Positions 1 to 64,000 of a DNA stretch of 64,000 bases are shown in pieces. The stretch lies in IMG/VR virus record IMGVR_UViG_3300042731_005759, positions 32,001 through 96,000 of that record; one strand, 5' to 3'. Position numbers and translations under genes: made by a program. The notes under the pieces are model-generated. The model saw nothing but the letters and a program-made list of their open reading frames with translations. It ran no database searches and had not been told where the DNA came from. Within the stretch, counting starts at the first letter, position 1. Each line of letters starts with the position of its first letter. The stretch is from a virus.

Positions 1-146
1 CCATACATATCTAAACTTGTTGATGCGGGTGCAGTGAATATATCCTCACCTAAAAATTTAATTAAATCTTCGGTGAAAATATCATACTTCTCAGAAGTCT
101 CGAGTAACTTCTTTTTGTTATTTTCTATTTGTTCTTTGTTTAACAT
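1..146 (-). CDS. Partial CDS running off the window; probable HD-domain phosphohydrolase
   Basis: Own translation from ATG at 146: MLNKEQIENNKKKLLETSEKYDIFTEDLIKFLGEDIFTAPASTSLDMY. F-x-APAS is typical of the N-terminus of phage HD-domain proteins. Confidence 0.5.
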   Translation of the reverse strand, partial: MLNKEQIENNKKKLLETSEKYDIFTEDLIKFLGEDIFTAPASTSLDMY

Positions 147-151
147 GATTC

Positions 152-385
152 TTATGATTTATAATATTCAGGTGTGATTTTAGAATCAATGACACACTCG
201 ATCTGCATCTTAGCGATCGAAATACTCTCACTTGATCTCATATCTTCTGAACGGTATTTTGATAAAACTATTGTTGCCTCTTCAACAGATTCTGCTTCGA
301 CAACATACTTAACTTTTTGAATTCTTGGATTTCCGTTTCTATCCAATTGCTCCATTTCGTAACCTACGGTTGCTAAATAATACAT
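152..385 (-). CDS. Small protein, DUF4494-like (Bacteroidota-associated)
   Basis: V-x-YE...NG...K-Y-V-V-E-A-x-S-x-x-EA pattern resembles DUF4494. Confidence 0.5.
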   Translation of the reverse strand: MYYLATVGYEMEQLDRNGNPRIQKVKYVVEAESVEEATIVLSKYRSEDMRSSESISIAKMQIECVIDSKITPEYYKS

Positions 386-395
386 ATATTAAAAT

Positions 396-1625
396 TTAAT
401 TGTTCTTTATTGTTTTTAAAAATTCAACTCGGTCTTTACACACTTTCTTTAAAGAGTAAGTGTCTTTGACTGTTTCATATAATTTTTCACCTAAATCTTC
501 CCTAAGTGAAGGGTTTTCGATTAGTCTTTTCATTTGTTGGAACCATTGTTTATGATTCTTTCTTGTTTGAACTAATAATGAGTTTCCATTTTCTACTCTA
601 TTACCATACTCGAAACTATCAACTAAATCAATTAGATAAGGATTTTCTGCCGTTGCAATAAGAGGTTTTTTATGGAAACCCGCTTCGATAACTTTGAGTT
701 GGGACTTATACCCATTGAAGTCACTTTTTACAAGTGGTGCCAATGATACATCAAAGTAATTGTAATTTGTTGCGTATTTGTTCAAATCTAAAGTCCATCT
801 TCTAACATATGGTTGATTAAATTCACCGTCGTAGGATTCTCTTTTCCATGTCTTTAAAAAGTTTACATACTCAGGTTGTAGTGATTTATAATCGTTAGTG
901 AAAATACTTTCATATTTCGACCACACAGTTTCTTCAGGTCTAATAGGTCTTTCTCTTACTTCCCCCGTTGTTTTGTTATATTCTCTCATATTACCTCTCA
1001 GATCGAAACCACACAAAACAAACTGTACTTTGTCTTTATATTGTTGGTGTATTTGACTAATACCACCTTTCATTAATTCAATATCATATAAATGAGATGA
1101 ACCTCCTAACCAACCAAATCTAACTTTATCAGATTCTATGGTGTTTGGTTTGAATTGACTTTCTTCTTCGTTTACGGCATTAGGGAATACATGAATTCTA
1201 TCATGATTGACTAATTTTTTTAGTGCATCTCTATAAAGTGAAGTTGTACAAGTAATATAATCTGCCAATTTCAACATTTCCGTTCTCTTACCAGCAAGAT
1301 TCTTCTGTTTAAAGGTCTCGTACATAGGATGTCTATGATCTACCCTCCAATAATCATCGGTATCCATGATAACAGTAATACCATTTGATTTTAACCATTT
1401 GATTCTTTTTATATTATCCTCGTGAGATGACTTATGAATAAAAGTGTGGAAGATTACCACGTCATATGTAGAAAAGTATTCATCCTCGTTTGGTACGTTC
1501 AGGTTCAAATCAACATGTACATCAGATGAATGTTTATCACCAATAAATGTAAATGGATCTATGATTCTGAATTTACCTACACCATGTGTGTCCGAGGGTA
1601 TAGCTAATACTTTTACTTTTGACAT
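396..1625 (-). CDS. Glycosyltransferase, GT-B fold (GT4-like)
   Basis: DTDD, ADYITCTT, VFPNAV, FGWLGGSSH, DVSLAPL..FNGYKSQLKVIEAG..P motifs. Confidence 0.85.
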   Translation of the reverse strand: MSKVKVLAIPSDTHGVGKFRIIDPFTFIGDKHSSDVHVDLNLNVPNEDEYFSTYDVVIFHTFIHKSSHEDNIKRIKWLKSNGITVIMDTDDYWRVDHRHPMYETFKQKNLAGKRTEMLKLADYITCTTSLYRDALKKLVNHDRIHVFPNAVNEEESQFKPNTIESDKVRFGWLGGSSHLYDIELMKGGISQIHQQYKDKVQFVLCGFDLRGNMREYNKTTGEVRERPIRPEETVWSKYESIFTNDYKSLQPEYVNFLKTWKRESYDGEFNQPYVRRWTLDLNKYATNYNYFDVSLAPLVKSDFNGYKSQLKVIEAGFHKKPLIATAENPYLIDLVDSFEYGNRVENGNSLLVQTRKNHKQWFQQMKRLIENPSLREDLGEKLYETVKDTYSLKKVCKDRVEFLKTIKNN

Positions 1626-1645
1626 ATATTACTTGTATATATCAA

Positions 1646-1674
1646 AAAGTAAGAAAAAAAAGGGAGGAAATCAA
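1646..1674 (-). promoter_or_regulatory. Putative host-sigma promoter of the glycosyltransferase operon
   Basis: Minus strand TTGATT-N17-TACTTT, 20 nt upstream of the ATG. Confidence 0.5.
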
Positions 1675-2267
1675 TCCTTTTTCTTTGCTTTATTAACTCC
1701 TGTAATTTTTCCTTTGAATATCGAGTCTCCGACTTTGAGAACTAAATTCTCGTTAATTGACGCGGTTTGAGATGCGGTCAATATTAATTCTAATTTCCTA
1801 TCAACAATTTCCTCTAAGGTTTCTTTGATAGTTTCCTTTATAATAGATTTTATGTCTCCACCTACGTTAGGGGTAGGTTGTGTTTGAAGTGTGGGTACTT
1901 TTTGCGTCGTCGAGGATAATCCTTCTTTTTCCATAAGTTTTTTTGCCCCTTCCACAATTGAAAGATCTAAATTATCACTTAGTGAAATATTATCCACGGT
2001 AGGTATTGGGTTGTCAATCATGGCTTGTTTGATTGCGTCAGGTAATTTAGAATTTCTAATCTTATCTTCATTAACAACATTACTAGCCACATTTCTTACA
2101 TTTTGTTTGGGTACATCAGATACCAAGTCACTTTGGTTTTGTTGTAGAGCGGTAGGATCAATATTACCTTTAGTAAAATCTCCTCCGTCGACTTTATTCA
2201 TAACTTTTTTTGCATTTACCAATCTCCTCATGAGATCTTCTTTTGGTACTGGTACAGGTTCTTGCAT
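1671..2267 (-). CDS. Hypothetical protein
   Basis: 198-aa ORF co-oriented with its neighbours; no motif recognised. Confidence 0.75.
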   Translation of the reverse strand: MQEPVPVPKEDLMRRLVNAKKVMNKVDGGDFTKGNIDPTALQQNQSDLVSDVPKQNVRNVASNVVNEDKIRNSKLPDAIKQAMIDNPIPTVDNISLSDNLDLSIVEGAKKLMEKEGLSSTTQKVPTLQTQPTPNVGGDIKSIIKETIKETLEEIVDRKLELILTASQTASINENLVLKVGDSIFKGKITGVNKAKKKD

Positions 2268-2306
2268 GTTTTTTAAATTTATATTTTAAGTATAAGTATT
2301 TTATTT

Positions 2307-3005
2307 TTAATTATAAAGTAAACTTTTAATTCTCTTAATATTTTCATTCAAACCATCATAGTTGTTATCATCTTCCTCATCGTCGTCGTCGTCGTTATCA
2401 ATAACAGGTGGTTCAGCAGGAGGTCTATTTTCAGGTTCTGGTTCAGGTAGTTCATCTCTTTGTGGTTCTACTTGATCGGTATTTTGATCATCTGGTCTGT
2501 CAACAGGTTCTGGTTGTGGTTCAGGTTGCGGTTCAGGTTGCGGTTGTGGTTCAGGTTGTGGATCTCTATCTGCGGGTATATCAGGTGTAGTCGACCAATC
2601 TGAAGTAACATAGGTTACACTCATAGAATTATCATCCCCTTCTTTATAACCTGGTCTTTTAACATCAAAAGTCTCATCATCGAAGATTTCTATTTGGTTC
2701 ATCCTTGCCACAATAAAAGTTCTCCAATTACCTTTCTCAAATCCTGTTTTAGATCTTGACGGAGGTTCAACCCATGCCCTTACAATCATATTACCTTTCT
2801 TTGATAAACCAAGTGCAACTAACTCCGCTTTTACTCTTCTACCTGGTTGTACTTTACCTCGGGGACCATTATAAAAAAAACTAACAGGGTGTCTATTTCT
2901 AACAGCGTTAGATAGTGTACCAGGTCTATTTCTTTTTGACCTTAAGTACGCGGGAACTTTTTGTTCACCAATTAAAAATTTGTATATATCCTCGAATAGT
3001 TTCAT
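2307..3005 (-). CDS. WYL-like domain protein with acidic Pro/Glu/Gln tail
   Basis: VSFFYNG...RRVKAELVALG..KGNMIVRAW...WRTFIVARM matches the WYL pattern; followed by PEPQ repeats, an Asp run and C-terminal LNENIKRIKSLL. Confidence 0.65.
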   Translation of the reverse strand: MKLFEDIYKFLIGEQKVPAYLRSKRNRPGTLSNAVRNRHPVSFFYNGPRGKVQPGRRVKAELVALGLSKKGNMIVRAWVEPPSRSKTGFEKGNWRTFIVARMNQIEIFDDETFDVKRPGYKEGDDNSMSVTYVTSDWSTTPDIPADRDPQPEPQPQPEPQPEPQPEPVDRPDDQNTDQVEPQRDELPEPEPENRPPAEPPVIDNDDDDDEEDDNNYDGLNENIKRIKSLLYN

Positions 3006-3949
3006 TAGAAATCAGGGTATCCGTTTGAGTTACTGTAATTGTTCCTCGCAACGTGTTGTGTTCTTTCGTTAATATCTGTTAATGTACCTACACTTGTGTT
3101 ATTTTCGGCACGTCCTTTTTCATCACCATCTGAGATTGCATTAGGATGAACTAAACCATAACCATTCTGATCATTGTAAATGTTTCTATTTTGATTATCT
3201 GTTCTTGTGTTAATATCTGTAAGACCCCCGACATTACCACTATTTTCACCTTTTCCTAATTCATCACCATCGGATATTGCGTTTGGATGGTTTACACTAT
3301 ATCCATTAGTGTCTGTGTTATATTGGTTTCTATTTAATAAATCCGTTCTTGTATTGATGTCAGTAAGACTACCAATGTTAGAATTGTTTTCACCTTTACC
3401 TCTTTCATCTCCATCTGAAAGAGCGTTTGGATGATTAACACTATATCCGTTTTGATCGTTGTAAAAGTTTCTTGTAACATTATCTAATCTCGTTTGATTG
3501 TCTGTTAAACCCCCAACCTTACCGTTGTTTTCACCTTTACCTAACTCGTCACCATCAGATATCGCGTTCGGATGGTTGGAACTGTAACCATCATTTGAAT
3601 TATATGTGTTTCTTTTTATGTGTTCTTGTCTTTGATTGATATCAGTAACAGTACCTATTTGTCCGTTGTTCTCACCTCTACCGAATTCATCACCATCTGA
3701 AATCGCGTTTGGATTTTCTAACCCGTAACCATTATTTGGTCCGTATTTATTTCTCCCCAAACTGTCATTTCTATTTGTAATGTCTGTATTACTACCGATT
3801 CTACCATTATTTTCACCTTTTCCTAATTCATCACCATCAGAAATGGCATTAGGATGGTTTGAATCATAGTTTTTAGTACCCTGATAATCATTTCGGGATA
3901 AATGTTCTTTTCTAAACTGTGGTGATATTTTATCTAATTGACTTGGCAT
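3005..3949 (-). CDS. Tandem-repeat protein: six 47-48-aa repeats plus a partial one
   Basis: Repeat core R-N-x-Y...Y-x3-(H/N)PNA(I/L)SDGDE-x-G(K/R)-x-EN...G-x2-TD, seen six times. Confidence 0.85.
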   Translation of the reverse strand: MPSQLDKISPQFRKEHLSRNDYQGTKNYDSNHPNAISDGDELGKGENNGRIGSNTDITNRNDSLGRNKYGPNNGYGLENPNAISDGDEFGRGENNGQIGTVTDINQRQEHIKRNTYNSNDGYSSNHPNAISDGDELGKGENNGKVGGLTDNQTRLDNVTRNFYNDQNGYSVNHPNALSDGDERGKGENNSNIGSLTDINTRTDLLNRNQYNTDTNGYSVNHPNAISDGDELGKGENSGNVGGLTDINTRTDNQNRNIYNDQNGYGLVHPNAISDGDEKGRAENNTSVGTLTDINERTQHVARNNYSNSNGYPDF

Positions 3950-4437
3950 TATAATAATTCTTTAATTCTATTAACTTCTTCAAATACACCCAACGATGAG
4001 ATTGGAGTGACGGAAGTTTTATCTGAATTAGACTTCATCATATTTCTTGGAATAGAATAATTCGTCTTTTTACTGTGTTTAGATAGAAAGGGATTTTTAC
4101 GGATATCGTCTATTTGTGCGATATTGTCCGCCCTTTGTTTAGACTTTTTATTGTTCTTAATTAAGTCTCTTTCTCCATTTAAAAATCCTTTGGCCCACTT
4201 TAACATAAGATCCCCTCCTGCGAGTTTATATTGTATTAAAGAAAGGTCACCACTTTCTAAGTCATGTATAATTCTTTTAATTTGAGCATAACTCAAATTT
4301 CGAGTTCTTAAAAGGTTTTTGGCTCTTTGAGTACCATCCACAGATTTATCCTCTAAAGATGTGAACACTTTATGGATATAATCAAATATATTATCGGGTA
4401 ATCTAAAAACCCTACCTCTTAATTTAGTATTACTCAT
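3949..4437 (-). CDS. Hypothetical phage protein
   Basis: 162 aa, coupled to both neighbours by overlaps; ends VFEEVNRIKELL. Confidence 0.75.
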   Translation of the reverse strand: MSNTKLRGRVFRLPDNIFDYIHKVFTSLEDKSVDGTQRAKNLLRTRNLSYAQIKRIIHDLESGDLSLIQYKLAGGDLMLKWAKGFLNGERDLIKNNKKSKQRADNIAQIDDIRKNPFLSKHSKKTNYSIPRNMMKSNSDKTSVTPISSLGVFEEVNRIKELL

Positions 4438-5173
4438 CTGATTCTAAATGGTCTTTGATGTCACTAATTGAAAGATTGTTATTCTTCAATGTGTTCTTCA
4501 AAGAATGTATTTGTCTTTTTATGATCGGATTTAATTCTTTTTTAGAATCATTTACAATCTCTTGACTTTTATTTTTCTTAGTTAGAACAGTTTCAACATA
4601 GTCTCTCATAAATTTTTTGGGGTTCTCGACTAATCTAACTTTGTCATCAGGTAATTTTTCATCATACCCCATGGCTTCTAATCTTTTTATTGCATCGTCA
4701 TGAGTTAATCCTAACTCCTTAGTGAAATGTTTATACGCCTTTTTAAAGTTTTCATCATCACCTAGGGTATCATCATATCCTAAAGATTTACTCATGTCAC
4801 TCTCAGCCCAATATCTTAAAGATGTGTGAGTACCATGTACACCATGTGTACCTTGTGATCCACCGATGGCTTTAACAGTTTTATCTGTAGTTTTCTTAGA
4901 GGTTATTCCTTTCGCATGAAAATCGGTTGCTTTCTTACCCCTTTTTATATTTCCTTTTGAATCGACAATTTCATCGACTTCCTCTTCTTCTTGGGAAACT
5001 TTATCGGGTATTTCATCAAAGTCGGTTTCCTTGGAAAGTTCGTCTGCATATTTTTTCCATTTCTTTTTTTCCTTCTTTGAAGTCCCTTCTTCGTTCGCTT
5101 TTGCATAGAAGAATCTCTGTTGCGCTTTTGACGCAAATTTCTCTTCTATAACCTGTTTTAAAAAATTATTCAT
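4430..5173 (-). CDS. Hypothetical charged protein (start revised to ATG 5173)
   Basis: The track's TTG start at 5200 lies upstream of the TATTTAT motif; ATG at 5173 (MNNFLKQVIEEK) lies 16 nt downstream of it. Confidence 0.7.
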   Translation of the reverse strand: MNNFLKQVIEEKFASKAQQRFFYAKANEEGTSKKEKKKWKKYADELSKETDFDEIPDKVSQEEEEVDEIVDSKGNIKRGKKATDFHAKGITSKKTTDKTVKAIGGSQGTHGVHGTHTSLRYWAESDMSKSLGYDDTLGDDENFKKAYKHFTKELGLTHDDAIKRLEAMGYDEKLPDDKVRLVENPKKFMRDYVETVLTKKNKSQEIVNDSKKELNPIIKRQIHSLKNTLKNNNLSISDIKDHLESDE

Positions 5174-5189
5174 AGAAACTAGTTTAATT

Positions 5190-5220
5190 ATAAATATCAA
5201 ATGTTATGAAAGATATTTAT
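5190..5220. promoter_or_regulatory. Back-to-back pair of putative late promoters (GATATTTAT on each strand)
   Basis: ATAAATATC at 5190-5198 and GATATTTAT at 5212-5220, between divergent genes. Confidence 0.7.
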
Positions 5221-5226
5221 TAGAAT

Positions 5227-7950
5227 ATGAATAGTCAGGATATTTTACGAATTTTAGGGTTCAGTTTGGATATTAAGTTGGATAATTCCGAAACTTTTGA
5301 TTACACAATTGCGGAATTTGACACTGATTATGACCAAAAAACCCTTTCTAATACACAACCGTTCAATATCAACAGTTCGGTTGAAAATTATATGGGTGAC
5401 ACCACAAATCAAATTGACACAATTAAACTTTGTGAGATAGATACTGGTTTGGAGAGTTATTCAGGTATAACTTATGTGGTTTCTTTTGAGGATTTTGTTT
5501 CACATTTTAATACTGAAAACTATGATTATGAAAATATTTTATTAAATAATGATGTTTTTACATATACAGGTTTAACACACCCAAACGGTGAACAAGAAAC
5601 TCATTATTTTAAAATATGTGGTTATAATGAACCTATTCCGCCCACACCAACACCTACTGTAACATTAGATCCTGATTTACCAACACCAACTCCATGGCCG
5701 ACATCGACACCTGAGATAAGTCCAAGTCCTACCCCGACATCGACCACGGTACCAAATCCTTTTGGTCCTACACCTACACCAACTTCGACTTTTGACCCTA
5801 ACGCAACACCAAACCCAACTGCAACCTCAACACCTACTCCAACACCTAGTTATGGGTTTAAGGGTCAACAACCGACACCTACACCCACACAAACACAGGA
5901 ATTAGAACCAAGTCCAACCCCAACCATAATACCATCTTCTACACCACTACCCACAGGTACTGCAACACCAACCCCTACTATTATACCTTCGTCTACACCT
6001 TTACCTACTAACACACAAACACCTGAACCTACTAACACACAAACACCTGAACCTACATCCACAGTTGAGTTAACTCCTAATCCAACCAATACAGAAACAC
6101 CAGTACCTACAAGTACGGGAACACCAGAACCTACTAACACAGAGACCCCAATTCCTACTAATACAGAAACACCAGAACCTACTAGTACCGAGACTCCAAT
6201 TCCTACTAACACAGAGACCCCAATTCCTACTAATACAGAAACACCAGAACCTACTAGTACCGAGACTCCAATTCCTACTAACACACAAACACCTGAACCT
6301 ACTAACACACAAACACCTGAACCTACTAACACAGAAACTCCAATACCTACTAGTACGGAAACTCCAATCCCCACTAATACAGAAACACCAGTACCTACAA
6401 GTACGGAAACACCAATTCCAACAAATACGGAAACACCAATACCTACTAACACAGAAACTCCAATACCTACTGATAACCCGACCGCCACTCCGCAGGAAAC
6501 CCCTGTACCGACATCAACACCATTACCAAGTGCAACTCCTCAGTCAACACCTGACCCTACGATAACACCGAACCCAACAGCAACTCCGATACCTACTGAA
6601 ACACAAGAACCTACTGCAACCCCGACGGGAACACCATTACCAACAAGTACTCAAACGCCCGAACCAACTACCACACCGAATCCAACCGCGACAGAAGTAC
6701 CAACGGCAACACCAATGCCAACTTCTACACAAATGCCAACACCCGAACCTACGTCAACAATACCACCAACTTCAACACCACAGGCAACTCCAAATCCTAC
6801 CGCGACTTCAACATATCACCACTGGTTTGTGAAATGTGACGTTGGGGGACCTGGTGATTTTGATATTGTCTTTGATAGATATGAATTTGAAAACTTACAT
6901 GGTATACCAACAGTTTTAGGAACAACACTTACTTTACAAAGTGACCCAACAACATGTTACGTTTATTCAGGTACTACAACATTTATGAATATAACTCACA
7001 CAGTGAATGATATAAACGATGTTGATGTATGTGGATGTCCTACACCTGTTCCGACACAAACACAACAACCGACACCTGAACCAACTGCAACTATACCACC
7101 ACCAACACCACAACCCACAAGTACACCATTACCAACTTCAACACCACAACCTGCGTGGTCACCAAACAATGACATCTTACCTGTCGCGTGGATTGATGCG
7201 TCAGACTCTTCGAATTACCAAAGAAGTGGAACAAGTTTACTTGGGGTGACTGATAAGGCGGGGACATATACAATGACGGTGGGTGGTAATCCACTCACTA
7301 ACTCATCCACTCAAAATGGATTGAATGTATTCGATTTTGATGGTAATAGTGATTTCCTACAAAGTACAACTTATAGGTCGCAAGTATCAAGCGGTAACCA
7401 TTTTGCATTAGGTGTGTTTAGGTTTGAATCAACGAACAACACAAAAAATTCTTTATGGAGTTATGAATACAGTAGTACTACTAATAAAAGGGACTATGCA
7501 ATTAGTGCGGGTGCCACTAATAACACATGGCCAGGTGAGTTGGATTTAGACGGGTTATCTACTAATAGAATTAGTTCTACAATTGGTAACCTACGAACTT
7601 GGGATTTAAAAAGTCTAACAAGAAATCAATATCACATCGTCTCTTGTTGGTTTAACAAAACAGGAAACCAAATAGGTGTTAGGGTAGATGGTTCAAACGC
7701 GTTTACACCTGTTAATGATTACGATAATTCATTACAAACAACCCAAGAATTAAGATTGATGAGAAATAGATCATCCGTGGAGTTAGATGGTAAGATGGGT
7801 GAATTTATAGCTTACGCATCAATGCCAGGTACAAGCGGTACAGATATGACGTATTTAGAGAAGGCAGAGGGGTACTTAGCACACAAATGGGGATTAACAA
7901 GTAGTCTCCCAAGTTCACACCCATATAAGAACATAGAACCAACATTATAA
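5227..7950 (+). CDS. Putative virion fibre or appendage protein with long Pro/Thr stalk and C-terminal lectin-like (ConA/LamG-type) domain
   Basis: About 400 aa of PT repeats. C-terminal AWIDASD...[11 protein letters not shown]...GEFIAY...[10 protein letters not shown] is typical of phage LamG-like domains. Confidence 0.7.
6007..6472 (+). repeat. Coding 24-bp minisatellite (PT[N/S]T[E/Q]TP[I/E/V]) with an exact 72-bp tandem duplication
   Basis: 6130-6201 is identical to 6202-6273; the 8-aa unit repeats throughout. Confidence 0.9.
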
Positions 7951-8008
7951 AATTTACTTTCAGACTAACAATAACTGATGTTTTTACTATTTATAGTTAA
8001 AAGTAAAA

Positions 8009-9037
8009 ATGTCATTAGAGATCTCAGGTTTTTCAACCAATTTAATTGATTGTCAAGGAACATTGTTTGACTCATGTTGTGGGTTCAGTTCAACGTTAGG
8101 AATAAAACCATGGGCATATCGAATTGATGGTCACACAAATGATGATTGTGATTTTTTACTTAAAAGACGAACAGAGAAGGGGTGGACCTTAGATTTTGTT
8201 TTTAACAAAGAAGATAAGGAATGGTCAGAAGGTGGTCCTTTTTATTTTTGGGGTGTTAGAGAGGAAGATGATGAAAGATTATATGCGGATAACAATTTAT
8301 CATTCCGATTTACTGATGATGGTAGAATTCAGTGGAGAGCTCACAGGTATTCGGGATCATGTGTAAATGAAGTTTATTCAGAAGATTTTTATGTCTCATC
8401 AGGTCAAACACCTGTTTTATGTTCAGAGGGTACATCTAAAGATTTTAATATTACAATTGTATTTGATAGAAATCTAAGACTTACTGATTGTAATATTGAG
8501 AATGATGGTAGTTGGAACGATTTAATTACTGGTGAAACTATTACTAACGCGTCTGATGTTGTCCTATCTGGTTCAACAGAATCCTACCAATATATTGAAG
8601 TACTAAATAAAGATTGGAACGATGAAAGATATTCAAGGTTAGGTACATTAAAAATCTATTTAAATGGTTGGCCAATCTACAAATTAGAAGATTGGGAGGA
8701 AGTAATTCCTTCAAGTAGGGGACAACAACCCTTTATCCAATTATGGGGTGGGGGTGCAAGTGGATCTGGTGGTATTCATGTGGGTGATCATAATTTCACT
8801 TTGAAAAGAGTTAAGTATTTTGAACAACCCATGAACGCTTTACAAGTCAAAGACCATTATTTAACACTATCATCACCATATTTTGAGATTGTTGAGTGTG
8901 TTGAACCATGTGAAGAAACATCAATTACTCCGTATAGTGATAACACAATAATTTATGAACAGGATGTTGATGGTGATAACCAAACAACAAATACTGACGC
9001 AGTCCACACAGAAAATGAGGACATATTAATTTTCTAA
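8009..9037 (+). CDS. Putative structural protein, beta-sandwich (LamG-like)
   Basis: WTLDFVF, LKIYLNG, LKRVKYFEQPM pattern; TATTTAT upstream at 7988-7994. Confidence 0.55.
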   Translation: MSLEISGFSTNLIDCQGTLFDSCCGFSSTLGIKPWAYRIDGHTNDDCDFLLKRRTEKGWTLDFVFNKEDKEWSEGGPFYFWGVREEDDERLYADNNLSFRFTDDGRIQWRAHRYSGSCVNEVYSEDFYVSSGQTPVLCSEGTSKDFNITIVFDRNLRLTDCNIENDGSWNDLITGETITNASDVVLSGSTESYQYIEVLNKDWNDERYSRLGTLKIYLNGWPIYKLEDWEEVIPSSRGQQPFIQLWGGGASGSGGIHVGDHNFTLKRVKYFEQPMNALQVKDHYLTLSSPYFEIVECVEPCEETSITPYSDNTIIYEQDVDGDNQTTNTDAVHTENEDILIF

Positions 9038-9050
9038 AATATTTATAAGA

Positions 9051-11105
9051 ATGGCGTTTAAAAAGATATCGGATTTAAATTCAAATTTAACACCAAGTGG
9101 GAGTGGATTAATCCCTATTTCACAAAATGGTGAGACTTTCAGTACAACATTAGACACAATAAAAGGTCAGATTGAAGGTGGTTTAACGGGTTCCTTTGCA
9201 ACAACGTCATCTCTTAATGATTTAGAGTTGGTTGTAAATAGTACAACCTCGTCAGTAGATGAGTTAAATACGTTCACTTCGTCAGTTGGTGGTCGAGTAG
9301 ATTCTCTCGAAACTTTTACAGGTTCTTTAGATGATAGTTTTGCGTCTGATATTGAATTAAGTGATTTACGTGATTATTTTAACAGTTATACATCATCTAA
9401 TAATAATGTAAATACACAACAAAATACAAGATTAGATTCTATTGAGGAAAGACTTAATAACATAGAGACTATATTAAATGAGTGTTGTTTAGGTCCAACT
9501 TCTACTCCACAACCTACTTTTATTCCTACGTCCACACCCGCACCAACACAAAACCCAACATCAACCCCTGCACCAACATTTGAACCGACACCTAACCCTA
9601 CATCTACTCCTATACCAACACAAACACAACAACCGACACCTAACCCGACCGCCACTCCACCACCAAGTGCAACACCACAAGCAACACCCGAACCTACAGC
9701 AACAATATTACCAACATCAACACCTCAGGCAACACCTAATCCAACCGCTACGGAGGCACCAACGAGTACACCTGCACCAACAGCAACTGTAGAACCAACT
9801 CCTAATCCTACTCCAAACCCAACACCTAACCCAACACCTAACCCGACCGCAGAACCAACCCCTAATCCCACACCTATACCAAGTGCAACACCACAAGCAA
9901 CTCCAAATCCAACTGCAACGGAAGGACCAACAAGTACACCAGCACCAAGTGCAACACCTCAGGCAACACCTGAACCTACCGCAACAGAAGATTTACCGCC
10001 CGCAACTCCACAACCAACCGCAACTGTAGAACCAACACCAGTGCCGACATCAACTGTGGGTCCAACGAGTACACCTATACCTACTGCAACACCACAGGCA
10101 ACACCCGAACCTACGTCAACAATACCACCAACTTCAACACCACAGGCAACTCCAAATCCTACTCCGACGAGTACATCTACATTATCCGCAATTAATTTAG
10201 TTTCGAGATTAAATTTGGGGACTTATGAAACAAGAAATTCAACTCTTTCAAACGCAAATTCATTTATTTGTAATAATAACATTTATAACACAACAGTACC
10301 TAACGATTTATATACTTCAGGTAGTCCAACAAATCCACAAACAGGCGATATACTCTATTTAGACGATCAAACCTTAGGTATAAATTATTACGTCAATGAA
10401 GAGTTTTTACATATTAATTTAGATCCAAATAACAACAATTGGAATGTTGTTACTGATTGGAGATGGATTACTACTGACGCAAACGGAATTATGACCGTAA
10501 CACAACTAAGTGCGTGTCCAACACCTAACCCAACAAGTACTTCTATACCAACCGCAACACCACAGGAAACACCAGTACCAACGAGTACACCAGTACCAAC
10601 TGCAACACCAGGATCAACTCCTGTACCGACAGCCACACCAGCACCAAGTGCGACACCTCAGGCAACACCTAATCCTACGGCAACTGAGGGTCCAACATCG
10701 ACTCCTAACCCCACAAATACACCACCTGCAACTCCACAACCAACCGCAACTGTAGAACCAACAAGTACTCCTATACCAACATCAACACCTCAGGCAACAC
10801 CTAATCCTACTGCAACTATACCACCACCGACACCTAACCCAACAATTGCACCCACATCAACACCAGTACCAACTGCAACACCAGGATCAACTCCTGCACC
10901 GACACCAACAGGCACTCCTTCACCAAGTCCAACTGGTACACCTAATGCAACTCCTGAACCAACTGCAACCACACCACCTGCAACTCCACAACCAACAGCA
11001 ACTGTAGGTCCAACGAGTACACCATCACCAACTTCAACACCTGGTTCACCAACACCAACACCTACGTTTGATCAACCTAACACAATATACGTACATGTAC
11101 CTTAA
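9051..11105 (+). CDS. Putative fibre protein: N-terminal anchor and coiled coil, two Pro/Thr stalks flanking a small globular domain
   Basis: MAFKKISDL start typical of fibre proteins, heptad region, PT repeats at about 9495-10180 and 10518-11070. Confidence 0.7.
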   Translation: MAFKKISDLNSNLTPSGSGLIPISQNGETFSTTLDTIKGQIEGGLTGSFATTSSLNDLELVVNSTTSSVDELNTFTSSVGGRVDSLETFTGSLDDSFASDIELSDLRDYFNSYTSSNNNVNTQQNTRLDSIEERLNNIETILNECCLGPTSTPQPTFIPTSTPAPTQNPTSTPAPTFEPTPNPTSTPIPTQTQQPTPNPTATPPPSATPQATPEPTATILPTSTPQATPNPTATEAPTSTPAPTATVEPTPNPTPNPTPNPTPNPTAEPTPNPTPIPSATPQATPNPTATEGPTSTPAPSATPQATPEPTATEDLPPATPQPTATVEPTPVPTSTVGPTSTPIPTATPQATPEPTSTIPPTSTPQATPNPTPTSTSTLSAINLVSRLNLGTYETRNSTLSNANSFICNNNIYNTTVPNDLYTSGSPTNPQTGDILYLDDQTLGINYYVNEEFLHINLDPNNNNWNVVTDWRWITTDANGIMTVTQLSACPTPNPTSTSIPTATPQETPVPTSTPVPTATPGSTPVPTATPAPSATPQATPNPTATEGPTSTPNPTNTPPATPQPTATVEPTSTPIPTSTPQATPNPTATIPPPTPNPTIAPTSTPVPTATPGSTPAPTPTGTPSPSPTGTPNATPEPTATTPPATPQPTATVGPTSTPSPTSTPGSPTPTPTFDQPNTIYVHVP

Positions 11106-11117
11106 ACGATTTGAGAT

Positions 11118-13325
11118 ATGAATAACAATAGATTAAAACAAATAACTCAAGAACTTAACGAAAACACGTCTAATGACATTGTGAGTGTTTCTTATGGATT
11201 TAAAACCGTTAATGGTAAATTAACAAACGAGAAGTCTATAATTTTTACCGTCAAAGAGAAAAAACCGATTGAAGATATACCACAAGATGAACTCTTACCT
11301 TCTTCTGTGGATGTTGATGGTGAAAATGTTAATACCGATGTTATTCAAGGGGAAATAAGAGCACAGGGTTTTGGTAATTTTTGTGTTCCTGAATGGACTA
11401 ATTGGCTTTCAACCCCACCTCAAAATAGAAACGTACATAGACCACTGATGGGTGGTGTATCCACAACAAATTATTCTAAATTACAAAACTATGTAGGTAC
11501 CTTAGGATTTTTCGCTGTAGATAATGAAGATAATAGTTTGGTTGGTGTTTCAAATAACCACGTATTAATAGACGATGCGTTTTTGGCCACAGAAAGAGAC
11601 CCTTTAAATAGTGAAATAACAAACACGCTTTTACATGAGATTACACAACCGAATGAAGTTGGAAATTCAGGGTCCCAATATAAAGTAGGTATTGTAAAAA
11701 AATACCAACCTCTTGTTGGTGCAAACACTGTTGATGCGGCCTTAGTTGCGATTGATGACTTGAGTTTAGTGGATCCTGCGGTATCGTGGCAACAATTTGG
11801 TATAACGGGAATGACCCAAGCACCGAGATTTGCAACAACTTCAGAGATCAACACTTTATTGGAGAATCCGTCAACGGAGTATTACGTATCAAGTAGAACT
11901 ACAGGACCAAAGGGACAACAAGACACAAAACTTTTGAACTTCGCAAGTGCAAGTTCAATTTATATTAATTACACTAAACAAGGTGCAGATCAGGCGGTTT
12001 ACATGAACGATACCTTTGAATTGGTTGCAAGTGGTTCCACAACTCCAACGGGCGATTATTGTTTTTACCCGTCAACGGGTGGAGATTCAGGTTCCGCGAT
12101 ACTTGCTCAAATAGAGAGTCAATTTGTGATTGTTGGTTTATTATATGGTGGAAGATACACACAGGTAGGTGATGATAGTTACCCAACACATACATTATGT
12201 AATAGGATTGATAACGTAGCATCAGCATTAAACATAAGTGCTTGGGACGGATCACTAAATGGTATTATCCCTGATAATACGTCGGGTCCGATAACACATG
12301 TTGTCGGTGGTTTGAGTAGTCAAAAAACAATTACAGTTAATGGTTTAGAATATTGGCAACATGGGTTAGTTTTAAATTCGTCAATGCAACCCGATCCGAC
12401 ACCTCAACCATCACCAACCGCAACTATCGGTCCAACACCTACAAGTACACCTGACGCAACACCTCAACCAACTCCCGAACCAACAGGGGTAGTTGATCCA
12501 ACACCAACCCCTAACCCCACAAATACACCTGCACCTACAGCTACGGTAGTACCACAAACACTTTATTTGGATTATGACCATTTAAATTCGTGTAGTACGG
12601 CCAACTTAATATTGTCTGTTAATGGTGTTCAACAAGGTGGAAATATAAACCTAACTCAAGGTAGTACAGGATCAGGAACGATAAGAGGACCAATTTACAC
12701 GTATCCTGGCGATGTGGTTTCATTACAATTTAAACCTTTCAACCTGATTTCACCATGTACATTATCATACCAAAATCCAACAGTGGAGGTATTTAATAAC
12801 ACTGTGTCAGTGGCAACGAACTCAAATGATGGTGTTTATAGTACCTACCAATACACAGTAGGGTCGGGCCCATTTGCAGAAGATGGTAGTACTGATGTAA
12901 CATTATTAGTTGAGATGAACAGTTCCCCCGTACCAACAGCAACACCTGTTCCAACATATACACTTACATTAGAAAACGTAACATCATCCACATATGCTGA
13001 ACAATGTGCAAAAGGTTACATTACGGTTGAGAAGAACGGATCGGTGGTTGCAACACTCACCAAAACCCAAGGAAATACATACGCGAATTGGGACACATCT
13101 TCAGTCTCATTTACTGCTGCAGATGTAGTTACAATGAAATCATACTCACAAGGTGGAGGAGGTTCAGGTTGTACGGCTCTTGAAGACACCACTGTTAGAT
13201 GTGTATATAACGGTTCAGCAAGAACATTATCACAAGCTAATGCGGGAACAAATGGTCAATCATACACAGTGACCAACCAAAATGGCACGGCTTTCGGTTG
13301 GTTCTTTGAAGTGGGTATAGTTTAA
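11118..13325 (+). CDS. Trypsin-like (Nal1-like) serine protease fused through PT linkers to two beta-rich domains
   Basis: GTLG; SNNHV (His148); VDAAL (Asp206); GGDSGS (Ser324). Confidence 0.8.
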   Translation: MNNNRLKQITQELNENTSNDIVSVSYGFKTVNGKLTNEKSIIFTVKEKKPIEDIPQDELLPSSVDVDGENVNTDVIQGEIRAQGFGNFCVPEWTNWLSTPPQNRNVHRPLMGGVSTTNYSKLQNYVGTLGFFAVDNEDNSLVGVSNNHVLIDDAFLATERDPLNSEITNTLLHEITQPNEVGNSGSQYKVGIVKKYQPLVGANTVDAALVAIDDLSLVDPAVSWQQFGITGMTQAPRFATTSEINTLLENPSTEYYVSSRTTGPKGQQDTKLLNFASASSIYINYTKQGADQAVYMNDTFELVASGSTTPTGDYCFYPSTGGDSGSAILAQIESQFVIVGLLYGGRYTQVGDDSYPTHTLCNRIDNVASALNISAWDGSLNGIIPDNTSGPITHVVGGLSSQKTITVNGLEYWQHGLVLNSSMQPDPTPQPSPTATIGPTPTSTPDATPQPTPEPTGVVDPTPTPNPTNTPAPTATVVPQTLYLDYDHLNSCSTANLILSVNGVQQGGNINLTQGSTGSGTIRGPIYTYPGDVVSLQFKPFNLISPCTLSYQNPTVEVFNNTVSVATNSNDGVYSTYQYTVGSGPFAEDGSTDVTLLVEMNSSPVPTATPVPTYTLTLENVTSSTYAEQCAKGYITVEKNGSVVATLTKTQGNTYANWDTSSVSFTAADVVTMKSYSQGGGGSGCTALEDTTVRCVYNGSARTLSQANAGTNGQSYTVTNQNGTAFGWFFEVGIV

Positions 13326-13346
13326 ATAAATTAAGTATTTATTGAT

Positions 13347-13715
13347 ATGGAATTTTTTATAAGAAAAGGGGCAACAGACCCAATTTTAAAATTACAATTA
13401 TTAGATGATGGTAAAAACGATAAATCATCTTTAAATGATTTATTAGAAAATGCGGACATTACCTTTGATATGATAGATATTGATACTGATGTTCCTGAGA
13501 TTTTAGGTTCTCCCTGTAAACTTGCATATAGAACAAAAAAATACGATCAAACAACTGACGAGTATTATATAACTTATAGATTTACTGAATCACAAACAAA
13601 AAAGTCTGGTAAATTTGAGGGTATTGTCAATATTCAATTTAGAGATACTGATCTACAACCAACCAACAAACTTATAGTTCCAATCAAAGAAAAACTATTT
13701 ATCAATATTATTTAA
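13347..13715 (+). CDS. Small structural protein, BppU N-terminal-like
   Basis: F-x-I-R-K-G-A-T-x-P-x-L-x-L-x-L start and Y-x-F...T...G-x-F-x-G pattern. Confidence 0.5.
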   Translation: MEFFIRKGATDPILKLQLLDDGKNDKSSLNDLLENADITFDMIDIDTDVPEILGSPCKLAYRTKKYDQTTDEYYITYRFTESQTKKSGKFEGIVNIQFRDTDLQPTNKLIVPIKEKLFINII

Positions 13716-13767
13716 GATTTTTTCATTTATCATTAATCTCTTTACTATTATCGGGTTTTTTGGGTTC

Positions 13768-13798
13768 TTGATATTCTAATTAATATTTCGTATATTTG
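13768..13798 (+). promoter_or_regulatory. Putative host-sigma promoter of DNA polymerase (Bacteroidota type)
   Basis: TTG-N20-TATATTTG matches the Bacteroidota -33/-7 consensus TTG...TAnnTTTG; also reads as TTGATA-N17-TATATT. Confidence 0.65.
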
Positions 13799-13862
13799 TA
13801 GTGAAGACTAACTACGCTACACAGTAGTGTAAGATAATATGTCAAACTAATTTATACTATTA

Positions 13863-16721
13863 ATGAAAGATATCATCTCACAAGAGGTAATCGAAGAGTT
13901 CCTCAATGGATCAGACCCTGAAGAATATATTGTAGGGTTAGAATACGAATACAGATCCAACATCATCTACAAAATTATTCAACACCCTGAAAAAGGTAAA
14001 GTAATTAGACAAGATAAGTTAACCCCTTTTCTTTGGGTTGACGATATTACTTGTCTAAACTTCTATAATGGAAGTAAAGCCATGCAAAGGAAGAAAATGA
14101 TGGAGTATGGTATTACCATCGAAAAACTCGATGATGGTGGTAATGAAAGATTAAGTAATGGTTTTAATTTTCTTGTTAAGAGTAGTAAAGGATATCGAGA
14201 ACTATTAAGTTTTTTTAGACAAGGAGGTATTAATCCGTGGGATGATAAATTGGGTCCTGATGGTAAAAAAATAAAAGATCATTTTATTCTACTAAACCCA
14301 AAAGAACAATATCTAATACAGAAAGAAAAAAGACTTTTTAAAGGTATCGAAGAGTATGATGATGTTCATAGATTAGTATTCGATATTGAGACAACGGGTC
14401 TTGATCCTGAAACAGATAAAATCATTCTAATCGGAATGAAGGATAATCGTGGTTTTGTCAAGATCATCAGCGCATTTGGTGAAGATGGTGAGAAAGATTG
14501 TATTATTGAGTTTTTCAAATATGTCAAAGAATTAAAACCCACAATTTTTGCGGGATATAACTCAGCGTTTTTCGATTTCCCTTTTATTCTTAGACGAGCG
14601 GAGATCTTGGGTATCAATATCGAAGATCACACACAAATATTCACCACACAGGGGATGAAAGAGAAAACAGGTATTTTAAAACTTGCAAATGAAATAGAAG
14701 AGTATACGCAACACCTGATATGGGGTATGAATATATTAGATATTGCACATGCAGTAAGACGTGCACAGGCGATTAATTCTGATATTAAATCATGGGGTTT
14801 GAAGTATATAACAACGTATCTCGGTGCTGAAAAAGAAAACAGGGTATACGTTGATGGTGCTTGGATATCTAAAACATACTTAGATAATGAAAGTCATTAT
14901 ATGAACCCAAAGACAGGTAAATATAAAAAGATAGGTGACCCTGGTACTGAAAATTTATTACAAAGATTCCCTAATAGTTACGAGGTATGGACGGGTAGAA
15001 AGATAGTTGAACAGTATCTCGATGATGACCTTTATGAAACTATGGTTGTTGATGATTCATTTAGTCAATCAACATTCTTACTTTCTAAATTAGTACCTAC
15101 AACTTATGAGAGGGTCTCTACTATGGGTACTGCAACTCTATGGAAACTTATAATGTTGGCGTGGTCATATAAACATAAATTATCAATTCCTGAAAAACAA
15201 GAAAGAAGGGCAATTACAGGTGGACTTTCACGACTTCTAACTTGTGGGTATTCTGAACAGGTAGTTAAATTTGACTACTCATCTCTTTATCCGTCGATTC
15301 AACTTGTTTATGATGTATTTCCTGATTGTGATGTTATGGGGGTACAAAAATCGATGTTAAAATATTTTAGGGATGTTCGTATTAAGTATAAAAAACTTGC
15401 GGCACAACACTCTAAATCAGATCCTGAATTATCTAAAAAGTTTGATAGAAAACAATTACCGATTAAAATATTCATTAATGCTTATTTCGGTTCTCTTTCA
15501 GCACCACAAGTTTTTCCTTGGGGCGATATGGATATGGGAGAAACAATCACGTGTGTTGGTAGACAAAGTTTACGTATGATGATTATGTTCTTTAAAAAGA
15601 AAGGATATACTGCACTTGTGATGGACACGGATGGTGTTAACTTTTCTTGTCCTGATGATGTAGAGAGTAGAGAATATGTGGGGAAAGGTAAGAATGAATT
15701 GGTAGAAGAAGGTAAACTATATAAAGGTGCTGAAGCCGATACTGCGGAGTTTAATGATATATTCATGAGGGGTGAGATGGGATTAGACATCGACTATGTC
15801 GCACCATCGACAGTTAATATTGCAAGAAAAAATTATGTACTTAAAAAACCAAGTGGTGGTCTAAAATTAACAGGTAACACAATCAAATCAAAAAACTTAC
15901 ATGGTTACATTGTAGATTTCTTAGATGAAGGACTTAAACTAATGTTAGATGGTAAAGGACACGAATTTTTAGAACTGTATTATTCATATATCGAAAAGAT
16001 TTATAATAAAGATATTCCACTTGCGAAGATTGCAAATAAATCAAGGGTTAAACAATCCGTAGATGACTATAAGAAACACATCACAAAAAGAACTAAAAGT
16101 GGTTCTCTTATGGCAAGACAAGCACATATGGAATTGATTATACAAAACAATTATCTACCAAGTATGGGTGAGACTATTTTTTATGTAAACAATGGTACTG
16201 CGAAATCTCATGGTGATGTACAAAAAATTGCAAAGACTAACGATGTCAAAATCAACAGTTATATGATCACCGAAAAAGAGATGGCTGAGAACCCTGATAT
16301 GAAAGGTGAATATAATGTTGCGAGATATATTAATACATTTAATAAAAGAATCGAACCTCTTATGGTAGTATTCGATCCTGAGATTAGAAACGACATTTTG
16401 GTTGATAATCCTGAGAAACGACCATACTTCACACCAAAACAATGTGAATTAGTTTCAGGTCATCCAATGAAAGAGGGTGGTCAAGATAGTTTTGAAGAGG
16501 TGATGACTTTATCAGATAGTGAAGTTTTATTTTGGAATAAAGTTAAGAGAGACCCATTTTTCTTGTATCTCGAGAACAGTATTGATTATGTTGATCCTTT
16601 TTGGGTAAATAAGAATAGATCAGTACTAAACTTTAAATTAGATAGTTCACCATCACAAGATTCAGATATAATTGAGAGGAATGGTCATGATTATGCAACC
16701 CACACAGACGATAGGGTTTAA
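13863..16721 (+). CDS. Family B DNA polymerase with 3'-5' exonuclease domain
   Basis: FDIETTG, YNSAFFDFPF, DYSSLYPS, KIFINAYFG, DTDG motifs; no intein seen. Confidence 0.95.
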   Translation: MKDIISQEVIEEFLNGSDPEEYIVGLEYEYRSNIIYKIIQHPEKGKVIRQDKLTPFLWVDDITCLNFYNGSKAMQRKKMMEYGITIEKLDDGGNERLSNGFNFLVKSSKGYRELLSFFRQGGINPWDDKLGPDGKKIKDHFILLNPKEQYLIQKEKRLFKGIEEYDDVHRLVFDIETTGLDPETDKIILIGMKDNRGFVKIISAFGEDGEKDCIIEFFKYVKELKPTIFAGYNSAFFDFPFILRRAEILGINIEDHTQIFTTQGMKEKTGILKLANEIEEYTQHLIWGMNILDIAHAVRRAQAINSDIKSWGLKYITTYLGAEKENRVYVDGAWISKTYLDNESHYMNPKTGKYKKIGDPGTENLLQRFPNSYEVWTGRKIVEQYLDDDLYETMVVDDSFSQSTFLLSKLVPTTYERVSTMGTATLWKLIMLAWSYKHKLSIPEKQERRAITGGLSRLLTCGYSEQVVKFDYSSLYPSIQLVYDVFPDCDVMGVQKSMLKYFRDVRIKYKKLAAQHSKSDPELSKKFDRKQLPIKIFINAYFGSLSAPQVFPWGDMDMGETITCVGRQSLRMMIMFFKKKGYTALVMDTDGVNFSCPDDVESREYVGKGKNELVEEGKLYKGAEADTAEFNDIFMRGEMGLDIDYVAPSTVNIARKNYVLKKPSGGLKLTGNTIKSKNLHGYIVDFLDEGLKLMLDGKGHEFLELYYSYIEKIYNKDIPLAKIANKSRVKQSVDDYKKHITKRTKSGSLMARQAHMELIIQNNYLPSMGETIFYVNNGTAKSHGDVQKIAKTNDVKINSYMITEKEMAENPDMKGEYNVARYINTFNKRIEPLMVVFDPEIRNDILVDNPEKRPYFTPKQCELVSGHPMKEGGQDSFEEVMTLSDSEVLFWNKVKRDPFFLYLENSIDYVDPFWVNKNRSVLNFKLDSSPSQDSDIIERNGHDYATHTDDRV

Positions 16722-17836
16722 ATCATATTAAACGGTGATTGTATAGGTCGATATTTTAGGGATTTATTAAGATTCTCCGCTTCGTTACCTTTTCTTTCTA
16801 ACATTTTGTCAGGACGTAATCTCTCTAATCGGTTCATCAATTCCTCGAGAAGTTTTAATTTCTCATCCTTACCTTCTGTAAGTAAAGAGGTATAATCCAA
16901 TTTGATTTGACTATCGGGTACTTGTAAGTCCCCTGAGAATTTAGAATATATTCTACCTAAACCTTCTTTTGAGTATGCGATTAAGTATTTACGAACCCAA
17001 TTCTGTGCGGGTCTGTTTAATGTTTCCCAAGTTAGTTCTTCAGTGGCGATGTCAGAAGGTAATTTAACTACGTCTTTGTTTTTTTCCAAACAATCGTCTC
17101 TATCGAATGTATCGTAATACCAATACCACACATAGAAATTGTGTTGTTGGATAGATCCGAAGTCAAACCTACCACCTGGTACATTTGCTAAGTGAACATA
17201 TTTTTTACCTTCAGGACCTGCAGTGATTCTATAAGTAAGTTCACCACCAATCAAACGGTTCTTAATGTTTCTATCTTGCATACGTGATAATAGGTCATAT
17301 GCGGGTAACATAAAGTAAGAACCTGAGGTTCCCATTTGTGCAAATCCACCAACCCCACCAAAACCTACACCACCGAGACCACCAAAACCACCTAAAAATG
17401 GATCCACAATAGAGTCGGTTAGTTCCGCCCTTGTGAACCAAAGTAGTTCATTTATCTCTCTACCAGCAGGTATTTCATAAACTTGTTGATTTGCGACAAG
17501 TTCTATCTTGTCTTTTTTAAGTACATAATCTCCCCCAGCTTGGAGACCAACAATTTTTGAATATGCGTAAGTGTATTGAGTCTCATAATCAACGGACCTC
17601 GTCGTAAACGCTCTCGTCAGTGATTGTGTGTCAACATCTAACCCCGCAAGAGCAGACCATTGTGATTCGATTAACCAATCGCTCACATATTGTTCATACT
17701 CATCGAGAGATAATTCGAGGAATGTATCCATTTGTTCCTCTGTTAACTCGATGGATCTAACAGGCATCCCTAAAAGGTGTAGGACCTGTGAGAAAAGTTT
17801 ATCCCTATTGTCTGGTGTAATGATTGTACTTGCCAT
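16718..17836 (-). CDS. Neck protein (T4 gp13-like head-tail adaptor)
   Basis: LG-x-P-V-x-x-I-E-L-T-x-E-Q-x-D N-terminus; late motif upstream at 17852-17858 on the minus strand. Confidence 0.7.
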   Translation of the reverse strand: MASTIITPDNRDKLFSQVLHLLGMPVRSIELTEEQMDTFLELSLDEYEQYVSDWLIESQWSALAGLDVDTQSLTRAFTTRSVDYETQYTYAYSKIVGLQAGGDYVLKKDKIELVANQQVYEIPAGREINELLWFTRAELTDSIVDPFLGGFGGLGGVGFGGVGGFAQMGTSGSYFMLPAYDLLSRMQDRNIKNRLIGGELTYRITAGPEGKKYVHLANVPGGRFDFGSIQQHNFYVWYWYYDTFDRDDCLEKNKDVVKLPSDIATEELTWETLNRPAQNWVRKYLIAYSKEGLGRIYSKFSGDLQVPDSQIKLDYTSLLTEGKDEKLKLLEELMNRLERLRPDKMLERKGNEAENLNKSLKYRPIQSPFNMI

Positions 17837-17838
17837 AC

Positions 17839-17867
17839 TTGATTTATTACAATAAATAGTTTATATT
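17839..17867 (+). promoter_or_regulatory. Putative host-sigma promoter, overlapping the divergent late motif
   Basis: TTGATT-N17-TATATT. Confidence 0.5.
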
Positions 17868-17914
17868 TAGAAAAACAGACTCAATCAAAGGAATCATTTA
17901 ATAAAAATAAAGAC

Positions 17915-18796
17915 ATGGGGAATAATTTTGTAACAGATGAAATTTTAAATAAAATTAGATCAAAAAGAAAAGAGTTATTCCCATATGAAAGAATAAATCG
18001 ATTTGGAGTTATCCTTCAGGATGATAGGGCGAAAAAAAGATTAATTTACGGTTGTAGTCAAATACTAAAAGAATTATATTCTGAAATGGATGGAAGATGG
18101 GGTGAGGATCCTTCTCCAAGTACAAATAGAAAGGGTGTGGGGGTATTAGAGATTCATGAGAAAACGGGGGTTCCTTATTGGAGTCACCTAAACTTTTTGA
18201 ATACGAATTGGAGTATGTTAGACAGAACTCTCATGTATTTTGAGTATGTACAGGGCCACAAAATTGTTTGGGAAAGTGACCCATATAAGTACGTAAATGA
18301 TTTCTTGAAACTTTTATATAAATTTAAAGAGGAGGTCCTATTAGATTCCTCCGAACTTAAATGGGGTGACCTAAAGAAGATTCACTCAAAAACATGGGCT
18401 AGTGGAGAAAAACACAATAATTTTGTTGTGGAAAACTACCAAACTCTTTTTCCTAATTCTGTAGATGTCGTTAATGGTAGTAGTGAGAAAGGATTAGTGG
18501 ACGACTTTAAGGGTATTGATTGTACTATCATTGGTACAGACGGAGACAAATATTACGTTCAAGTCAAAGGTTGTAATTCGGTTTATTTAGATGAGGGTGT
18601 ATATACCGTACATGTATCGATGAATCTAAATTCATATAAAAACATACATTATTTTGTTTTTTGTCCGTCTGATGAAACTAAAGTATATGTTTTTAAAAAC
18701 GATCCTGAAAGTATATGTAATTGTGATTCTGAGATTGAACCGTGTGTTAAAATACCTGAAAATTTAGTTTTAACGATATCAAATAGATCTTACTAA
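17915..18796 (+). CDS. Hypothetical protein with C-terminal PD-(D/E)xK-like nuclease motif
   Basis: E...DDFKGID-x11-VQVK spacing typical of the restriction-endonuclease-like fold. Confidence 0.5.
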   Translation: MGNNFVTDEILNKIRSKRKELFPYERINRFGVILQDDRAKKRLIYGCSQILKELYSEMDGRWGEDPSPSTNRKGVGVLEIHEKTGVPYWSHLNFLNTNWSMLDRTLMYFEYVQGHKIVWESDPYKYVNDFLKLLYKFKEEVLLDSSELKWGDLKKIHSKTWASGEKHNNFVVENYQTLFPNSVDVVNGSSEKGLVDDFKGIDCTIIGTDGDKYYVQVKGCNSVYLDEGVYTVHVSMNLNSYKNIHYFVFCPSDETKVYVFKNDPESICNCDSEIEPCVKIPENLVLTISNRSY

Positions 18797-20527
18797 TTCC
18801 TTACCGAAACTTTCTGAATATTCACCATCACCCATAACCTGATCGATTATATCCTTTTTCTTTTGTAGGATATTATAAATTGTTTTTTCAATGGTGTTTT
18901 CAAATACAGGGTAGTAAACAAGAACACTATTCTTTTGTCCGTAACGGTATGCTCTATCTTCTGCTTGTGAGTGGTCTGCAGGAACAAAAGACAAATCATT
19001 CATTATAACCGTATCTGCGGAAGTTAATGTAATTCCGACACCCGCCGCTTTAATATTACCAATAAAGATCTTTATTTTACTATCATTTTGAAATCTATCT
19101 ACGGACTGTTGTCTTCTGTCTTTACTCATTCTACCATCTAAGACAACTGATTTCTTCTTGTACTTTTCATGTAACATGTCTAATGACATTGTAAAATTTG
19201 TAAACACAATAACTTTTTTATCTTGTTCTAAAACTCTATCTATAAGTTCACAAGTATGTTCGACTTTTTCTATTGCAATAAGTTGACGTAATTTCATTAA
19301 CCTATTTAGTGTAACGGTAATACTTTCTTTTTCTTTGTTTTCCTCACTAATCCTAAGGAATTCACTTAATTCGTCATCATAGAAAGTATTTTTAAGTTCT
19401 AACCATATCGGTGATACAATTTTCTCAGGTAAATCAAGAATGTCTGTTTTCATTCTTCTTAAGACCACCGCTTTTGTTTGGTCTCTTAATTCATCAAGAT
19501 TACTTGCACCACTTGTGTTCCAAACTTTTCTACCACCAACTCTAAATTGATAACCCTTACAGTATCTCATCACATAACTTTTCCAATTCAATGTAAGTGG
19601 TGAATTTACTATTTTAAGTAAATTATAGTAATTGATTGGTCTTGAGGTCATTGGTGTACCTGTTAGTAACCAAACTTTAGGTATTTTCGCGAGTATATCA
19701 TTTAAAAGTTTAGTTCTCTGTGCTTGTGGATTGGATATATAATGTGCCTCATCAATTATTGCAAGATCGAATCCTTCTTTCATTATAATTTTATATGCGT
19801 CACTCTCTTCAGTTTTTTCTGTGGTATGGAAATTCTTTAAAATGTCATAATTGATTATGTAATACTTAAATGTCGACCCCCATTTTTTCCCTTCAACAAT
19901 TAGTGTATAATCATCAGAGTAAAGTTCTATTTCTCTCTGCCAATTAATTTTGAGTGATGCAGGACAGACGATCAATACTTTCTTTGCTTTACTCTCTATA
20001 GATGCAATCACAGTACTTGTTGTTTTACCTAACCCCATGTCGTCGGCTAAAATGTACCTGTCGTTTGCTAATAATTTTTCTATCGCCTCTTTTTGGTGAC
20101 TCATAGGTGGTCTATGATCGTAAGGACTATAATCTATTTCCCTATCTAAAGTTTTTTCCTCTTGTATAATAGATGCTTTAGGTATCCACATCGCAATCGG
20201 TGCCATGTCTTGAGTTAGATTACCCCATATATGAAACGCTTTATCACTCTCACAAAGTAATTTTTCTACCCATAGAGATTCTACAGGTTCCATAAGAAGA
20301 CGATCTTCTTGTATTTTGGAACCAAAAGATTTTGCTATACTAACATTTTTTCTTGCAACCTTAGGTTCAATTTTGTGGTATTTTAAAATATAATCGCATT
20401 GGGCCCTTGACATCTTATAATGTCTGTCTTTGGATTGTCTTTTCTTCCAATCTAAGATTTGATTATTATAACCTTCGTATTCGGTTAAAATCTCTCTTGC
20501 CTCTATTTCGGGTATCTTCTTATCCAT
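18779..20527 (-). CDS. SNF2-family helicase/translocase (HARP/SMARCAL1-like)
   Basis: LADDMGLGKT, DEAH, LTGTP, QAEDRAYRYGQ. Confidence 0.92.
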   Translation of the reverse strand: MDKKIPEIEAREILTEYEGYNNQILDWKKRQSKDRHYKMSRAQCDYILKYHKIEPKVARKNVSIAKSFGSKIQEDRLLMEPVESLWVEKLLCESDKAFHIWGNLTQDMAPIAMWIPKASIIQEEKTLDREIDYSPYDHRPPMSHQKEAIEKLLANDRYILADDMGLGKTTSTVIASIESKAKKVLIVCPASLKINWQREIELYSDDYTLIVEGKKWGSTFKYYIINYDILKNFHTTEKTEESDAYKIIMKEGFDLAIIDEAHYISNPQAQRTKLLNDILAKIPKVWLLTGTPMTSRPINYYNLLKIVNSPLTLNWKSYVMRYCKGYQFRVGGRKVWNTSGASNLDELRDQTKAVVLRRMKTDILDLPEKIVSPIWLELKNTFYDDELSEFLRISEENKEKESITVTLNRLMKLRQLIAIEKVEHTCELIDRVLEQDKKVIVFTNFTMSLDMLHEKYKKKSVVLDGRMSKDRRQQSVDRFQNDSKIKIFIGNIKAAGVGITLTSADTVIMNDLSFVPADHSQAEDRAYRYGQKNSVLVYYPVFENTIEKTIYNILQKKKDIIDQVMGDGEYSESFGKELVRSI

Positions 20528-20584
20528 TATACCTATTATTTTAAATATAAGTAATTCAAACCAATAAATAAACTATTTATGTAT

Positions 20585-21100
20585 ATGAACAAAAAGGTCC
20601 CAATTACAAGAATAAATAAGTTCTTCTCAGGTGATGACTTTGATTTTAATGTATCGGTAGGTCAAGAATACTTACATGGTGATTTAAATATGAAGTTGGT
20701 TCTGTATCGTGTTGATACAGAAAGTACAGATACTGATGCTGTGTATGCCGAGGTTGGGAAAGATCAGATAAAGTTTTATCCACCTATTGAATTTAATGCT
20801 TTAGTAAAAATAGAAGAACCAAAAAACAGTTCATACAATAGTAAGGGACTTGTAAGGTATTTGGAACCAGGTAATTTGACACTACAGGTGTACATAAAAC
20901 ATCTTAGTGATTTAAAAATAGATATAAAATATGGTGATTTTATAGGATATCCTGAGACTGAAGAAAAAACAAGGTACTATACTGTATCGAATGATGGTAA
21001 AGTTACATCAGACAATAAACATAATATGTTTGGGTTTAAACCATATTATAGAACCATAACTTGTGTACCCGCACAAGAAGCGGAATTTAGAGGAATATAA
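20585..21100 (+). CDS. Putative neck/head-closure protein (gp14-like); start revised to ATG 20585
   Basis: LY-x-VD...D-x-VY-x-E...F-x-P-P-x-E and GD-F-I pattern; lies before the tail terminator and sheath genes. Confidence 0.55.
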   Translation: MNKKVPITRINKFFSGDDFDFNVSVGQEYLHGDLNMKLVLYRVDTESTDTDAVYAEVGKDQIKFYPPIEFNALVKIEEPKNSSYNSKGLVRYLEPGNLTLQVYIKHLSDLKIDIKYGDFIGYPETEEKTRYYTVSNDGKVTSDNKHNMFGFKPYYRTITCVPAQEAEFRGI

Positions 21101-22335
21101 TGGCAATACCGAAAAGAAAAAATGATATCAGTGTTTATCAAGGAAAAGAATTGGTAGAAAGAAGACAGGAGTTATTGGACAAGATAACAAAGTCAGATTC
21201 TTTTTTACCCGATTCCGTTTTACATGATGATTTGGATTTGGGTATGTTAGATTTTGTAAAAGATAATTTCAAAATAAATTCTGACGGTTCGGTTGTCCCT
21301 ATTATCCCAAAAATTTTAACCATTCAGAGATGGGGTGAGTTCACAAATACGTGGAATTTTGCGGATTTAGATGGTAACCCAAGTTTACCTTTCATCGCAG
21401 TGATTAGAAGACCCGATGTTCAACCAGGTACTAATCCAAGTTTACAGAGAACCATACCCGATCGTCAACAATTTTACTACGCTTCAGTACCAAAATGGGA
21501 TGGGACACAAATGGGTGCTGATGTATATAAAATACCACAACCTGTTGCCGTTGATATTACTTATGAAGTTACTATTGTTTGTACAAAATTTAGAGATCTT
21601 AATAAATTTAATAAAATTGTTCTACAAAAATTCTCTTCTCGTCAGGCTTACACTACAGTAAAAGGACATTACGTACCAATTGTTTTAGACACCATCGCAG
21701 ATAATACTCCTGTTGAGTTAGATTCGAGAAGGTTCTATCTACAAAACTACACTTTCACCCTACTTGGGTATATCATAGACGATGAAGAGTTTGAAGTTAA
21801 ACCCGCACTTAGTAGATTGTTCTTAATGAATGAATTTATACAAAGTAATAACTTTGAAAAGAAGTACATTAATAAAAATTTAGATATTACCGTTGCAACC
21901 TTTACCGCGGACGGTTTACAGACCGCATTTAGTGTAGGGGAAACTATTGGTATTTTATTTACTGTTGCGGTTAATGGTTTATTACAGGTCAAAGACGAAG
22001 ACTTTTATCACGTCGCTCTTACATCCAAAATTACATTTGTCGAACCTCCTCGTGAGGGTGCACAAATAACCATCACATATTATAGAGGAAAAAATAATAT
22101 CTTCATTGATGGGTCAGGAAATGCAAAACAAGTAACTACAGAATACTTTAATTACACTGTGGGTGGAACATTAAGTTTTACCACACTAAATAATATAGAC
22201 AGTGTTATAAGTTTAGATGTGAACGGTCTTCAACAAGAGGAAGGACAAGGTTTTAATATTACAGATTCCACAACAGTTACATTATCGGGCGCACCACTCT
22301 ATGATTCTACTGTTGGTGTAACTTATCTTTTTTAA
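21100..22335 (+). CDS. Putative tail terminator/sheath stabiliser (gp15-like) with two C-terminal beta repeats
   Basis: LPFIAV-x-R, P-x-A-V-D-I-T-Y-E-V-T-I; two VNGL-x-Q repeats; synteny. Confidence 0.6.
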   Translation: MAIPKRKNDISVYQGKELVERRQELLDKITKSDSFLPDSVLHDDLDLGMLDFVKDNFKINSDGSVVPIIPKILTIQRWGEFTNTWNFADLDGNPSLPFIAVIRRPDVQPGTNPSLQRTIPDRQQFYYASVPKWDGTQMGADVYKIPQPVAVDITYEVTIVCTKFRDLNKFNKIVLQKFSSRQAYTTVKGHYVPIVLDTIADNTPVELDSRRFYLQNYTFTLLGYIIDDEEFEVKPALSRLFLMNEFIQSNNFEKKYINKNLDITVATFTADGLQTAFSVGETIGILFTVAVNGLLQVKDEDFYHVALTSKITFVEPPREGAQITITYYRGKNNIFIDGSGNAKQVTTEYFNYTVGGTLSFTTLNNIDSVISLDVNGLQQEEGQGFNITDSTTVTLSGAPLYDSTVGVTYLF

Positions 22336-22337
22336 AA

Positions 22338-22496
22338 TTATTCCGAGTAGAGACCTTTTTCACGGTCTTTACAGTACTGATCGATCCATTTTTCAACTAC
22401 ACGGTAGATTTTTAGACCGTTCTTATCACAGTACTTTTTGAGTCTATCGTGGTGTACATCACTTATTTTAAGGTTTTTTGTTTTTCTGACACTCAT
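22338..22496 (-). CDS. 52-aa ribbon-helix-helix-like DNA-binding protein (not in ORF track)
   Basis: MSVRKTKNLKISDVHHDRLKKYCDKNGLKIYRVVEKWIDQYCKDREKGLYSE: strand-helix-G-helix pattern; TATTTAT 4 nt upstream. Confidence 0.7.
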   Translation of the reverse strand: MSVRKTKNLKISDVHHDRLKKYCDKNGLKIYRVVEKWIDQYCKDREKGLYSE

Positions 22497-22617
22497 AAAG
22501 ATAAATATAGATAAAAAAATATCTTTAAATATCCCAAAATAGAAAACTTGGTAAATCTTTCAGAAAATTAAAGATATTTATAGTAAGAACAATAAAAAAT
22601 TTATAACAAAGTAATCA

Positions 22618-25437
22618 ATGGCAAATTCAAACAGAGTATTCGTTTCTCCAGGTGTTTATACATCGGAGAAGGATTTAACGTTCGTAGCTCAGAGTGTGGG
22701 TGTAACCACATTGGGTTTAGCGGGTGAGACAATACAAGGTCCCGCGTTTGAACCTATACTAATAAGAAATTTCGATGAATTCAAAACATATTTTGGACCT
22801 ACTTCCCCGACTAAGTTTTCAGATGGTAATCCAAAATACGAATTAGGTTATGTGGCAAAATCATACCTACAAGAATCAAATCAACTTTTCGTTACGAGGG
22901 TTTTAGGTAAAACGGGATACAAGACAACAAAAACATTCGCAATAAAAACATTGGGTGGTGTCACTGTCGATACATCTTCTTCAAATTCAACAGTAGATAG
23001 TTTATCAGGTACAACCACTTCAATCGCAACATCAGCGTTTATTGCAGACTTATCAGGTAAAACAGCAACTGACGGAAGTTCTGTTCCTGATTTCATTAAT
23101 GATATTACAACGGCGGTAGATGGAACTTGGTGTACTTTAGGTCATGTAGACTCGGGTAACACGGCAAGTTTAGACAGTTCACTTGAGGTGGCAGGTCCTA
23201 TTGGTACTAATAGTAATAATAATTGGTATAACGTTTATCACAAGGTAAATGGTTTAGGTGAGATTGATGGTGTTTACTCATATCTATTTGTTTATAGTGG
23301 GGCAAACACAGGATGGACAATCACACAATTTGAATATAGTGCATCAGTTAACAGTGATTACGATGGTATTGTAGCGGCGGCATTTAGATCAAGAGGTGGT
23401 TATGACGGTGAGTCTTTAGAATTAGAGATTACTGCGAACACAGGTTTTACAGTTGCATCTACAGAAGCACAGACAGATCCATTAGGTGAATTTAGAATCA
23501 CTGCGGTTGGATCTACAAGTGGGTCTAAGACATTTGACTGTAATTTAGATACTGCTTCAACAAAATATATTGATAAAGTATTGGGTAGAGGTGTCTTTGA
23601 TAAAAATAGACAAGATTTCCCTGTATACGTTTTTGAAAGTTACCCTAACTTAATTAAGACTTTAAAATCAAAAGGTCTTATCAGAGGTTTAGACATTGAT
23701 AATGTTGTTTATCACAACGTATCAAATGATTTCGTTACACAATGGGATACCCCTTCTTCACCAACAGTAGTTTCTGAGGTTCGAGGTGGATCAGTATCTG
23801 ACTTATTTAGTGTAATCAGTATTTCTGATGGTAACATGGCAAACAAACAAATTAAAGTTCAAATTCAAAATATTGATATTGATAGTGGAGAATTTGATTT
23901 AATTATTAGAGATTTCAATGACACTGACGACAATGTAAGTGTATTAGAGAAATTCTCAAGATGTTCTATGAACCCTGATTTACCAGGTTATATTGGTAGA
24001 AAAGTAGGTACATCAGACGGTGAATATGAATTAAGATCTAAATACATAATGTTAAACTTAGCGGAGGATCATCCTGTAGATGCGTTCCCTGCAGGTTTCA
24101 AAGGTTTTGTATCTGATGTACTTGGATCAAGTAATTCTAAAATTGGTAATGTAATATTCAAAACACAATATTACGATGCGGGAGATACCATCGGTTATAC
24201 TGCAACAGGTGAACCTGAATTAACAAATGGAGACAAAGTTCGTAAAGTAACTTTAGGTTTATCAAGTCAAGCGGGTATCGATGCGGATTTATTCTCATAT
24301 AAAGGTACAGGGGCGGCAACCACTACACATGGTTTCCACTTATCAACCAACGCATCAGGAATCTCAGGTTATAAGACAACATCTTATGATTTAGAAGGTG
24401 TTAATAAAGGAAAATTAGAAAGTAAAACATTTAGAAAATTCACTTTCACGGTTTGTGGTGGATTTGATGGATGGGATATCTATAGAGGAACAAGAACTAA
24501 TGGAGATGGATATATCTTCGGTAAGAACACTTATGTAAGTGGACACACAACAAATGGTGGTGTATTCAGTTCTTCAGTAGGAAATTCTGATTACTACGCA
24601 TACTTAGAGGGTATTGAGACATTCTCTAACCCTGAGTCAGTAGACATTAACATTTTCGCAACACCAGGTATCAACTTCTATGGACACAGTTCATTAACTA
24701 ATCAGGCGATCGATATGATTGAGGACAATAGAGCGGATTCATTATATATCGTAAACGCACCTAACACTGATAATGTTGATGAAATCATTGACCAATTAGA
24801 CACAGTTGATTTAGATACTAACTATACGGCAACTTATTGGCCATGGATTCAGGTAAGAGACGGAGACAATGCAACACAATTATTTATTCCACCAACAGGT
24901 GAGGTAGTTAAGAATATTGCGTTGACAGATAACGTATCTTATCCATGGTTCGCAGTAGCGGGTTACCAAAGAGGTTTAGTAAACGCAATCAAAGCGAGAA
25001 AGAAATTAACTTTAGATAACAGAGACGACTTGTACAAAGCAAGAATTAACCCAATCGCAACATTCTCAGATACGGGAACTATTATTTGGGGTAACAAAAC
25101 TTTACAAGTTAGAGAATCTGCACTTGATAGAATCAACGTAAGAAGATTATTATTAAGAGCGAGAAAATTAATCTCGGCAGTCGCAGTAAGATTGTTATTT
25201 GAACAAAATGACGAACAAGTAAGAAATGAGTTCTTAAGATTAGTTAATCCTATTCTTGAATCAATTAAGAAAGAAAGAGGATTATATGAATTTAGAGTTG
25301 TTGTGTCAAACGACCCTGAAGACATTGATGCTAACACACTTAGAGGTAAGATTTATATCAAACCAACAAGATCGTTAGAATTCATTGACGTAGAATTCTT
25401 GATTACTCCAACAGGGGCATCATTCGAGAATATCTAA
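22618..25437 (+). CDS. Contractile tail sheath protein
   Basis: SPGVYTSEKD, YTATYWPW, PWFAVAG..RG, INPI..F..G..IWGNKT, RINVRRLL, IKPTRSLEFI. Confidence 0.95.
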   Translation: MANSNRVFVSPGVYTSEKDLTFVAQSVGVTTLGLAGETIQGPAFEPILIRNFDEFKTYFGPTSPTKFSDGNPKYELGYVAKSYLQESNQLFVTRVLGKTGYKTTKTFAIKTLGGVTVDTSSSNSTVDSLSGTTTSIATSAFIADLSGKTATDGSSVPDFINDITTAVDGTWCTLGHVDSGNTASLDSSLEVAGPIGTNSNNNWYNVYHKVNGLGEIDGVYSYLFVYSGANTGWTITQFEYSASVNSDYDGIVAAAFRSRGGYDGESLELEITANTGFTVASTEAQTDPLGEFRITAVGSTSGSKTFDCNLDTASTKYIDKVLGRGVFDKNRQDFPVYVFESYPNLIKTLKSKGLIRGLDIDNVVYHNVSNDFVTQWDTPSSPTVVSEVRGGSVSDLFSVISISDGNMANKQIKVQIQNIDIDSGEFDLIIRDFNDTDDNVSVLEKFSRCSMNPDLPGYIGRKVGTSDGEYELRSKYIMLNLAEDHPVDAFPAGFKGFVSDVLGSSNSKIGNVIFKTQYYDAGDTIGYTATGEPELTNGDKVRKVTLGLSSQAGIDADLFSYKGTGAATTTHGFHLSTNASGISGYKTTSYDLEGVNKGKLESKTFRKFTFTVCGGFDGWDIYRGTRTNGDGYIFGKNTYVSGHTTNGGVFSSSVGNSDYYAYLEGIETFSNPESVDINIFATPGINFYGHSSLTNQAIDMIEDNRADSLYIVNAPNTDNVDEIIDQLDTVDLDTNYTATYWPWIQVRDGDNATQLFIPPTGEVVKNIALTDNVSYPWFAVAGYQRGLVNAIKARKKLTLDNRDDLYKARINPIATFSDTGTIIWGNKTLQVRESALDRINVRRLLLRARKLISAVAVRLLFEQNDEQVRNEFLRLVNPILESIKKERGLYEFRVVVSNDPEDIDANTLRGKIYIKPTRSLEFIDVEFLITPTGASFENI

Positions 25438-25445
25438 TAGGAAAT

Positions 25446-25485
25446 AAAAAAGGAAAGGGAGAGTCAAACGACCCTCCCCTACCTT
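25446..25485 (-). terminator. Intrinsic terminator on the minus strand
   Basis: AGGGGAGGGUC-GUUU-GACUCUCCCUU pairs fully (two G-U) only on the minus strand and is followed by a U tract. Confidence 0.7.
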
Positions 25486-25588
25486 AAAGTAAAAATTGAG
25501 ATGACACCCAGTATTATACTGGTTATTTTTACTAGTTTTAATTATTATCTAAATATTAGTTATTAATCTTTACTAGTATTTACTGGGT
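25446..25588 (-). ncRNA. Candidate ~140-nt small RNA between the sheath and tube genes
   Basis: TTGACA-N17-TATTTT at 25623-25595, an 8-bp closing stem, a strand-specific terminator and no ORF. Confidence 0.45.
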
Positions 25589-25712
25589 AATAAAAAAATA
25601 AGTAAAAAATTTGACATTGTCAACCCAATTGGAACTAAAAACAAAAAATATTTCGAGAAGAGATATATTTATAATAAAGATAATAAAAGAAAACTAATTT
25701 AAAGACACAGAT

Positions 25713-26201
25713 ATGGCGGATTTATTAATGAAAATGCCCGTTCCTTATGAACCAAAAAGAGTTAACCGATTTATCGTTAGGTTTCCTTCTTCATTAGGTA
25801 TTAACGAATGGTTTGTTACTTCGGCGGCAAGACCAAGTGCAAAAATCAACTCGACTGAGATTCCGTTCCTCAATACTTCAACTTATGTTGCAGGTAGATT
25901 CGTATGGAATGAATTAAGAGTCACATTTAAGGACCCAATTGGACCTTCAGCGTCACAAGCATTGATGGAATGGTTCAGATTACACGCAGAGTCAGTAACA
26001 GGTAGAATGGGTTACGCTGCAGGATATAAGAAAGATATCGAATTAGAGATGTTAGACCCAACAGGAGTTGTGGTAGAGAAATGGATCCTACAAGGTACAT
26101 TTATCACAGACCTTAACTTCAATGAGTTAGACTACAACAACGATGCACTAGCCACTATCACATGTTCATTGAGAATGGATAGATGTATCCAAGTATATTA
26201 A
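25713..26201 (+). CDS. Tail tube protein (T4 gp19-like)
   Basis: EPKR.NRF, AGR..W..L.VTF.D, W.R...G...YKKDI.L.MLDP.G..VEKW.L.G.F. Confidence 0.9.
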   Translation: MADLLMKMPVPYEPKRVNRFIVRFPSSLGINEWFVTSAARPSAKINSTEIPFLNTSTYVAGRFVWNELRVTFKDPIGPSASQALMEWFRLHAESVTGRMGYAAGYKKDIELEMLDPTGVVVEKWILQGTFITDLNFNELDYNNDALATITCSLRMDRCIQVY

Positions 26202-26226
26202 TAAAATCTGTCGAAATATTAGAAAA

Positions 26227-26256
26227 GAGGGGAATTTGTATAGTTTCCCTTTTTTT
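26227..26256 (+). terminator. Intrinsic terminator after the tail tube gene
   Basis: GGGGAA...UUUCCC stem followed by a U run. Confidence 0.55.
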
Positions 26257-26314
26257 ATGCAAAAACTTTACTTTCAGTTATTTATTAGTTACATTTTAAT
26301 AGAATAATATACGT

Positions 26315-27073
26315 ATGGAAAATCAAAGTAATATTGCAATAGACCCAACAATATCTTATGATGTAGTTGAATTACCAAGTAGAGGTATCTATTACCCTAA
26401 TGGTACAAAATCAGTAAAAGTCGCATACCTAACTGCGGCGGATGAGAATATACTATCATCTGCAAACTTAGTTGCGTCGGGTAAAGTTATTACAGAACTA
26501 CTAAGAAGAAAGGTACTTACAAAAGATATTGCACCTGAGGATTTGGTTCTTGAGGACCAACAAGCAATCCTTATCTTTTTAAGAAACACTGCATTTGGGA
26601 GTGAATTAAAACTTAAACTAAAAGACCCACAAACAAATGAAGACTTTGAACATACTGTCGATCTATCTGAACTAAGTTATAAAGAGTTCGATCTAAAACC
26701 TGATGAGAATGGTGAATATCCATATCACATGGAAAAATCGAATGTAGACATTACATTTACCTTTCTTACTAAATCTGACGAAGAAGAGTTATCTAACATC
26801 GAAAAAAGTTGGAACGGTATTGGAACCGCACCTATTATCACAAAACGATTAGAAAAAACAATCCAATCGATTGCAGGTAATAAAGACCCAATGAATAAAA
26901 GAAACTTCATAGAAAGATTACCTATTATAGATTCACAAAAATTTAGGAAATATTATAATGAAGTCAAACCAGGTGTCGACTTAAGACACCAAGTAATCGC
27001 CCCATCAGGAGAAAAAGTCAGGTTTAGTATCGACTTTGGGGTGGAGTTTTTTCGTCCTTTCTACGGAATATAG
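26315..27073 (+). CDS. Tail assembly chaperone / T4 gp26-like hub assembly protein
   Basis: V-x-LPS-x-G-x-x-Y, LTAADE-x-IL, D...IL-x-x-LR..FG, C-terminal EFF-x-P; lies between tube and tape measure. Confidence 0.7.
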   Translation: MENQSNIAIDPTISYDVVELPSRGIYYPNGTKSVKVAYLTAADENILSSANLVASGKVITELLRRKVLTKDIAPEDLVLEDQQAILIFLRNTAFGSELKLKLKDPQTNEDFEHTVDLSELSYKEFDLKPDENGEYPYHMEKSNVDITFTFLTKSDEEELSNIEKSWNGIGTAPIITKRLEKTIQSIAGNKDPMNKRNFIERLPIIDSQKFRKYYNEVKPGVDLRHQVIAPSGEKVRFSIDFGVEFFRPFYGI

Positions 27074-27206
27074 ACAAAATCAACTAACAGAAATACTTTT
27101 CCTTATCAGAAGAGGGTTCACTCATCGTGATATTCTCGAAATGCCCATTTATTTGAGAAAATACTACGTCGAACGACTTGTAGAAGTCGAAAAAAAGAAC
27201 GACTAA
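27048..27206 (+). CDS. Putative frameshift extension of the chaperone (+1 frame, gpGT-like)
   Basis: Open +1 frame FFVLSTEYRQNQLTEILFLIRRGFTHRDILEMPIYLRKYYVERLVEVEKKND fills the gap to the tape measure gene; first ATG only at 27141; slippery TTT TTT CGT at 27047-27055. Confidence 0.6.
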   Translation, partial: FFVLSTEYRQNQLTEILFLIRRGFTHRDILEMPIYLRKYYVERLVEVEKKND

Positions 27207-27218
27207 GTATTTATCAGT

Positions 27219-29006
27219 ATGGATGAAAAGAAGATTCAAGATTTATATAAACAGGTCGCGGATGGTGATATGTCTCAAAGAGACTTCGAGCGTGCTATTG
27301 GGAAAATAAGACAAGAAATGCAAGGTACACCCACAAATAAAAATAGTGGGACTACGACAGGTGGAACAGAGAAATCGGCCGAGGGTATATTTGCAAAACT
27401 TCTTAAAGGTTCTTTAGAACAATCCGCATCACCTGAGTCACAAATTGACTTAGGTACAATCCTTTCAGAATATAAAAATATAAGAAGTCAACAAGGTGAT
27501 GATGGTGATATTATAACCGCACTTGGAAAAACCATAGGTAATGTTGCTGCAAACAGTATAGAGGAGTACGCGAAACAATCAAGTTTCTTATTAGGTGAAT
27601 TAAATGCGTCTGTTGGACTAACAGGACAATTATCCAAAGACTTTAGAGATGCAGTAAGAGAGGGTCAACCTGATTTAGAAAGATTAGGTTTAACTTTTAA
27701 AGATATTAGTGATGCAGCGGGTCAATTAGTTGAGAGTACAGGTAGGTTCACACTTGTAGGTACTGATATGTTAGTAAGGGCTGGTGAGATTGCAAAGGCA
27801 TACGGTATGAACATGTCTGATGTAACTGAGGCGTACTTTGACTTTGAAAAAGTAGGTATTGGTGCAGCTGAGGCACAGGAATCAATTGCAGATGCGGGGG
27901 CAAGATCGTTAGAATTAGGTCTACAATCTCGACAAACAATTGAAGGTATGATCGACAACATATCTAAACTAAATGAATACGGTTTTAAAGATGGTCAAGA
28001 CGGATTGGCGGAAATGGTTAGAACCGCAACAAGATTAAGATTTAGTCTCGAAAGTACGTTCCGTGTTGCAGATCAAGTATTTGAACCTGAAGGTGCGTTA
28101 GACTTAGCAGCGAACTTACAAGTATTAGGTGCTGCGTTTGGGGATTTCAATGATCCACTAAGACTTATGTATATGGCAACAAACGAAGTTGAAGGACTAC
28201 AAGAAGCGTTAGCGGGAGTTTCACAAAACTTAGCGGTTTATAACCAAGAAACAGGAAACTTCGAGGTTACAGGCACTAACCTTAGGATGGCACGAGACAT
28301 CGCAAAACAATTTGGTATTGACATTAAAGAGGTCACAAACTCGGCAATCGCAGCACAAGAGAGAGCACAAGCGGCACTTGCGTTAGACGGATTAAACATA
28401 GATGACGATAACAAAGAATTCTTGACAAACCTCTCAAGAATGAAAGACGGGGAGATGCAAATCGAACTACTGACACCTGAGTTACAAAGGGAGTTTAAGG
28501 GGACAACGATAAAATTGTCTGAATTAAACAATGAACAAGCACTTAAATTAAAAGAATATCAGGATGAGTTTACACAAATGTCCGAATCTGATATTGTTAG
28601 ACAACAAGCAACCACTGTAGAAAACATATCAAGAGATTTAAAATATATGATTGCACTTACAAGATTAGAAGTTGCTAATGTAGGTGATACGGCGTTGCAA
28701 CAATTTGTAGGTATGGACTTCAAAGACCTTGGTACGTACTTAAGTGGAGAAGAAGGTGCACAAGGTGTTACCGATAAGGTCGCAGAAATTATCAAGACAC
28801 AAGGACAAAATTTAAAAGATTTAATTAATTCGGTTAATCCAACAAATGATGGACAAACAAATAACTCGTCAACACAAACTGTAAATGTAACTCATACACA
28901 TACAGCGTCTAATAATACAGTTATGAAAATGGGACAAATGTTTGGAAAAATTAAGGACGCGACTATGACCGATCGAGATTTAAACAGAACCCAAGTAGTT
29001 AGATAG
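27219..29006 (+). CDS. Putative tape measure protein
   Basis: 595 aa, helical and Ala/Gly/Leu/Gln-rich; canonical position after tube and chaperone; about the length of T4 gp29. Confidence 0.65.
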   Translation: MDEKKIQDLYKQVADGDMSQRDFERAIGKIRQEMQGTPTNKNSGTTTGGTEKSAEGIFAKLLKGSLEQSASPESQIDLGTILSEYKNIRSQQGDDGDIITALGKTIGNVAANSIEEYAKQSSFLLGELNASVGLTGQLSKDFRDAVREGQPDLERLGLTFKDISDAAGQLVESTGRFTLVGTDMLVRAGEIAKAYGMNMSDVTEAYFDFEKVGIGAAEAQESIADAGARSLELGLQSRQTIEGMIDNISKLNEYGFKDGQDGLAEMVRTATRLRFSLESTFRVADQVFEPEGALDLAANLQVLGAAFGDFNDPLRLMYMATNEVEGLQEALAGVSQNLAVYNQETGNFEVTGTNLRMARDIAKQFGIDIKEVTNSAIAAQERAQAALALDGLNIDDDNKEFLTNLSRMKDGEMQIELLTPELQREFKGTTIKLSELNNEQALKLKEYQDEFTQMSESDIVRQQATTVENISRDLKYMIALTRLEVANVGDTALQQFVGMDFKDLGTYLSGEEGAQGVTDKVAEIIKTQGQNLKDLINSVNPTNDGQTNNSSTQTVNVTHTHTASNNTVMKMGQMFGKIKDATMTDRDLNRTQVVR

Positions 29007-29070
29007 AATTTAACTCCAATCAAGTATATATTTTCGTTTTAAATCTATTTATCTTAATAAAGATAGTTAT

Positions 29071-32000
29071 ATGCCGAGTTATTTAGATTTTGATTCAACC
29101 GCTCAATTCAGAGATAGTATTTTAGCGAGGACCCTACAACAACCAAATGGTCCTCAAACATTTACTAATTCCTCTTATGCAGTTGAAACACTAAATGATT
29201 TTGCAAATACTGACCCAGGTGAGGTTGATACAAATTTAACTACTCTACTTCAAACACCTTCAACAAGAAACACATTTACGGTTGATGCATATGATGAAGT
29301 CAATCAACTAAGAGACATACCACGTCTAACCAACGACGGTCTTTATCCCTATTTCACAAATTCAGATTATAGTTTAGTTGGTATCATGGCGACTGAGAAC
29401 TATGATAATGAATCACGTTTGATGCAATTTGCGGCACGTAATATCAGGGAAAACTCACAAGGACCTGTACTGGCAAGAATAACTCAAAATTTAGTTGCCG
29501 CGACGTATGGTAGAGTAAGATTAATCGATGCATTAGAAGGAAACCTTGCAACCGCAACTAATATTGTTACAGGTAGAGAAGACTTAATAGAAAAAAATTA
29601 TAAGATTACCGTCGCTAAAACATTGGCGGGTAAGGCGATAGACTTTATACAAACGGTAGCGGGAGTTGAATTCCCTTGGAGTGAAATACCAGGTGATTAT
29701 TTAACTGACCCAAGAAACCCAATTAACAACAGACCCGAACCACAAACAGGTTTAGGTGCAATCATACAAGATGTTACAGGTGTTTTAGGTTCTTTAATTG
29801 GTATACAAAGAAGACCAAAACTAAGTAGAAAACCATCTGACCTGATGATTGAATATATGGGTAGTGGACAGAAAGATGTTCTATTTGATAACCTTAGATA
29901 TTCTACATATGCACCAAACTATACAAAAACCGCAAGATCACAACAATCGTCAAAACTCTTCAACTTCGTAAACCAAGTTGGGGATGCAATAAACGATGTC
30001 TTAGGTACAGGTGCACCAAGAGGACTTGCATATATTGGGGATGATAGAGGAGAAGATGTTAAATATGCTATGGGCGACTTCAATGATAATATTGTCAGAA
30101 GTAGTTACTATCTAAGTTTAATGTTTGATCAAGTACAAACAGAATTATTTAGGAGACAGGTTGGTATCCCTGAAGGAGGACCAATTGGTGGTAACTTAAC
30201 ATGGTATAGTAGTAACTCACAAAATAAATTAGGTGAGAACAATGATGAGTATAATTTAGAAAGATCACAATTAGAACAAAGTTTATCAAACACATATTCA
30301 TTTAGATCTGATTCTATATTAGGTAAAACACAAGAACTTTTAAATACAATGCCTTCTGATGGAGGGGCGGCAAGATCACACGTCGCAAATGCGATTGACC
30401 AAACAAGTAGAATTTTCAGAGAAGGAGACAAAATGATATCAAGAGGTTCCGCAATACAATATGTAGATAAGTTTGGTGGTGAAAGTGGTGTTGAATATTG
30501 TAGAGTGTGGACTAAAGACAATCCATATATGAATATGTCTGATACCATGAAGAGGACAGGTAACGTAAGAAAGTTTGATGATAGTGTAATGACAACACCA
30601 TGGAACTTAAACTACGGACCAATGTCAAACGGACAAGGAAGTTTCGAAGGTTCGTCTAACATTGTAAAAGGTGGTGATGGTTACTACGCAAAAAAATATA
30701 TGTTCTCCATAGAAAATTTGGCGTGGAAAACATCTAATCTACCTGGTTTCACATACAGTGACTTACCTTTCTGTGAAAGAGGTAATAATGGTGGTAGAGT
30801 AATGTGGTTTCCGCCATATGATTTAAAAGTTTCAGAACAAAACAATGCAAGATGGGAAAGTAATAACTTCTTAGGAAGACCTGAACCAATCTACACATAT
30901 CAAAATACAGAGAGATCGGGACAAATACAATTCAAAGTAATTGTTGACCACCCAAGTATTCTAAATCTTATGGTAAGTAAGGTCTTTAAAGATATGTCAG
31001 ATGAAGAAGCGGATAACTACATAAACGCTTTCTTCGCAGGATGTGAGGAAATTGATTTCTATAGTCTTATTAGAACATATACAACACTCACTAATGAAGA
31101 TATTAATAACATTAAAAAATATTTAGAAGCGGGTACAGATCCCGAAGTAATCAAAAAGATTAAGGTAGAACAAGGTGAAGCGGAGGATATAGAACCGATT
31201 GAACAAGAACCAATTGAACAAACAGCCGAAGAATTTAAAGTAACTTTGTTTTTCCCTAACGACATTCCGAAGATGGGGTCTAATCAAGTATCCGCTAAAG
31301 ATGACTACTCGACAGTAAAATCTATGTATGACACAATGTACGGTGGTGGTACAGGAGATTATATGCAAAAACTTGAAAACGGTCTAATATTATTATCAAA
31401 TAGTAATATAACGTCGGCAGTTAAAAACGATAAAAGAGTCATTTTTGGTAATGAAGACCAAGTAATAGACTCAACAAAAATCGATTTAATAAAAAATAAA
31501 ATTACATCCGCGTTTACTAAACTAAATTCAAATTACTCCGCATATGAAGATCAAATAACGAGTATAAAGACAAGAATAGAAAACAAAGAAATAAAAGAAG
31601 TCAAACTAACCGCAATAACAAGTACTTCTTCCATTGCGGGGGATGACTACAACATCAAACTATCTTTAAGAAGATCTCACAGTATACTTAAGGATGTTGT
31701 AAAAAGAATATCTAAAAATAACAAAGAAATTGAATGGACATCAACAGTACCCACTTCAGGATCAGAGGAAATCGATATCAATAGAGAGTACACTTTCAAA
31801 GAGCTAGGTTTTGAAGACGTTGAAGGTAAATTAATTATTGAGTCCACATCAGAAGGTGAAACCACGTCAGTAGACGCATCTGAATTTGGTGGTGGTGATA
31901 CTAACGTAGATTGTCACAACGACGAAATACAATCCAACACAAACCTTAAAAAGACGGCACCTGTCACTTTTTATTGTAGACAAGGAACTATTGACTTTAC

Positions 32001-33777
32001 AGTAAAACCAGTGGACAAAGTACCTGAACCAATCGATCCTGATCAACAACCACCTTTTGTAATCAAAGACGAAGAGGTTACAGTACCAGGTATTCAGAAA
32101 CCACCAATCAATGAAATGAAGAAAATAATAATGAAGACTTTGTCTGAGTGTTATTATTTTAAAATGTTAGAGGAAGACTCACCTGTAACATTCAAAAGTT
32201 TAAAAGAAAAATTAAAATATTTCCATCCTGCGTTTCATTCAATGACACCTGAAGGTTTAAATGCGAGATTAAACTTTTTACTACAGTGTGTTAGACCAGG
32301 GGATACAATACCAATTAAAGGATTACAATCGGAAAATGACCTAAGAGCAAGAAATACAAGTTTTGGTCCACCACCTATTTGTGTGGTAAGGATCGGTGAT
32401 TTCTACCATTCAAAAGTTGTTATACGTGATGTCAATATAAATTATGACGAAAGTACATGGGATTTAAACCCTGAAGGTATTGGTGTACAACCTATGTTGG
32501 CCAATGTGACACTCCAAGTTAATTTTATTGGGGGTCAAGGTTTATCAAAACCCGTGGAAAGACTACAAAACGCTTTATCATCTAACTTCTTTGCAAATAC
32601 AGAGATGTATGACCCACGATCTGTTTCGACATCTAACATTGATGGTAAAACGACTGAAGAGTTTACAAAAGAATTTTTAGAAAGTTTACAAGGTGTAGGA
32701 TCGACTACGGGAGATGCTCCATTACCAACAGATATAGAACCTGCGGATAATCAAATCCAAGGTAAGTTTATTGGGGAACAAAGTGATACTGAAATAAGTT
32801 ACGGTCAATTAGTTAGTACATTATTCACGGATACGGAAAGTTATTATAATAAGTTCGTACAATCATATGATAATGTCTTAGTTGAATATGGACCACAAGT
32901 TCATTCCTTAGTATTTTCACCAAACTATAGAACGGTCAATACCTATACTGTTATGACATCCAATACAGGCACAAGAACAATTAATTTATTTGGGGAGTAC
33001 GATAAAGTAAAAAGTCTTGACAATTATGTGACACAATTAAAAGTTAAGATGGTTTCTGCCATTGAAACTTTAGATGTATCAACAATGTTATCGTTCCACA
33101 AATTTTTATCCCAAGATAAAATTGTAAAGTCTAATGATATCTTGAGACCAAAACTAAGAAAAATGGTTGAAGATAAATTAGATAGTATTTTGAGTAACAA
33201 TTCACTAACTTCTTTATCAGAATCACGAAATAAGGTTATTAAAACTTTAGATAGTCTAAATTACATGACACAATACTATAGTGACGGTAAATTAAATAGT
33301 GGTAACGGTACACAAGCGGACTTATCAGGATTCACATATTCATCATTATACGATGAGTATGATCATTGTATAGACTATTTCGACAAAAATAGTGATAGGT
33401 TTATTTCAAAACTAGATAACACAATAAACTTCAATTCATTGAATGTGGATATCACTGTATTAAGTGAATTATTATCTGTATTATTATATAAAGATGATAA
33501 ATACAAAGAGATAATTGACATCTATAAGGAAGACAGTATATTGTATCCACAGAATATTTTGAATAAGATTGAAAGAAAAGTTGATAGATTCTTTGACAAA
33601 ACCAAAGAAGAAAAAGTTAGAACATCAAGATTTAAAGGAAGAAAGAATGAGGACTCTTTAACCTTTACAATACAGTCTGAACAAGACATAACGAACCCAA
33701 CACAGATGGCGGACTTAGAAAGAGTCCACTCTAAGAAAATTGGTCTCGGATCAACCTTAAATTATTATAGACCGTAA
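29071..33777 (+). CDS. Large baseplate/tube-initiator-like protein with an internal OmpA-like domain
   Basis: FPPYDL...W...FLGRPEPIYTY.NTER and PPICVVRIGDFY...W..NPEG segments are tube-initiator-like; YNIKLSLRRS.SI is OmpA-like. Confidence 0.6.
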   Translation: MPSYLDFDSTAQFRDSILARTLQQPNGPQTFTNSSYAVETLNDFANTDPGEVDTNLTTLLQTPSTRNTFTVDAYDEVNQLRDIPRLTNDGLYPYFTNSDYSLVGIMATENYDNESRLMQFAARNIRENSQGPVLARITQNLVAATYGRVRLIDALEGNLATATNIVTGREDLIEKNYKITVAKTLAGKAIDFIQTVAGVEFPWSEIPGDYLTDPRNPINNRPEPQTGLGAIIQDVTGVLGSLIGIQRRPKLSRKPSDLMIEYMGSGQKDVLFDNLRYSTYAPNYTKTARSQQSSKLFNFVNQVGDAINDVLGTGAPRGLAYIGDDRGEDVKYAMGDFNDNIVRSSYYLSLMFDQVQTELFRRQVGIPEGGPIGGNLTWYSSNSQNKLGENNDEYNLERSQLEQSLSNTYSFRSDSILGKTQELLNTMPSDGGAARSHVANAIDQTSRIFREGDKMISRGSAIQYVDKFGGESGVEYCRVWTKDNPYMNMSDTMKRTGNVRKFDDSVMTTPWNLNYGPMSNGQGSFEGSSNIVKGGDGYYAKKYMFSIENLAWKTSNLPGFTYSDLPFCERGNNGGRVMWFPPYDLKVSEQNNARWESNNFLGRPEPIYTYQNTERSGQIQFKVIVDHPSILNLMVSKVFKDMSDEEADNYINAFFAGCEEIDFYSLIRTYTTLTNEDINNIKKYLEAGTDPEVIKKIKVEQGEAEDIEPIEQEPIEQTAEEFKVTLFFPNDIPKMGSNQVSAKDDYSTVKSMYDTMYGGGTGDYMQKLENGLILLSNSNITSAVKNDKRVIFGNEDQVIDSTKIDLIKNKITSAFTKLNSNYSAYEDQITSIKTRIENKEIKEVKLTAITSTSSIAGDDYNIKLSLRRSHSILKDVVKRISKNNKEIEWTSTVPTSGSEEIDINREYTFKELGFEDVEGKLIIESTSEGETTSVDASEFGGGDTNVDCHNDEIQSNTNLKKTAPVTFYCRQGTIDFTVKPVDKVPEPIDPDQQPPFVIKDEEVTVPGIQKPPINEMKKIIMKTLSECYYFKMLEEDSPVTFKSLKEKLKYFHPAFHSMTPEGLNARLNFLLQCVRPGDTIPIKGLQSENDLRARNTSFGPPPICVVRIGDFYHSKVVIRDVNINYDESTWDLNPEGIGVQPMLANVTLQVNFIGGQGLSKPVERLQNALSSNFFANTEMYDPRSVSTSNIDGKTTEEFTKEFLESLQGVGSTTGDAPLPTDIEPADNQIQGKFIGEQSDTEISYGQLVSTLFTDTESYYNKFVQSYDNVLVEYGPQVHSLVFSPNYRTVNTYTVMTSNTGTRTINLFGEYDKVKSLDNYVTQLKVKMVSAIETLDVSTMLSFHKFLSQDKIVKSNDILRPKLRKMVEDKLDSILSNNSLTSLSESRNKVIKTLDSLNYMTQYYSDGKLNSGNGTQADLSGFTYSSLYDEYDHCIDYFDKNSDRFISKLDNTINFNSLNVDITVLSELLSVLLYKDDKYKEIIDIYKEDSILYPQNILNKIERKVDRFFDKTKEEKVRTSRFKGRKNEDSLTFTIQSEQDITNPTQMADLERVHSKKIGLGSTLNYYRP

Positions 33778-34100
33778 TGAGAGAGTATTTTAACAGATAT
33801 GAGTTCTTTGAAGACAATGGTGAATTTAAGATTGTACCTGGTATCGAGATTCCAATAAGGTCGACCGACAAGTATATACAATACAAAAAGGGTAAAGATA
33901 GGTTGGATAAGTTATCCCAAGAATACTACAACACACCTGTTTTTGGTTGGTTGATTTTACAAGCAAACCCAACCGCGGGTAGTATTGAATTTGAGATTCC
34001 AAACAATTTTACACTTAGAATACCCTTTCCTTTAGTCAATACTCTTCAAGAATATAAAAGGGCGGTAGAATTGTACAACTTGTATTATGGCGAACAATGA
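33777..34100 (+). CDS. LysM-like baseplate protein (gp53 / P2 gpX-like)
   Basis: DRLDKLSQEYY..P..GWLIL.ANP...LRIP. Confidence 0.75.
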   Translation: MREYFNRYEFFEDNGEFKIVPGIEIPIRSTDKYIQYKKGKDRLDKLSQEYYNTPVFGWLILQANPTAGSIEFEIPNNFTLRIPFPLVNTLQEYKRAVELYNLYYGEQ

Positions 34101-37100
34101 TTTATCAAAAAACGAAAACATACTCGTAAAGGTCGATCAGAATAACCTAATCTATATCGATCCAAACAGTATACTTGAAGATGGTGTCGTACAACCAAGA
34201 GCCACTAATGCAGAAAACTTGGTTTCATACGTAAATCTTGAGGCGGATCTAATACCAAGAACTATTTTAAATTCTTCGGGAAACAAAAGTAGTCTAACAA
34301 GTATTGCGAAGGGTACAATAAACTTGTTACAGAATAAAAAGGGAGAATACCTTGATACAGGTTGGACAGAATTGTTTAATCCTTCAAGGATGGACCCAAA
34401 TACTGAAGACATCAATGTAAAAGAACAAGTAACTGATAGTTCAGGACAATCCTTTGGTATGAGTTCGGTATCAATAGAAGTGAAAGGTACCAACTTTATC
34501 CCACGAGTTTCAATAGAATTTATCGACGTGAGGGGTAAAGGGTTATTCGAACACAATAAAAATTCCCCATACCAAGCATTTTTCCATTTACCATGGCCAA
34601 TATTTTATTTAACAGTAAAGGGATACTATGGAAAGGCGATAAGGTACCGATTACACCTTACAGATTTTAATGCAAGATACGATGACCAAAATGGTAACTT
34701 TGTTATCAGTACAACATTCGTCGGTTCAACATACGCATATCTGAATGATATACCTTTAACAGGTATTTTGAACGCACCATACATGTATGGTATAGAAAAG
34801 ACAGAACAAAATGGTTTAAATGAAAAGACAGGGGAGTATCAAATAAAACTCGCTAAAACATCAAAAGGATATCTAACACTTAAATCAATCTACCAAGAAC
34901 TAAGGAGAAAAAACTTAATTGATTTCCCACCTGACGTTAATCCGACTCTACGAGAATTAATTGTTATTGCTAAAAGATTAGATCAACTACTTGAGAATGA
35001 GATTTTCGCTGAGGTTGTAGATATGAGAGTTTTTGCGGCAATTAAAGAATTCGAGGACAATATAAATAACCTTTATAATTCTGTTAAATCGTGGAAAGGA
35101 AGGTACTTAGCGGGGGATTATTTTGAAATTACAGGAAACACTAACAATGTAGAGGAAACAACAAGATATTATTATCTCATAAAAACAGAAGATAACAAGT
35201 TAGAAAACACGAAAGGAACGAAGAGTGGGACCTTAGAACAAATTATTAAGGTTGGTATTGAAAAAATAAATAAGGGACAAAGTTTTACAAGAGAAATGTT
35301 AAGGAAGGACGTAACCTTTAAAAGGAGTACTCTTACAATTAACACAAACAACCCTATACAAGACCTTGATAGTTATATTGATCAATTCGGTGGTAAGTAC
35401 GGTATATCGATTAATAAACTATTGACCGACATACTAAACATTAATAAATCATTCTTAGAAGAAAAGAAAAAGTTTCAAGATAAGGTTGAAGAAGAAATGA
35501 ATAAGATTATTTCTGATCCTTCAAGAGGTATTGGATTTAAACCTACTATACGAAACATTTTTGCGGTAATACTTGCAAATGCGGATGTCTATATTAGGTT
35601 GATGAGAGATGTACACTACCAAGCATACAATCAAAGAGAAGAAAGGAAGAAACGTTTAAGAGGTTTTAATTCAAGTGAAACACCACAAGAGGACGCAATA
35701 TATCCGTGGCCAGAAGTTAAAAAGGAAACCGATGGAAACTCTAAAGTTTTAGCGTACCCTGGTGAAGAAGAACTTATAGGTAAACTTGGAAGTGATGATT
35801 ATTCTTTATGGCCCGAAGTAGGTTTTGTTGAGGAATATATTAGAACCTCCATGAAGATAAATGACACGTTGGCAGAAAAAGAAAAAACCTTTGATAATGT
35901 AACGTTTACCTTCGCAGACACAAATGCGGATGAAAAGATCACAAATAAGATATCGACCGCAGGTACAATATTCAAAACACCTCCGTATATTGATAAGAAC
36001 CTCCCATCAATACTTTATGAAGTTTATGAAAGAAGTCAATTTTTCACATTATATGATACATTTAGTACTGATGTACTGACGGAACTTGCGATACTTGAAT
36101 TCAATAATTTACAGAATTCAATAGAAGAAGATTTCTTTATTGTTGACATACTCAAAGACAGAGTAAATAGTAACTCTAAATTATTAGAGTACTTAGAATC
36201 TTTTTCACCTTTCGAGAGATACCCTTATTACAAAGACAGATTACCTACCACACCATATATTAAAGATATTGATGCGGTACCTTTTAAAATTGAAAGTAAC
36301 GTAGGAGATACAGAAAGAGTACAAACTAGTGGTCTTTATCCAAAATTAGTGGGTGAACTTAAAACATATAGAAGTGAAGATTATAGAACTAAGATATACC
36401 CATTTAATTCAGATACCTACTTAGGATATATAAACAAGACCGAGTTAACCAAAAATGATTTATCGTTAGATGATTATTTAAGTATAGATACGACAAACGG
36501 TTTTATTGTAACACCTATGGATTCTACAAATTGGGTGAACAGTGGATATACGACTAACCTATTTTCAAGGAAATTTGATATAGATGGTACGAATAAAATC
36601 AATATACTAAACACACCTTATTTCCATAAATTATTAAATGAGGAATTTCAAAATGATAGAAGTAAAGGTAAGTACAAAGGGTCGGCATATCTTTTATTAA
36701 ATTCATTACCATTCCATGACTTACACGACACTTTAAATGAAGGTGGTGTTAGAATGTCAAATCTATTTAGAGAAGTTAGTGCGACACATTATGTACCATA
36801 CCATTTAATACTGAAGTGGGGATCCATGTACCATAGGTATAAAACTTTCATTTCAGACGGTACCGATATTATAAATGGAATGGAAACCTCAATAAACGGT
36901 TCGACATATTTTGATAATGGACAAGGACAAACTTTTTCAGGTATAACACATAGTTCACAAACACATGTTGGGGTTCATCCATTATACGAACAATACTTCC
37001 ATCAGATAGTAAATGACTATACCCATTTTGATGGAACACCAACGAGTTATGAATCCGCAATTACAAACTTAGTTTTATATAGGGATGACATAACATCAGG

Positions 37101-39693
37101 TAATGTAAATTACTATACGTCTTTTGTGGATAATAGTAGATTCACTTTCGCGGATAAGAGATTCACTCTCTTACCTTCTCATGGTGGTTCAGATCCAAGA
37201 ACAACGTATTTAACATTTAATGATTCGGAACAATTTAATTTTAGATCCTATTGGGAAAACGATCAAACAGAATTTGTAGTAACAGGTAAAACAAGACCCA
37301 CATACAATCAATACTTCGAAGAGATGGGTTCTAATAATAAAAAAGTAATTGATTTAATTGCAACATTCAATCCACTTATATTAGACGAGTTTGAGGACAT
37401 ATTTTTAAACTTTGCAAGTCAAAGAGTAAGTTCATATGAGAACTATAAACAATACCCAAATTTAGTATATGATAATTTCCAAGATTTACTAAAAGAATTG
37501 GTAAGTGTTGAGAAGAAAGATACTGATGATCTAAGTAGTGATAAGATTAGTTCATTAATAAGTAAACTCAAAACAAGACAAACAGAAAAATTCAAAAGAA
37601 TTACAACTGACATCTTAAACAGTAGAAACTTATTAAAGGTAACAATTTCAAACCCGAGAGAATTAGATCCTAATATAACATTTGGATATGTGGGTGATAC
37701 AGATAGATTTGTATATGGAACATATGATGCATCCCAACTAACAAATAATTCGAAATTTATTGAGTTATATGTGGGTGAAGATATCGATAACTATTATAGT
37801 GAGTTCTTCAGTGTAAGTAATATCGAATTATCAGAATCAAATGTTATACAATTTAGACCACTAATATTAATATATGGTGGTTACAGAAAATCAGGTGGAT
37901 CCGCGAATAGAAACGATTTCGCAACATACGTTGCAACAAATATCAACGGACCAAGTCAAAGTAGACAAGCACACTTCCTAAGAATATTAATAAGAAGATT
38001 CCCCACACTCAAAAGAGTCAAAGACCAAAACAATAATTTAAGAGTTAAGGGTGGTTTCAATGATGACCCACTAAAATTAGAGACATACAATAACCTCAAA
38101 ATGTTTAACGATAGATGGACTTCAGGTAATTCTATTGGACAAAGATTATTATTAGAGGAGTTTTTATTTTTAGATAAGGCGAATAGAGATATTGGAGATG
38201 TATTCTTCATGGATCTGAAAAGACTAATTGGATTAGGAGATTATAAAAATCAATCACTCGAACTATACGGTGTGATATCTCTACTACTTGCAAGGACAAA
38301 CGTCGATTTAAGGGCGTTACCCGCGTATGTGAATTTTTATGGTAATGATTCTACAAGTACTAAAGTAAAACCATCAAACACAATCGCAGATACTCTTTTT
38401 GGTAAGTTCTTGGATGTTGATTTAGAATACTCTACACCAAAAATGTTACTTCAATATATTGGACATACATCCAAACATCTAAACTTAAGTTCGATAGAAA
38501 AAGAATATAAGTACCTAAACGATGGGTTTAATATGGATGATGTGGTATCTAATCCTTTATTAGTTACAAACCCAAGATATTTTGAAACGGAGAACTTATC
38601 TAAGTCTAATAAGGTCGTTGCCTTTGAGGTAAGTTTCGGTGATCAAAACCAAGCAATTTTTAAAGGTATCGGTTTAGATCAAAGTCAATTTAGAAATACA
38701 TTCGAAAGTAACTTAGCGATAGAAAGATTAGCAAGATCAGAAGCGGGTTCAGGAGCATCACAGGTTGATGTTGGGTTATATGACATTTATAGGGCAAGAT
38801 CATATACCTGTGAAGTACAGGCGATGGGTAACGTAATGATCCAACCAACAATGTACTTCCAACTTAAGAATGTACCAATGTTTGAGGGTGCATATTGGAT
38901 TATGGAAGTGAGCCACAATATTCAAAATAATCAAGTAATGACGAGTTTTCGTGGTGTTAGAATACCAAAAGACTCTTTACCTGACCCTAAAGAATCCTTT
39001 ACTGCAACCTATAGAGTGTTGTTTGATAAAATCATGAACGCGGCTACTGCAAGAAACAGTGGTGTGGGTACAACAACAACAGAAGAAATTGTAAGGGGTG
39101 GGTTTATAACCGATAGAGGACCTGAGGAATACAAAATACCTGGTGAAGAATTAATTGATGAGGTGGGTGTTACTGAACAAGGTTTACCATATAATGGACA
39201 CAATGGTGTGATTGGTGTACAAAAAGTGAAATATCAAGGTCAAATATGGTATAGATCAAGAGTCATTAAGATGGGTGGTAACATCGCACCGTTATCTGAC
39301 GACATAGTAATGTCTCTACCAACGAAGTTGAGTGACAGTATAAGTGTTAAACCAAACCAATTAAAATGGGGAGAAATAAAAAATAGTAACAAATATTTCT
39401 ATTCCACACCAATAGACTTTAGTGTGGTAAAAACCACAGACTATTTGATGACAAATTCGAACACACAATTCTTTAATCCATTAAAGAAACTAAATAAGAC
39501 AGTGACGGCGGATTCACAATTAAATAGTGATAATGGAGCAAGATATGTAAACGGTCCTGTAGATTCGGGTGAAAGAGTAATTAAAAGTTCAGAAACAGGT
39601 AATTCAGAATATTTTGGACTTACACTTTCTAAAAACCTCATGAAAGACTTAAAATTAGTCGATGGTGACGTTGTATATTTTAGAATTCAGTAA
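34087..39693 (+). CDS. Large baseplate hub protein (gp27/VgrG-like with large insertions)
   Basis: N-terminal P.V.I.FIDVRG; C-terminal CEVQAMGN..IQP..YF.L..VP.F.G.Y.I.EVSH.I...TSF.G.R hub signature. Confidence 0.65.
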   Translation: MANNDLSKNENILVKVDQNNLIYIDPNSILEDGVVQPRATNAENLVSYVNLEADLIPRTILNSSGNKSSLTSIAKGTINLLQNKKGEYLDTGWTELFNPSRMDPNTEDINVKEQVTDSSGQSFGMSSVSIEVKGTNFIPRVSIEFIDVRGKGLFEHNKNSPYQAFFHLPWPIFYLTVKGYYGKAIRYRLHLTDFNARYDDQNGNFVISTTFVGSTYAYLNDIPLTGILNAPYMYGIEKTEQNGLNEKTGEYQIKLAKTSKGYLTLKSIYQELRRKNLIDFPPDVNPTLRELIVIAKRLDQLLENEIFAEVVDMRVFAAIKEFEDNINNLYNSVKSWKGRYLAGDYFEITGNTNNVEETTRYYYLIKTEDNKLENTKGTKSGTLEQIIKVGIEKINKGQSFTREMLRKDVTFKRSTLTINTNNPIQDLDSYIDQFGGKYGISINKLLTDILNINKSFLEEKKKFQDKVEEEMNKIISDPSRGIGFKPTIRNIFAVILANADVYIRLMRDVHYQAYNQREERKKRLRGFNSSETPQEDAIYPWPEVKKETDGNSKVLAYPGEEELIGKLGSDDYSLWPEVGFVEEYIRTSMKINDTLAEKEKTFDNVTFTFADTNADEKITNKISTAGTIFKTPPYIDKNLPSILYEVYERSQFFTLYDTFSTDVLTELAILEFNNLQNSIEEDFFIVDILKDRVNSNSKLLEYLESFSPFERYPYYKDRLPTTPYIKDIDAVPFKIESNVGDTERVQTSGLYPKLVGELKTYRSEDYRTKIYPFNSDTYLGYINKTELTKNDLSLDDYLSIDTTNGFIVTPMDSTNWVNSGYTTNLFSRKFDIDGTNKINILNTPYFHKLLNEEFQNDRSKGKYKGSAYLLLNSLPFHDLHDTLNEGGVRMSNLFREVSATHYVPYHLILKWGSMYHRYKTFISDGTDIINGMETSINGSTYFDNGQGQTFSGITHSSQTHVGVHPLYEQYFHQIVNDYTHFDGTPTSYESAITNLVLYRDDITSGNVNYYTSFVDNSRFTFADKRFTLLPSHGGSDPRTTYLTFNDSEQFNFRSYWENDQTEFVVTGKTRPTYNQYFEEMGSNNKKVIDLIATFNPLILDEFEDIFLNFASQRVSSYENYKQYPNLVYDNFQDLLKELVSVEKKDTDDLSSDKISSLISKLKTRQTEKFKRITTDILNSRNLLKVTISNPRELDPNITFGYVGDTDRFVYGTYDASQLTNNSKFIELYVGEDIDNYYSEFFSVSNIELSESNVIQFRPLILIYGGYRKSGGSANRNDFATYVATNINGPSQSRQAHFLRILIRRFPTLKRVKDQNNNLRVKGGFNDDPLKLETYNNLKMFNDRWTSGNSIGQRLLLEEFLFLDKANRDIGDVFFMDLKRLIGLGDYKNQSLELYGVISLLLARTNVDLRALPAYVNFYGNDSTSTKVKPSNTIADTLFGKFLDVDLEYSTPKMLLQYIGHTSKHLNLSSIEKEYKYLNDGFNMDDVVSNPLLVTNPRYFETENLSKSNKVVAFEVSFGDQNQAIFKGIGLDQSQFRNTFESNLAIERLARSEAGSGASQVDVGLYDIYRARSYTCEVQAMGNVMIQPTMYFQLKNVPMFEGAYWIMEVSHNIQNNQVMTSFRGVRIPKDSLPDPKESFTATYRVLFDKIMNAATARNSGVGTTTTEEIVRGGFITDRGPEEYKIPGEELIDEVGVTEQGLPYNGHNGVIGVQKVKYQGQIWYRSRVIKMGGNIAPLSDDIVMSLPTKLSDSISVKPNQLKWGEIKNSNKYFYSTPIDFSVVKTTDYLMTNSNTQFFNPLKKLNKTVTADSQLNSDNGARYVNGPVDSGERVIKSSETGNSEYFGLTLSKNLMKDLKLVDGDVVYFRIQ

Positions 39694-39743
39694 TTCTATG
39701 GATAATTACCGATTTAGTGATATTTATAGTAAAAAGAACAATT

Positions 39744-39947
39744 ATGGATAATTTAAAAATAGGTTCAACACTTGATAATTTCTTAGGAAACAAGTCAGTA
39801 AAAAATTTAAATGAGGACGGTACAGAACAAGAAGTTTGTGACATGAATACTGGTGAATGTTACGTAATTCGTTCAAAAGATGGTATCGTAGAGAGAATTA
39901 ATAAAAGATATATTACCGAAGACGGTAGACAATTATTACAGGATTAA
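39744..39947 (+). CDS. Small hypothetical protein (start revised to ATG 39744)
   Basis: ATG lies 16 nt after TATTTAT (39721-39727); CDMNTGEC motif. Confidence 0.7.
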   Translation: MDNLKIGSTLDNFLGNKSVKNLNEDGTEQEVCDMNTGECYVIRSKDGIVERINKRYITEDGRQLLQD

Positions 39948-39948
39948 G

Positions 39949-40614
39949 ATGAGTTTAGAAAATAAGTTACACGAGGAGTTAGAAAGATATAGAAGTATCA
40001 ATAACTACCAAAAAAGTTTGATCTCTGAACAAGAGGAGGTCTCACCTGAAGATTTACCTACTGGTGACGCACCTGAAGGGGACGCACCCGTTGACGACAT
40101 TCCTGCTGGAGACGCACCTGTTGATGATATTCCTGCGGGAGACGCACCAATTGATGATGCACCTATAGATGACGCACCTGATGCGGATGTTGAGGAAATC
40201 GATATTACTGATTTAGTCAATATGACTCAGAACATCAAAAATGATTTAGATGCTAGTAAATCAAATAATGATGAGGTAATTGGTAAAATGGGTGATTTGT
40301 TTTCAAAATTAGACGACTTAGAAAGTAAACTTTCACAAATGGATAATGTGATCGCAAAGATTGACGGACTCGAGAATAAAGTGGAGACAATGAAAGAACC
40401 AACTCCACAAGAGAGATTAGAGATGAGATCTTTAGATTCATATCCATTTAATCAAAAACCTTCAGAGTTCTTCTCTCAAAAAGAACTTGACATGAAAGCG
40501 AGTGGTAAAAATGAATACGTTATCACAAAACAAGATGTCGAAGATTATAACGACAAAGAGATGAGAGACTCGTTCGTAATGGATAACGACGGAGACAATG
40601 AGGTTGAATGGTAG
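39949..40614 (+). CDS. Acidic coiled-coil protein, possible prohead core or scaffold component
   Basis: LHEELERY..I...LISEQ start, GDAP(V/I)DD repeats, heptad region. Confidence 0.55.
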   Translation: MSLENKLHEELERYRSINNYQKSLISEQEEVSPEDLPTGDAPEGDAPVDDIPAGDAPVDDIPAGDAPIDDAPIDDAPDADVEEIDITDLVNMTQNIKNDLDASKSNNDEVIGKMGDLFSKLDDLESKLSQMDNVIAKIDGLENKVETMKEPTPQERLEMRSLDSYPFNQKPSEFFSQKELDMKASGKNEYVITKQDVEDYNDKEMRDSFVMDNDGDNEVEW

Positions 40615-40963
40615 TATTAAGTTCTTTCTTGAACTACAATCACAACTAAAAGTTCTACACTGGCAGACTAAAAGTCATGCAAAACACTTAGCGTTCGGAG
40701 AAACATATGATAAACTCGATGAAATTATCGACTTGTATGTTGAAGTCGCAATCGGAAAATACGGTAGATTCACATTAACAGATGATGACCGAGTTTTAAA
40801 CATTAACAATTTATCTGACATTGATCTAATCTCTATGATTAGTGTTGCGTCTGAGGTTATATCAACTATGGAAATAGACGAAAAAGATACTGACCTTTTA
40901 AACCTCAGAGATGAAATCCTAACTCAAGTCAGTAAACTATCTTACCTACTAACTTTAAGGTAA
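40598..40963 (+). CDS. Ferritin/Dps-like four-helix protein (DUF5856-like)
   Basis: HWQT.S.A.H.A...YD.L...D..VE...G and C-terminal DE...K..YLLTL. Confidence 0.65.
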   Translation: MRLNGSIKFFLELQSQLKVLHWQTKSHAKHLAFGETYDKLDEIIDLYVEVAIGKYGRFTLTDDDRVLNINNLSDIDLISMISVASEVISTMEIDEKDTDLLNLRDEILTQVSKLSYLLTLR

Positions 40964-40991
40964 TTTTTTCCCAAAATATGTAAAATTTGTT

Positions 40992-41022
40992 GTCTGAGGG
41001 GGTTGACTTTCGGACTTTTTTT
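40992..41022 (+). terminator. Intrinsic terminator overlapping the -35 box of the ssb promoter
   Basis: GUCUGAGGG-GGUUGA-CUUUCGGAC followed by U7. Confidence 0.6.
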
Positions 41023-41031
41023 GTGTACCAT
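41003..41031 (+). promoter_or_regulatory. Putative host-sigma promoter of the replication block
   Basis: TTGACT-N17-TACCAT. Confidence 0.6.
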
Positions 41032-41062
41032 TTTACTACACAATAAAATAAATTTTAAAATT

Positions 41063-41926
41063 ATGACAAATTCAATTGACGCGATTCTTTCTCAGTATGA
41101 GAAAAACACGCAAAGAGCCACAAGTGGCAACCAACTGTCGAATGAAGATCGACTCAAAAAATACTTCACAACTATTTTACCTAAAGGAACTCCGAGTGGA
41201 CAAAAGAGAATTAGAATTCTCCCAACAACAGACGGAACAAGTCCTTTTAAAGAAGTTTCATTCCACGAAATCCAAGTAGATGGTAAATGGATGAAATTAT
41301 ATGACCCTTCACAAGATGGTGACCCTTCACCACTCAATGAAGTACAGAAAGCACTTCTTGCAACAGGTTCTGAAGCAGACAAGGTTAATGCAAGAAACTA
41401 CAGAGCAAGAAAATTCTATATTGTAAAAGTTATCGATAGAGATAACGAACAAGATGGTCCAAAATTTTGGAGATTTAAACACAATTACAAAGGAGAGGGA
41501 CCGCTAGATAAAATTATTCCTATCATTAGAAGTAAAGGTAATATTACAGATGTTACTGAAGGTAGAGATTTAATCCTTTCATTGACACTTACTAAAGCAC
41601 CAAATGGTAGAGAGTATACTACAATCAATTCTATTATTCAAGAAGATAAATCACCTCTTCACAACGATTCAGAAGTTTCAAATGAGTGGACGAATCACGC
41701 AGACACATGGAGAGATGTTTATTCAGTTAAACCTCTTGAATATTTAGAGATGGTAGCGTTGGGTGAAGTTCCAAGATGGGACTCTGAACAAAAGAAATAT
41801 GTTTCACAATCTGAATCTGAAAGTGATTTCGGAGGTGCCAATGTTACCGCACCTGTTGAACAGTCAACAACAACGACTGAAGATCCACAACAGAATCAAG
41901 AAACATCTGACGAACTACCGTTTTAA
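41063..41926 (+). CDS. Single-stranded DNA-binding protein (T4 gp32-like); start revised to ATG 41063
   Basis: RIRILP, F-H, R.FY.V.VIDRD..GPK.W.F, D...GRDL.L; acidic tail ending DELPF. Confidence 0.8.
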   Translation: MTNSIDAILSQYEKNTQRATSGNQLSNEDRLKKYFTTILPKGTPSGQKRIRILPTTDGTSPFKEVSFHEIQVDGKWMKLYDPSQDGDPSPLNEVQKALLATGSEADKVNARNYRARKFYIVKVIDRDNEQDGPKFWRFKHNYKGEGPLDKIIPIIRSKGNITDVTEGRDLILSLTLTKAPNGREYTTINSIIQEDKSPLHNDSEVSNEWTNHADTWRDVYSVKPLEYLEMVALGEVPRWDSEQKKYVSQSESESDFGGANVTAPVEQSTTTTEDPQQNQETSDELPF

Positions 41927-41936
41927 AGTAGACCTT

Positions 41937-42026
41937 GGGTCCCCCTACCTCGCGGTATTGGTGGAGCTGTAACCGACATACTTTGACCCTATTGTCGGCC
42001 CTATGAGGAACGGGGGACCCTTTTTT
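41937..42026 (+). ncRNA. GC-rich structured element between ssb and recA
   Basis: GGGTCCCCC/GGGGGACCC outer stem, CCTCG/TGAGG and CCGACA/TGTCGG inner stems, then T6. Confidence 0.5.
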
Positions 42027-42037
42027 AAAAATATAAT

Positions 42038-43033
42038 ATGGCAATAAAGAAAAAAGATTTTAAAAGTATTAAGTCGAAGTTTTCGAAACAGGCAAAGTTT
42101 AAGTCTGATAAGTTCCTCGACTTAGGAGATTCTTTCTTAGACGCTACAGGTCTACCAGGTCCCGCAATGGGACATATCAATATGTTCTTAGGACATTCTG
42201 ATACGGGTAAGACAACTGCACTTGTAAAAACTGCGGTAGATGCACAAAAGAAAGGAATATTACCTGTCTTTATTATCACAGAACAAAAATGGGATTTCCC
42301 TCATGCAAAATTGATGGGGTTAGAAATCGAGGAAGTGGTAGATGAAGAAACAGGTGAGATTGAATACGACGGATTTTTCTTATTCAACAACCAATTTCAA
42401 TATATAGAACAAATTACAGATTATATCAATGAACTATTGGATGCACAACAAAAAGGTGAGATCGAATATGATTTACTTTTCTTGTGGGATTCAGTAGGTT
42501 CAGTACCGTGTAAAATGACCTTCGATGGTAAAGGTGGTAAACAACACAACGCATCTGTATTATCTGATAAGATTGGTATGGGTTTGAATCAGAGAATTTC
42601 AGGTTCAAGAAGAGTAGATTCTACATATACTAACACTTTAGTTATTGTGAATCAACCATGGGTAGAATTACCAGACAATCCATTTAGTCAACCAAAAATT
42701 AAGGCGAAAGGTGGTGAGTCGATATGGTTAAATTCGACCTTGGTATTCAGATTTGGAAATCAGAAAAATGCGGGAACCAATCCTATCTCAGCGGTTAAAG
42801 ACAAGAGAAAGGTGAAGTTCGCGACAAGAACAAAGATTTCTATTATGAAAAACCACGTAAATGGTTTGGGTTATGAAGATGGAAAGATCATCGTAACCGC
42901 ACACGGTTTTTTGAGTGGTAAAGATGCTGTGGAGGAGAAAAAGTCTTTAGAGGCGTACAAATCCGAACACGCAGAGTATTGGAAGAGACAGTTAGGTATA
43001 GACGGAGACTTTGATATCAGAGAGGAAGAGTAA
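42038..43033 (+). CDS. recA: RecA/UvsX-like recombinase
   Basis: Walker A GHSDTGKTT, TE, WDSVGS, VNQ, KGG motifs. Confidence 0.85.
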   Translation: MAIKKKDFKSIKSKFSKQAKFKSDKFLDLGDSFLDATGLPGPAMGHINMFLGHSDTGKTTALVKTAVDAQKKGILPVFIITEQKWDFPHAKLMGLEIEEVVDEETGEIEYDGFFLFNNQFQYIEQITDYINELLDAQQKGEIEYDLLFLWDSVGSVPCKMTFDGKGGKQHNASVLSDKIGMGLNQRISGSRRVDSTYTNTLVIVNQPWVELPDNPFSQPKIKAKGGESIWLNSTLVFRFGNQKNAGTNPISAVKDKRKVKFATRTKISIMKNHVNGLGYEDGKIIVTAHGFLSGKDAVEEKKSLEAYKSEHAEYWKRQLGIDGDFDIREEE

Positions 43034-43068
43034 TACCAACGATTTGTTTAACCTTTAAAAAGGTATAA

Positions 43069-44082
43069 ATGTCAGTTTTATTAGTAGACGGAGATAACTT
43101 ATTAACTATTGGATTTTTTGGAGTAAAAAATTACTTCTACAAAGGAGAACACATAGGAGGTATTTATCATTTTTTAAACACATTAAGAAGGTCTTTTGAA
43201 AATTATCGTTTAGATAAAATTGTTGTTTTTTGGGATGGTGAAAATGGTTCACAAACTCGAAGAAAGATATACCACAAATACAAGGAAAACAGACGAGAAA
43301 GAGTTCGATCTGACAAAGAAAAAGAATCTTATAGTAGACAACGAAGAAGAGTTCAACAATACTTAGAAGAGTTGTACGTTAGACAAGGTGAGTTCGAATT
43401 CTGTGAAACAGATGACTGTATCGCATACTACTCACAAAACACAAATGAAAATTGTATTGTCTATTCCTCTGATGGGGATTTAGCACAATTAGTTTCGGAC
43501 AATGTGAAGGTGTATAACCCCTCTCACAGAAAACTTTACGAACAAAATGATATAATACCTTACGATAAGGAAGATATCCACATACAGAACGTTAAAATCG
43601 TTAAGATGATGTGTGGAGATCGGTCTGATAATATCGCGGGCATTAGAAACATGGGAATCAAAAAGTTTTTGTCCTTGTTTCCTGAAATAAAAGAGAGACC
43701 AATCACAGTACAAGAAGTGGTTGACAAATCAAATTCTCTCTTTGAAGAGGATAAAAATAACACCACATTAAAAAATCTTCTTACGGGTGTCACAAAGTAC
43801 GGAGTTTTTGGAGAAGAGTTCTTCTCTCTAAATGAAAGTATTGTGAGTTTAGATGAACCTTTCCTAACAGACGAGGCAAGGGAAACTATAACAGCACTTA
43901 TAAATGAAGATTTGGATCCCGAGGGAAGATCCTATAAAAACACAATGAAGATGATGATGGAGGATGGAATATTTACGGTTCTCCCTAAATCAGACGATGC
44001 GTGGATAAAATTCCTCAACCCTTTCCTTAGATTAACTCGAAAGGAAAAAAATAAACGTGTTATAAAAATAAAAAAACAATGA
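43069..44082 (+). CDS. 5'-3' exonuclease / flap endonuclease (T4 RNase H / PolI N-terminal-like)
   Basis: LLVDGDNL, FWDG, R...Y..YK.NR, ETDD.IA, SSDGDL.QL, GDRSDNI.GI..MG.K. Confidence 0.92.
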   Translation: MSVLLVDGDNLLTIGFFGVKNYFYKGEHIGGIYHFLNTLRRSFENYRLDKIVVFWDGENGSQTRRKIYHKYKENRRERVRSDKEKESYSRQRRRVQQYLEELYVRQGEFEFCETDDCIAYYSQNTNENCIVYSSDGDLAQLVSDNVKVYNPSHRKLYEQNDIIPYDKEDIHIQNVKIVKMMCGDRSDNIAGIRNMGIKKFLSLFPEIKERPITVQEVVDKSNSLFEEDKNNTTLKNLLTGVTKYGVFGEEFFSLNESIVSLDEPFLTDEARETITALINEDLDPEGRSYKNTMKMMMEDGIFTVLPKSDDAWIKFLNPFLRLTRKEKNKRVIKIKKQ

Positions 44083-44531
44083 GTAGTAACGACACAACTA
44101 AATTAGAATTTCTGTTAACCCTGAAGGGTAACATTATTTGTCAAAGATTCTTCAACGTAAGGAATTACAACCCTCAAGTTAGAAGATCATTAAATCTTCA
44201 CTACGCAGTAAAAAATATTTGTGAAGAAATTAGTCAAGATTTGAAAGAAAAAACTTTGGAATATCTACACGAAAATCCAAATTATTTTCCTGTTTCAGGG
44301 GGTAATGAAGAGGACGGACCAGACCTTTCAGAGTACTTCCAACTAGAGATTAAGCAAAATGATGAAGTATTTATTTCAAGGATATTCTCCGCACATATCT
44401 ATCATCCGAAAGTAAGATATTCAGTGGATATTCGTCCCAAACTTAGAAGGTTCTTAGGGGATCTAAGCGAGACCCTTTCTTCAAACAAAATTATAACAAA
44501 ATATATAAATTACGATTTAACTAAAATTTAG
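44079..44531 (+). CDS. Hypothetical protein in the replication block
   Basis: 150-aa ORF overlapping the upstream gene by 4 nt. Confidence 0.75.
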   Translation: MSSNDTTKLEFLLTLKGNIICQRFFNVRNYNPQVRRSLNLHYAVKNICEEISQDLKEKTLEYLHENPNYFPVSGGNEEDGPDLSEYFQLEIKQNDEVFISRIFSAHIYHPKVRYSVDIRPKLRRFLGDLSETLSSNKIITKYINYDLTKI

Positions 44532-44538
44532 AAGTATT

Positions 44539-45942
44539 ATGAGTGAGATGACTGAAAAAACATTTGAAAACTTAGGAAATGGATTCCAACAAACATTAAT
44601 AAAATCAATCATAGAGGATCCAAAATATGGTGAACAAATCATAGATGTCTTAGAACCAAAATACTTCGAGAATAATTCATTTAGATATATCGTTCAGAAC
44701 ATAAGAGAGTTGAATGAGGTATATAGAAGAATACCCAATTACTCAACTCTAAAACAAAAAATAATGGAGGATACCGCTACAAATCCTATGAGTGGTAAAA
44801 TCCATACCGATACGTTATTTGGTATTGAAGAGTTAGATGAAAAAACTCATGGACCAACTTACGTAAAAGACACGGCACTTAACTTTTGTAGACAACAAAA
44901 CTTAAAAAAAACTCTTAAAAAAGTTCATGGTATCATGGACGATGGTAATTTCCAAGAGTATGATAAGATCACTGACTTAATCAACGAGGCATTACAAGTC
45001 GGTGTTGGTGATGATGACATCTCTGATATTACAGAAAATGTTCTTGAGTCTTTAGAGAAAGATACAAGAACACCCATAGCTACAGGTATAGGTGGTTTAG
45101 ACGATCTATTAAAAGGTGGTTTAGGTCATGGTGAATTAGGGATGGTTATTGCACCAACAGGTACAGGTAAAACGACTATTCTAACTAAGTTCGCGAATAC
45201 GGCGGTTAATCTTGGGTTCAACGTCGTACACATCTTTTTTGAGGATAGAGAATCTGAAATTAGAAAAAAACACTACACTATTTGGACAGGTAAGGATAGC
45301 GATTGGCAAGTTGAGACTCAAGAAAATAAACTTGAAACTGCGAGAGTAGTCGAGGAAAGACAACAAAGAGATGGGTTCGGAAGACTTAAACTCATTAAGA
45401 TGAATAGTGATACAACTACTGTAGGTGATATCAGAAGAAAATTAAGAAAGTTAGAGAGTACGGATTTTAAGATTGACGTGATAATTATAGATTACATCGA
45501 TTGTGTCGGATCTGATAAAGGAGTCTTCGGTGAAGAATGGAAAGGTGAAGGTTCAGTAATTAGATCAGTCGAATCTATGTGTGCGGAAATGAATGTTGCA
45601 ATATGGACTGCAGCACAAGGAAACCGAGGTTCCATATCCGCTGACATTGTAAATGTAGACGATATGGGTGGCTCGATTAAAAAGGCACAATCGGCGCACG
45701 TTATCATCTCAATTGCAAAAAGTTTAGAACAAAAAGAAGGGAAGACCGCCAATGTTACACTTGTGAAATCAAGAATTGGTAGAGACGGTGTTAACTTCCT
45801 GAACTGTAAGTTCGACAACCAATATTTGGATATTGACGTAACAGAACAAGAAACATTGTTAGGTCACCAAATTAGAAAAGAGAACGATGGACTGCAGAGA
45901 GCACAGGAACTCTACAAGAAATCTAAAGGAATTAATAATTAA
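44539..45942 (+). CDS. dnaB: Replicative helicase (DnaB / T4 gp41-like)
   Basis: [30 protein letters not shown]. Confidence 0.9.
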
Positions 45943-45955
45943 TAAATTTTATACT

Positions 45956-46930
45956 ATGGCAGAAAAAATCTTACAAGAAAACCCAGGACGTTTTGTCCTT
46001 TTTCCAATAGAACATCATGATATTTGGAAATACTATAAACAACAAGAGGCGAGTTTTTGGACCGCAGAGGAGATCGACTTAGCACAGGATGTGAATGATT
46101 GGTCTAACAAACTTAACGACGATGAAAGACACTTCGTAAAACATGTCTTAGCGTTCTTTGCCGCGTCGGATGGGATTGTTAATGAAAACCTTGCGGAAAA
46201 TTTCGTAAATGAAGTTCAATATACAGAAGCGAAGTTCTTTTATGGATTCCAAATTGCAATGGAAAACATTCACTCAGAAACATATTCGTTGTTAATAGAC
46301 ACCTATATCAAAGACACTGATGAACAAAATAAATTATTTAATGCAATTGAAACAATTCCCGCAATCAAAAAGAAGGCGGAATGGGCACTTAAATGGATAG
46401 AGTCAGATTCATTCGCAGAGAGACTTATTGCGTTCGCGGCAGTCGAGGGGATTTTCTTTTCGGGATCATTTTGTTCTATTTTCTGGCTCAAGAAAAGAGG
46501 TTTAATGCCAGGTTTAACTTTTTCTAATGAACTTATATCCAGAGATGAAGGTTTGCACTGTGATTTTGCGTGTCATTTGTACAATGAACACATCTCTAAA
46601 AAACTTACACAAAAGAGAATTAAAGAGATTATTCTTTCCGCTTTAGAGATTGAAAAAGAATTCATTTTAGAGGCACTACCTGTTAGATTGATTGGTATGA
46701 ATTCTGATCTAATGTCTCAGTACCTTGAATTTGTTACTGATAGATTATTAGATTCATTGGGCGTAGCTAAACACTTTAAGTCAGAGAACCCTTTTGATTT
46801 TATGCAGAATATCGCATTACAAGGTAAGACTAACTTCTTTGAGAAGAGAGTTGCCGAGTATCAAAAGGCGGGAGTTAATAACGATACCGAAGAAGATTTA
46901 GATTCTGCGTTCGGTGATATGGATTTTTAA
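45956..46930 (+). CDS. nrdB: Ribonucleotide reductase class Ia beta subunit; start revised to ATG 45956
   Basis: [51 protein letters not shown]. Confidence 0.97.
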
Positions 46931-46942
46931 ATACGAATACAG

Positions 46943-49393
46943 ATGAAAGTAAAAAAGAGAGACGGTTCTTTAGAAGAAATGAGATATGATAAGATCACAA
47001 GGAGAATATCTGCCTTGTGTTCTGATTTGAATTTAGAGTATGTTGACCCAACATATATTACCTTAAAGGTAACTCAAGGGATATACGATGAGATTAGTAC
47101 AACTGAATTAGATCAGTTGGCTGCAGAAACCGCAGCTTCAATGACAACAACGCATCCTGATTATGCGAAATTAGCGGGAAGAGTTGCGGTTACTAATCTT
47201 CATAAGACAACACCAAAAAAGTTCTCATTGGCAATTAAAGAACTATACTCTTTTGTTGAACCAAGAACAGGTAAAGAATCATCTTTAATCTCTGATGAAC
47301 TTTACAAGTTTGTTATGAAAAATAAGTCTGTTATTGACGGAGCAATAGTACAGGAAAGAGATTTTGATTTTGATTATTTCGGTTTTAAAACTTTAGAAAG
47401 ATCTTATCTATTAAAGATAAGTAACAGAATTGTTGAAAGACCACAATATATGTACATGAGAGTTGCATTAGGTATATGTAATGGTGATATCGAAATGGGT
47501 TTGAGAATCTATGATGATTTATCACAACATTTCTATACTCACGCAACACCAACATTATTTAATGCGGGAACAAGAAGACCACAAATGTCATCTTGTTTCT
47601 TAATAGGAAATAAGGGGGACGACATCAATGGATTATTTGATACAATCAAGGATGTTGCAAACATTTCAAAATGGGCAGGTGGTATTGGATTACACGTACA
47701 CGATGTGAGAGCTAAAGGTTCTTATATCAAAGGTACGGGTGGTGAGTCAGACGGACTATTACCAATGATGAAAACCTACAATGAAGTTGCAAGATGGATC
47801 AATCAAGGTGGTAAAAGAAAAGGTTCATTCGCAATTTATCTTGAACCATGGCACTCAGATATTTTTGAATTTATCGATTTAAGAAAAAATCATGGTAAAG
47901 AAGAAATGAGAGCAAGAGATTTATTCCTTGCAATGTGGACTCCTGATCTCTTTATGAAAAGAGTAGAAGAAGATGGTGAGTGGACTTTATTCTCACCTGA
48001 TGAGGCACCTGGTTTATCAGATGTATACGATTCACCTGAATCAAAAGACTTCACAGAACTTTATACAAAATATGAAGAAGAAGGAAGAGGAAGAAGAGTT
48101 GTGAAGGCGAGAAAATTGATGGACGCAATTCTCACCGCACAGATTGAAACAGGAACACCTTATATGTTATATAAGGATGCTGCGAATAGTAAATCAAACC
48201 AAAAGAATTTAGGTACTATTAAGTCATCAAATTTGTGTACTGAAATTATCGAGTATAGTTCACCAACTGAACAGGCGGTTTGTAATCTCGCATCAATCGC
48301 ATTACCTAAGTACATTGTTGACGGTGAATTTAATCATGATTTATTATATGAATATGTTTACCAAGTTGTAAGAAACTTAAACAACGTTATCGATTTAAAT
48401 TTCTATCCAACAGAAGAAACAAAAAGATCTAATTTTAGACACAGACCTGTTGGTCTTGGAGTACAAGGTTTAGCAGATGTATTTTGTAGTTTAAGAATTC
48501 CTTTTGAGTCTGAAACAGCGGATGATCTACAAACAGATATATTTGAGACAATATATTTTGCGGCCATGACATCTTCAAAAGATATTTCTAAAGAAGTTGG
48601 TCCATACGAGTCTATCTCAGGGTCACCAATAGAGAAGGGAATCTTCCAATATCAGATGTGGGGACTTAAAGACAAAGACTTATCAGGTAGATGGAATTGG
48701 AAAGAACTTAGAAAAGAAGTTGTTAAATATGGTGTAAGAAACTCATTGTTATTTGCACCAATGCCAACGGCATCAACTGCACAGATTCTTGGTAATAATG
48801 AGGCGTTCGAACCATTTACAACAAACTTATATTCAAGAAGAACTTTAGGTGGGGAGTTTATTGTGATTAATAAACACTTAGTGAAAGAACTTATGGAAAA
48901 TGATCTATGGAGTGATGAGATCAAAGACAAGTTAATTATGGAGAACGGTTCTGTTCAAAATATACCTGAAATACCAACAGAAATTAAAGAGATTTATAAA
49001 ACTGTTTGGGAAATGTCACAGAAAACACTTCTGAAGATGGCGGCGAGAAGATCCGTATTTATTGATCAATCACAATCACTAAACCTTTTCATTAGTAACG
49101 CAACTAAAGCGAAGTTATTGGCGGCACACTTATTCGGTTGGAAGTTAGGTTTAAAAACAGGTATGTACTATCTAAGAACTCGTTCAGCGGTAGATCCGTT
49201 AAAAGGGTTAGGTATTAGTACACAAAGAACAAAACCAAATCCCGAAAACACTGAAGAAACTTCAGAAAAAGTAGAAAACCCAACACCAACATCTAATTCT
49301 ATTATAAGTGAAAATAAAGAATTAGTGATGGTAAATTCACAAGTTGAGAGACCAGACGATTCTCCATTTGACTGTGAAGGTTGTGGGTCTTAA
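46943..49393 (+). CDS. nrdA: Ribonucleotide reductase class Ia alpha subunit with ATP cone
   Basis: VKKRDG ATP cone, ATPTLFN, SSCF, SNLCTEI, CNLAS, PTAST, YYLR, C-terminal CEGC. Confidence 0.97.
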   Translation: MKVKKRDGSLEEMRYDKITRRISALCSDLNLEYVDPTYITLKVTQGIYDEISTTELDQLAAETAASMTTTHPDYAKLAGRVAVTNLHKTTPKKFSLAIKELYSFVEPRTGKESSLISDELYKFVMKNKSVIDGAIVQERDFDFDYFGFKTLERSYLLKISNRIVERPQYMYMRVALGICNGDIEMGLRIYDDLSQHFYTHATPTLFNAGTRRPQMSSCFLIGNKGDDINGLFDTIKDVANISKWAGGIGLHVHDVRAKGSYIKGTGGESDGLLPMMKTYNEVARWINQGGKRKGSFAIYLEPWHSDIFEFIDLRKNHGKEEMRARDLFLAMWTPDLFMKRVEEDGEWTLFSPDEAPGLSDVYDSPESKDFTELYTKYEEEGRGRRVVKARKLMDAILTAQIETGTPYMLYKDAANSKSNQKNLGTIKSSNLCTEIIEYSSPTEQAVCNLASIALPKYIVDGEFNHDLLYEYVYQVVRNLNNVIDLNFYPTEETKRSNFRHRPVGLGVQGLADVFCSLRIPFESETADDLQTDIFETIYFAAMTSSKDISKEVGPYESISGSPIEKGIFQYQMWGLKDKDLSGRWNWKELRKEVVKYGVRNSLLFAPMPTASTAQILGNNEAFEPFTTNLYSRRTLGGEFIVINKHLVKELMENDLWSDEIKDKLIMENGSVQNIPEIPTEIKEIYKTVWEMSQKTLLKMAARRSVFIDQSQSLNLFISNATKAKLLAAHLFGWKLGLKTGMYYLRTRSAVDPLKGLGISTQRTKPNPENTEETSEKVENPTPTSNSIISENKELVMVNSQVERPDDSPFDCEGCGS

Positions 49394-50057
49394 AAAAATC
49401 AAGTATATATTTTATTCAGGTGGGTATGATTCAACATCATACCTACTTGAGTGCTTGGTAAAAAACAAACTTATTGTACAACCATTAGTCGTTATAACTT
49501 CATATATCGACGGTACTGAAGATAGGATGAGACCGTCTTTCTTTCATGAAAAAATCTCAAGAGAGAATTTCTATCGTAAATTCAAAAGTACTTACCCAAA
49601 ACTAAAAGACAATTTATTACCTGAGATCACAATAAACGATGTTACTTTAGACGAAGAAACAAAAGAGATAGGTGTAGAAGGATATAATGAAGGTTTATTT
49701 ACAAGAAAAACAAATCAACTACTATATTTTCATCAGGTCTGTAAAAATGAGGGTTATGATAAAGTATCGATAACTTACCAAAAAGATGATCCCTTTAGTG
49801 GTAGAATTAGGAAATACATAAATAAAGATAATCCACCCAAATCAATGGGTTGGGCAAAACATTTAGAGTTTCCTCTTATAGATAAAACTAAAAAAAACAT
49901 TTTAGAAGAATCTATAGAAAATGGGTATGAACAATTCTTATATGAGACATGGAGTTGTTGGTACCCAAATGAAGATAACCAACCCTGTGGAAAATGTGCG
50001 TTGTGTGAAATAACAATAGTAGAAACAACTTTAGAAATTCCTAAAACGATAATTTAG
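49374..50057 (+). CDS. queC: QueC-like PP-loop ATPase with Zn-binding C-terminus (start uncertain)
   Basis: YSGGYDS PP-loop, FPL...K, TWSCW.P...PCGKC..C. No ATG precedes the PP-loop; candidate starts are TTG 49344, GTG 49374 and GTG 49383. Confidence 0.7.
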   Translation: MKVVGLKKIKYIFYSGGYDSTSYLLECLVKNKLIVQPLVVITSYIDGTEDRMRPSFFHEKISRENFYRKFKSTYPKLKDNLLPEITINDVTLDEETKEIGVEGYNEGLFTRKTNQLLYFHQVCKNEGYDKVSITYQKDDPFSGRIRKYINKDNPPKSMGWAKHLEFPLIDKTKKNILEESIENGYEQFLYETWSCWYPNEDNQPCGKCALCEITIVETTLEIPKTII

Positions 50058-50062
50058 AATAT

Positions 50063-50090
50063 AACCCATCAATTTGATGGGTTTTTATTT
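50063..50090 (+). terminator. Intrinsic terminator ending the replication/RNR block
   Basis: AACCCATCA-ATT-TGATGGGTT followed by a T-rich tract. Confidence 0.75.
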
Positions 50091-50123
50091 ATACTCATTT
50101 TGTTATTGATTATATTTATTAGT

Positions 50124-50576
50124 ATGGCAATAACCTATGGTATAGATTTCCCCTTTAGAGAAAGTATTAAGGGAGATTACTTGAAAATGACAACCACTCC
50201 CGAAAGAGAGGTTAGGGCGAACTTGATTCACCTAATCTTAACTAAAAAGGGTAGTAGGTTTTATTTGCCAGATTTCGGTACAAGAATATATGAATATATA
50301 TTCGATCAGAATGATATGGTAACATTTAATCTGATTGAAGAAGAAATTAGAGAGGGTTGTAAAAAATACTTACCAAATCTCGATATAAACTCAATAAAGG
50401 TTATCTCATCGGAAGACGATGATGATCCTGTAACGACTGTAGATGAAGAAACAGATGATAGAATTTTTAGGTTAGGAGACGAAACCACTAAACCATATAC
50501 CGCAAAAGTTAAAATAGACTATACGGTTAATAACGGAGCGTTTACATCATCAGATTTTGTAATAATTAATATATAA
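50124..50576 (+). CDS. Baseplate wedge protein (T4 gp25-like); start revised to ATG 50124
   Basis: GI.FPF, NL..LILT.KG.R...PDFGT.I..YIF. Confidence 0.88.
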   Translation: MAITYGIDFPFRESIKGDYLKMTTTPEREVRANLIHLILTKKGSRFYLPDFGTRIYEYIFDQNDMVTFNLIEEEIREGCKKYLPNLDINSIKVISSEDDDDPVTTVDEETDDRIFRLGDETTKPYTAKVKIDYTVNNGAFTSSDFVIINI

Positions 50577-50577
50577 G

Positions 50578-52410
50578 ATGGCAAAGAAAATATCATACGC
50601 TAAAAGAGATTTCGCAGGGTTAAGACAAGATCTTGTCAACCTAACCAATGACTATTATCCTGATTTAATAAAAAACACAAATGACGCATCGATCTATTCA
50701 GTATTATTAGATCTAAACGCTGCCATCGGTGATAACCTACATTATCACATTGATAGAGTGTGGCAAGAAACGATGTTAGACTTCGCACAACAAAGAAGAT
50801 CGTTATTCCACATCGCTAAGACTTATGGTATAAGATTACCAGGTAATAGACCTTCGGTTGCTTTATGTGACTTTTCAATAAACGTTCCTGTAAGAGGTGA
50901 TAAAGAAGATGAAAGATATCTTGGTATACTCAAGGCGGGGGCACAAGTTTCAGGTGGTGGACAAACATTTGAAACAGTAGAAGATACAGATTTTTCAAAT
51001 CCATTCAATAACAAGGGAGAACCAAATAGGTTAAAGATTCCAAACTTCGATTCAAACAATAAGTTAATTTCTTATACCATTACAAAGAGAGAGGCAGTAG
51101 TAAATGGTGTGTCAAGGATTTTTAGAAGGGTAATAACAAAACAAGATCAAAAACCATTTCTTAAATTGTTTTTACCTGAAAAGAATGTTTTAGGGGTAGT
51201 TTCTATAATCCATAAGGAAGGTTCTAACTTGACATCAAATCCAAGTTCATCTGAATTTAGTTCAGAACAGAATAGGTGGTACGAGGTAAAAAGTCTTATG
51301 GAGGACAAAATATTTTTACCAGATAAAACTTCCGCTTCTGACAAGGATAATTTCACCGCGGGTGAATACAAACGAGTAACAAATAAATTTATCACGGAGT
51401 ATACTCCTGAAGGATTTATGTCAGTCACTTTTGGTTCGGGTAGTGTAGATCCTTTAGATAATTTAGATTCGTATAACTCAGGTAACTTGAAAGTTAACTT
51501 AGGTACATACTTAAACAATTTATCTTTAGGGTCAGTACCTAAATCAAACAATACTATTTTCATCAAATATAGAATTGGTGGAGGTAAGGATAGTAATTTA
51601 GGTGTTAATGTTATTACGTCAGTAAATAATGTTGAGTTTAATGTAAATGGACCACTATCAAATGTTAATAATCAAGTGGTACAATCATTAAACGTAACAA
51701 ATGTTACTCCCGCTGTTGGAGGTGCGGATCAACCAACAGTAGAAGAAATAAGAAACTTGGTAGGTTACAACTTTGCAGCACAAAACAGGGCGGTAACCTT
51801 AAATGATTATAAATCTTTGATTGAAACGATGCCATCTACATACGGTGCACCAGCCAAAGTAAATGTGATGGAAGAAGATAACAAGATTAAAATCAAACTT
51901 TTATCATATGATGATTCAGGTAATCTCACAGACACAGTATCTAATACATTAAAGAACAATATATTAAGGTACCTTGCAAACTACAGAATGATTAACGATT
52001 ATTTAGATATCGTTAGTGGTGAGGTTGTGGACCTCGGTCTTGAGATTGATTTAGTTATTGATAAAAATATTACACAATCCGAAGTATTAAAAGAGGTCAT
52101 AACAAGTGCTACTGAGTTTATGAGTATCGAGGGTAGAAAAATGGGTGACCCATTATTCCTCGGAGAACTACAGAAAAATGTTTCTGATATTACAGGAATA
52201 GTAAATGTAGTAAACTTAAAAGTCTATGGTAAAACAGGGGGAGAGTACTCAACTTCAGAAGTATCACAAGACTATGTAGACGATACCACAAAAGAAATAC
52301 AACAATCTGATTCAACGATTTACATGAAAAGTAATCAAATCTTCCAAATCAGATTTCCTAACAAAGACATAAAAGTTAGAGTAAAAACGTTAGGTTCCAC
52401 TACATTTTAA
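50578..52410 (+). CDS. Baseplate wedge protein (T4 gp6 / baseplate J-like)
   Basis: Y..RDF...R..L, D.L.Y..D....E..L..AQ, YR.GGG, GGAD....EEIR, QNRAVT..DY. Confidence 0.88.
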   Translation: MAKKISYAKRDFAGLRQDLVNLTNDYYPDLIKNTNDASIYSVLLDLNAAIGDNLHYHIDRVWQETMLDFAQQRRSLFHIAKTYGIRLPGNRPSVALCDFSINVPVRGDKEDERYLGILKAGAQVSGGGQTFETVEDTDFSNPFNNKGEPNRLKIPNFDSNNKLISYTITKREAVVNGVSRIFRRVITKQDQKPFLKLFLPEKNVLGVVSIIHKEGSNLTSNPSSSEFSSEQNRWYEVKSLMEDKIFLPDKTSASDKDNFTAGEYKRVTNKFITEYTPEGFMSVTFGSGSVDPLDNLDSYNSGNLKVNLGTYLNNLSLGSVPKSNNTIFIKYRIGGGKDSNLGVNVITSVNNVEFNVNGPLSNVNNQVVQSLNVTNVTPAVGGADQPTVEEIRNLVGYNFAAQNRAVTLNDYKSLIETMPSTYGAPAKVNVMEEDNKIKIKLLSYDDSGNLTDTVSNTLKNNILRYLANYRMINDYLDIVSGEVVDLGLEIDLVIDKNITQSEVLKEVITSATEFMSIEGRKMGDPLFLGELQKNVSDITGIVNVVNLKVYGKTGGEYSTSEVSQDYVDDTTKEIQQSDSTIYMKSNQIFQIRFPNKDIKVRVKTLGSTTF

Positions 52411-52469
52411 TTTTTCTTTTCTGTATTATTAATAATTAGGGAAAATAGGTTCCAATCTATTTATATGAT

Positions 52470-55400
52470 ATGATACAGAAACATCGTATAAGAACAGAAA
52501 TTGGTAAGGATCAAAAGGTAACTGTCGAGTTAAAACAAGACTATGATCTTTTAGAAATTCTTTCACTTAAGTTCACACAAAAAGACATTTACACATCTAT
52601 TTGTGCGGACTATGGTGTTGTTTGTGGTAGAATTACCGCGAATCAAGGATACGGTGTTGCAAACGCCAGAGTATCGATATTCATTCCGTTAGATGATATA
52701 GATGAGGAAGACCCTGTTGTCTCCGCATTATACCCCTACAGATCAACACAAGACACCGATACAGATGGGTACAAGTATAATCTGTTCCCTAAGAGAAAAC
52801 AACATACAGGACATACACCAACAGGAACGTTTCCTGATCAAGAAGATATCTTGACAAGAGAAGAGGTCTTATACGTTTATGAAAAATATTATAAGTACAC
52901 AGTTAAGACTAATGATGCGGGTGATTTTATGATATGGGGAGTACCCACGGGATCACAAACAATTCATGTAGATGTTGATTTGTCGGATATGGGTTGTCAA
53001 TCACTTGTTCCTTATGATTTTATATATGAAGGTGTTTCTGAAGAAAAATTTGAAAACAACTACACTTTTAAAGGTGATCCTGATATAGCAGGACTACCAC
53101 AAACATTGACATTTGAAGAAACAGTTGAAGTTTATCCGTTTTGGGGTAATGAGGATCTATGTGAAATTGGTATTACAAGAACTGATTATGATCTAAGTGA
53201 CCAAGGTATTAGAATAGAACCTTATTCTATTATGATGGGAGGTAGTTTCACTGACTCAGGTAAAGATTCGGTAAGAGTTAGATGTAATGTCGACAATCAA
53301 ATGGGAGAAAAATGTAGTTTAACTTCAGGTGAGGGAGATATTGAGGCGATTAGATTTACAGGTACCTATGAAGAAAATACGGACGGTACACCAAACTATG
53401 AAAGACCAATACTTGAAGCAATACAATTAGACTCACAAATAAATGAAAATGGTAATTTCTTTTTCAGAGTACCCATGAATATGGGGTATTTCATTACGAA
53501 TGAATTTGGAGAGTTAGTAGAAACTAAAAATACTCAAAGAGGTATCCCAACAAGAGGAACGTATAGGTTCAGACTTTCATATCAAAATGACAATGCCGCG
53601 AGAAAACAATATAGGGGTAAGTACCTTGTACCACAAATCAAAGAACATAATTTAGGTAGTGGAACACCTTATATTGACCCTAAAGCGTATGCGTTTTCAA
53701 CCAACTTAGACGATTATCCCGCAAATGCAATGGATGATATTACGGGTATCAATAATAATGGGTTCTCTAATGACATGTTCTACTCTTTTAGATATAATAG
53801 AGTTTACACCGTATCATCGTTTATAAACCAATATTATAACAAATCGTGGGCGGAGAAAGCATTTAGTTTCCTTGTCAGAGACAGGAATGAATCCTTTATT
53901 GGTATTAAAGAAATACAACCATCACAAGAGGAGGATTGTTCAAATAATAATGAGTATTTCCCAATCAATGACGCAGTAAGAAATCATAAATTCAAATTTT
54001 TAATAACAATTATATTAAACTTCCTCGAGAAAATATATTTAAAAATCACACAGGCAGTCTTAGATGTTATTGTAGAATTCCTTTTTGATGCGAGTGACGC
54101 ATTAAACTTCAAGATCTTAGGTTCAAGACCATTAGGCGGCTTAGCGGATAGGATTGCTGGATATGCGAGAGATATACAAAAAGGGACTTCAAGAAAATTA
54201 GGTTTAGTTAATTATCCCGATTGTTATGAATGTAATGTAGATCCCGAATCGGGAGAACAAACTGGTGGTGGGGGATCATATTCGTATGATTTTATTAGTA
54301 TACCCTCAGGTGGTGAGGAAGACGTTATTACAAATAATAACTTAACAGTTACCGCAACTAACGTAGTTGCAACCACAACGTATGATCCTAATGACACTTC
54401 ATCTAATGACGACGGTCAGATGACAATTGCGGGTATTACAGATGAAAGAAATTATATTTTAAAATACATAAAAGTTGCAGAGGTTTTAGATGCAAGTGGA
54501 AATACGATAACACCACCACAATATGGATATGTCGGTGTTGGTTACAGTACACAACATGAAGGAACCAATATAAGTGGAAGTAACGTCACATTTAATTTCC
54601 TTGCATCCACAGTCTATCAAGATATATTAATTGAAAATGGTTATGGTGCAACACCACAACCAGATGTGTTGGCGGGTACGGCTATTGCAAACGCGAATCA
54701 AATGGAGTTTGTTGAATTATATTTTGTTAGTGAAGTGACGACAACCGTCATAACAGGTACGACAGTAGAAAGTGGTTGTGAAAAATACGATACAATATAT
54801 GACCCTGATTATTGGGGAGGTAACGGTGATACCATGAGATTAAGGGCATACACAGGTTCCACTTATCAAGACTTAATAGATAATCCTGATCATTTAAGTT
54901 GGCAAAATAATGCCTATCCCGATATATTTTTGGATGGTACTGAGGATCCGTGTGCTGATACTCTACCCGTGGCAGATATCACAGTAACAATAAGTGCATA
55001 TACTGACGAAACAAGTGGGTGGGATGGTAAAAGAGATAGAAGATGTGTACAAAGGAAATGGGGTACAGATTGTACTGCATCAGGTTATTCGGAGTTTGTT
55101 GATGGTCAATATCATTTAATACCTGCCGCAGGAAAAAACCAACAACTTATAAACGATTACAGTAGAAGAAAATTAGTCGGCAAACTAATGTGTGGTGGAG
55201 TTACCTCATACACTTTCTCAAATAGTTGGTTAAACGGTGCGTTATACTTTTTCCAATTCAGAAGAAGAAGAGGCGGAACTAACGCCAAATACTGCGAAGA
55301 CGTTATTAGAAGAGTTGAGGACGATAATGGAGTACACTATTATTATAGGTCAACACCTTACCATAATGGTAATTTTATTGGTCAGGTGGGTGAAAGATCA

Positions 55401-56237
55401 TACGGTGAAATACTTTTTCCAACAACTATCATGGATTTAGGACCAAGAAATATGTTTATAAAAGAGATATGTGTCGACCCTGAATTGGATGTAAACTGTT
55501 CTGTTTCAAAAAGTATTGGTAGTACATCATATCAAGATATAAATGATTTAATGGAATATATTATTTCATCCAAAGAAGTTAAAGAACAGGGTAGATTACA
55601 AGTAAAAGACCTTTTCGATAGAAGAGGTGGTGGCGCAATTGATGGTGATATTGCACAACTATTAAATATGAACTCACAAATGGGATATTATGGGTATGAT
55701 GATGAAGATCCTGATAGTCCATATGCAACAACGGGACAAACTGTATATGACGGAATAGGACCTGTTGGTATAGATTTCACATTCTCAGAGGACGACGAGG
55801 ATACTGAGATTGTCGAAAAAGATGGTACTCTATTGAGACTTTGTATTAATGCGGCAGGTAATTTAACTGAAACGGCACAGGAAGTTCCTTATTATAGGTG
55901 GGACAGAAAGTCAACATCAGGTTTTGGTCCCGATAGTGGAACATCAGAAACACAAAATTGGGATAGAACCACAATACACACTACTAAGTATCAAGGAGGT
56001 TGGGACTTCAATGGATTGATGGTGGCTGACCCATACAACGGTGCGGGTGGAAACCCTACCGATAACATCAATAGTCATTATTATGATGGTAGTATCTTAC
56101 CACCAATAAGAGATTGTGCGGATAATAATTATGCGTCACAAGAAATACCACTCGGCGGACCTTTCTTCTTCTACTTTGGATTGAGAACAGGAAAATCTTC
56201 GTGGAATAAATTCGTTAAAAACTTTGGTCCGTTATGA
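52470..56237 (+). CDS. Large putative baseplate-associated structural protein
   Basis: N-terminal GR...NA.VSIF and TN..GDF.I.GVP.G (carboxypeptidase-regulatory-like beta domain); Cys-rich; late motif upstream. Confidence 0.6.
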   Translation: MIQKHRIRTEIGKDQKVTVELKQDYDLLEILSLKFTQKDIYTSICADYGVVCGRITANQGYGVANARVSIFIPLDDIDEEDPVVSALYPYRSTQDTDTDGYKYNLFPKRKQHTGHTPTGTFPDQEDILTREEVLYVYEKYYKYTVKTNDAGDFMIWGVPTGSQTIHVDVDLSDMGCQSLVPYDFIYEGVSEEKFENNYTFKGDPDIAGLPQTLTFEETVEVYPFWGNEDLCEIGITRTDYDLSDQGIRIEPYSIMMGGSFTDSGKDSVRVRCNVDNQMGEKCSLTSGEGDIEAIRFTGTYEENTDGTPNYERPILEAIQLDSQINENGNFFFRVPMNMGYFITNEFGELVETKNTQRGIPTRGTYRFRLSYQNDNAARKQYRGKYLVPQIKEHNLGSGTPYIDPKAYAFSTNLDDYPANAMDDITGINNNGFSNDMFYSFRYNRVYTVSSFINQYYNKSWAEKAFSFLVRDRNESFIGIKEIQPSQEEDCSNNNEYFPINDAVRNHKFKFLITIILNFLEKIYLKITQAVLDVIVEFLFDASDALNFKILGSRPLGGLADRIAGYARDIQKGTSRKLGLVNYPDCYECNVDPESGEQTGGGGSYSYDFISIPSGGEEDVITNNNLTVTATNVVATTTYDPNDTSSNDDGQMTIAGITDERNYILKYIKVAEVLDASGNTITPPQYGYVGVGYSTQHEGTNISGSNVTFNFLASTVYQDILIENGYGATPQPDVLAGTAIANANQMEFVELYFVSEVTTTVITGTTVESGCEKYDTIYDPDYWGGNGDTMRLRAYTGSTYQDLIDNPDHLSWQNNAYPDIFLDGTEDPCADTLPVADITVTISAYTDETSGWDGKRDRRCVQRKWGTDCTASGYSEFVDGQYHLIPAAGKNQQLINDYSRRKLVGKLMCGGVTSYTFSNSWLNGALYFFQFRRRRGGTNAKYCEDVIRRVEDDNGVHYYYRSTPYHNGNFIGQVGERSYGEILFPTTIMDLGPRNMFIKEICVDPELDVNCSVSKSIGSTSYQDINDLMEYIISSKEVKEQGRLQVKDLFDRRGGGAIDGDIAQLLNMNSQMGYYGYDDEDPDSPYATTGQTVYDGIGPVGIDFTFSEDDEDTEIVEKDGTLLRLCINAAGNLTETAQEVPYYRWDRKSTSGFGPDSGTSETQNWDRTTIHTTKYQGGWDFNGLMVADPYNGAGGNPTDNINSHYYDGSILPPIRDCADNNYASQEIPLGGPFFFYFGLRTGKSSWNKFVKNFGPL

Positions 56238-57979
56238 TAAAAAAGAAAATATTATCACCGAGTAAAAGATTTAAAAATGCGGAGTCTGAAGACTTAACGT
56301 TACGAATAAATCTTGAAGAGGAAAAGAATTTACTAAGAGAGGGTGATAAGACCATCATCTTAGACATTGCGGAACAATTCAAAAAAGAACGTAATGAGAG
56401 TACCAAATATAGAATTTATGGTAAAATGAATATGGTTTTCAGAAACACGTATAGTGGTACTACAACATATGAACCACTACTAAATAACTTATATGTTATT
56501 GGTGATGGGATTGACGGTGATTTCACAGGATATGTACCATACAACGAATTTGCGTTTATTAGAAACGATTATATTAGACAAGTGTCTTCTCCATCGGGAA
56601 CAACAATGGGTGATTTCTCACCTAATCTGGTTATTACGGGGGACACATCACACAGGACAATAAATGAGATGGATGTTGCGTCAACAAATTGGAACGTATT
56701 TCTTTCCTATGTTCATGATAAGGATAGTACTCACCAAATGAGATATACATTATCAGGTAACACACAATATTCTTTTACTGCGTCTAATGGGATACCTTTT
56801 AGAGTTGAAGAGTTTACAACACATTATGAATTAACGAGTCCTATACCACATAATATGAGTGAAGGGGAATTTGTGATTCTATCAGGTACTTCGATAAGTA
56901 GTGGATCAGAGTCGGACAGAGTTTTTCCAATTGCGTCAACAGGTAATGAAGTATTCAATTCTGAAAAATATGTTATTAATGTTCAGAAATCAACCTTTAC
57001 ATCATCACAAACTTTAAGTGGGGTTGTATTTGGTAAAAGGTGTTTAGATAAAACTAAAATGTCTGAAACTACTTCAGAGTATTATGTGCACAAACATAAG
57101 ATATTAACTAATTCGGACGGTTGTATTGTAGACAGAACAGGGTTTGAAACTCCTGTGTTTGAGATAGAAAGAAAATTACAATATGAGACTGCTGATGCTA
57201 GAAATAACATATACTCTGTTCAAAATAGACCTGAAACCATATTATATCACTTTAAAGATGAAGTAGATATACAAGGTTTAACAAACAATTTAGGATATAC
57301 AGTGACTGATTTGTACGTCACAACATTATTTAAAAATGGGAATGGATATTTTAACTATCCACCGAGATTAGGTTGGAGATTTAATTTCCATAACTCTTGG
57401 GTTGATAACCAATTTGATACGGGGTTTGGTGGATCAGACAGTGGGTTACCATCAACAACTTTCCAAAACAGTGGAGTGACATTTACTCAAGGAACAGAGT
57501 TGACTGTAGGAGACGAATTAGTCGGTGCTTTTGTTGAATATAACAAAGAAGATTTCAAAGAAACAATTCTATCTGAAGCACTACATAAATTCACAATGGA
57601 CTATAACATATTTAATCACTCACAAGTTTCAAATAATGATGGTTCAAGTACAACTAACCCAAAAGGTCTATTTTACCAACCTCACTATAGGGTTAAGTTA
57701 AGACAACTTTCACCTTATATAGAAACGGCAAATACTAATAAAATAGATGGACTCCCTGAAAACTCATTATACGATACCTACAACAAACAATGGAAGTGGA
57801 GAGACCTATATGATCATGGGTATACAGACCCCGATGGTTTTGGTGTGAACCATCCATTTACAAACGGACAACACTACGTCAAATCTGACATAAACTTTTA
57901 TCTGAGAAATGAGGAGACCTTCTTAAATAAAACGGACGGTATATCAAACTTCACAGTAGACAATGATTCTTTATGTTAA
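56234..57979 (+). CDS. Putative structural protein
   Basis: 581 aa, beta-rich, overlaps the upstream gene, in the baseplate operon. Confidence 0.65.
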   Translation: MIKKKILSPSKRFKNAESEDLTLRINLEEEKNLLREGDKTIILDIAEQFKKERNESTKYRIYGKMNMVFRNTYSGTTTYEPLLNNLYVIGDGIDGDFTGYVPYNEFAFIRNDYIRQVSSPSGTTMGDFSPNLVITGDTSHRTINEMDVASTNWNVFLSYVHDKDSTHQMRYTLSGNTQYSFTASNGIPFRVEEFTTHYELTSPIPHNMSEGEFVILSGTSISSGSESDRVFPIASTGNEVFNSEKYVINVQKSTFTSSQTLSGVVFGKRCLDKTKMSETTSEYYVHKHKILTNSDGCIVDRTGFETPVFEIERKLQYETADARNNIYSVQNRPETILYHFKDEVDIQGLTNNLGYTVTDLYVTTLFKNGNGYFNYPPRLGWRFNFHNSWVDNQFDTGFGGSDSGLPSTTFQNSGVTFTQGTELTVGDELVGAFVEYNKEDFKETILSEALHKFTMDYNIFNHSQVSNNDGSSTTNPKGLFYQPHYRVKLRQLSPYIETANTNKIDGLPENSLYDTYNKQWKWRDLYDHGYTDPDGFGVNHPFTNGQHYVKSDINFYLRNEETFLNKTDGISNFTVDNDSLC

Positions 57980-59314
57980 ATGAAACTAAGATTTGATTCA
58001 CAAGACAAAAAATTAATTTTAAATCAACAAGAGTCTTTTAGAACGGACTCGGGTTGGGATGAGAGTATACAATCGTATGAGGATGAATTATTAAGAAGTA
58101 TTATTAATCCTATTGAGAATTATGAAACTAATAGGTATATACACAAACCATATACTTCAAGTGCCGCTTCGACTCCATCCGAATCCGCTGCGGAAGAAGA
58201 AGGTACTGTTACTACCAATACACAGATTAATACCATCGAACAAACAGATATATGGTTCTATTTTTATTTTGTTAAAAATGGGTCATATACGAATGGTTTA
58301 GATTATAAATCCGTTGGAATTTCTCAAACAGATAAACTATTATCAGATCTTAGAAATAGTTTTTTCAGACTTGAATTTTATAAAACTCCCGACGGTGAAC
58401 AACCAAATAGAACAAACAGAAGATTAGTATTCGCGAAGAACTTGTCCCCCGCTGTGGGTGAAAGGGTTAGTGTTACGGGAAAAACAGAGAAATTTTATGT
58501 GCCCGTTTTTATGGGGTCAAGTATGAGAAACAAAGAGAATATGTATCTCTTTTGGTTTCACGATGATACGGTATTAGAAGAAACTACACTAACAGGAGGA
58601 ACATTCTTTATGTCCGCAAAATTTTATAATGCGGTGGATGGATCTAAAATACTTTTTGGTAATAAACCAATTGCAGATTCAAGTACAGTAACACAAGAGA
58701 ATGATTTATACTATAGAGTTGAAATGTCTCGTAATGATGCGGGTGAACCAACATATCATTATGTGGTCACAGAGGAGAATGGAACGTACCCATATTTAGG
58801 GACACGTAAAGGGACGGCGGATAACCCTATTTTATTTTATCAGATGGAAGGAACTCAGGCACCACCTCCAACTGCAAATCCAACACCTGTACCAACAGGT
58901 GGAACACCACAACCAACTCCTGCACCGACACCAGTACCAACACCAGGCCCAACATCAAATAGTCCAACAATAACGTGGTCGGCGGGGACAAATGTAACTG
59001 TAAGTGCAAATGCACCACAGACAATGAATTATGATGATATAAGTGGTACAGTAACAGTAACAAATGGTAGTGTAAATGTTTACCTCCGAAGTTCAAAGGC
59101 GTTCAACTATGATAACGTGTCAAACGCCTCTTTAAGTGTCACAAGTGTTGGTTCATTAAATGTTACTGCGGCATCAGGAGACATGAATAATGATAGTTTA
59201 CCATCTGTGTTAACAATACCACCTGGTACATATAACTACACTTTAGGTGCGGAAATAAGTTTAGATGGTGGACTAACATCAGGTATGGCACAATCAGATA
59301 TATATACACAATAA
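57980..59314 (+). CDS. Putative structural protein with PT linker and appended beta domain
   Basis: Globular N-terminal part, PT linker at about 58858-58965, Ser/Thr/Val-rich C-terminal domain. Confidence 0.65.
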   Translation: MKLRFDSQDKKLILNQQESFRTDSGWDESIQSYEDELLRSIINPIENYETNRYIHKPYTSSAASTPSESAAEEEGTVTTNTQINTIEQTDIWFYFYFVKNGSYTNGLDYKSVGISQTDKLLSDLRNSFFRLEFYKTPDGEQPNRTNRRLVFAKNLSPAVGERVSVTGKTEKFYVPVFMGSSMRNKENMYLFWFHDDTVLEETTLTGGTFFMSAKFYNAVDGSKILFGNKPIADSSTVTQENDLYYRVEMSRNDAGEPTYHYVVTEENGTYPYLGTRKGTADNPILFYQMEGTQAPPPTANPTPVPTGGTPQPTPAPTPVPTPGPTSNSPTITWSAGTNVTVSANAPQTMNYDDISGTVTVTNGSVNVYLRSSKAFNYDNVSNASLSVTSVGSLNVTAASGDMNNDSLPSVLTIPPGTYNYTLGAEISLDGGLTSGMAQSDIYTQ

Positions 59315-59315
59315 G

Positions 59316-60230
59316 ATGGAGAAGAACTTTTATAAAATATACAAACCAACAACAGGACTAACTCACAACGTACCTGTATACTTAGTCTCTGAAGCGGATG
59401 AGATGGGTGGTATGGTTGGTTTTGACGGTGATATAGAACAAGTTGAACAGATCTGTAATTTCAATTATCAAATAACTGGTGGAAATACAATAAGAGTTTA
59501 TAATACTGTCAACAGAGATTTATTAAAGGTTATAAGAAGTGAAACATATACTATTGATTGGGGTGATGGAGGGAATGAAGTTATAACAGTTAGTACAGGA
59601 ACTAATCTTTCGTTTAAACAACATACATATTCCTCATCAGGAACATATTTGGTCACTATAACACTACAAACAAATTATATAGCAAAAAGAATACAAAAAA
59701 AGATTACTGTACCCCAAAACACAACAGTCACTAATCCATTCGGTAGTTTCTCAACTACAATGGTATATGAAGGGCAAACAACTGTTACACAAAATTACAT
59801 TAATGATTATGATAATAGTAATGTAACGGGTACAACACAGATCTATTTTGCCGCGATGGGCAGAAGTAGAGTGAGTGAATTAAAAAAATACGGTGAAACA
59901 AACTATCAAAATATTACAACAGGAAGTGATACTGTTGGTAGTTACACTGGATACACTATTGATAATTTGTCCTATAGAGATTATGAGGATGGGACCACAA
60001 CAATTACAGGTTCAACAACAAATTTTGAGATAGAAGACGAGTTCGATAAGATGTTAACAAGGAACGAACATTTCATCGGATTTATAGATGAACCGACCAT
60101 TTATTCTGACGTTTTTGTCGAAAGAGGGAAGCAGGGAGTTTTAGAAATGAATTTAAGGTTAGGTGAAATTGATAATATTGGAGAACTGTCTGTTTATGGA
60201 AACGGATTTTTCCAAGTTAAAAAACAATAA
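59316..60230 (+). CDS. Putative structural protein with PKD (Ig-like) domain
   Basis: YTIDWGDG...HTYSSSGTYLVTITL. Confidence 0.7.
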   Translation: MEKNFYKIYKPTTGLTHNVPVYLVSEADEMGGMVGFDGDIEQVEQICNFNYQITGGNTIRVYNTVNRDLLKVIRSETYTIDWGDGGNEVITVSTGTNLSFKQHTYSSSGTYLVTITLQTNYIAKRIQKKITVPQNTTVTNPFGSFSTTMVYEGQTTVTQNYINDYDNSNVTGTTQIYFAAMGRSRVSELKKYGETNYQNITTGSDTVGSYTGYTIDNLSYRDYEDGTTTITGSTTNFEIEDEFDKMLTRNEHFIGFIDEPTIYSDVFVERGKQGVLEMNLRLGEIDNIGELSVYGNGFFQVKKQ

Positions 60231-60256
60231 AAATAATATTTATTAATTAAAAGATT

Positions 60257-61174
60257 ATGGCAGTAGGTAGTTATGGAACGGTAAGACCCGCAGATGTGTC
60301 TCCGTCAGACATAGAAATTTTTTATCACTATGTTTCTGGTAGGACATCAACGGCACCCGTTCAGTTTAAAAAATTAGATTCAGAGGACGTTTTAACTCCT
60401 ATCTACCATGGTGATAGAAATGATACTCTTGAGACTGGTGTTTCTACAACAGAATTAATCGGTGGACTTTACAATTTAAAATTAGATTCTGCGGATTTTG
60501 ACGATTTAGGTGTGTATACATTACATATTAGACCTAAACAAATTAGAACATCAATAACCGATTGTGGTATTCTAGCTTCATTACCATCGGTAAGAGGAAT
60601 AATAATCGATTTGAGTAACGTACCATCTGATGATAGAAATAAATTTACCCCACAAGGATTAGTGGGATATAGAATTGAGTATATCAACAACGACGGTACT
60701 AAACTTCCTAATTTCTATAGGGTAGTTACCTCATCTTTTTACTGTACACCAATTACATCAAACTTGACTAATTCAAGTCAGAAGGCAATCAGATATCAAT
60801 ATACTGATCAGTCTACTAATTTGTTGTTTTTGACAGTAACACCATCGTCAGCACCATCAAACAGACCGAATACGGTACCGTTTATTGGTGAACCATCACA
60901 GAACATAGTTCTATCAAATACATTTTTCAATCCTACAACTTTAGAAGTTGAAATGGTTGAACATGATGATACTACATTGGCTTACGCATTGTATGGTAAC
61001 CAATCTAAATCAGTATCTGATGGTATTTACACAGTTTACGACGGTGCAAACAATATCTACAAACAATTTAACTTGTTTGAGATCAAAGATGAGTTCAACG
61101 AAACACTATTTGAGGTTAGAGAGGAAAGGGACGAAATCGATACAACTAAAGATTTTGATGATATCACTCAATAA
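60257..61174 (+). CDS. Putative structural protein
   Basis: 305 aa; TATTTAT upstream at 60237-60243. Confidence 0.65.
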   Translation: MAVGSYGTVRPADVSPSDIEIFYHYVSGRTSTAPVQFKKLDSEDVLTPIYHGDRNDTLETGVSTTELIGGLYNLKLDSADFDDLGVYTLHIRPKQIRTSITDCGILASLPSVRGIIIDLSNVPSDDRNKFTPQGLVGYRIEYINNDGTKLPNFYRVVTSSFYCTPITSNLTNSSQKAIRYQYTDQSTNLLFLTVTPSSAPSNRPNTVPFIGEPSQNIVLSNTFFNPTTLEVEMVEHDDTTLAYALYGNQSKSVSDGIYTVYDGANNIYKQFNLFEIKDEFNETLFEVREERDEIDTTKDFDDITQ

Positions 61175-64000
61175 TGGCAAAAAGAAAAGTTCCAAGTCAG
61201 GCGGCAAGTGGAAGGGAGACCTTTAACGACAACTTGATCGGTAATCAGATTACTGATGGATCAAGCCAATTGACTGCGACGAACTTTTCGGTTGAAAAGA
61301 CATTACCACAGAGAGATTCCAAAAAATTTAAGACAACACCATTTTCAGAATATCTAACTTTAGATGATCTAAATGAAGAAAATGATGCACCAACTACCAC
61401 ATCATCAACAAGTGATGATGATAAAACGGTAAAATTCAATGCATCTAAAGAAAATGGTAGTAAATCACTTTATGGTTCTTTAAGAGAGAGAATTTCCATC
61501 TCAGTAAAAAGAATTATAAATAAATTTCCCGCGGGTTTTTACGTAGACAAGGACACTCCAATCTCTTCAACAGAGTACACGGCAGAAAACATTGTATACA
61601 ATTCCAAAACCTATGAAACAACATTAAAACTTGAAAATTCTAAGATTTTTAACCCACATGATGTTGTTTTAGTAAAACCCAAAAGTAATACTCAACCCGA
61701 GGTTGAGAATACATTTAAAAACTTCTATGATCACTATAAAAAATATACATTAGTTATTGGTGAACAGACCTATAACATTGTAAGTTTCACAGAAGTAGAC
61801 AGTACTGGTTTCATTACATTAAAAGTTAAAGGAAATCCTTTTAATGGAAATAGTACTTACACTGAAAGTTTTTTAATAAGACCTGTAGATTCTGTCGTCG
61901 AAGAATTTTTCAAAAATTTAGATGATTTAGAATCCATTTTATTAAACCGAGAGTCGACACCTAAGTACACGTCGAAATTTGTCGTTCCACAAGATTCTTT
62001 AGATGGTTCAAAAACTGAAAACAAAACGTTAAGGTTTACTTGGCCATTATTTAAGGATGGGTGGAACATAAAAATCACTGGTAACTCTTATGTTGAATAC
62101 CTAAGAAGACTCAGTGATGTTGGTCAAGAAATAGACAACTACAAATCAAATTTAATTGTTAGATTTTTAACTACTGCCTCTCTCAATGAATTTGATACTC
62201 CAGATCAAAGAATCGCGTCTATTTTCAAACTATACGGACAAAGCTTCGACTCTATCAAAAAGTTTATTGATAATGTTTCTTACATGAGAAATGTAAGTTA
62301 CGATGGTATCAATAACGTTCCTGATGTTCTCCTTAAAAACTTATCAAACACATTAGGTTTAACCGATGTTAAACTTTTTGATGATAAGTCTTTGGAGGAT
62401 ATTCTCTATTCGAGAATTGATAGTCAGTACGAAGGTGTTGATCTTGGTAAAAATGTGATTGAGGCGGAAACAGAGTTCTATAGACGAGTCTTAGTAAACT
62501 TAGCACACATATATAAATCGAAAGGTACAAGAAACGCAATTGAGTTTTTCCTTAGATTTTTAGGTGCACCTGAACCTTTAATTAAAATTGAGGAATATAC
62601 CTACAAATATGATGAGGTTAGAAAGAACGTAAGTGATATCGATAGTGATATTTACGATCTTATTCAGGACGAAAAGACGTTTACTATTGCAGAATTACAA
62701 ACCACGGGATTTACTTACTTAAATACTGTTACAACAGGACTTACGTCATATAAAGAGACTGAGTTCCCAATTAATGTTGAAAGTAGTGGTAGTACTAAGT
62801 ACGGTGATGTACAACAAATTGTAAGTGAGACTAATGATACCTTTTTTGAAAAAGGTGCGGGTTGGTATGATATAACTTTACAACACAGATCATCATTAGA
62901 GTTAGATACTGAAAATTCAGATTTACTATCCACACCAAAAGTTATAAAAACAAAAAATAAAGACTATACCTACGGGGAGGATTACTTTGACTTATTTAGA
63001 CAGTTTGATGGTTTAGATTATGGTTATGAATTACATAATACTGTCGATAACAATAAAACAGAATTATTAGGTGATTTAGATTCAAAAACACTAAATAGAA
63101 AAAATATACAAGTTTATATTTCTTCTGCACAAGCATTAGATCATGATGTTTATAGAAAATCAAGAGAATTAGGTGTAAGTTTTGGGACAAATACTTTAGA
63201 ACCACAAACAGGTTTTACGTTCGCGGAATATATAGATCAAGTTTTAAACGAACAAATTAGAAATTCACATGTAGTAAAACATCAAAAAAGTTATATACAA
63301 CTTGAAGACATTTATCTAAGTTATTTAGATAAAGTATCGGACCCATATAGTAATCCAACAGTAAGTGAGTTCATTAATAAGATCAGTCCATATTGGGTAC
63401 AACTTATTGAACAATTTATTCCTGCGACAACATTATGGACGGGTGGTAATATTATTGAGAATCATAATTTAGGTAGGTCTAAATACGAATATAAAAAACC
63501 ATGTAGGATAACAGAATTTACTGAAAATCTATTCCCTGATTTCGAATTGGCAATTGAAGAGGATTTAGAAACAGTCTTAGGTGACCCCGATATTTTTAGG
63601 GGACTAACTGTTGTGAGCGGTGTAACATATAATTTACATATAGATTTTAATGGGACAACATATACTTCAAACAGTCTGTTAACACTAAGTGGTGAAACAC
63701 AGAGTATAAATCAAGTAAATGTTTGTAGTAATAATTTTACACATGCGGGATTATTCGAACCATATCCTGTAAATTCAGAGTGTTCAACTCTACTTAGTTC
63801 AGACTTTAATGGGGTTCCTTTTGATAAAACAATACACTTACCCCTTACTTGTGATTTTAAGTGTTATTTAAAACCACAAAGAGAAATATTAGAGTGTCTT
63901 TGGGTTGATAAAGTACAGGATATTATAGACAACCAAATCAATAGTCAATACTATAGAAAAACTTATTACTCAAATGGTCAAACTAATATATCTAATCACG
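61174..64000 (+). CDS. Partial CDS running off the window; baseplate wedge / P2 gpI (T4 gp7)-like protein
   Basis: ATG in a TAATG overlap (MAKRKVPSQ...); frame open where checked, including the window end; NVPD.LL..L...LG and IYKSKGTRNAIEFFLRFLG motifs. Confidence 0.7.
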   Translation, partial: MAKRKVPSQAASGRETFNDNLIGNQITDGSSQLTATNFSVEKTLPQRDSKKFKTTPFSEYLTLDDLNEENDAPTTTSSTSDDDKTVKFNASKENGSKSLYGSLRERISISVKRIINKFPAGFYVDKDTPISSTEYTAENIVYNSKTYETTLKLENSKIFNPHDVVLVKPKSNTQPEVENTFKNFYDHYKKYTLVIGEQTYNIVSFTEVDSTGFITLKVKGNPFNGNSTYTESFLIRPVDSVVEEFFKNLDDLESILLNRESTPKYTSKFVVPQDSLDGSKTENKTLRFTWPLFKDGWNIKITGNSYVEYLRRLSDVGQEIDNYKSNLIVRFLTTASLNEFDTPDQRIASIFKLYGQSFDSIKKFIDNVSYMRNVSYDGINNVPDVLLKNLSNTLGLTDVKLFDDKSLEDILYSRIDSQYEGVDLGKNVIEAETEFYRRVLVNLAHIYKSKGTRNAIEFFLRFLGAPEPLIKIEEYTYKYDEVRKNVSDIDSDIYDLIQDEKTFTIAELQTTGFTYLNTVTTGLTSYKETEFPINVESSGSTKYGDVQQIVSETNDTFFEKGAGWYDITLQHRSSLELDTENSDLLSTPKVIKTKNKDYTYGEDYFDLFRQFDGLDYGYELHNTVDNNKTELLGDLDSKTLNRKNIQVYISSAQALDHDVYRKSRELGVSFGTNTLEPQTGFTFAEYIDQVLNEQIRNSHVVKHQKSYIQLEDIYLSYLDKVSDPYSNPTVSEFINKISPYWVQLIEQFIPATTLWTGGNIIENHNLGRSKYEYKKPCRITEFTENLFPDFELAIEEDLETVLGDPDIFRGLTVVSGVTYNLHIDFNGTTYTSNSLLTLSGETQSINQVNVCSNNFTHAGLFEPYPVNSECSTLLSSDFNGVPFDKTIHLPLTCDFKCYLKPQREILECLWVDKVQDIIDNQINSQYYRKTYYSNGQTNISNH

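Follow-up and report, generated by a model that had tools for sequence, protein, structure and literature searches.

The tetrapeptide [ST]GxT (Ser or Thr, Gly, any residue, Thr), which is enriched 3 to 20 times over chance in putative outward-facing proteins of this phage and hundreds of its relatives, is, judged by its sequence statistics, a short linear motif on which selection acts at the level of the protein. There is about an even chance that it is a sequon for a phage-encoded modification, most plausibly O-glycosylation. The phage belongs to a clade of ~310-kb aquatic, T4-related jumbo phages which, by description, is probably that of the "moraphages" (PMC12619734), whose ~300 kb genomes combine a T4-like structural core with a ClpA-like ATPase, PhoH, a dUTPase, a sigma factor and several core glycosyltransferases (GTs). 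All of these gene types are present here, as matched by description, and the relative G001 has a genome of 310,691 bp at 93% completeness.

Distribution of the motif among the virion proteins

In the window, i.e., the whole stretch of 64,000 nucleotides that was analysed, 51 [ST]GxT sites occur across 44 ORFs. The tail and baseplate proteins hold 38 of them against 9.9±3.1 in within-protein shuffles (3.85x), a number attained in 0 of 1000 shuffles and also significant against a generic baseline of 1.8x (P = 2e-5). Four genes of the Pro/Thr-linker group have 9 sites versus 6.7 in shuffles, no excess as a set, and the ORFs outside both sets have 4 versus 3.7: one in the DNA polymerase (TGNT), one in the exonuclease (TGVT) and two that are Walker-A TGKT. 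A preliminary description had counted by eye about 42 structural and 4 enzyme sites and had expected about 10 of the former from composition; our tally and shuffles agree with these figures, all of the peptides quoted from the sheath, 581-aa and 304-aa proteins were found, and the proposed specificity for virion proteins is real. Its argument that the enrichment does not stem from shared ancestry also held as far as repeats are concerned, and BLAST detected no paralogy among the motif-bearing proteins, which it had described as unrelated in fold. Local composition was ruled out as a cause over spans of 10-100 residues. SGxT (3.0x) and TGxT (2.55x) are each enriched separately in the window, where [ST]GxS, NGxT, DGxT and AGxT are without enrichment. 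The proteins concerned are as follows.

5227..13325, plus strand: Pro/Thr-linker virion proteins of 907, 684 and 735 aa, with TPxP/PTxT tracts
8009..9037, plus strand: 342-aa late protein; 3 sites vs 0.31 expected
22618..25437, plus strand: tail sheath; 6 sites vs 1.5 expected
27219..29006, plus strand: 595-aa protein of the tail/baseplate cluster; 2 sites vs 0.56 expected
34087..39693, plus strand: 1868-aa protein of the baseplate cluster; 5 sites vs 1.3 expected
50578..52410, plus strand: gp6-like baseplate wedge (phrog_219 and phrog_6 matches); 0 sites
52470..56237, plus strand: 1255-aa baseplate protein at the gp7 position; 5 sites vs 1.33 expected
56234..57979, plus strand: 581-aa baseplate protein; 5 sites vs 0.75 expected
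57980..59314, plus strand: 444-aa protein; 3 sites vs 0.78 expected
59316..60230, plus strand: 304-aa protein; 4 sites vs 0.78 expected
60257..61174, plus strand: 305-aa protein, near-negative; 1 site
61174..64000, plus strand: first part of a 2485-aa baseplate/fibre protein, which has 14 sites over its full length, 6 of them within the window

The sheath sites (SGTT130, SGKT146, SGNT179, TGWT231, TGFT275 and SGHT641, at nt 23005, 23053, 23152, 23308, 23440 and 24538) all fall outside the conserved C-terminal core, and the Pfam Phage_sheath_1 and sheath_1C matches lie at residues 654-927. The sheaths of clade members G001 and G010 have 11 sites each, control sheaths have 0-3, and 28 sheath sites occupy 22 alignment columns, indicating turnover, with 0/28 in the conserved core. 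Sites in the 304-aa protein are at residues 13, 171, 211 and 231, and its orthologs accumulate up to 13 within 320 aa, with none in the conserved C-terminal 70 residues of the family. Similarly high numbers were found in orthologs of the 1868-aa protein (9 vs 1.5 expected in G001), the 1255-aa protein (up to 13 vs 1.5-1.8; one of its five sites here is positionally conserved and the other four turn over), the 444-aa protein (up to 9 vs 1.7, and also 4-5 vs 0.2) and the 2485-aa protein (up to 20 vs 2.8). In this last protein the 14 sites compare with 2.85 expected (P = 2e-6), and 10/14 are conserved at >=0.67 against a background of 0.29. The capsid protein has 3-4 sites vs 0.3-0.55 expected, all internal (residues 202, 259 and 295). 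The 342-aa gene has a TATTTAT motif upstream, and those of its orthologs that adjoin a GT island have 3-5 sites vs 0.3 expected. It lies between the 907-, 684- and 735-aa Pro/Thr-linker proteins, which, the 342-aa protein excepted, are not themselves enriched in [ST]GxT; their long TPxP/PTxT tracts are a possible separate glycan acceptor.

Other proteins are devoid of the motif or nearly so. Orthologs of the gp6-like wedge at >60 loci have 0 sites (1 in two loci) vs ~0.45 expected each, all orthologs of the 305-aa protein have 0-1 vs 0.3 expected, and the portal, terminase, ribonucleotide reductase, tube and hub have 0. The sites are confined to variable, putatively outward-facing domains, i.e., sheath insertions, the major capsid protein, the peripheral baseplate and the fibres.

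Motif grammar, turnover and the generic baseline

What the analyses show directly is the statistics, specificity, conservation and turnover of the motif, the proteins and lineages among which it is distributed, and that the enzymes discussed below are encoded. Five baseplate and fibre families of the clade have 1674 sites vs 273 expected (6.1x). At position 0, Ser and Thr are interchangeable (SGxT 6.6x, TGxT 5.8x), N/D/A/G-GxT are at about 1x (NGxT 0.93x), and at +1 Gly is at 6.1x vs 1.5x for Ala; TGxS is at 1.0x, [ST]GxG at 0.7x and spacing variants at 1.7-2.5x. The x position is free save for Pro (0.08x). Over the 1674 sites Asp and Glu at -1 are reduced to 0.06-0.11x, positions -1 and +4 favour hydrophobic residues, Thr is enriched at -2 (2.4x) and favoured at +5 and +7, and charged residues around the motif are depleted, not only the acidic ones but also Lys and Arg. 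Such a combination of invariant positions, an x open to residues other than Pro, and chemically equivalent residues at one place makes up the pattern of a sequon. As a degenerate DNA pattern the motif is found 1674 times in the coding frame vs 19 and 35 times in the other frames, and its Ser codons include both TCN and AGY, and it is these two observations that argue for selection at the protein level. Motif density also covaries between families over 60 loci (rho 0.3-0.8).

The mode of evolution was studied most closely in the 581-aa family, in which 54 sequences have 510 sites vs 36.9 expected (13.8x) and single 590-aa orthologs have 15 vs 0.7 expected. The five sites of this phage (residues 74, 121, 135, 174 and 413, at nt 56453, 56594, 56636, 56753 and 57470) have conservation of 0.75-0.94 vs a background of 0.45, and the family has 39 motif columns vs 8-23 for control motifs. 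At places where this phage reads DKDS, SDRV, SSQT, SETT or QGTE, relatives carry the motif, so that at these gained sites Gly stands in place of K, D, S or E. On an AlphaFold model of the 581-aa protein (pLDDT 82), 38% of 26 motif columns are in loops, 46% at strand edges, 8% within strands and 8% in helices, and residues 174 and 413 are in tight hairpin turns at strand-turn-strand junctions. The columns share no one structural context, and their distribution is like that of the background. From the columns, the sheath turnover and the background-like contexts, the motif builds up by repeated gain, untied to positions in the fold.

Eight comparison phages, seven without a homolog of the GT4-like gene of this phage (below) and phi92 with a distant homolog only, supplied the generic baseline: T4 1.35x, P-TIM40 1.54x, HTVC008M 1.76x, Flavobacterium phage immuto 1.73x, Mel-JY01 0.99x, SP-15 1.47x, phi92 1.46x and LR756508 1.35x. 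An enrichment equal in the beta-rich virion proteins of unrelated phages, as a generic beta-turn propensity would give, was not observed, the values being 1.0-1.8x in those phages vs 3.85x in the tail/baseplate set of the window and 6-14x in the clade. The excess claimed in the preliminary description thus goes beyond that in virion proteins of phages without the GT4-like gene, apart from a generic 1.0-1.8x component, and because of this component some [ST]GxT sites would be ordinary turns. Single proteins outside the clade can also be rich in the motif, e.g., one at 11 vs 2.2 expected in HTVC008M, which is without the GT4-like gene. The unrelated 735-kb LR756501, which has the gene, is enriched overall (2.95x), with proteins at 12 vs 0.93 and 8 vs 0.71.

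Glycosyltransferases and alternative explanations

The preliminary description had pointed to a GT near the start of the window, and this gene is the best candidate for the reader of the motif.

396..1625, minus strand: GT4-like (GT-B, RfaG-like) glycosyltransferase, candidate reader or initiating enzyme, assigned from weak Pfam matches and homolog annotation

Its matches to Pfam Glyco_transf_4 (residues 96-154, E 2e-3) and Glyco_trans_1_4 (residues 285-371, E 3e-3) are weak and under the curated cut-off, and PDB sequences gave no match; tblastn found homologs in phi92-like phages that bear a GT-B glycosyltransferase annotation, its Atlas clusters are named RfaG glycosyltransferase and its Atlas neighbours have Glycos_transf_1. 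The protein itself has 0 [ST]GxT sites. The gene co-occurs with the motif: each of the five motif-enriched genome records that were searched (G001, G002, G005, G009 and LR756501) has a homolog and none of 7 baseline phages does, a pattern that among the GTs tested is unique to this gene. It is a correlation only, across mostly related genomes, and is confounded by common descent, LR756501 being the only one from outside a single super-lineage. Additional homologs are at IMG/VR loci L223-L229, and G006-G008, close relatives of G009, are enriched 5.6-6.9x and are from contigs with GT4-like loci L231, L227 and L229, the enrichment and the gene being on separate or partly fetched stretches. Distant homologs occur in phi92, yet that phage has no enrichment beyond baseline. 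The gene is part of a block, not of late type, that also includes PhoH, dUTPase and a sigma-like gene, the late-type TATTTAT motif is absent upstream of it, and its target could instead be DNA, the host surface or another molecule.

The phage has eight GT-like genes, i.e., at least seven besides the GT4-like one, and an epimerase, a methyltransferase and a radical SAM enzyme. The other GTs include a GT2, a GT-B of 356 aa (a lead only), an Anp1-like enzyme, a GT2_4 and two GT7+LamG proteins, to which beta4GalT7 and beta4GalT1 are the best matches of solved structure (E 7e-31); the GT7 genes are missing from the motif-rich G002. Based on these data we infer a modification, its glycan nature, its acceptor residue and the enzyme responsible along the following lines. 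In the host cytoplasm, a soluble phage-encoded enzyme would recognise the motif where it lies in loops or at strand edges of virion proteins, newly made or already folded, and would modify the Ser/Thr hydroxyl at position 0, most plausibly with a sugar, with Gly at +1 providing access and Thr at +3 serving as recognition residue. Extension into a glycan coat might be by the 356-aa GT-B, several GT2-type enzymes and the two beta4GalT-like GT7+LamG proteins. The full proposal, to which we give somewhat less than an even chance, is that an undescribed cytoplasmic O-glycosylation coats capsid, sheath, baseplate and fibres, with hydrophobic-[S/T]-G-x-T read by a phage GT-B and extended by eukaryote-like GT7 enzymes and other transferases, and that lineages tune the density of the coat by gain and loss of sequons, as animal viruses do with N-x-S/T.

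Rather unlikely, in our judgement, is a purely structural role, i.e., that hydrophobic-[ST]-G-x-T is a loop or beta-hairpin cap, with Gly in the turn and hydroxyl side chains capping the backbone, which stiffens exposed, fast-evolving, beta-rich domains and has nothing attached to it. The generic 1.3-1.75x excess of [STD]-G-x-[STVI] in seven control phages and the positions of residues 174 and 413 on the model are in its favour, as are the hydrophobic and Thr flanks, which suit beta-strands, and the exclusion of Pro, which suits a tight turn; but N-G and D-G, which classically form turns, show no enrichment (0.9-1.2x), [ST]-G-x-[VI] is even depleted (0.5-0.8x), and the tolerance of K, D, S or E in relatives means that the backbone needs no Gly at these positions. 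Motif columns over loops, strand edges and helices that resemble background, and the lack of the motif in these phages' enzymes and in their beta-rich gp6-like wedge, also fit it poorly, and a 20-fold excess in one clade vs 1-1.8x elsewhere would need a lineage-specific cause.

Selection on a motif leaves the chemistry unspecified, and the S/T interchange at position 0 suits any hydroxyl-directed enzyme, so that the reader might not be a GT, the motif being phosphorylated, acylated or nucleotidylated, or docking a decoration or assembly factor. We regard this as improbable, as there is no kinase or other protein-modifying enzyme among the annotated ORFs whereas GTs are numerous and part of the core set, and four residues are too few for specific non-covalent docking. 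The flavodoxin phosphate-binding fingerprint is T/S-x-T-G-x-T, and its likeness to the motif, together with the enrichment of Thr at -2 and the depletion of acidic residues nearby, raises the idea of anion-binding nests with which the virion surface binds phosphate-rich polymers on cells or particles. That idea is speculative, without precedent on virions and very improbable: the model has no sign of a common loop geometry, and the depletion extends to Lys and Arg, residues that would favour the binding of anions.

If the motif does act as a modification sequon, no acceptor signal for virion decoration in tailed phages would have been defined by sequence before it, and it would occur in a lineage with >1000 sequenced relatives in lakes and oceans; phage glycan shields would be predictable from sequence, the retention of many GTs as core genes would be accounted for, and a new enzyme and tag pair would be available for cytoplasmic protein glycoengineering. 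Even if its role is structural only, the 20-fold selection of a tetrapeptide in one lineage is unusual as an evolutionary signal and calls for an explanation.

Comparison with known glycosylation systems

The general O-glycosylation system of Bacteroidota is periplasmic and recognises D-(S/T)-(A/I/L/V/M/T), like the putative phage system an O-glycosylation sequon on Ser/Thr. Asp at -1 is nearly excluded here (0.06x), in line with the earlier claim that the two motifs are distinct, and the assembly of phage proteins is cytoplasmic. Bacteroidota are also the hosts predicted for the clade (PMC12619734). Mycobacteriophages, as summarised in that source, are likewise tailed phages with their own GT genes, which glycosylate the virions (Freeman et al. 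2023, via PMC12619734); their structural proteins are also made in the cytoplasm, and the glycans, measured there at the C-termini of capsid and tail-tube subunits, possibly shield the particle. The candidate sites here, known from sequence alone, are instead internal, number up to 15 per protein and form a sharp tetrapeptide on sheath, capsid, baseplate and fibres. With no sites in the tube and with those of the capsid at residues 202, 259 and 295, C-terminal acceptors of the mycobacteriophage type were rejected.

In the proteoglycan linkage, Ser in acidic-S-G-x-G is xylosylated and then extended by beta4GalT7. The likenesses are the Ser, the obligatory Gly, the free x and the relationship of the phage GT7s to beta4GalT7 and beta4GalT1; the differences are Thr and not Gly at +3, and acidic flanks that are depleted and not required. 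A GT14-type xylosyltransferase was not seen in the phage. Vp54, the major capsid protein of chlorovirus PBCV-1, is glycosylated at the virus-specific sequon N-T-x-T, with one site being NTGT, and shares with the phage motif a short, non-canonical form with a free x and Thr two or three residues downstream, read there by virus-encoded cytoplasmic GTs (PMC9614988). That linkage, in a eukaryotic virus, is to Asn, whereas in the phage Gly is obligatory at +1, N-G-x-T is at 0.93x and the residue at position 0 is Ser or Thr, so that any linkage would be O-linked.

Motif counts in the window and in control phages

The record that contains the window (its bases 32001-96000) is 176,087 bp long, and since its relative G001 in IMG/VR has 310,691 bp at an estimated completeness of 93%, it represents about half a genome. 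In gene content and size, the two properties compared, the phage fits the 'moraphages', which are aquatic with Bacteroidota as predicted hosts (PMC12619734). The genes relevant here are as follows.

Window 22618-25437: T4-type tail sheath
Window, other virion genes: gp19-like tube, baseplate hub, gp25-like and gp6-like wedge proteins
Window, replication and metabolism: family-B DNA polymerase, SNF2 helicase, SSB, UvsX-like, DnaB-like, exonuclease, ribonucleotide reductase, QueC-like
Same record, beyond the window: terminase, portal, gp23-like major capsid protein

The peptides from which the preliminary description had proposed [ST]GxT as a virion glycosylation sequon were all found, among 51 sites in the 44 main ORFs. 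Within-protein shuffles gave an expectation of 9.9±3.1 sites for the 15 tail and baseplate proteins, which hold 38 (reached in 0 of 1000 shuffles), 6.7 for the four genes of the Pro/Thr-linker block (5227-13325; 9 observed), and 3.7 for the remaining 25 proteins, whose 4 sites include two Walker A loops. SGxT (3.0x) and TGxT (2.55x) were each enriched on their own, while [ST]GxS, NGxT, DGxT, AGxT, [ST]AxT and [ST]NxT were not enriched in the proteins of this phage. Chance or post hoc choice was ruled out, as among 3314 a-b-x-c patterns SGxT and TGxT were the strongest after Pro/Thr repeat patterns. Local composition heterogeneity was also ruled out as the cause of the excess, as were paralogous repeats, since BLAST detected paralogs within the phage's proteome solely in Pro/Thr linkers and fibre head domains.

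For comparison, the complete genomes of six phages were analysed, and in addition phi92 and 200 kb of the huge phage LR756508. Enrichment of [ST]GxT was 1.35x in T4, 1.54x in P-TIM40, 1.76x in HTVC008M, 1.73x in Flavobacterium phage immuto, 0.99x in Microcystis phage Mel-JY01, 1.47x in Bacillus phage SP-15, 1.46x in phi92 and 1.35x in LR756508. Part of the originally reported signal is therefore generic; what stands is the tail and baseplate set, which exceeds even a 1.8x baseline (P = 2e-5). Nine proteins of this genome reached P<0.01 for the motif vs one to three per control. A local concentration was seen in the Pelagibacter phage HTVC008M, which is without a GT4-like homolog: three adjoining large proteins (33435-43923, loci L045-L046) hold 26 sites with 8 expected, one of them 11 with 2.2 expected, and the motif may be in wider use.

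Several other sequence features were recorded. Long Pro/Thr linkers occur in many virion genes (window 5227-13325 and genome 93174-123434; TPxP 101 vs 13 expected), and are a possible second, independent class of O-glycan acceptors, without a [ST]GxT excess of their own. At motif sites genome-wide, position-0 codons preceding GGN under-use ACT, ACC and TCT and prefer ACA, ACG, TCA and AGT, which suggests CTGG avoidance or a context effect. The heptamer TATTTAT lies 11-12 nt (at times 20-27 nt) 5' of the ATG in 37 of 150 ORFs (window 5190-60243 and the whole genome), mostly structural ones such as terminase, portal, baseplate and fibres; TATAAATA precedes three ORFs, among them one with TATTTAT, which makes 39 ORFs with either motif.

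Distribution and specificity in related phages

For the 581-aa baseplate protein (56234-57979), the homologs number more than 1000. In relatives of about 77% identity, its five sites were kept at 0.75-0.94, vs 0.45 for random three-position windows, with S and T interchanging at position 0, x free, and G and T fixed. Across 54 family members (51-82% identity), 510 sites in 39 alignment columns compare with 36.9 expected (13.8x), and single members have up to 15 against 0.7. Control motifs in this family lay at 0.6-1.9x, except [ST]GT (3.5x) and [ST]AxT (4.65x), suggesting that Ala is partly tolerated at +1. Sites gained in the relatives align with DKDS, SDRV, SSQT, SETT or QGTE in this phage; Gly therefore takes the place of ordinary residues.

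When orthologs of the five motif-bearing ORFs starting at 52470, 56234, 57980, 59316 and 61174 were pooled from 80 IMG/VR loci, 1674 sites were counted against 273 expected. Enrichment was 5.8x for TGxT, 6.6x for SGxT, 2.5x for SGxS, 1.0x for TGxS and about 1x for N/D/A/G-GxT; Gly alone works at +1, and spacing variants reached 1.7-2.5x. Pro at x was rare (0.08x), as were Asp (0.06x) and Glu (0.11x) at -1, and the preferred flanks were L/I/Y at -1 and F/I/Y at +4. The matching DNA pattern has 1674 occurrences in the coding frame, 19 in one of the other frames and 35 in the remaining one, and selection is therefore at the protein level; with the pattern limited to the coding frame and several codons in use, a DNA-level motif was ruled out. 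Motif densities of the five families covary (rho 0.3-0.8, 60 loci), to which common descent contributes.

The relative G001 illustrates which proteins carry the motif: its sheath has 11 sites (1.6 expected), its orthologs of the 1868-aa and 1568-aa proteins 9 and 6 (1.5), those of the 581-aa, 444-aa and 304-aa proteins 11, 5 and 9 (0.6, 0.3 and 1.0), two fibre-region proteins 14 (1.2) and 12 (1.9), and the capsid protein 4 (0.55). At most one site was seen in each of its portal, terminase, gp6-like wedge, DNA polymerase and ribonucleotide reductase. The gp6-like wedge (50578-52410) and the 305-aa protein (60257-61174) had 0-1 sites in every ortholog examined, a scarcity that could stem from buried positions or from motif avoidance. 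Three sheaths of the clade together have 28 sites in 22 alignment columns, all N-terminal of the conserved C-terminal core, vs 0-3 sites in each of five control sheaths. In the distant relative G010 (loci L237-L239), the 581-aa homolog has 0 sites, the sheath 11 (1.3 expected) and an adjoining 410-aa protein 6 (1.1); the set of motif-bearing proteins thus varies by lineage.

Glycosyltransferase genes and the candidate reader

Eight glycosyltransferase (GT)-like genes were found; two groups that contain such genes are as follows.

Genome 26799-33625 (locus L147 and window 152-1625), minus strand: conserved island with GT4-like gene, dUTPase, PhoH, probable second GT-B (356 aa), GT2, and a weak sigma-70 region-2 match
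Genome 164800-175381 (locus L152:4800-15381), beyond the window, 3' of the fibre genes: glycan cluster with Anp1-like GT, methyltransferase, GT2-type GT, two GT7+LamG, epimerase/dehydratase, radical SAM enzyme

To judge from its sequence, ORF 396-1625 probably encodes a divergent protein of GT-B/GT4-like type. Its upstream region has neither the late-type element TATTTAT nor TATAAATA, unlike many structural genes, and the neighbours of GT4-like genes at 21 IMG/VR loci are mostly non-virion genes. The start of the weak sigma-70 region-2 gene adjoins the GT2 stop. The two GT7 proteins are paralogous and beta4GalT-like, each fused to a LamG/ConA-like domain, with beta4GalT7 and beta4GalT1 as best solved relatives (E 7e-31); GT7 is mainly a eukaryotic family. 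A QueC-like gene (window 49344-50057), with ribonucleotide reductase on one side and baseplate genes on the other, is a hint of 7-deazaguanine modification of the DNA, an alternative process that some modification enzymes of the phage could serve.

The GT4-like gene is present in the relatives G001, G002 and G005 (55-58% identity) and in a divergent lineage (loci L223-L229, 40-46%), where baseplate clusters from four contigs (G006-G009) were enriched 5.4-6.9x in the same protein set. A homolog with 32% identity is also encoded by LR756501, an uncultured 735-kb phage that is otherwise unrelated, in which a 200-kb stretch (LR756501.1 460001-660000, loci L191-L200) showed 2.95x enrichment of [ST]GxT in large proteins (12 vs 0.93, 8 vs 0.71 and 10 vs 1.39; a tail fibre 14 vs 3.06). 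There [ST]GxS was enriched as well (2.3x). The gene was not found in seven baseline phages; phi92 has distant GT4-like homologs, yet its motif is at baseline, so remote homology is uninformative. Presence and absence removed the other candidate readers: GT7+LamG is not in the motif-rich G002, the Anp1-like GT is not in G001, G002 or G005, and GT2 and the 356-aa GT-B are not in LR756501.

Interpretation and precedents

As a whole, the motif bears the marks of a sequon that a lineage-specific factor reads, given its sharp specificity, S/T equivalence, free x without Pro, and repeated gain and turnover, together with its restriction to presumably exposed virion domains, its lack in internal virion parts and enzymes, and the lineage-wide covariation in density. 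Owing to the eight GT-like genes, the most economical mechanism is O-glycosylation, a candidate modification whose case we regard as evenly balanced. A sugar would be O-linked in the cytoplasm to the Ser/Thr at position 0, with Gly at +1 providing access and Thr at +3 recognition.

That [ST]GxT might instead be a purely structural loop motif is rather unlikely, if still a serious contender. In the first seven controls pooled (all but LR756508), S/T/D-G-x-S/T/V/I were all enriched about 1.3-1.75x, which looks like ordinary turn-plus-strand propensity. The AlphaFold prediction for the 581-aa protein (pLDDT 82; no PDB match by Foldseek) has two of the sites in tight strand-turn-strand junctions, with the rest in loops or at strand ends. 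On that model, the 26 family motif columns are predicted in loops (38%), strand edges (46%), strands (8%) and helices (8%), near background, and the motif is therefore not bound to one structural element; a motif-dense 320-aa ortholog reached a pLDDT of only 48. The GT4-like gene tracks the enrichment, a correlation that lies within one super-lineage except for LR756501; that another modification or another reader is at work is improbable, and an anion-binding role highly so.

Searches of the literature on the motif and on phage sequons returned no description of [ST]GxT and nothing relevant. For O-glycosylation of the virion, the closest precedents come from two systems: virion glycosylation in mycobacteriophages, although the acceptors there are C-terminal and without such a motif, and the N-T-x-T sequon of chloroviruses, although there the glycan is N-linked.
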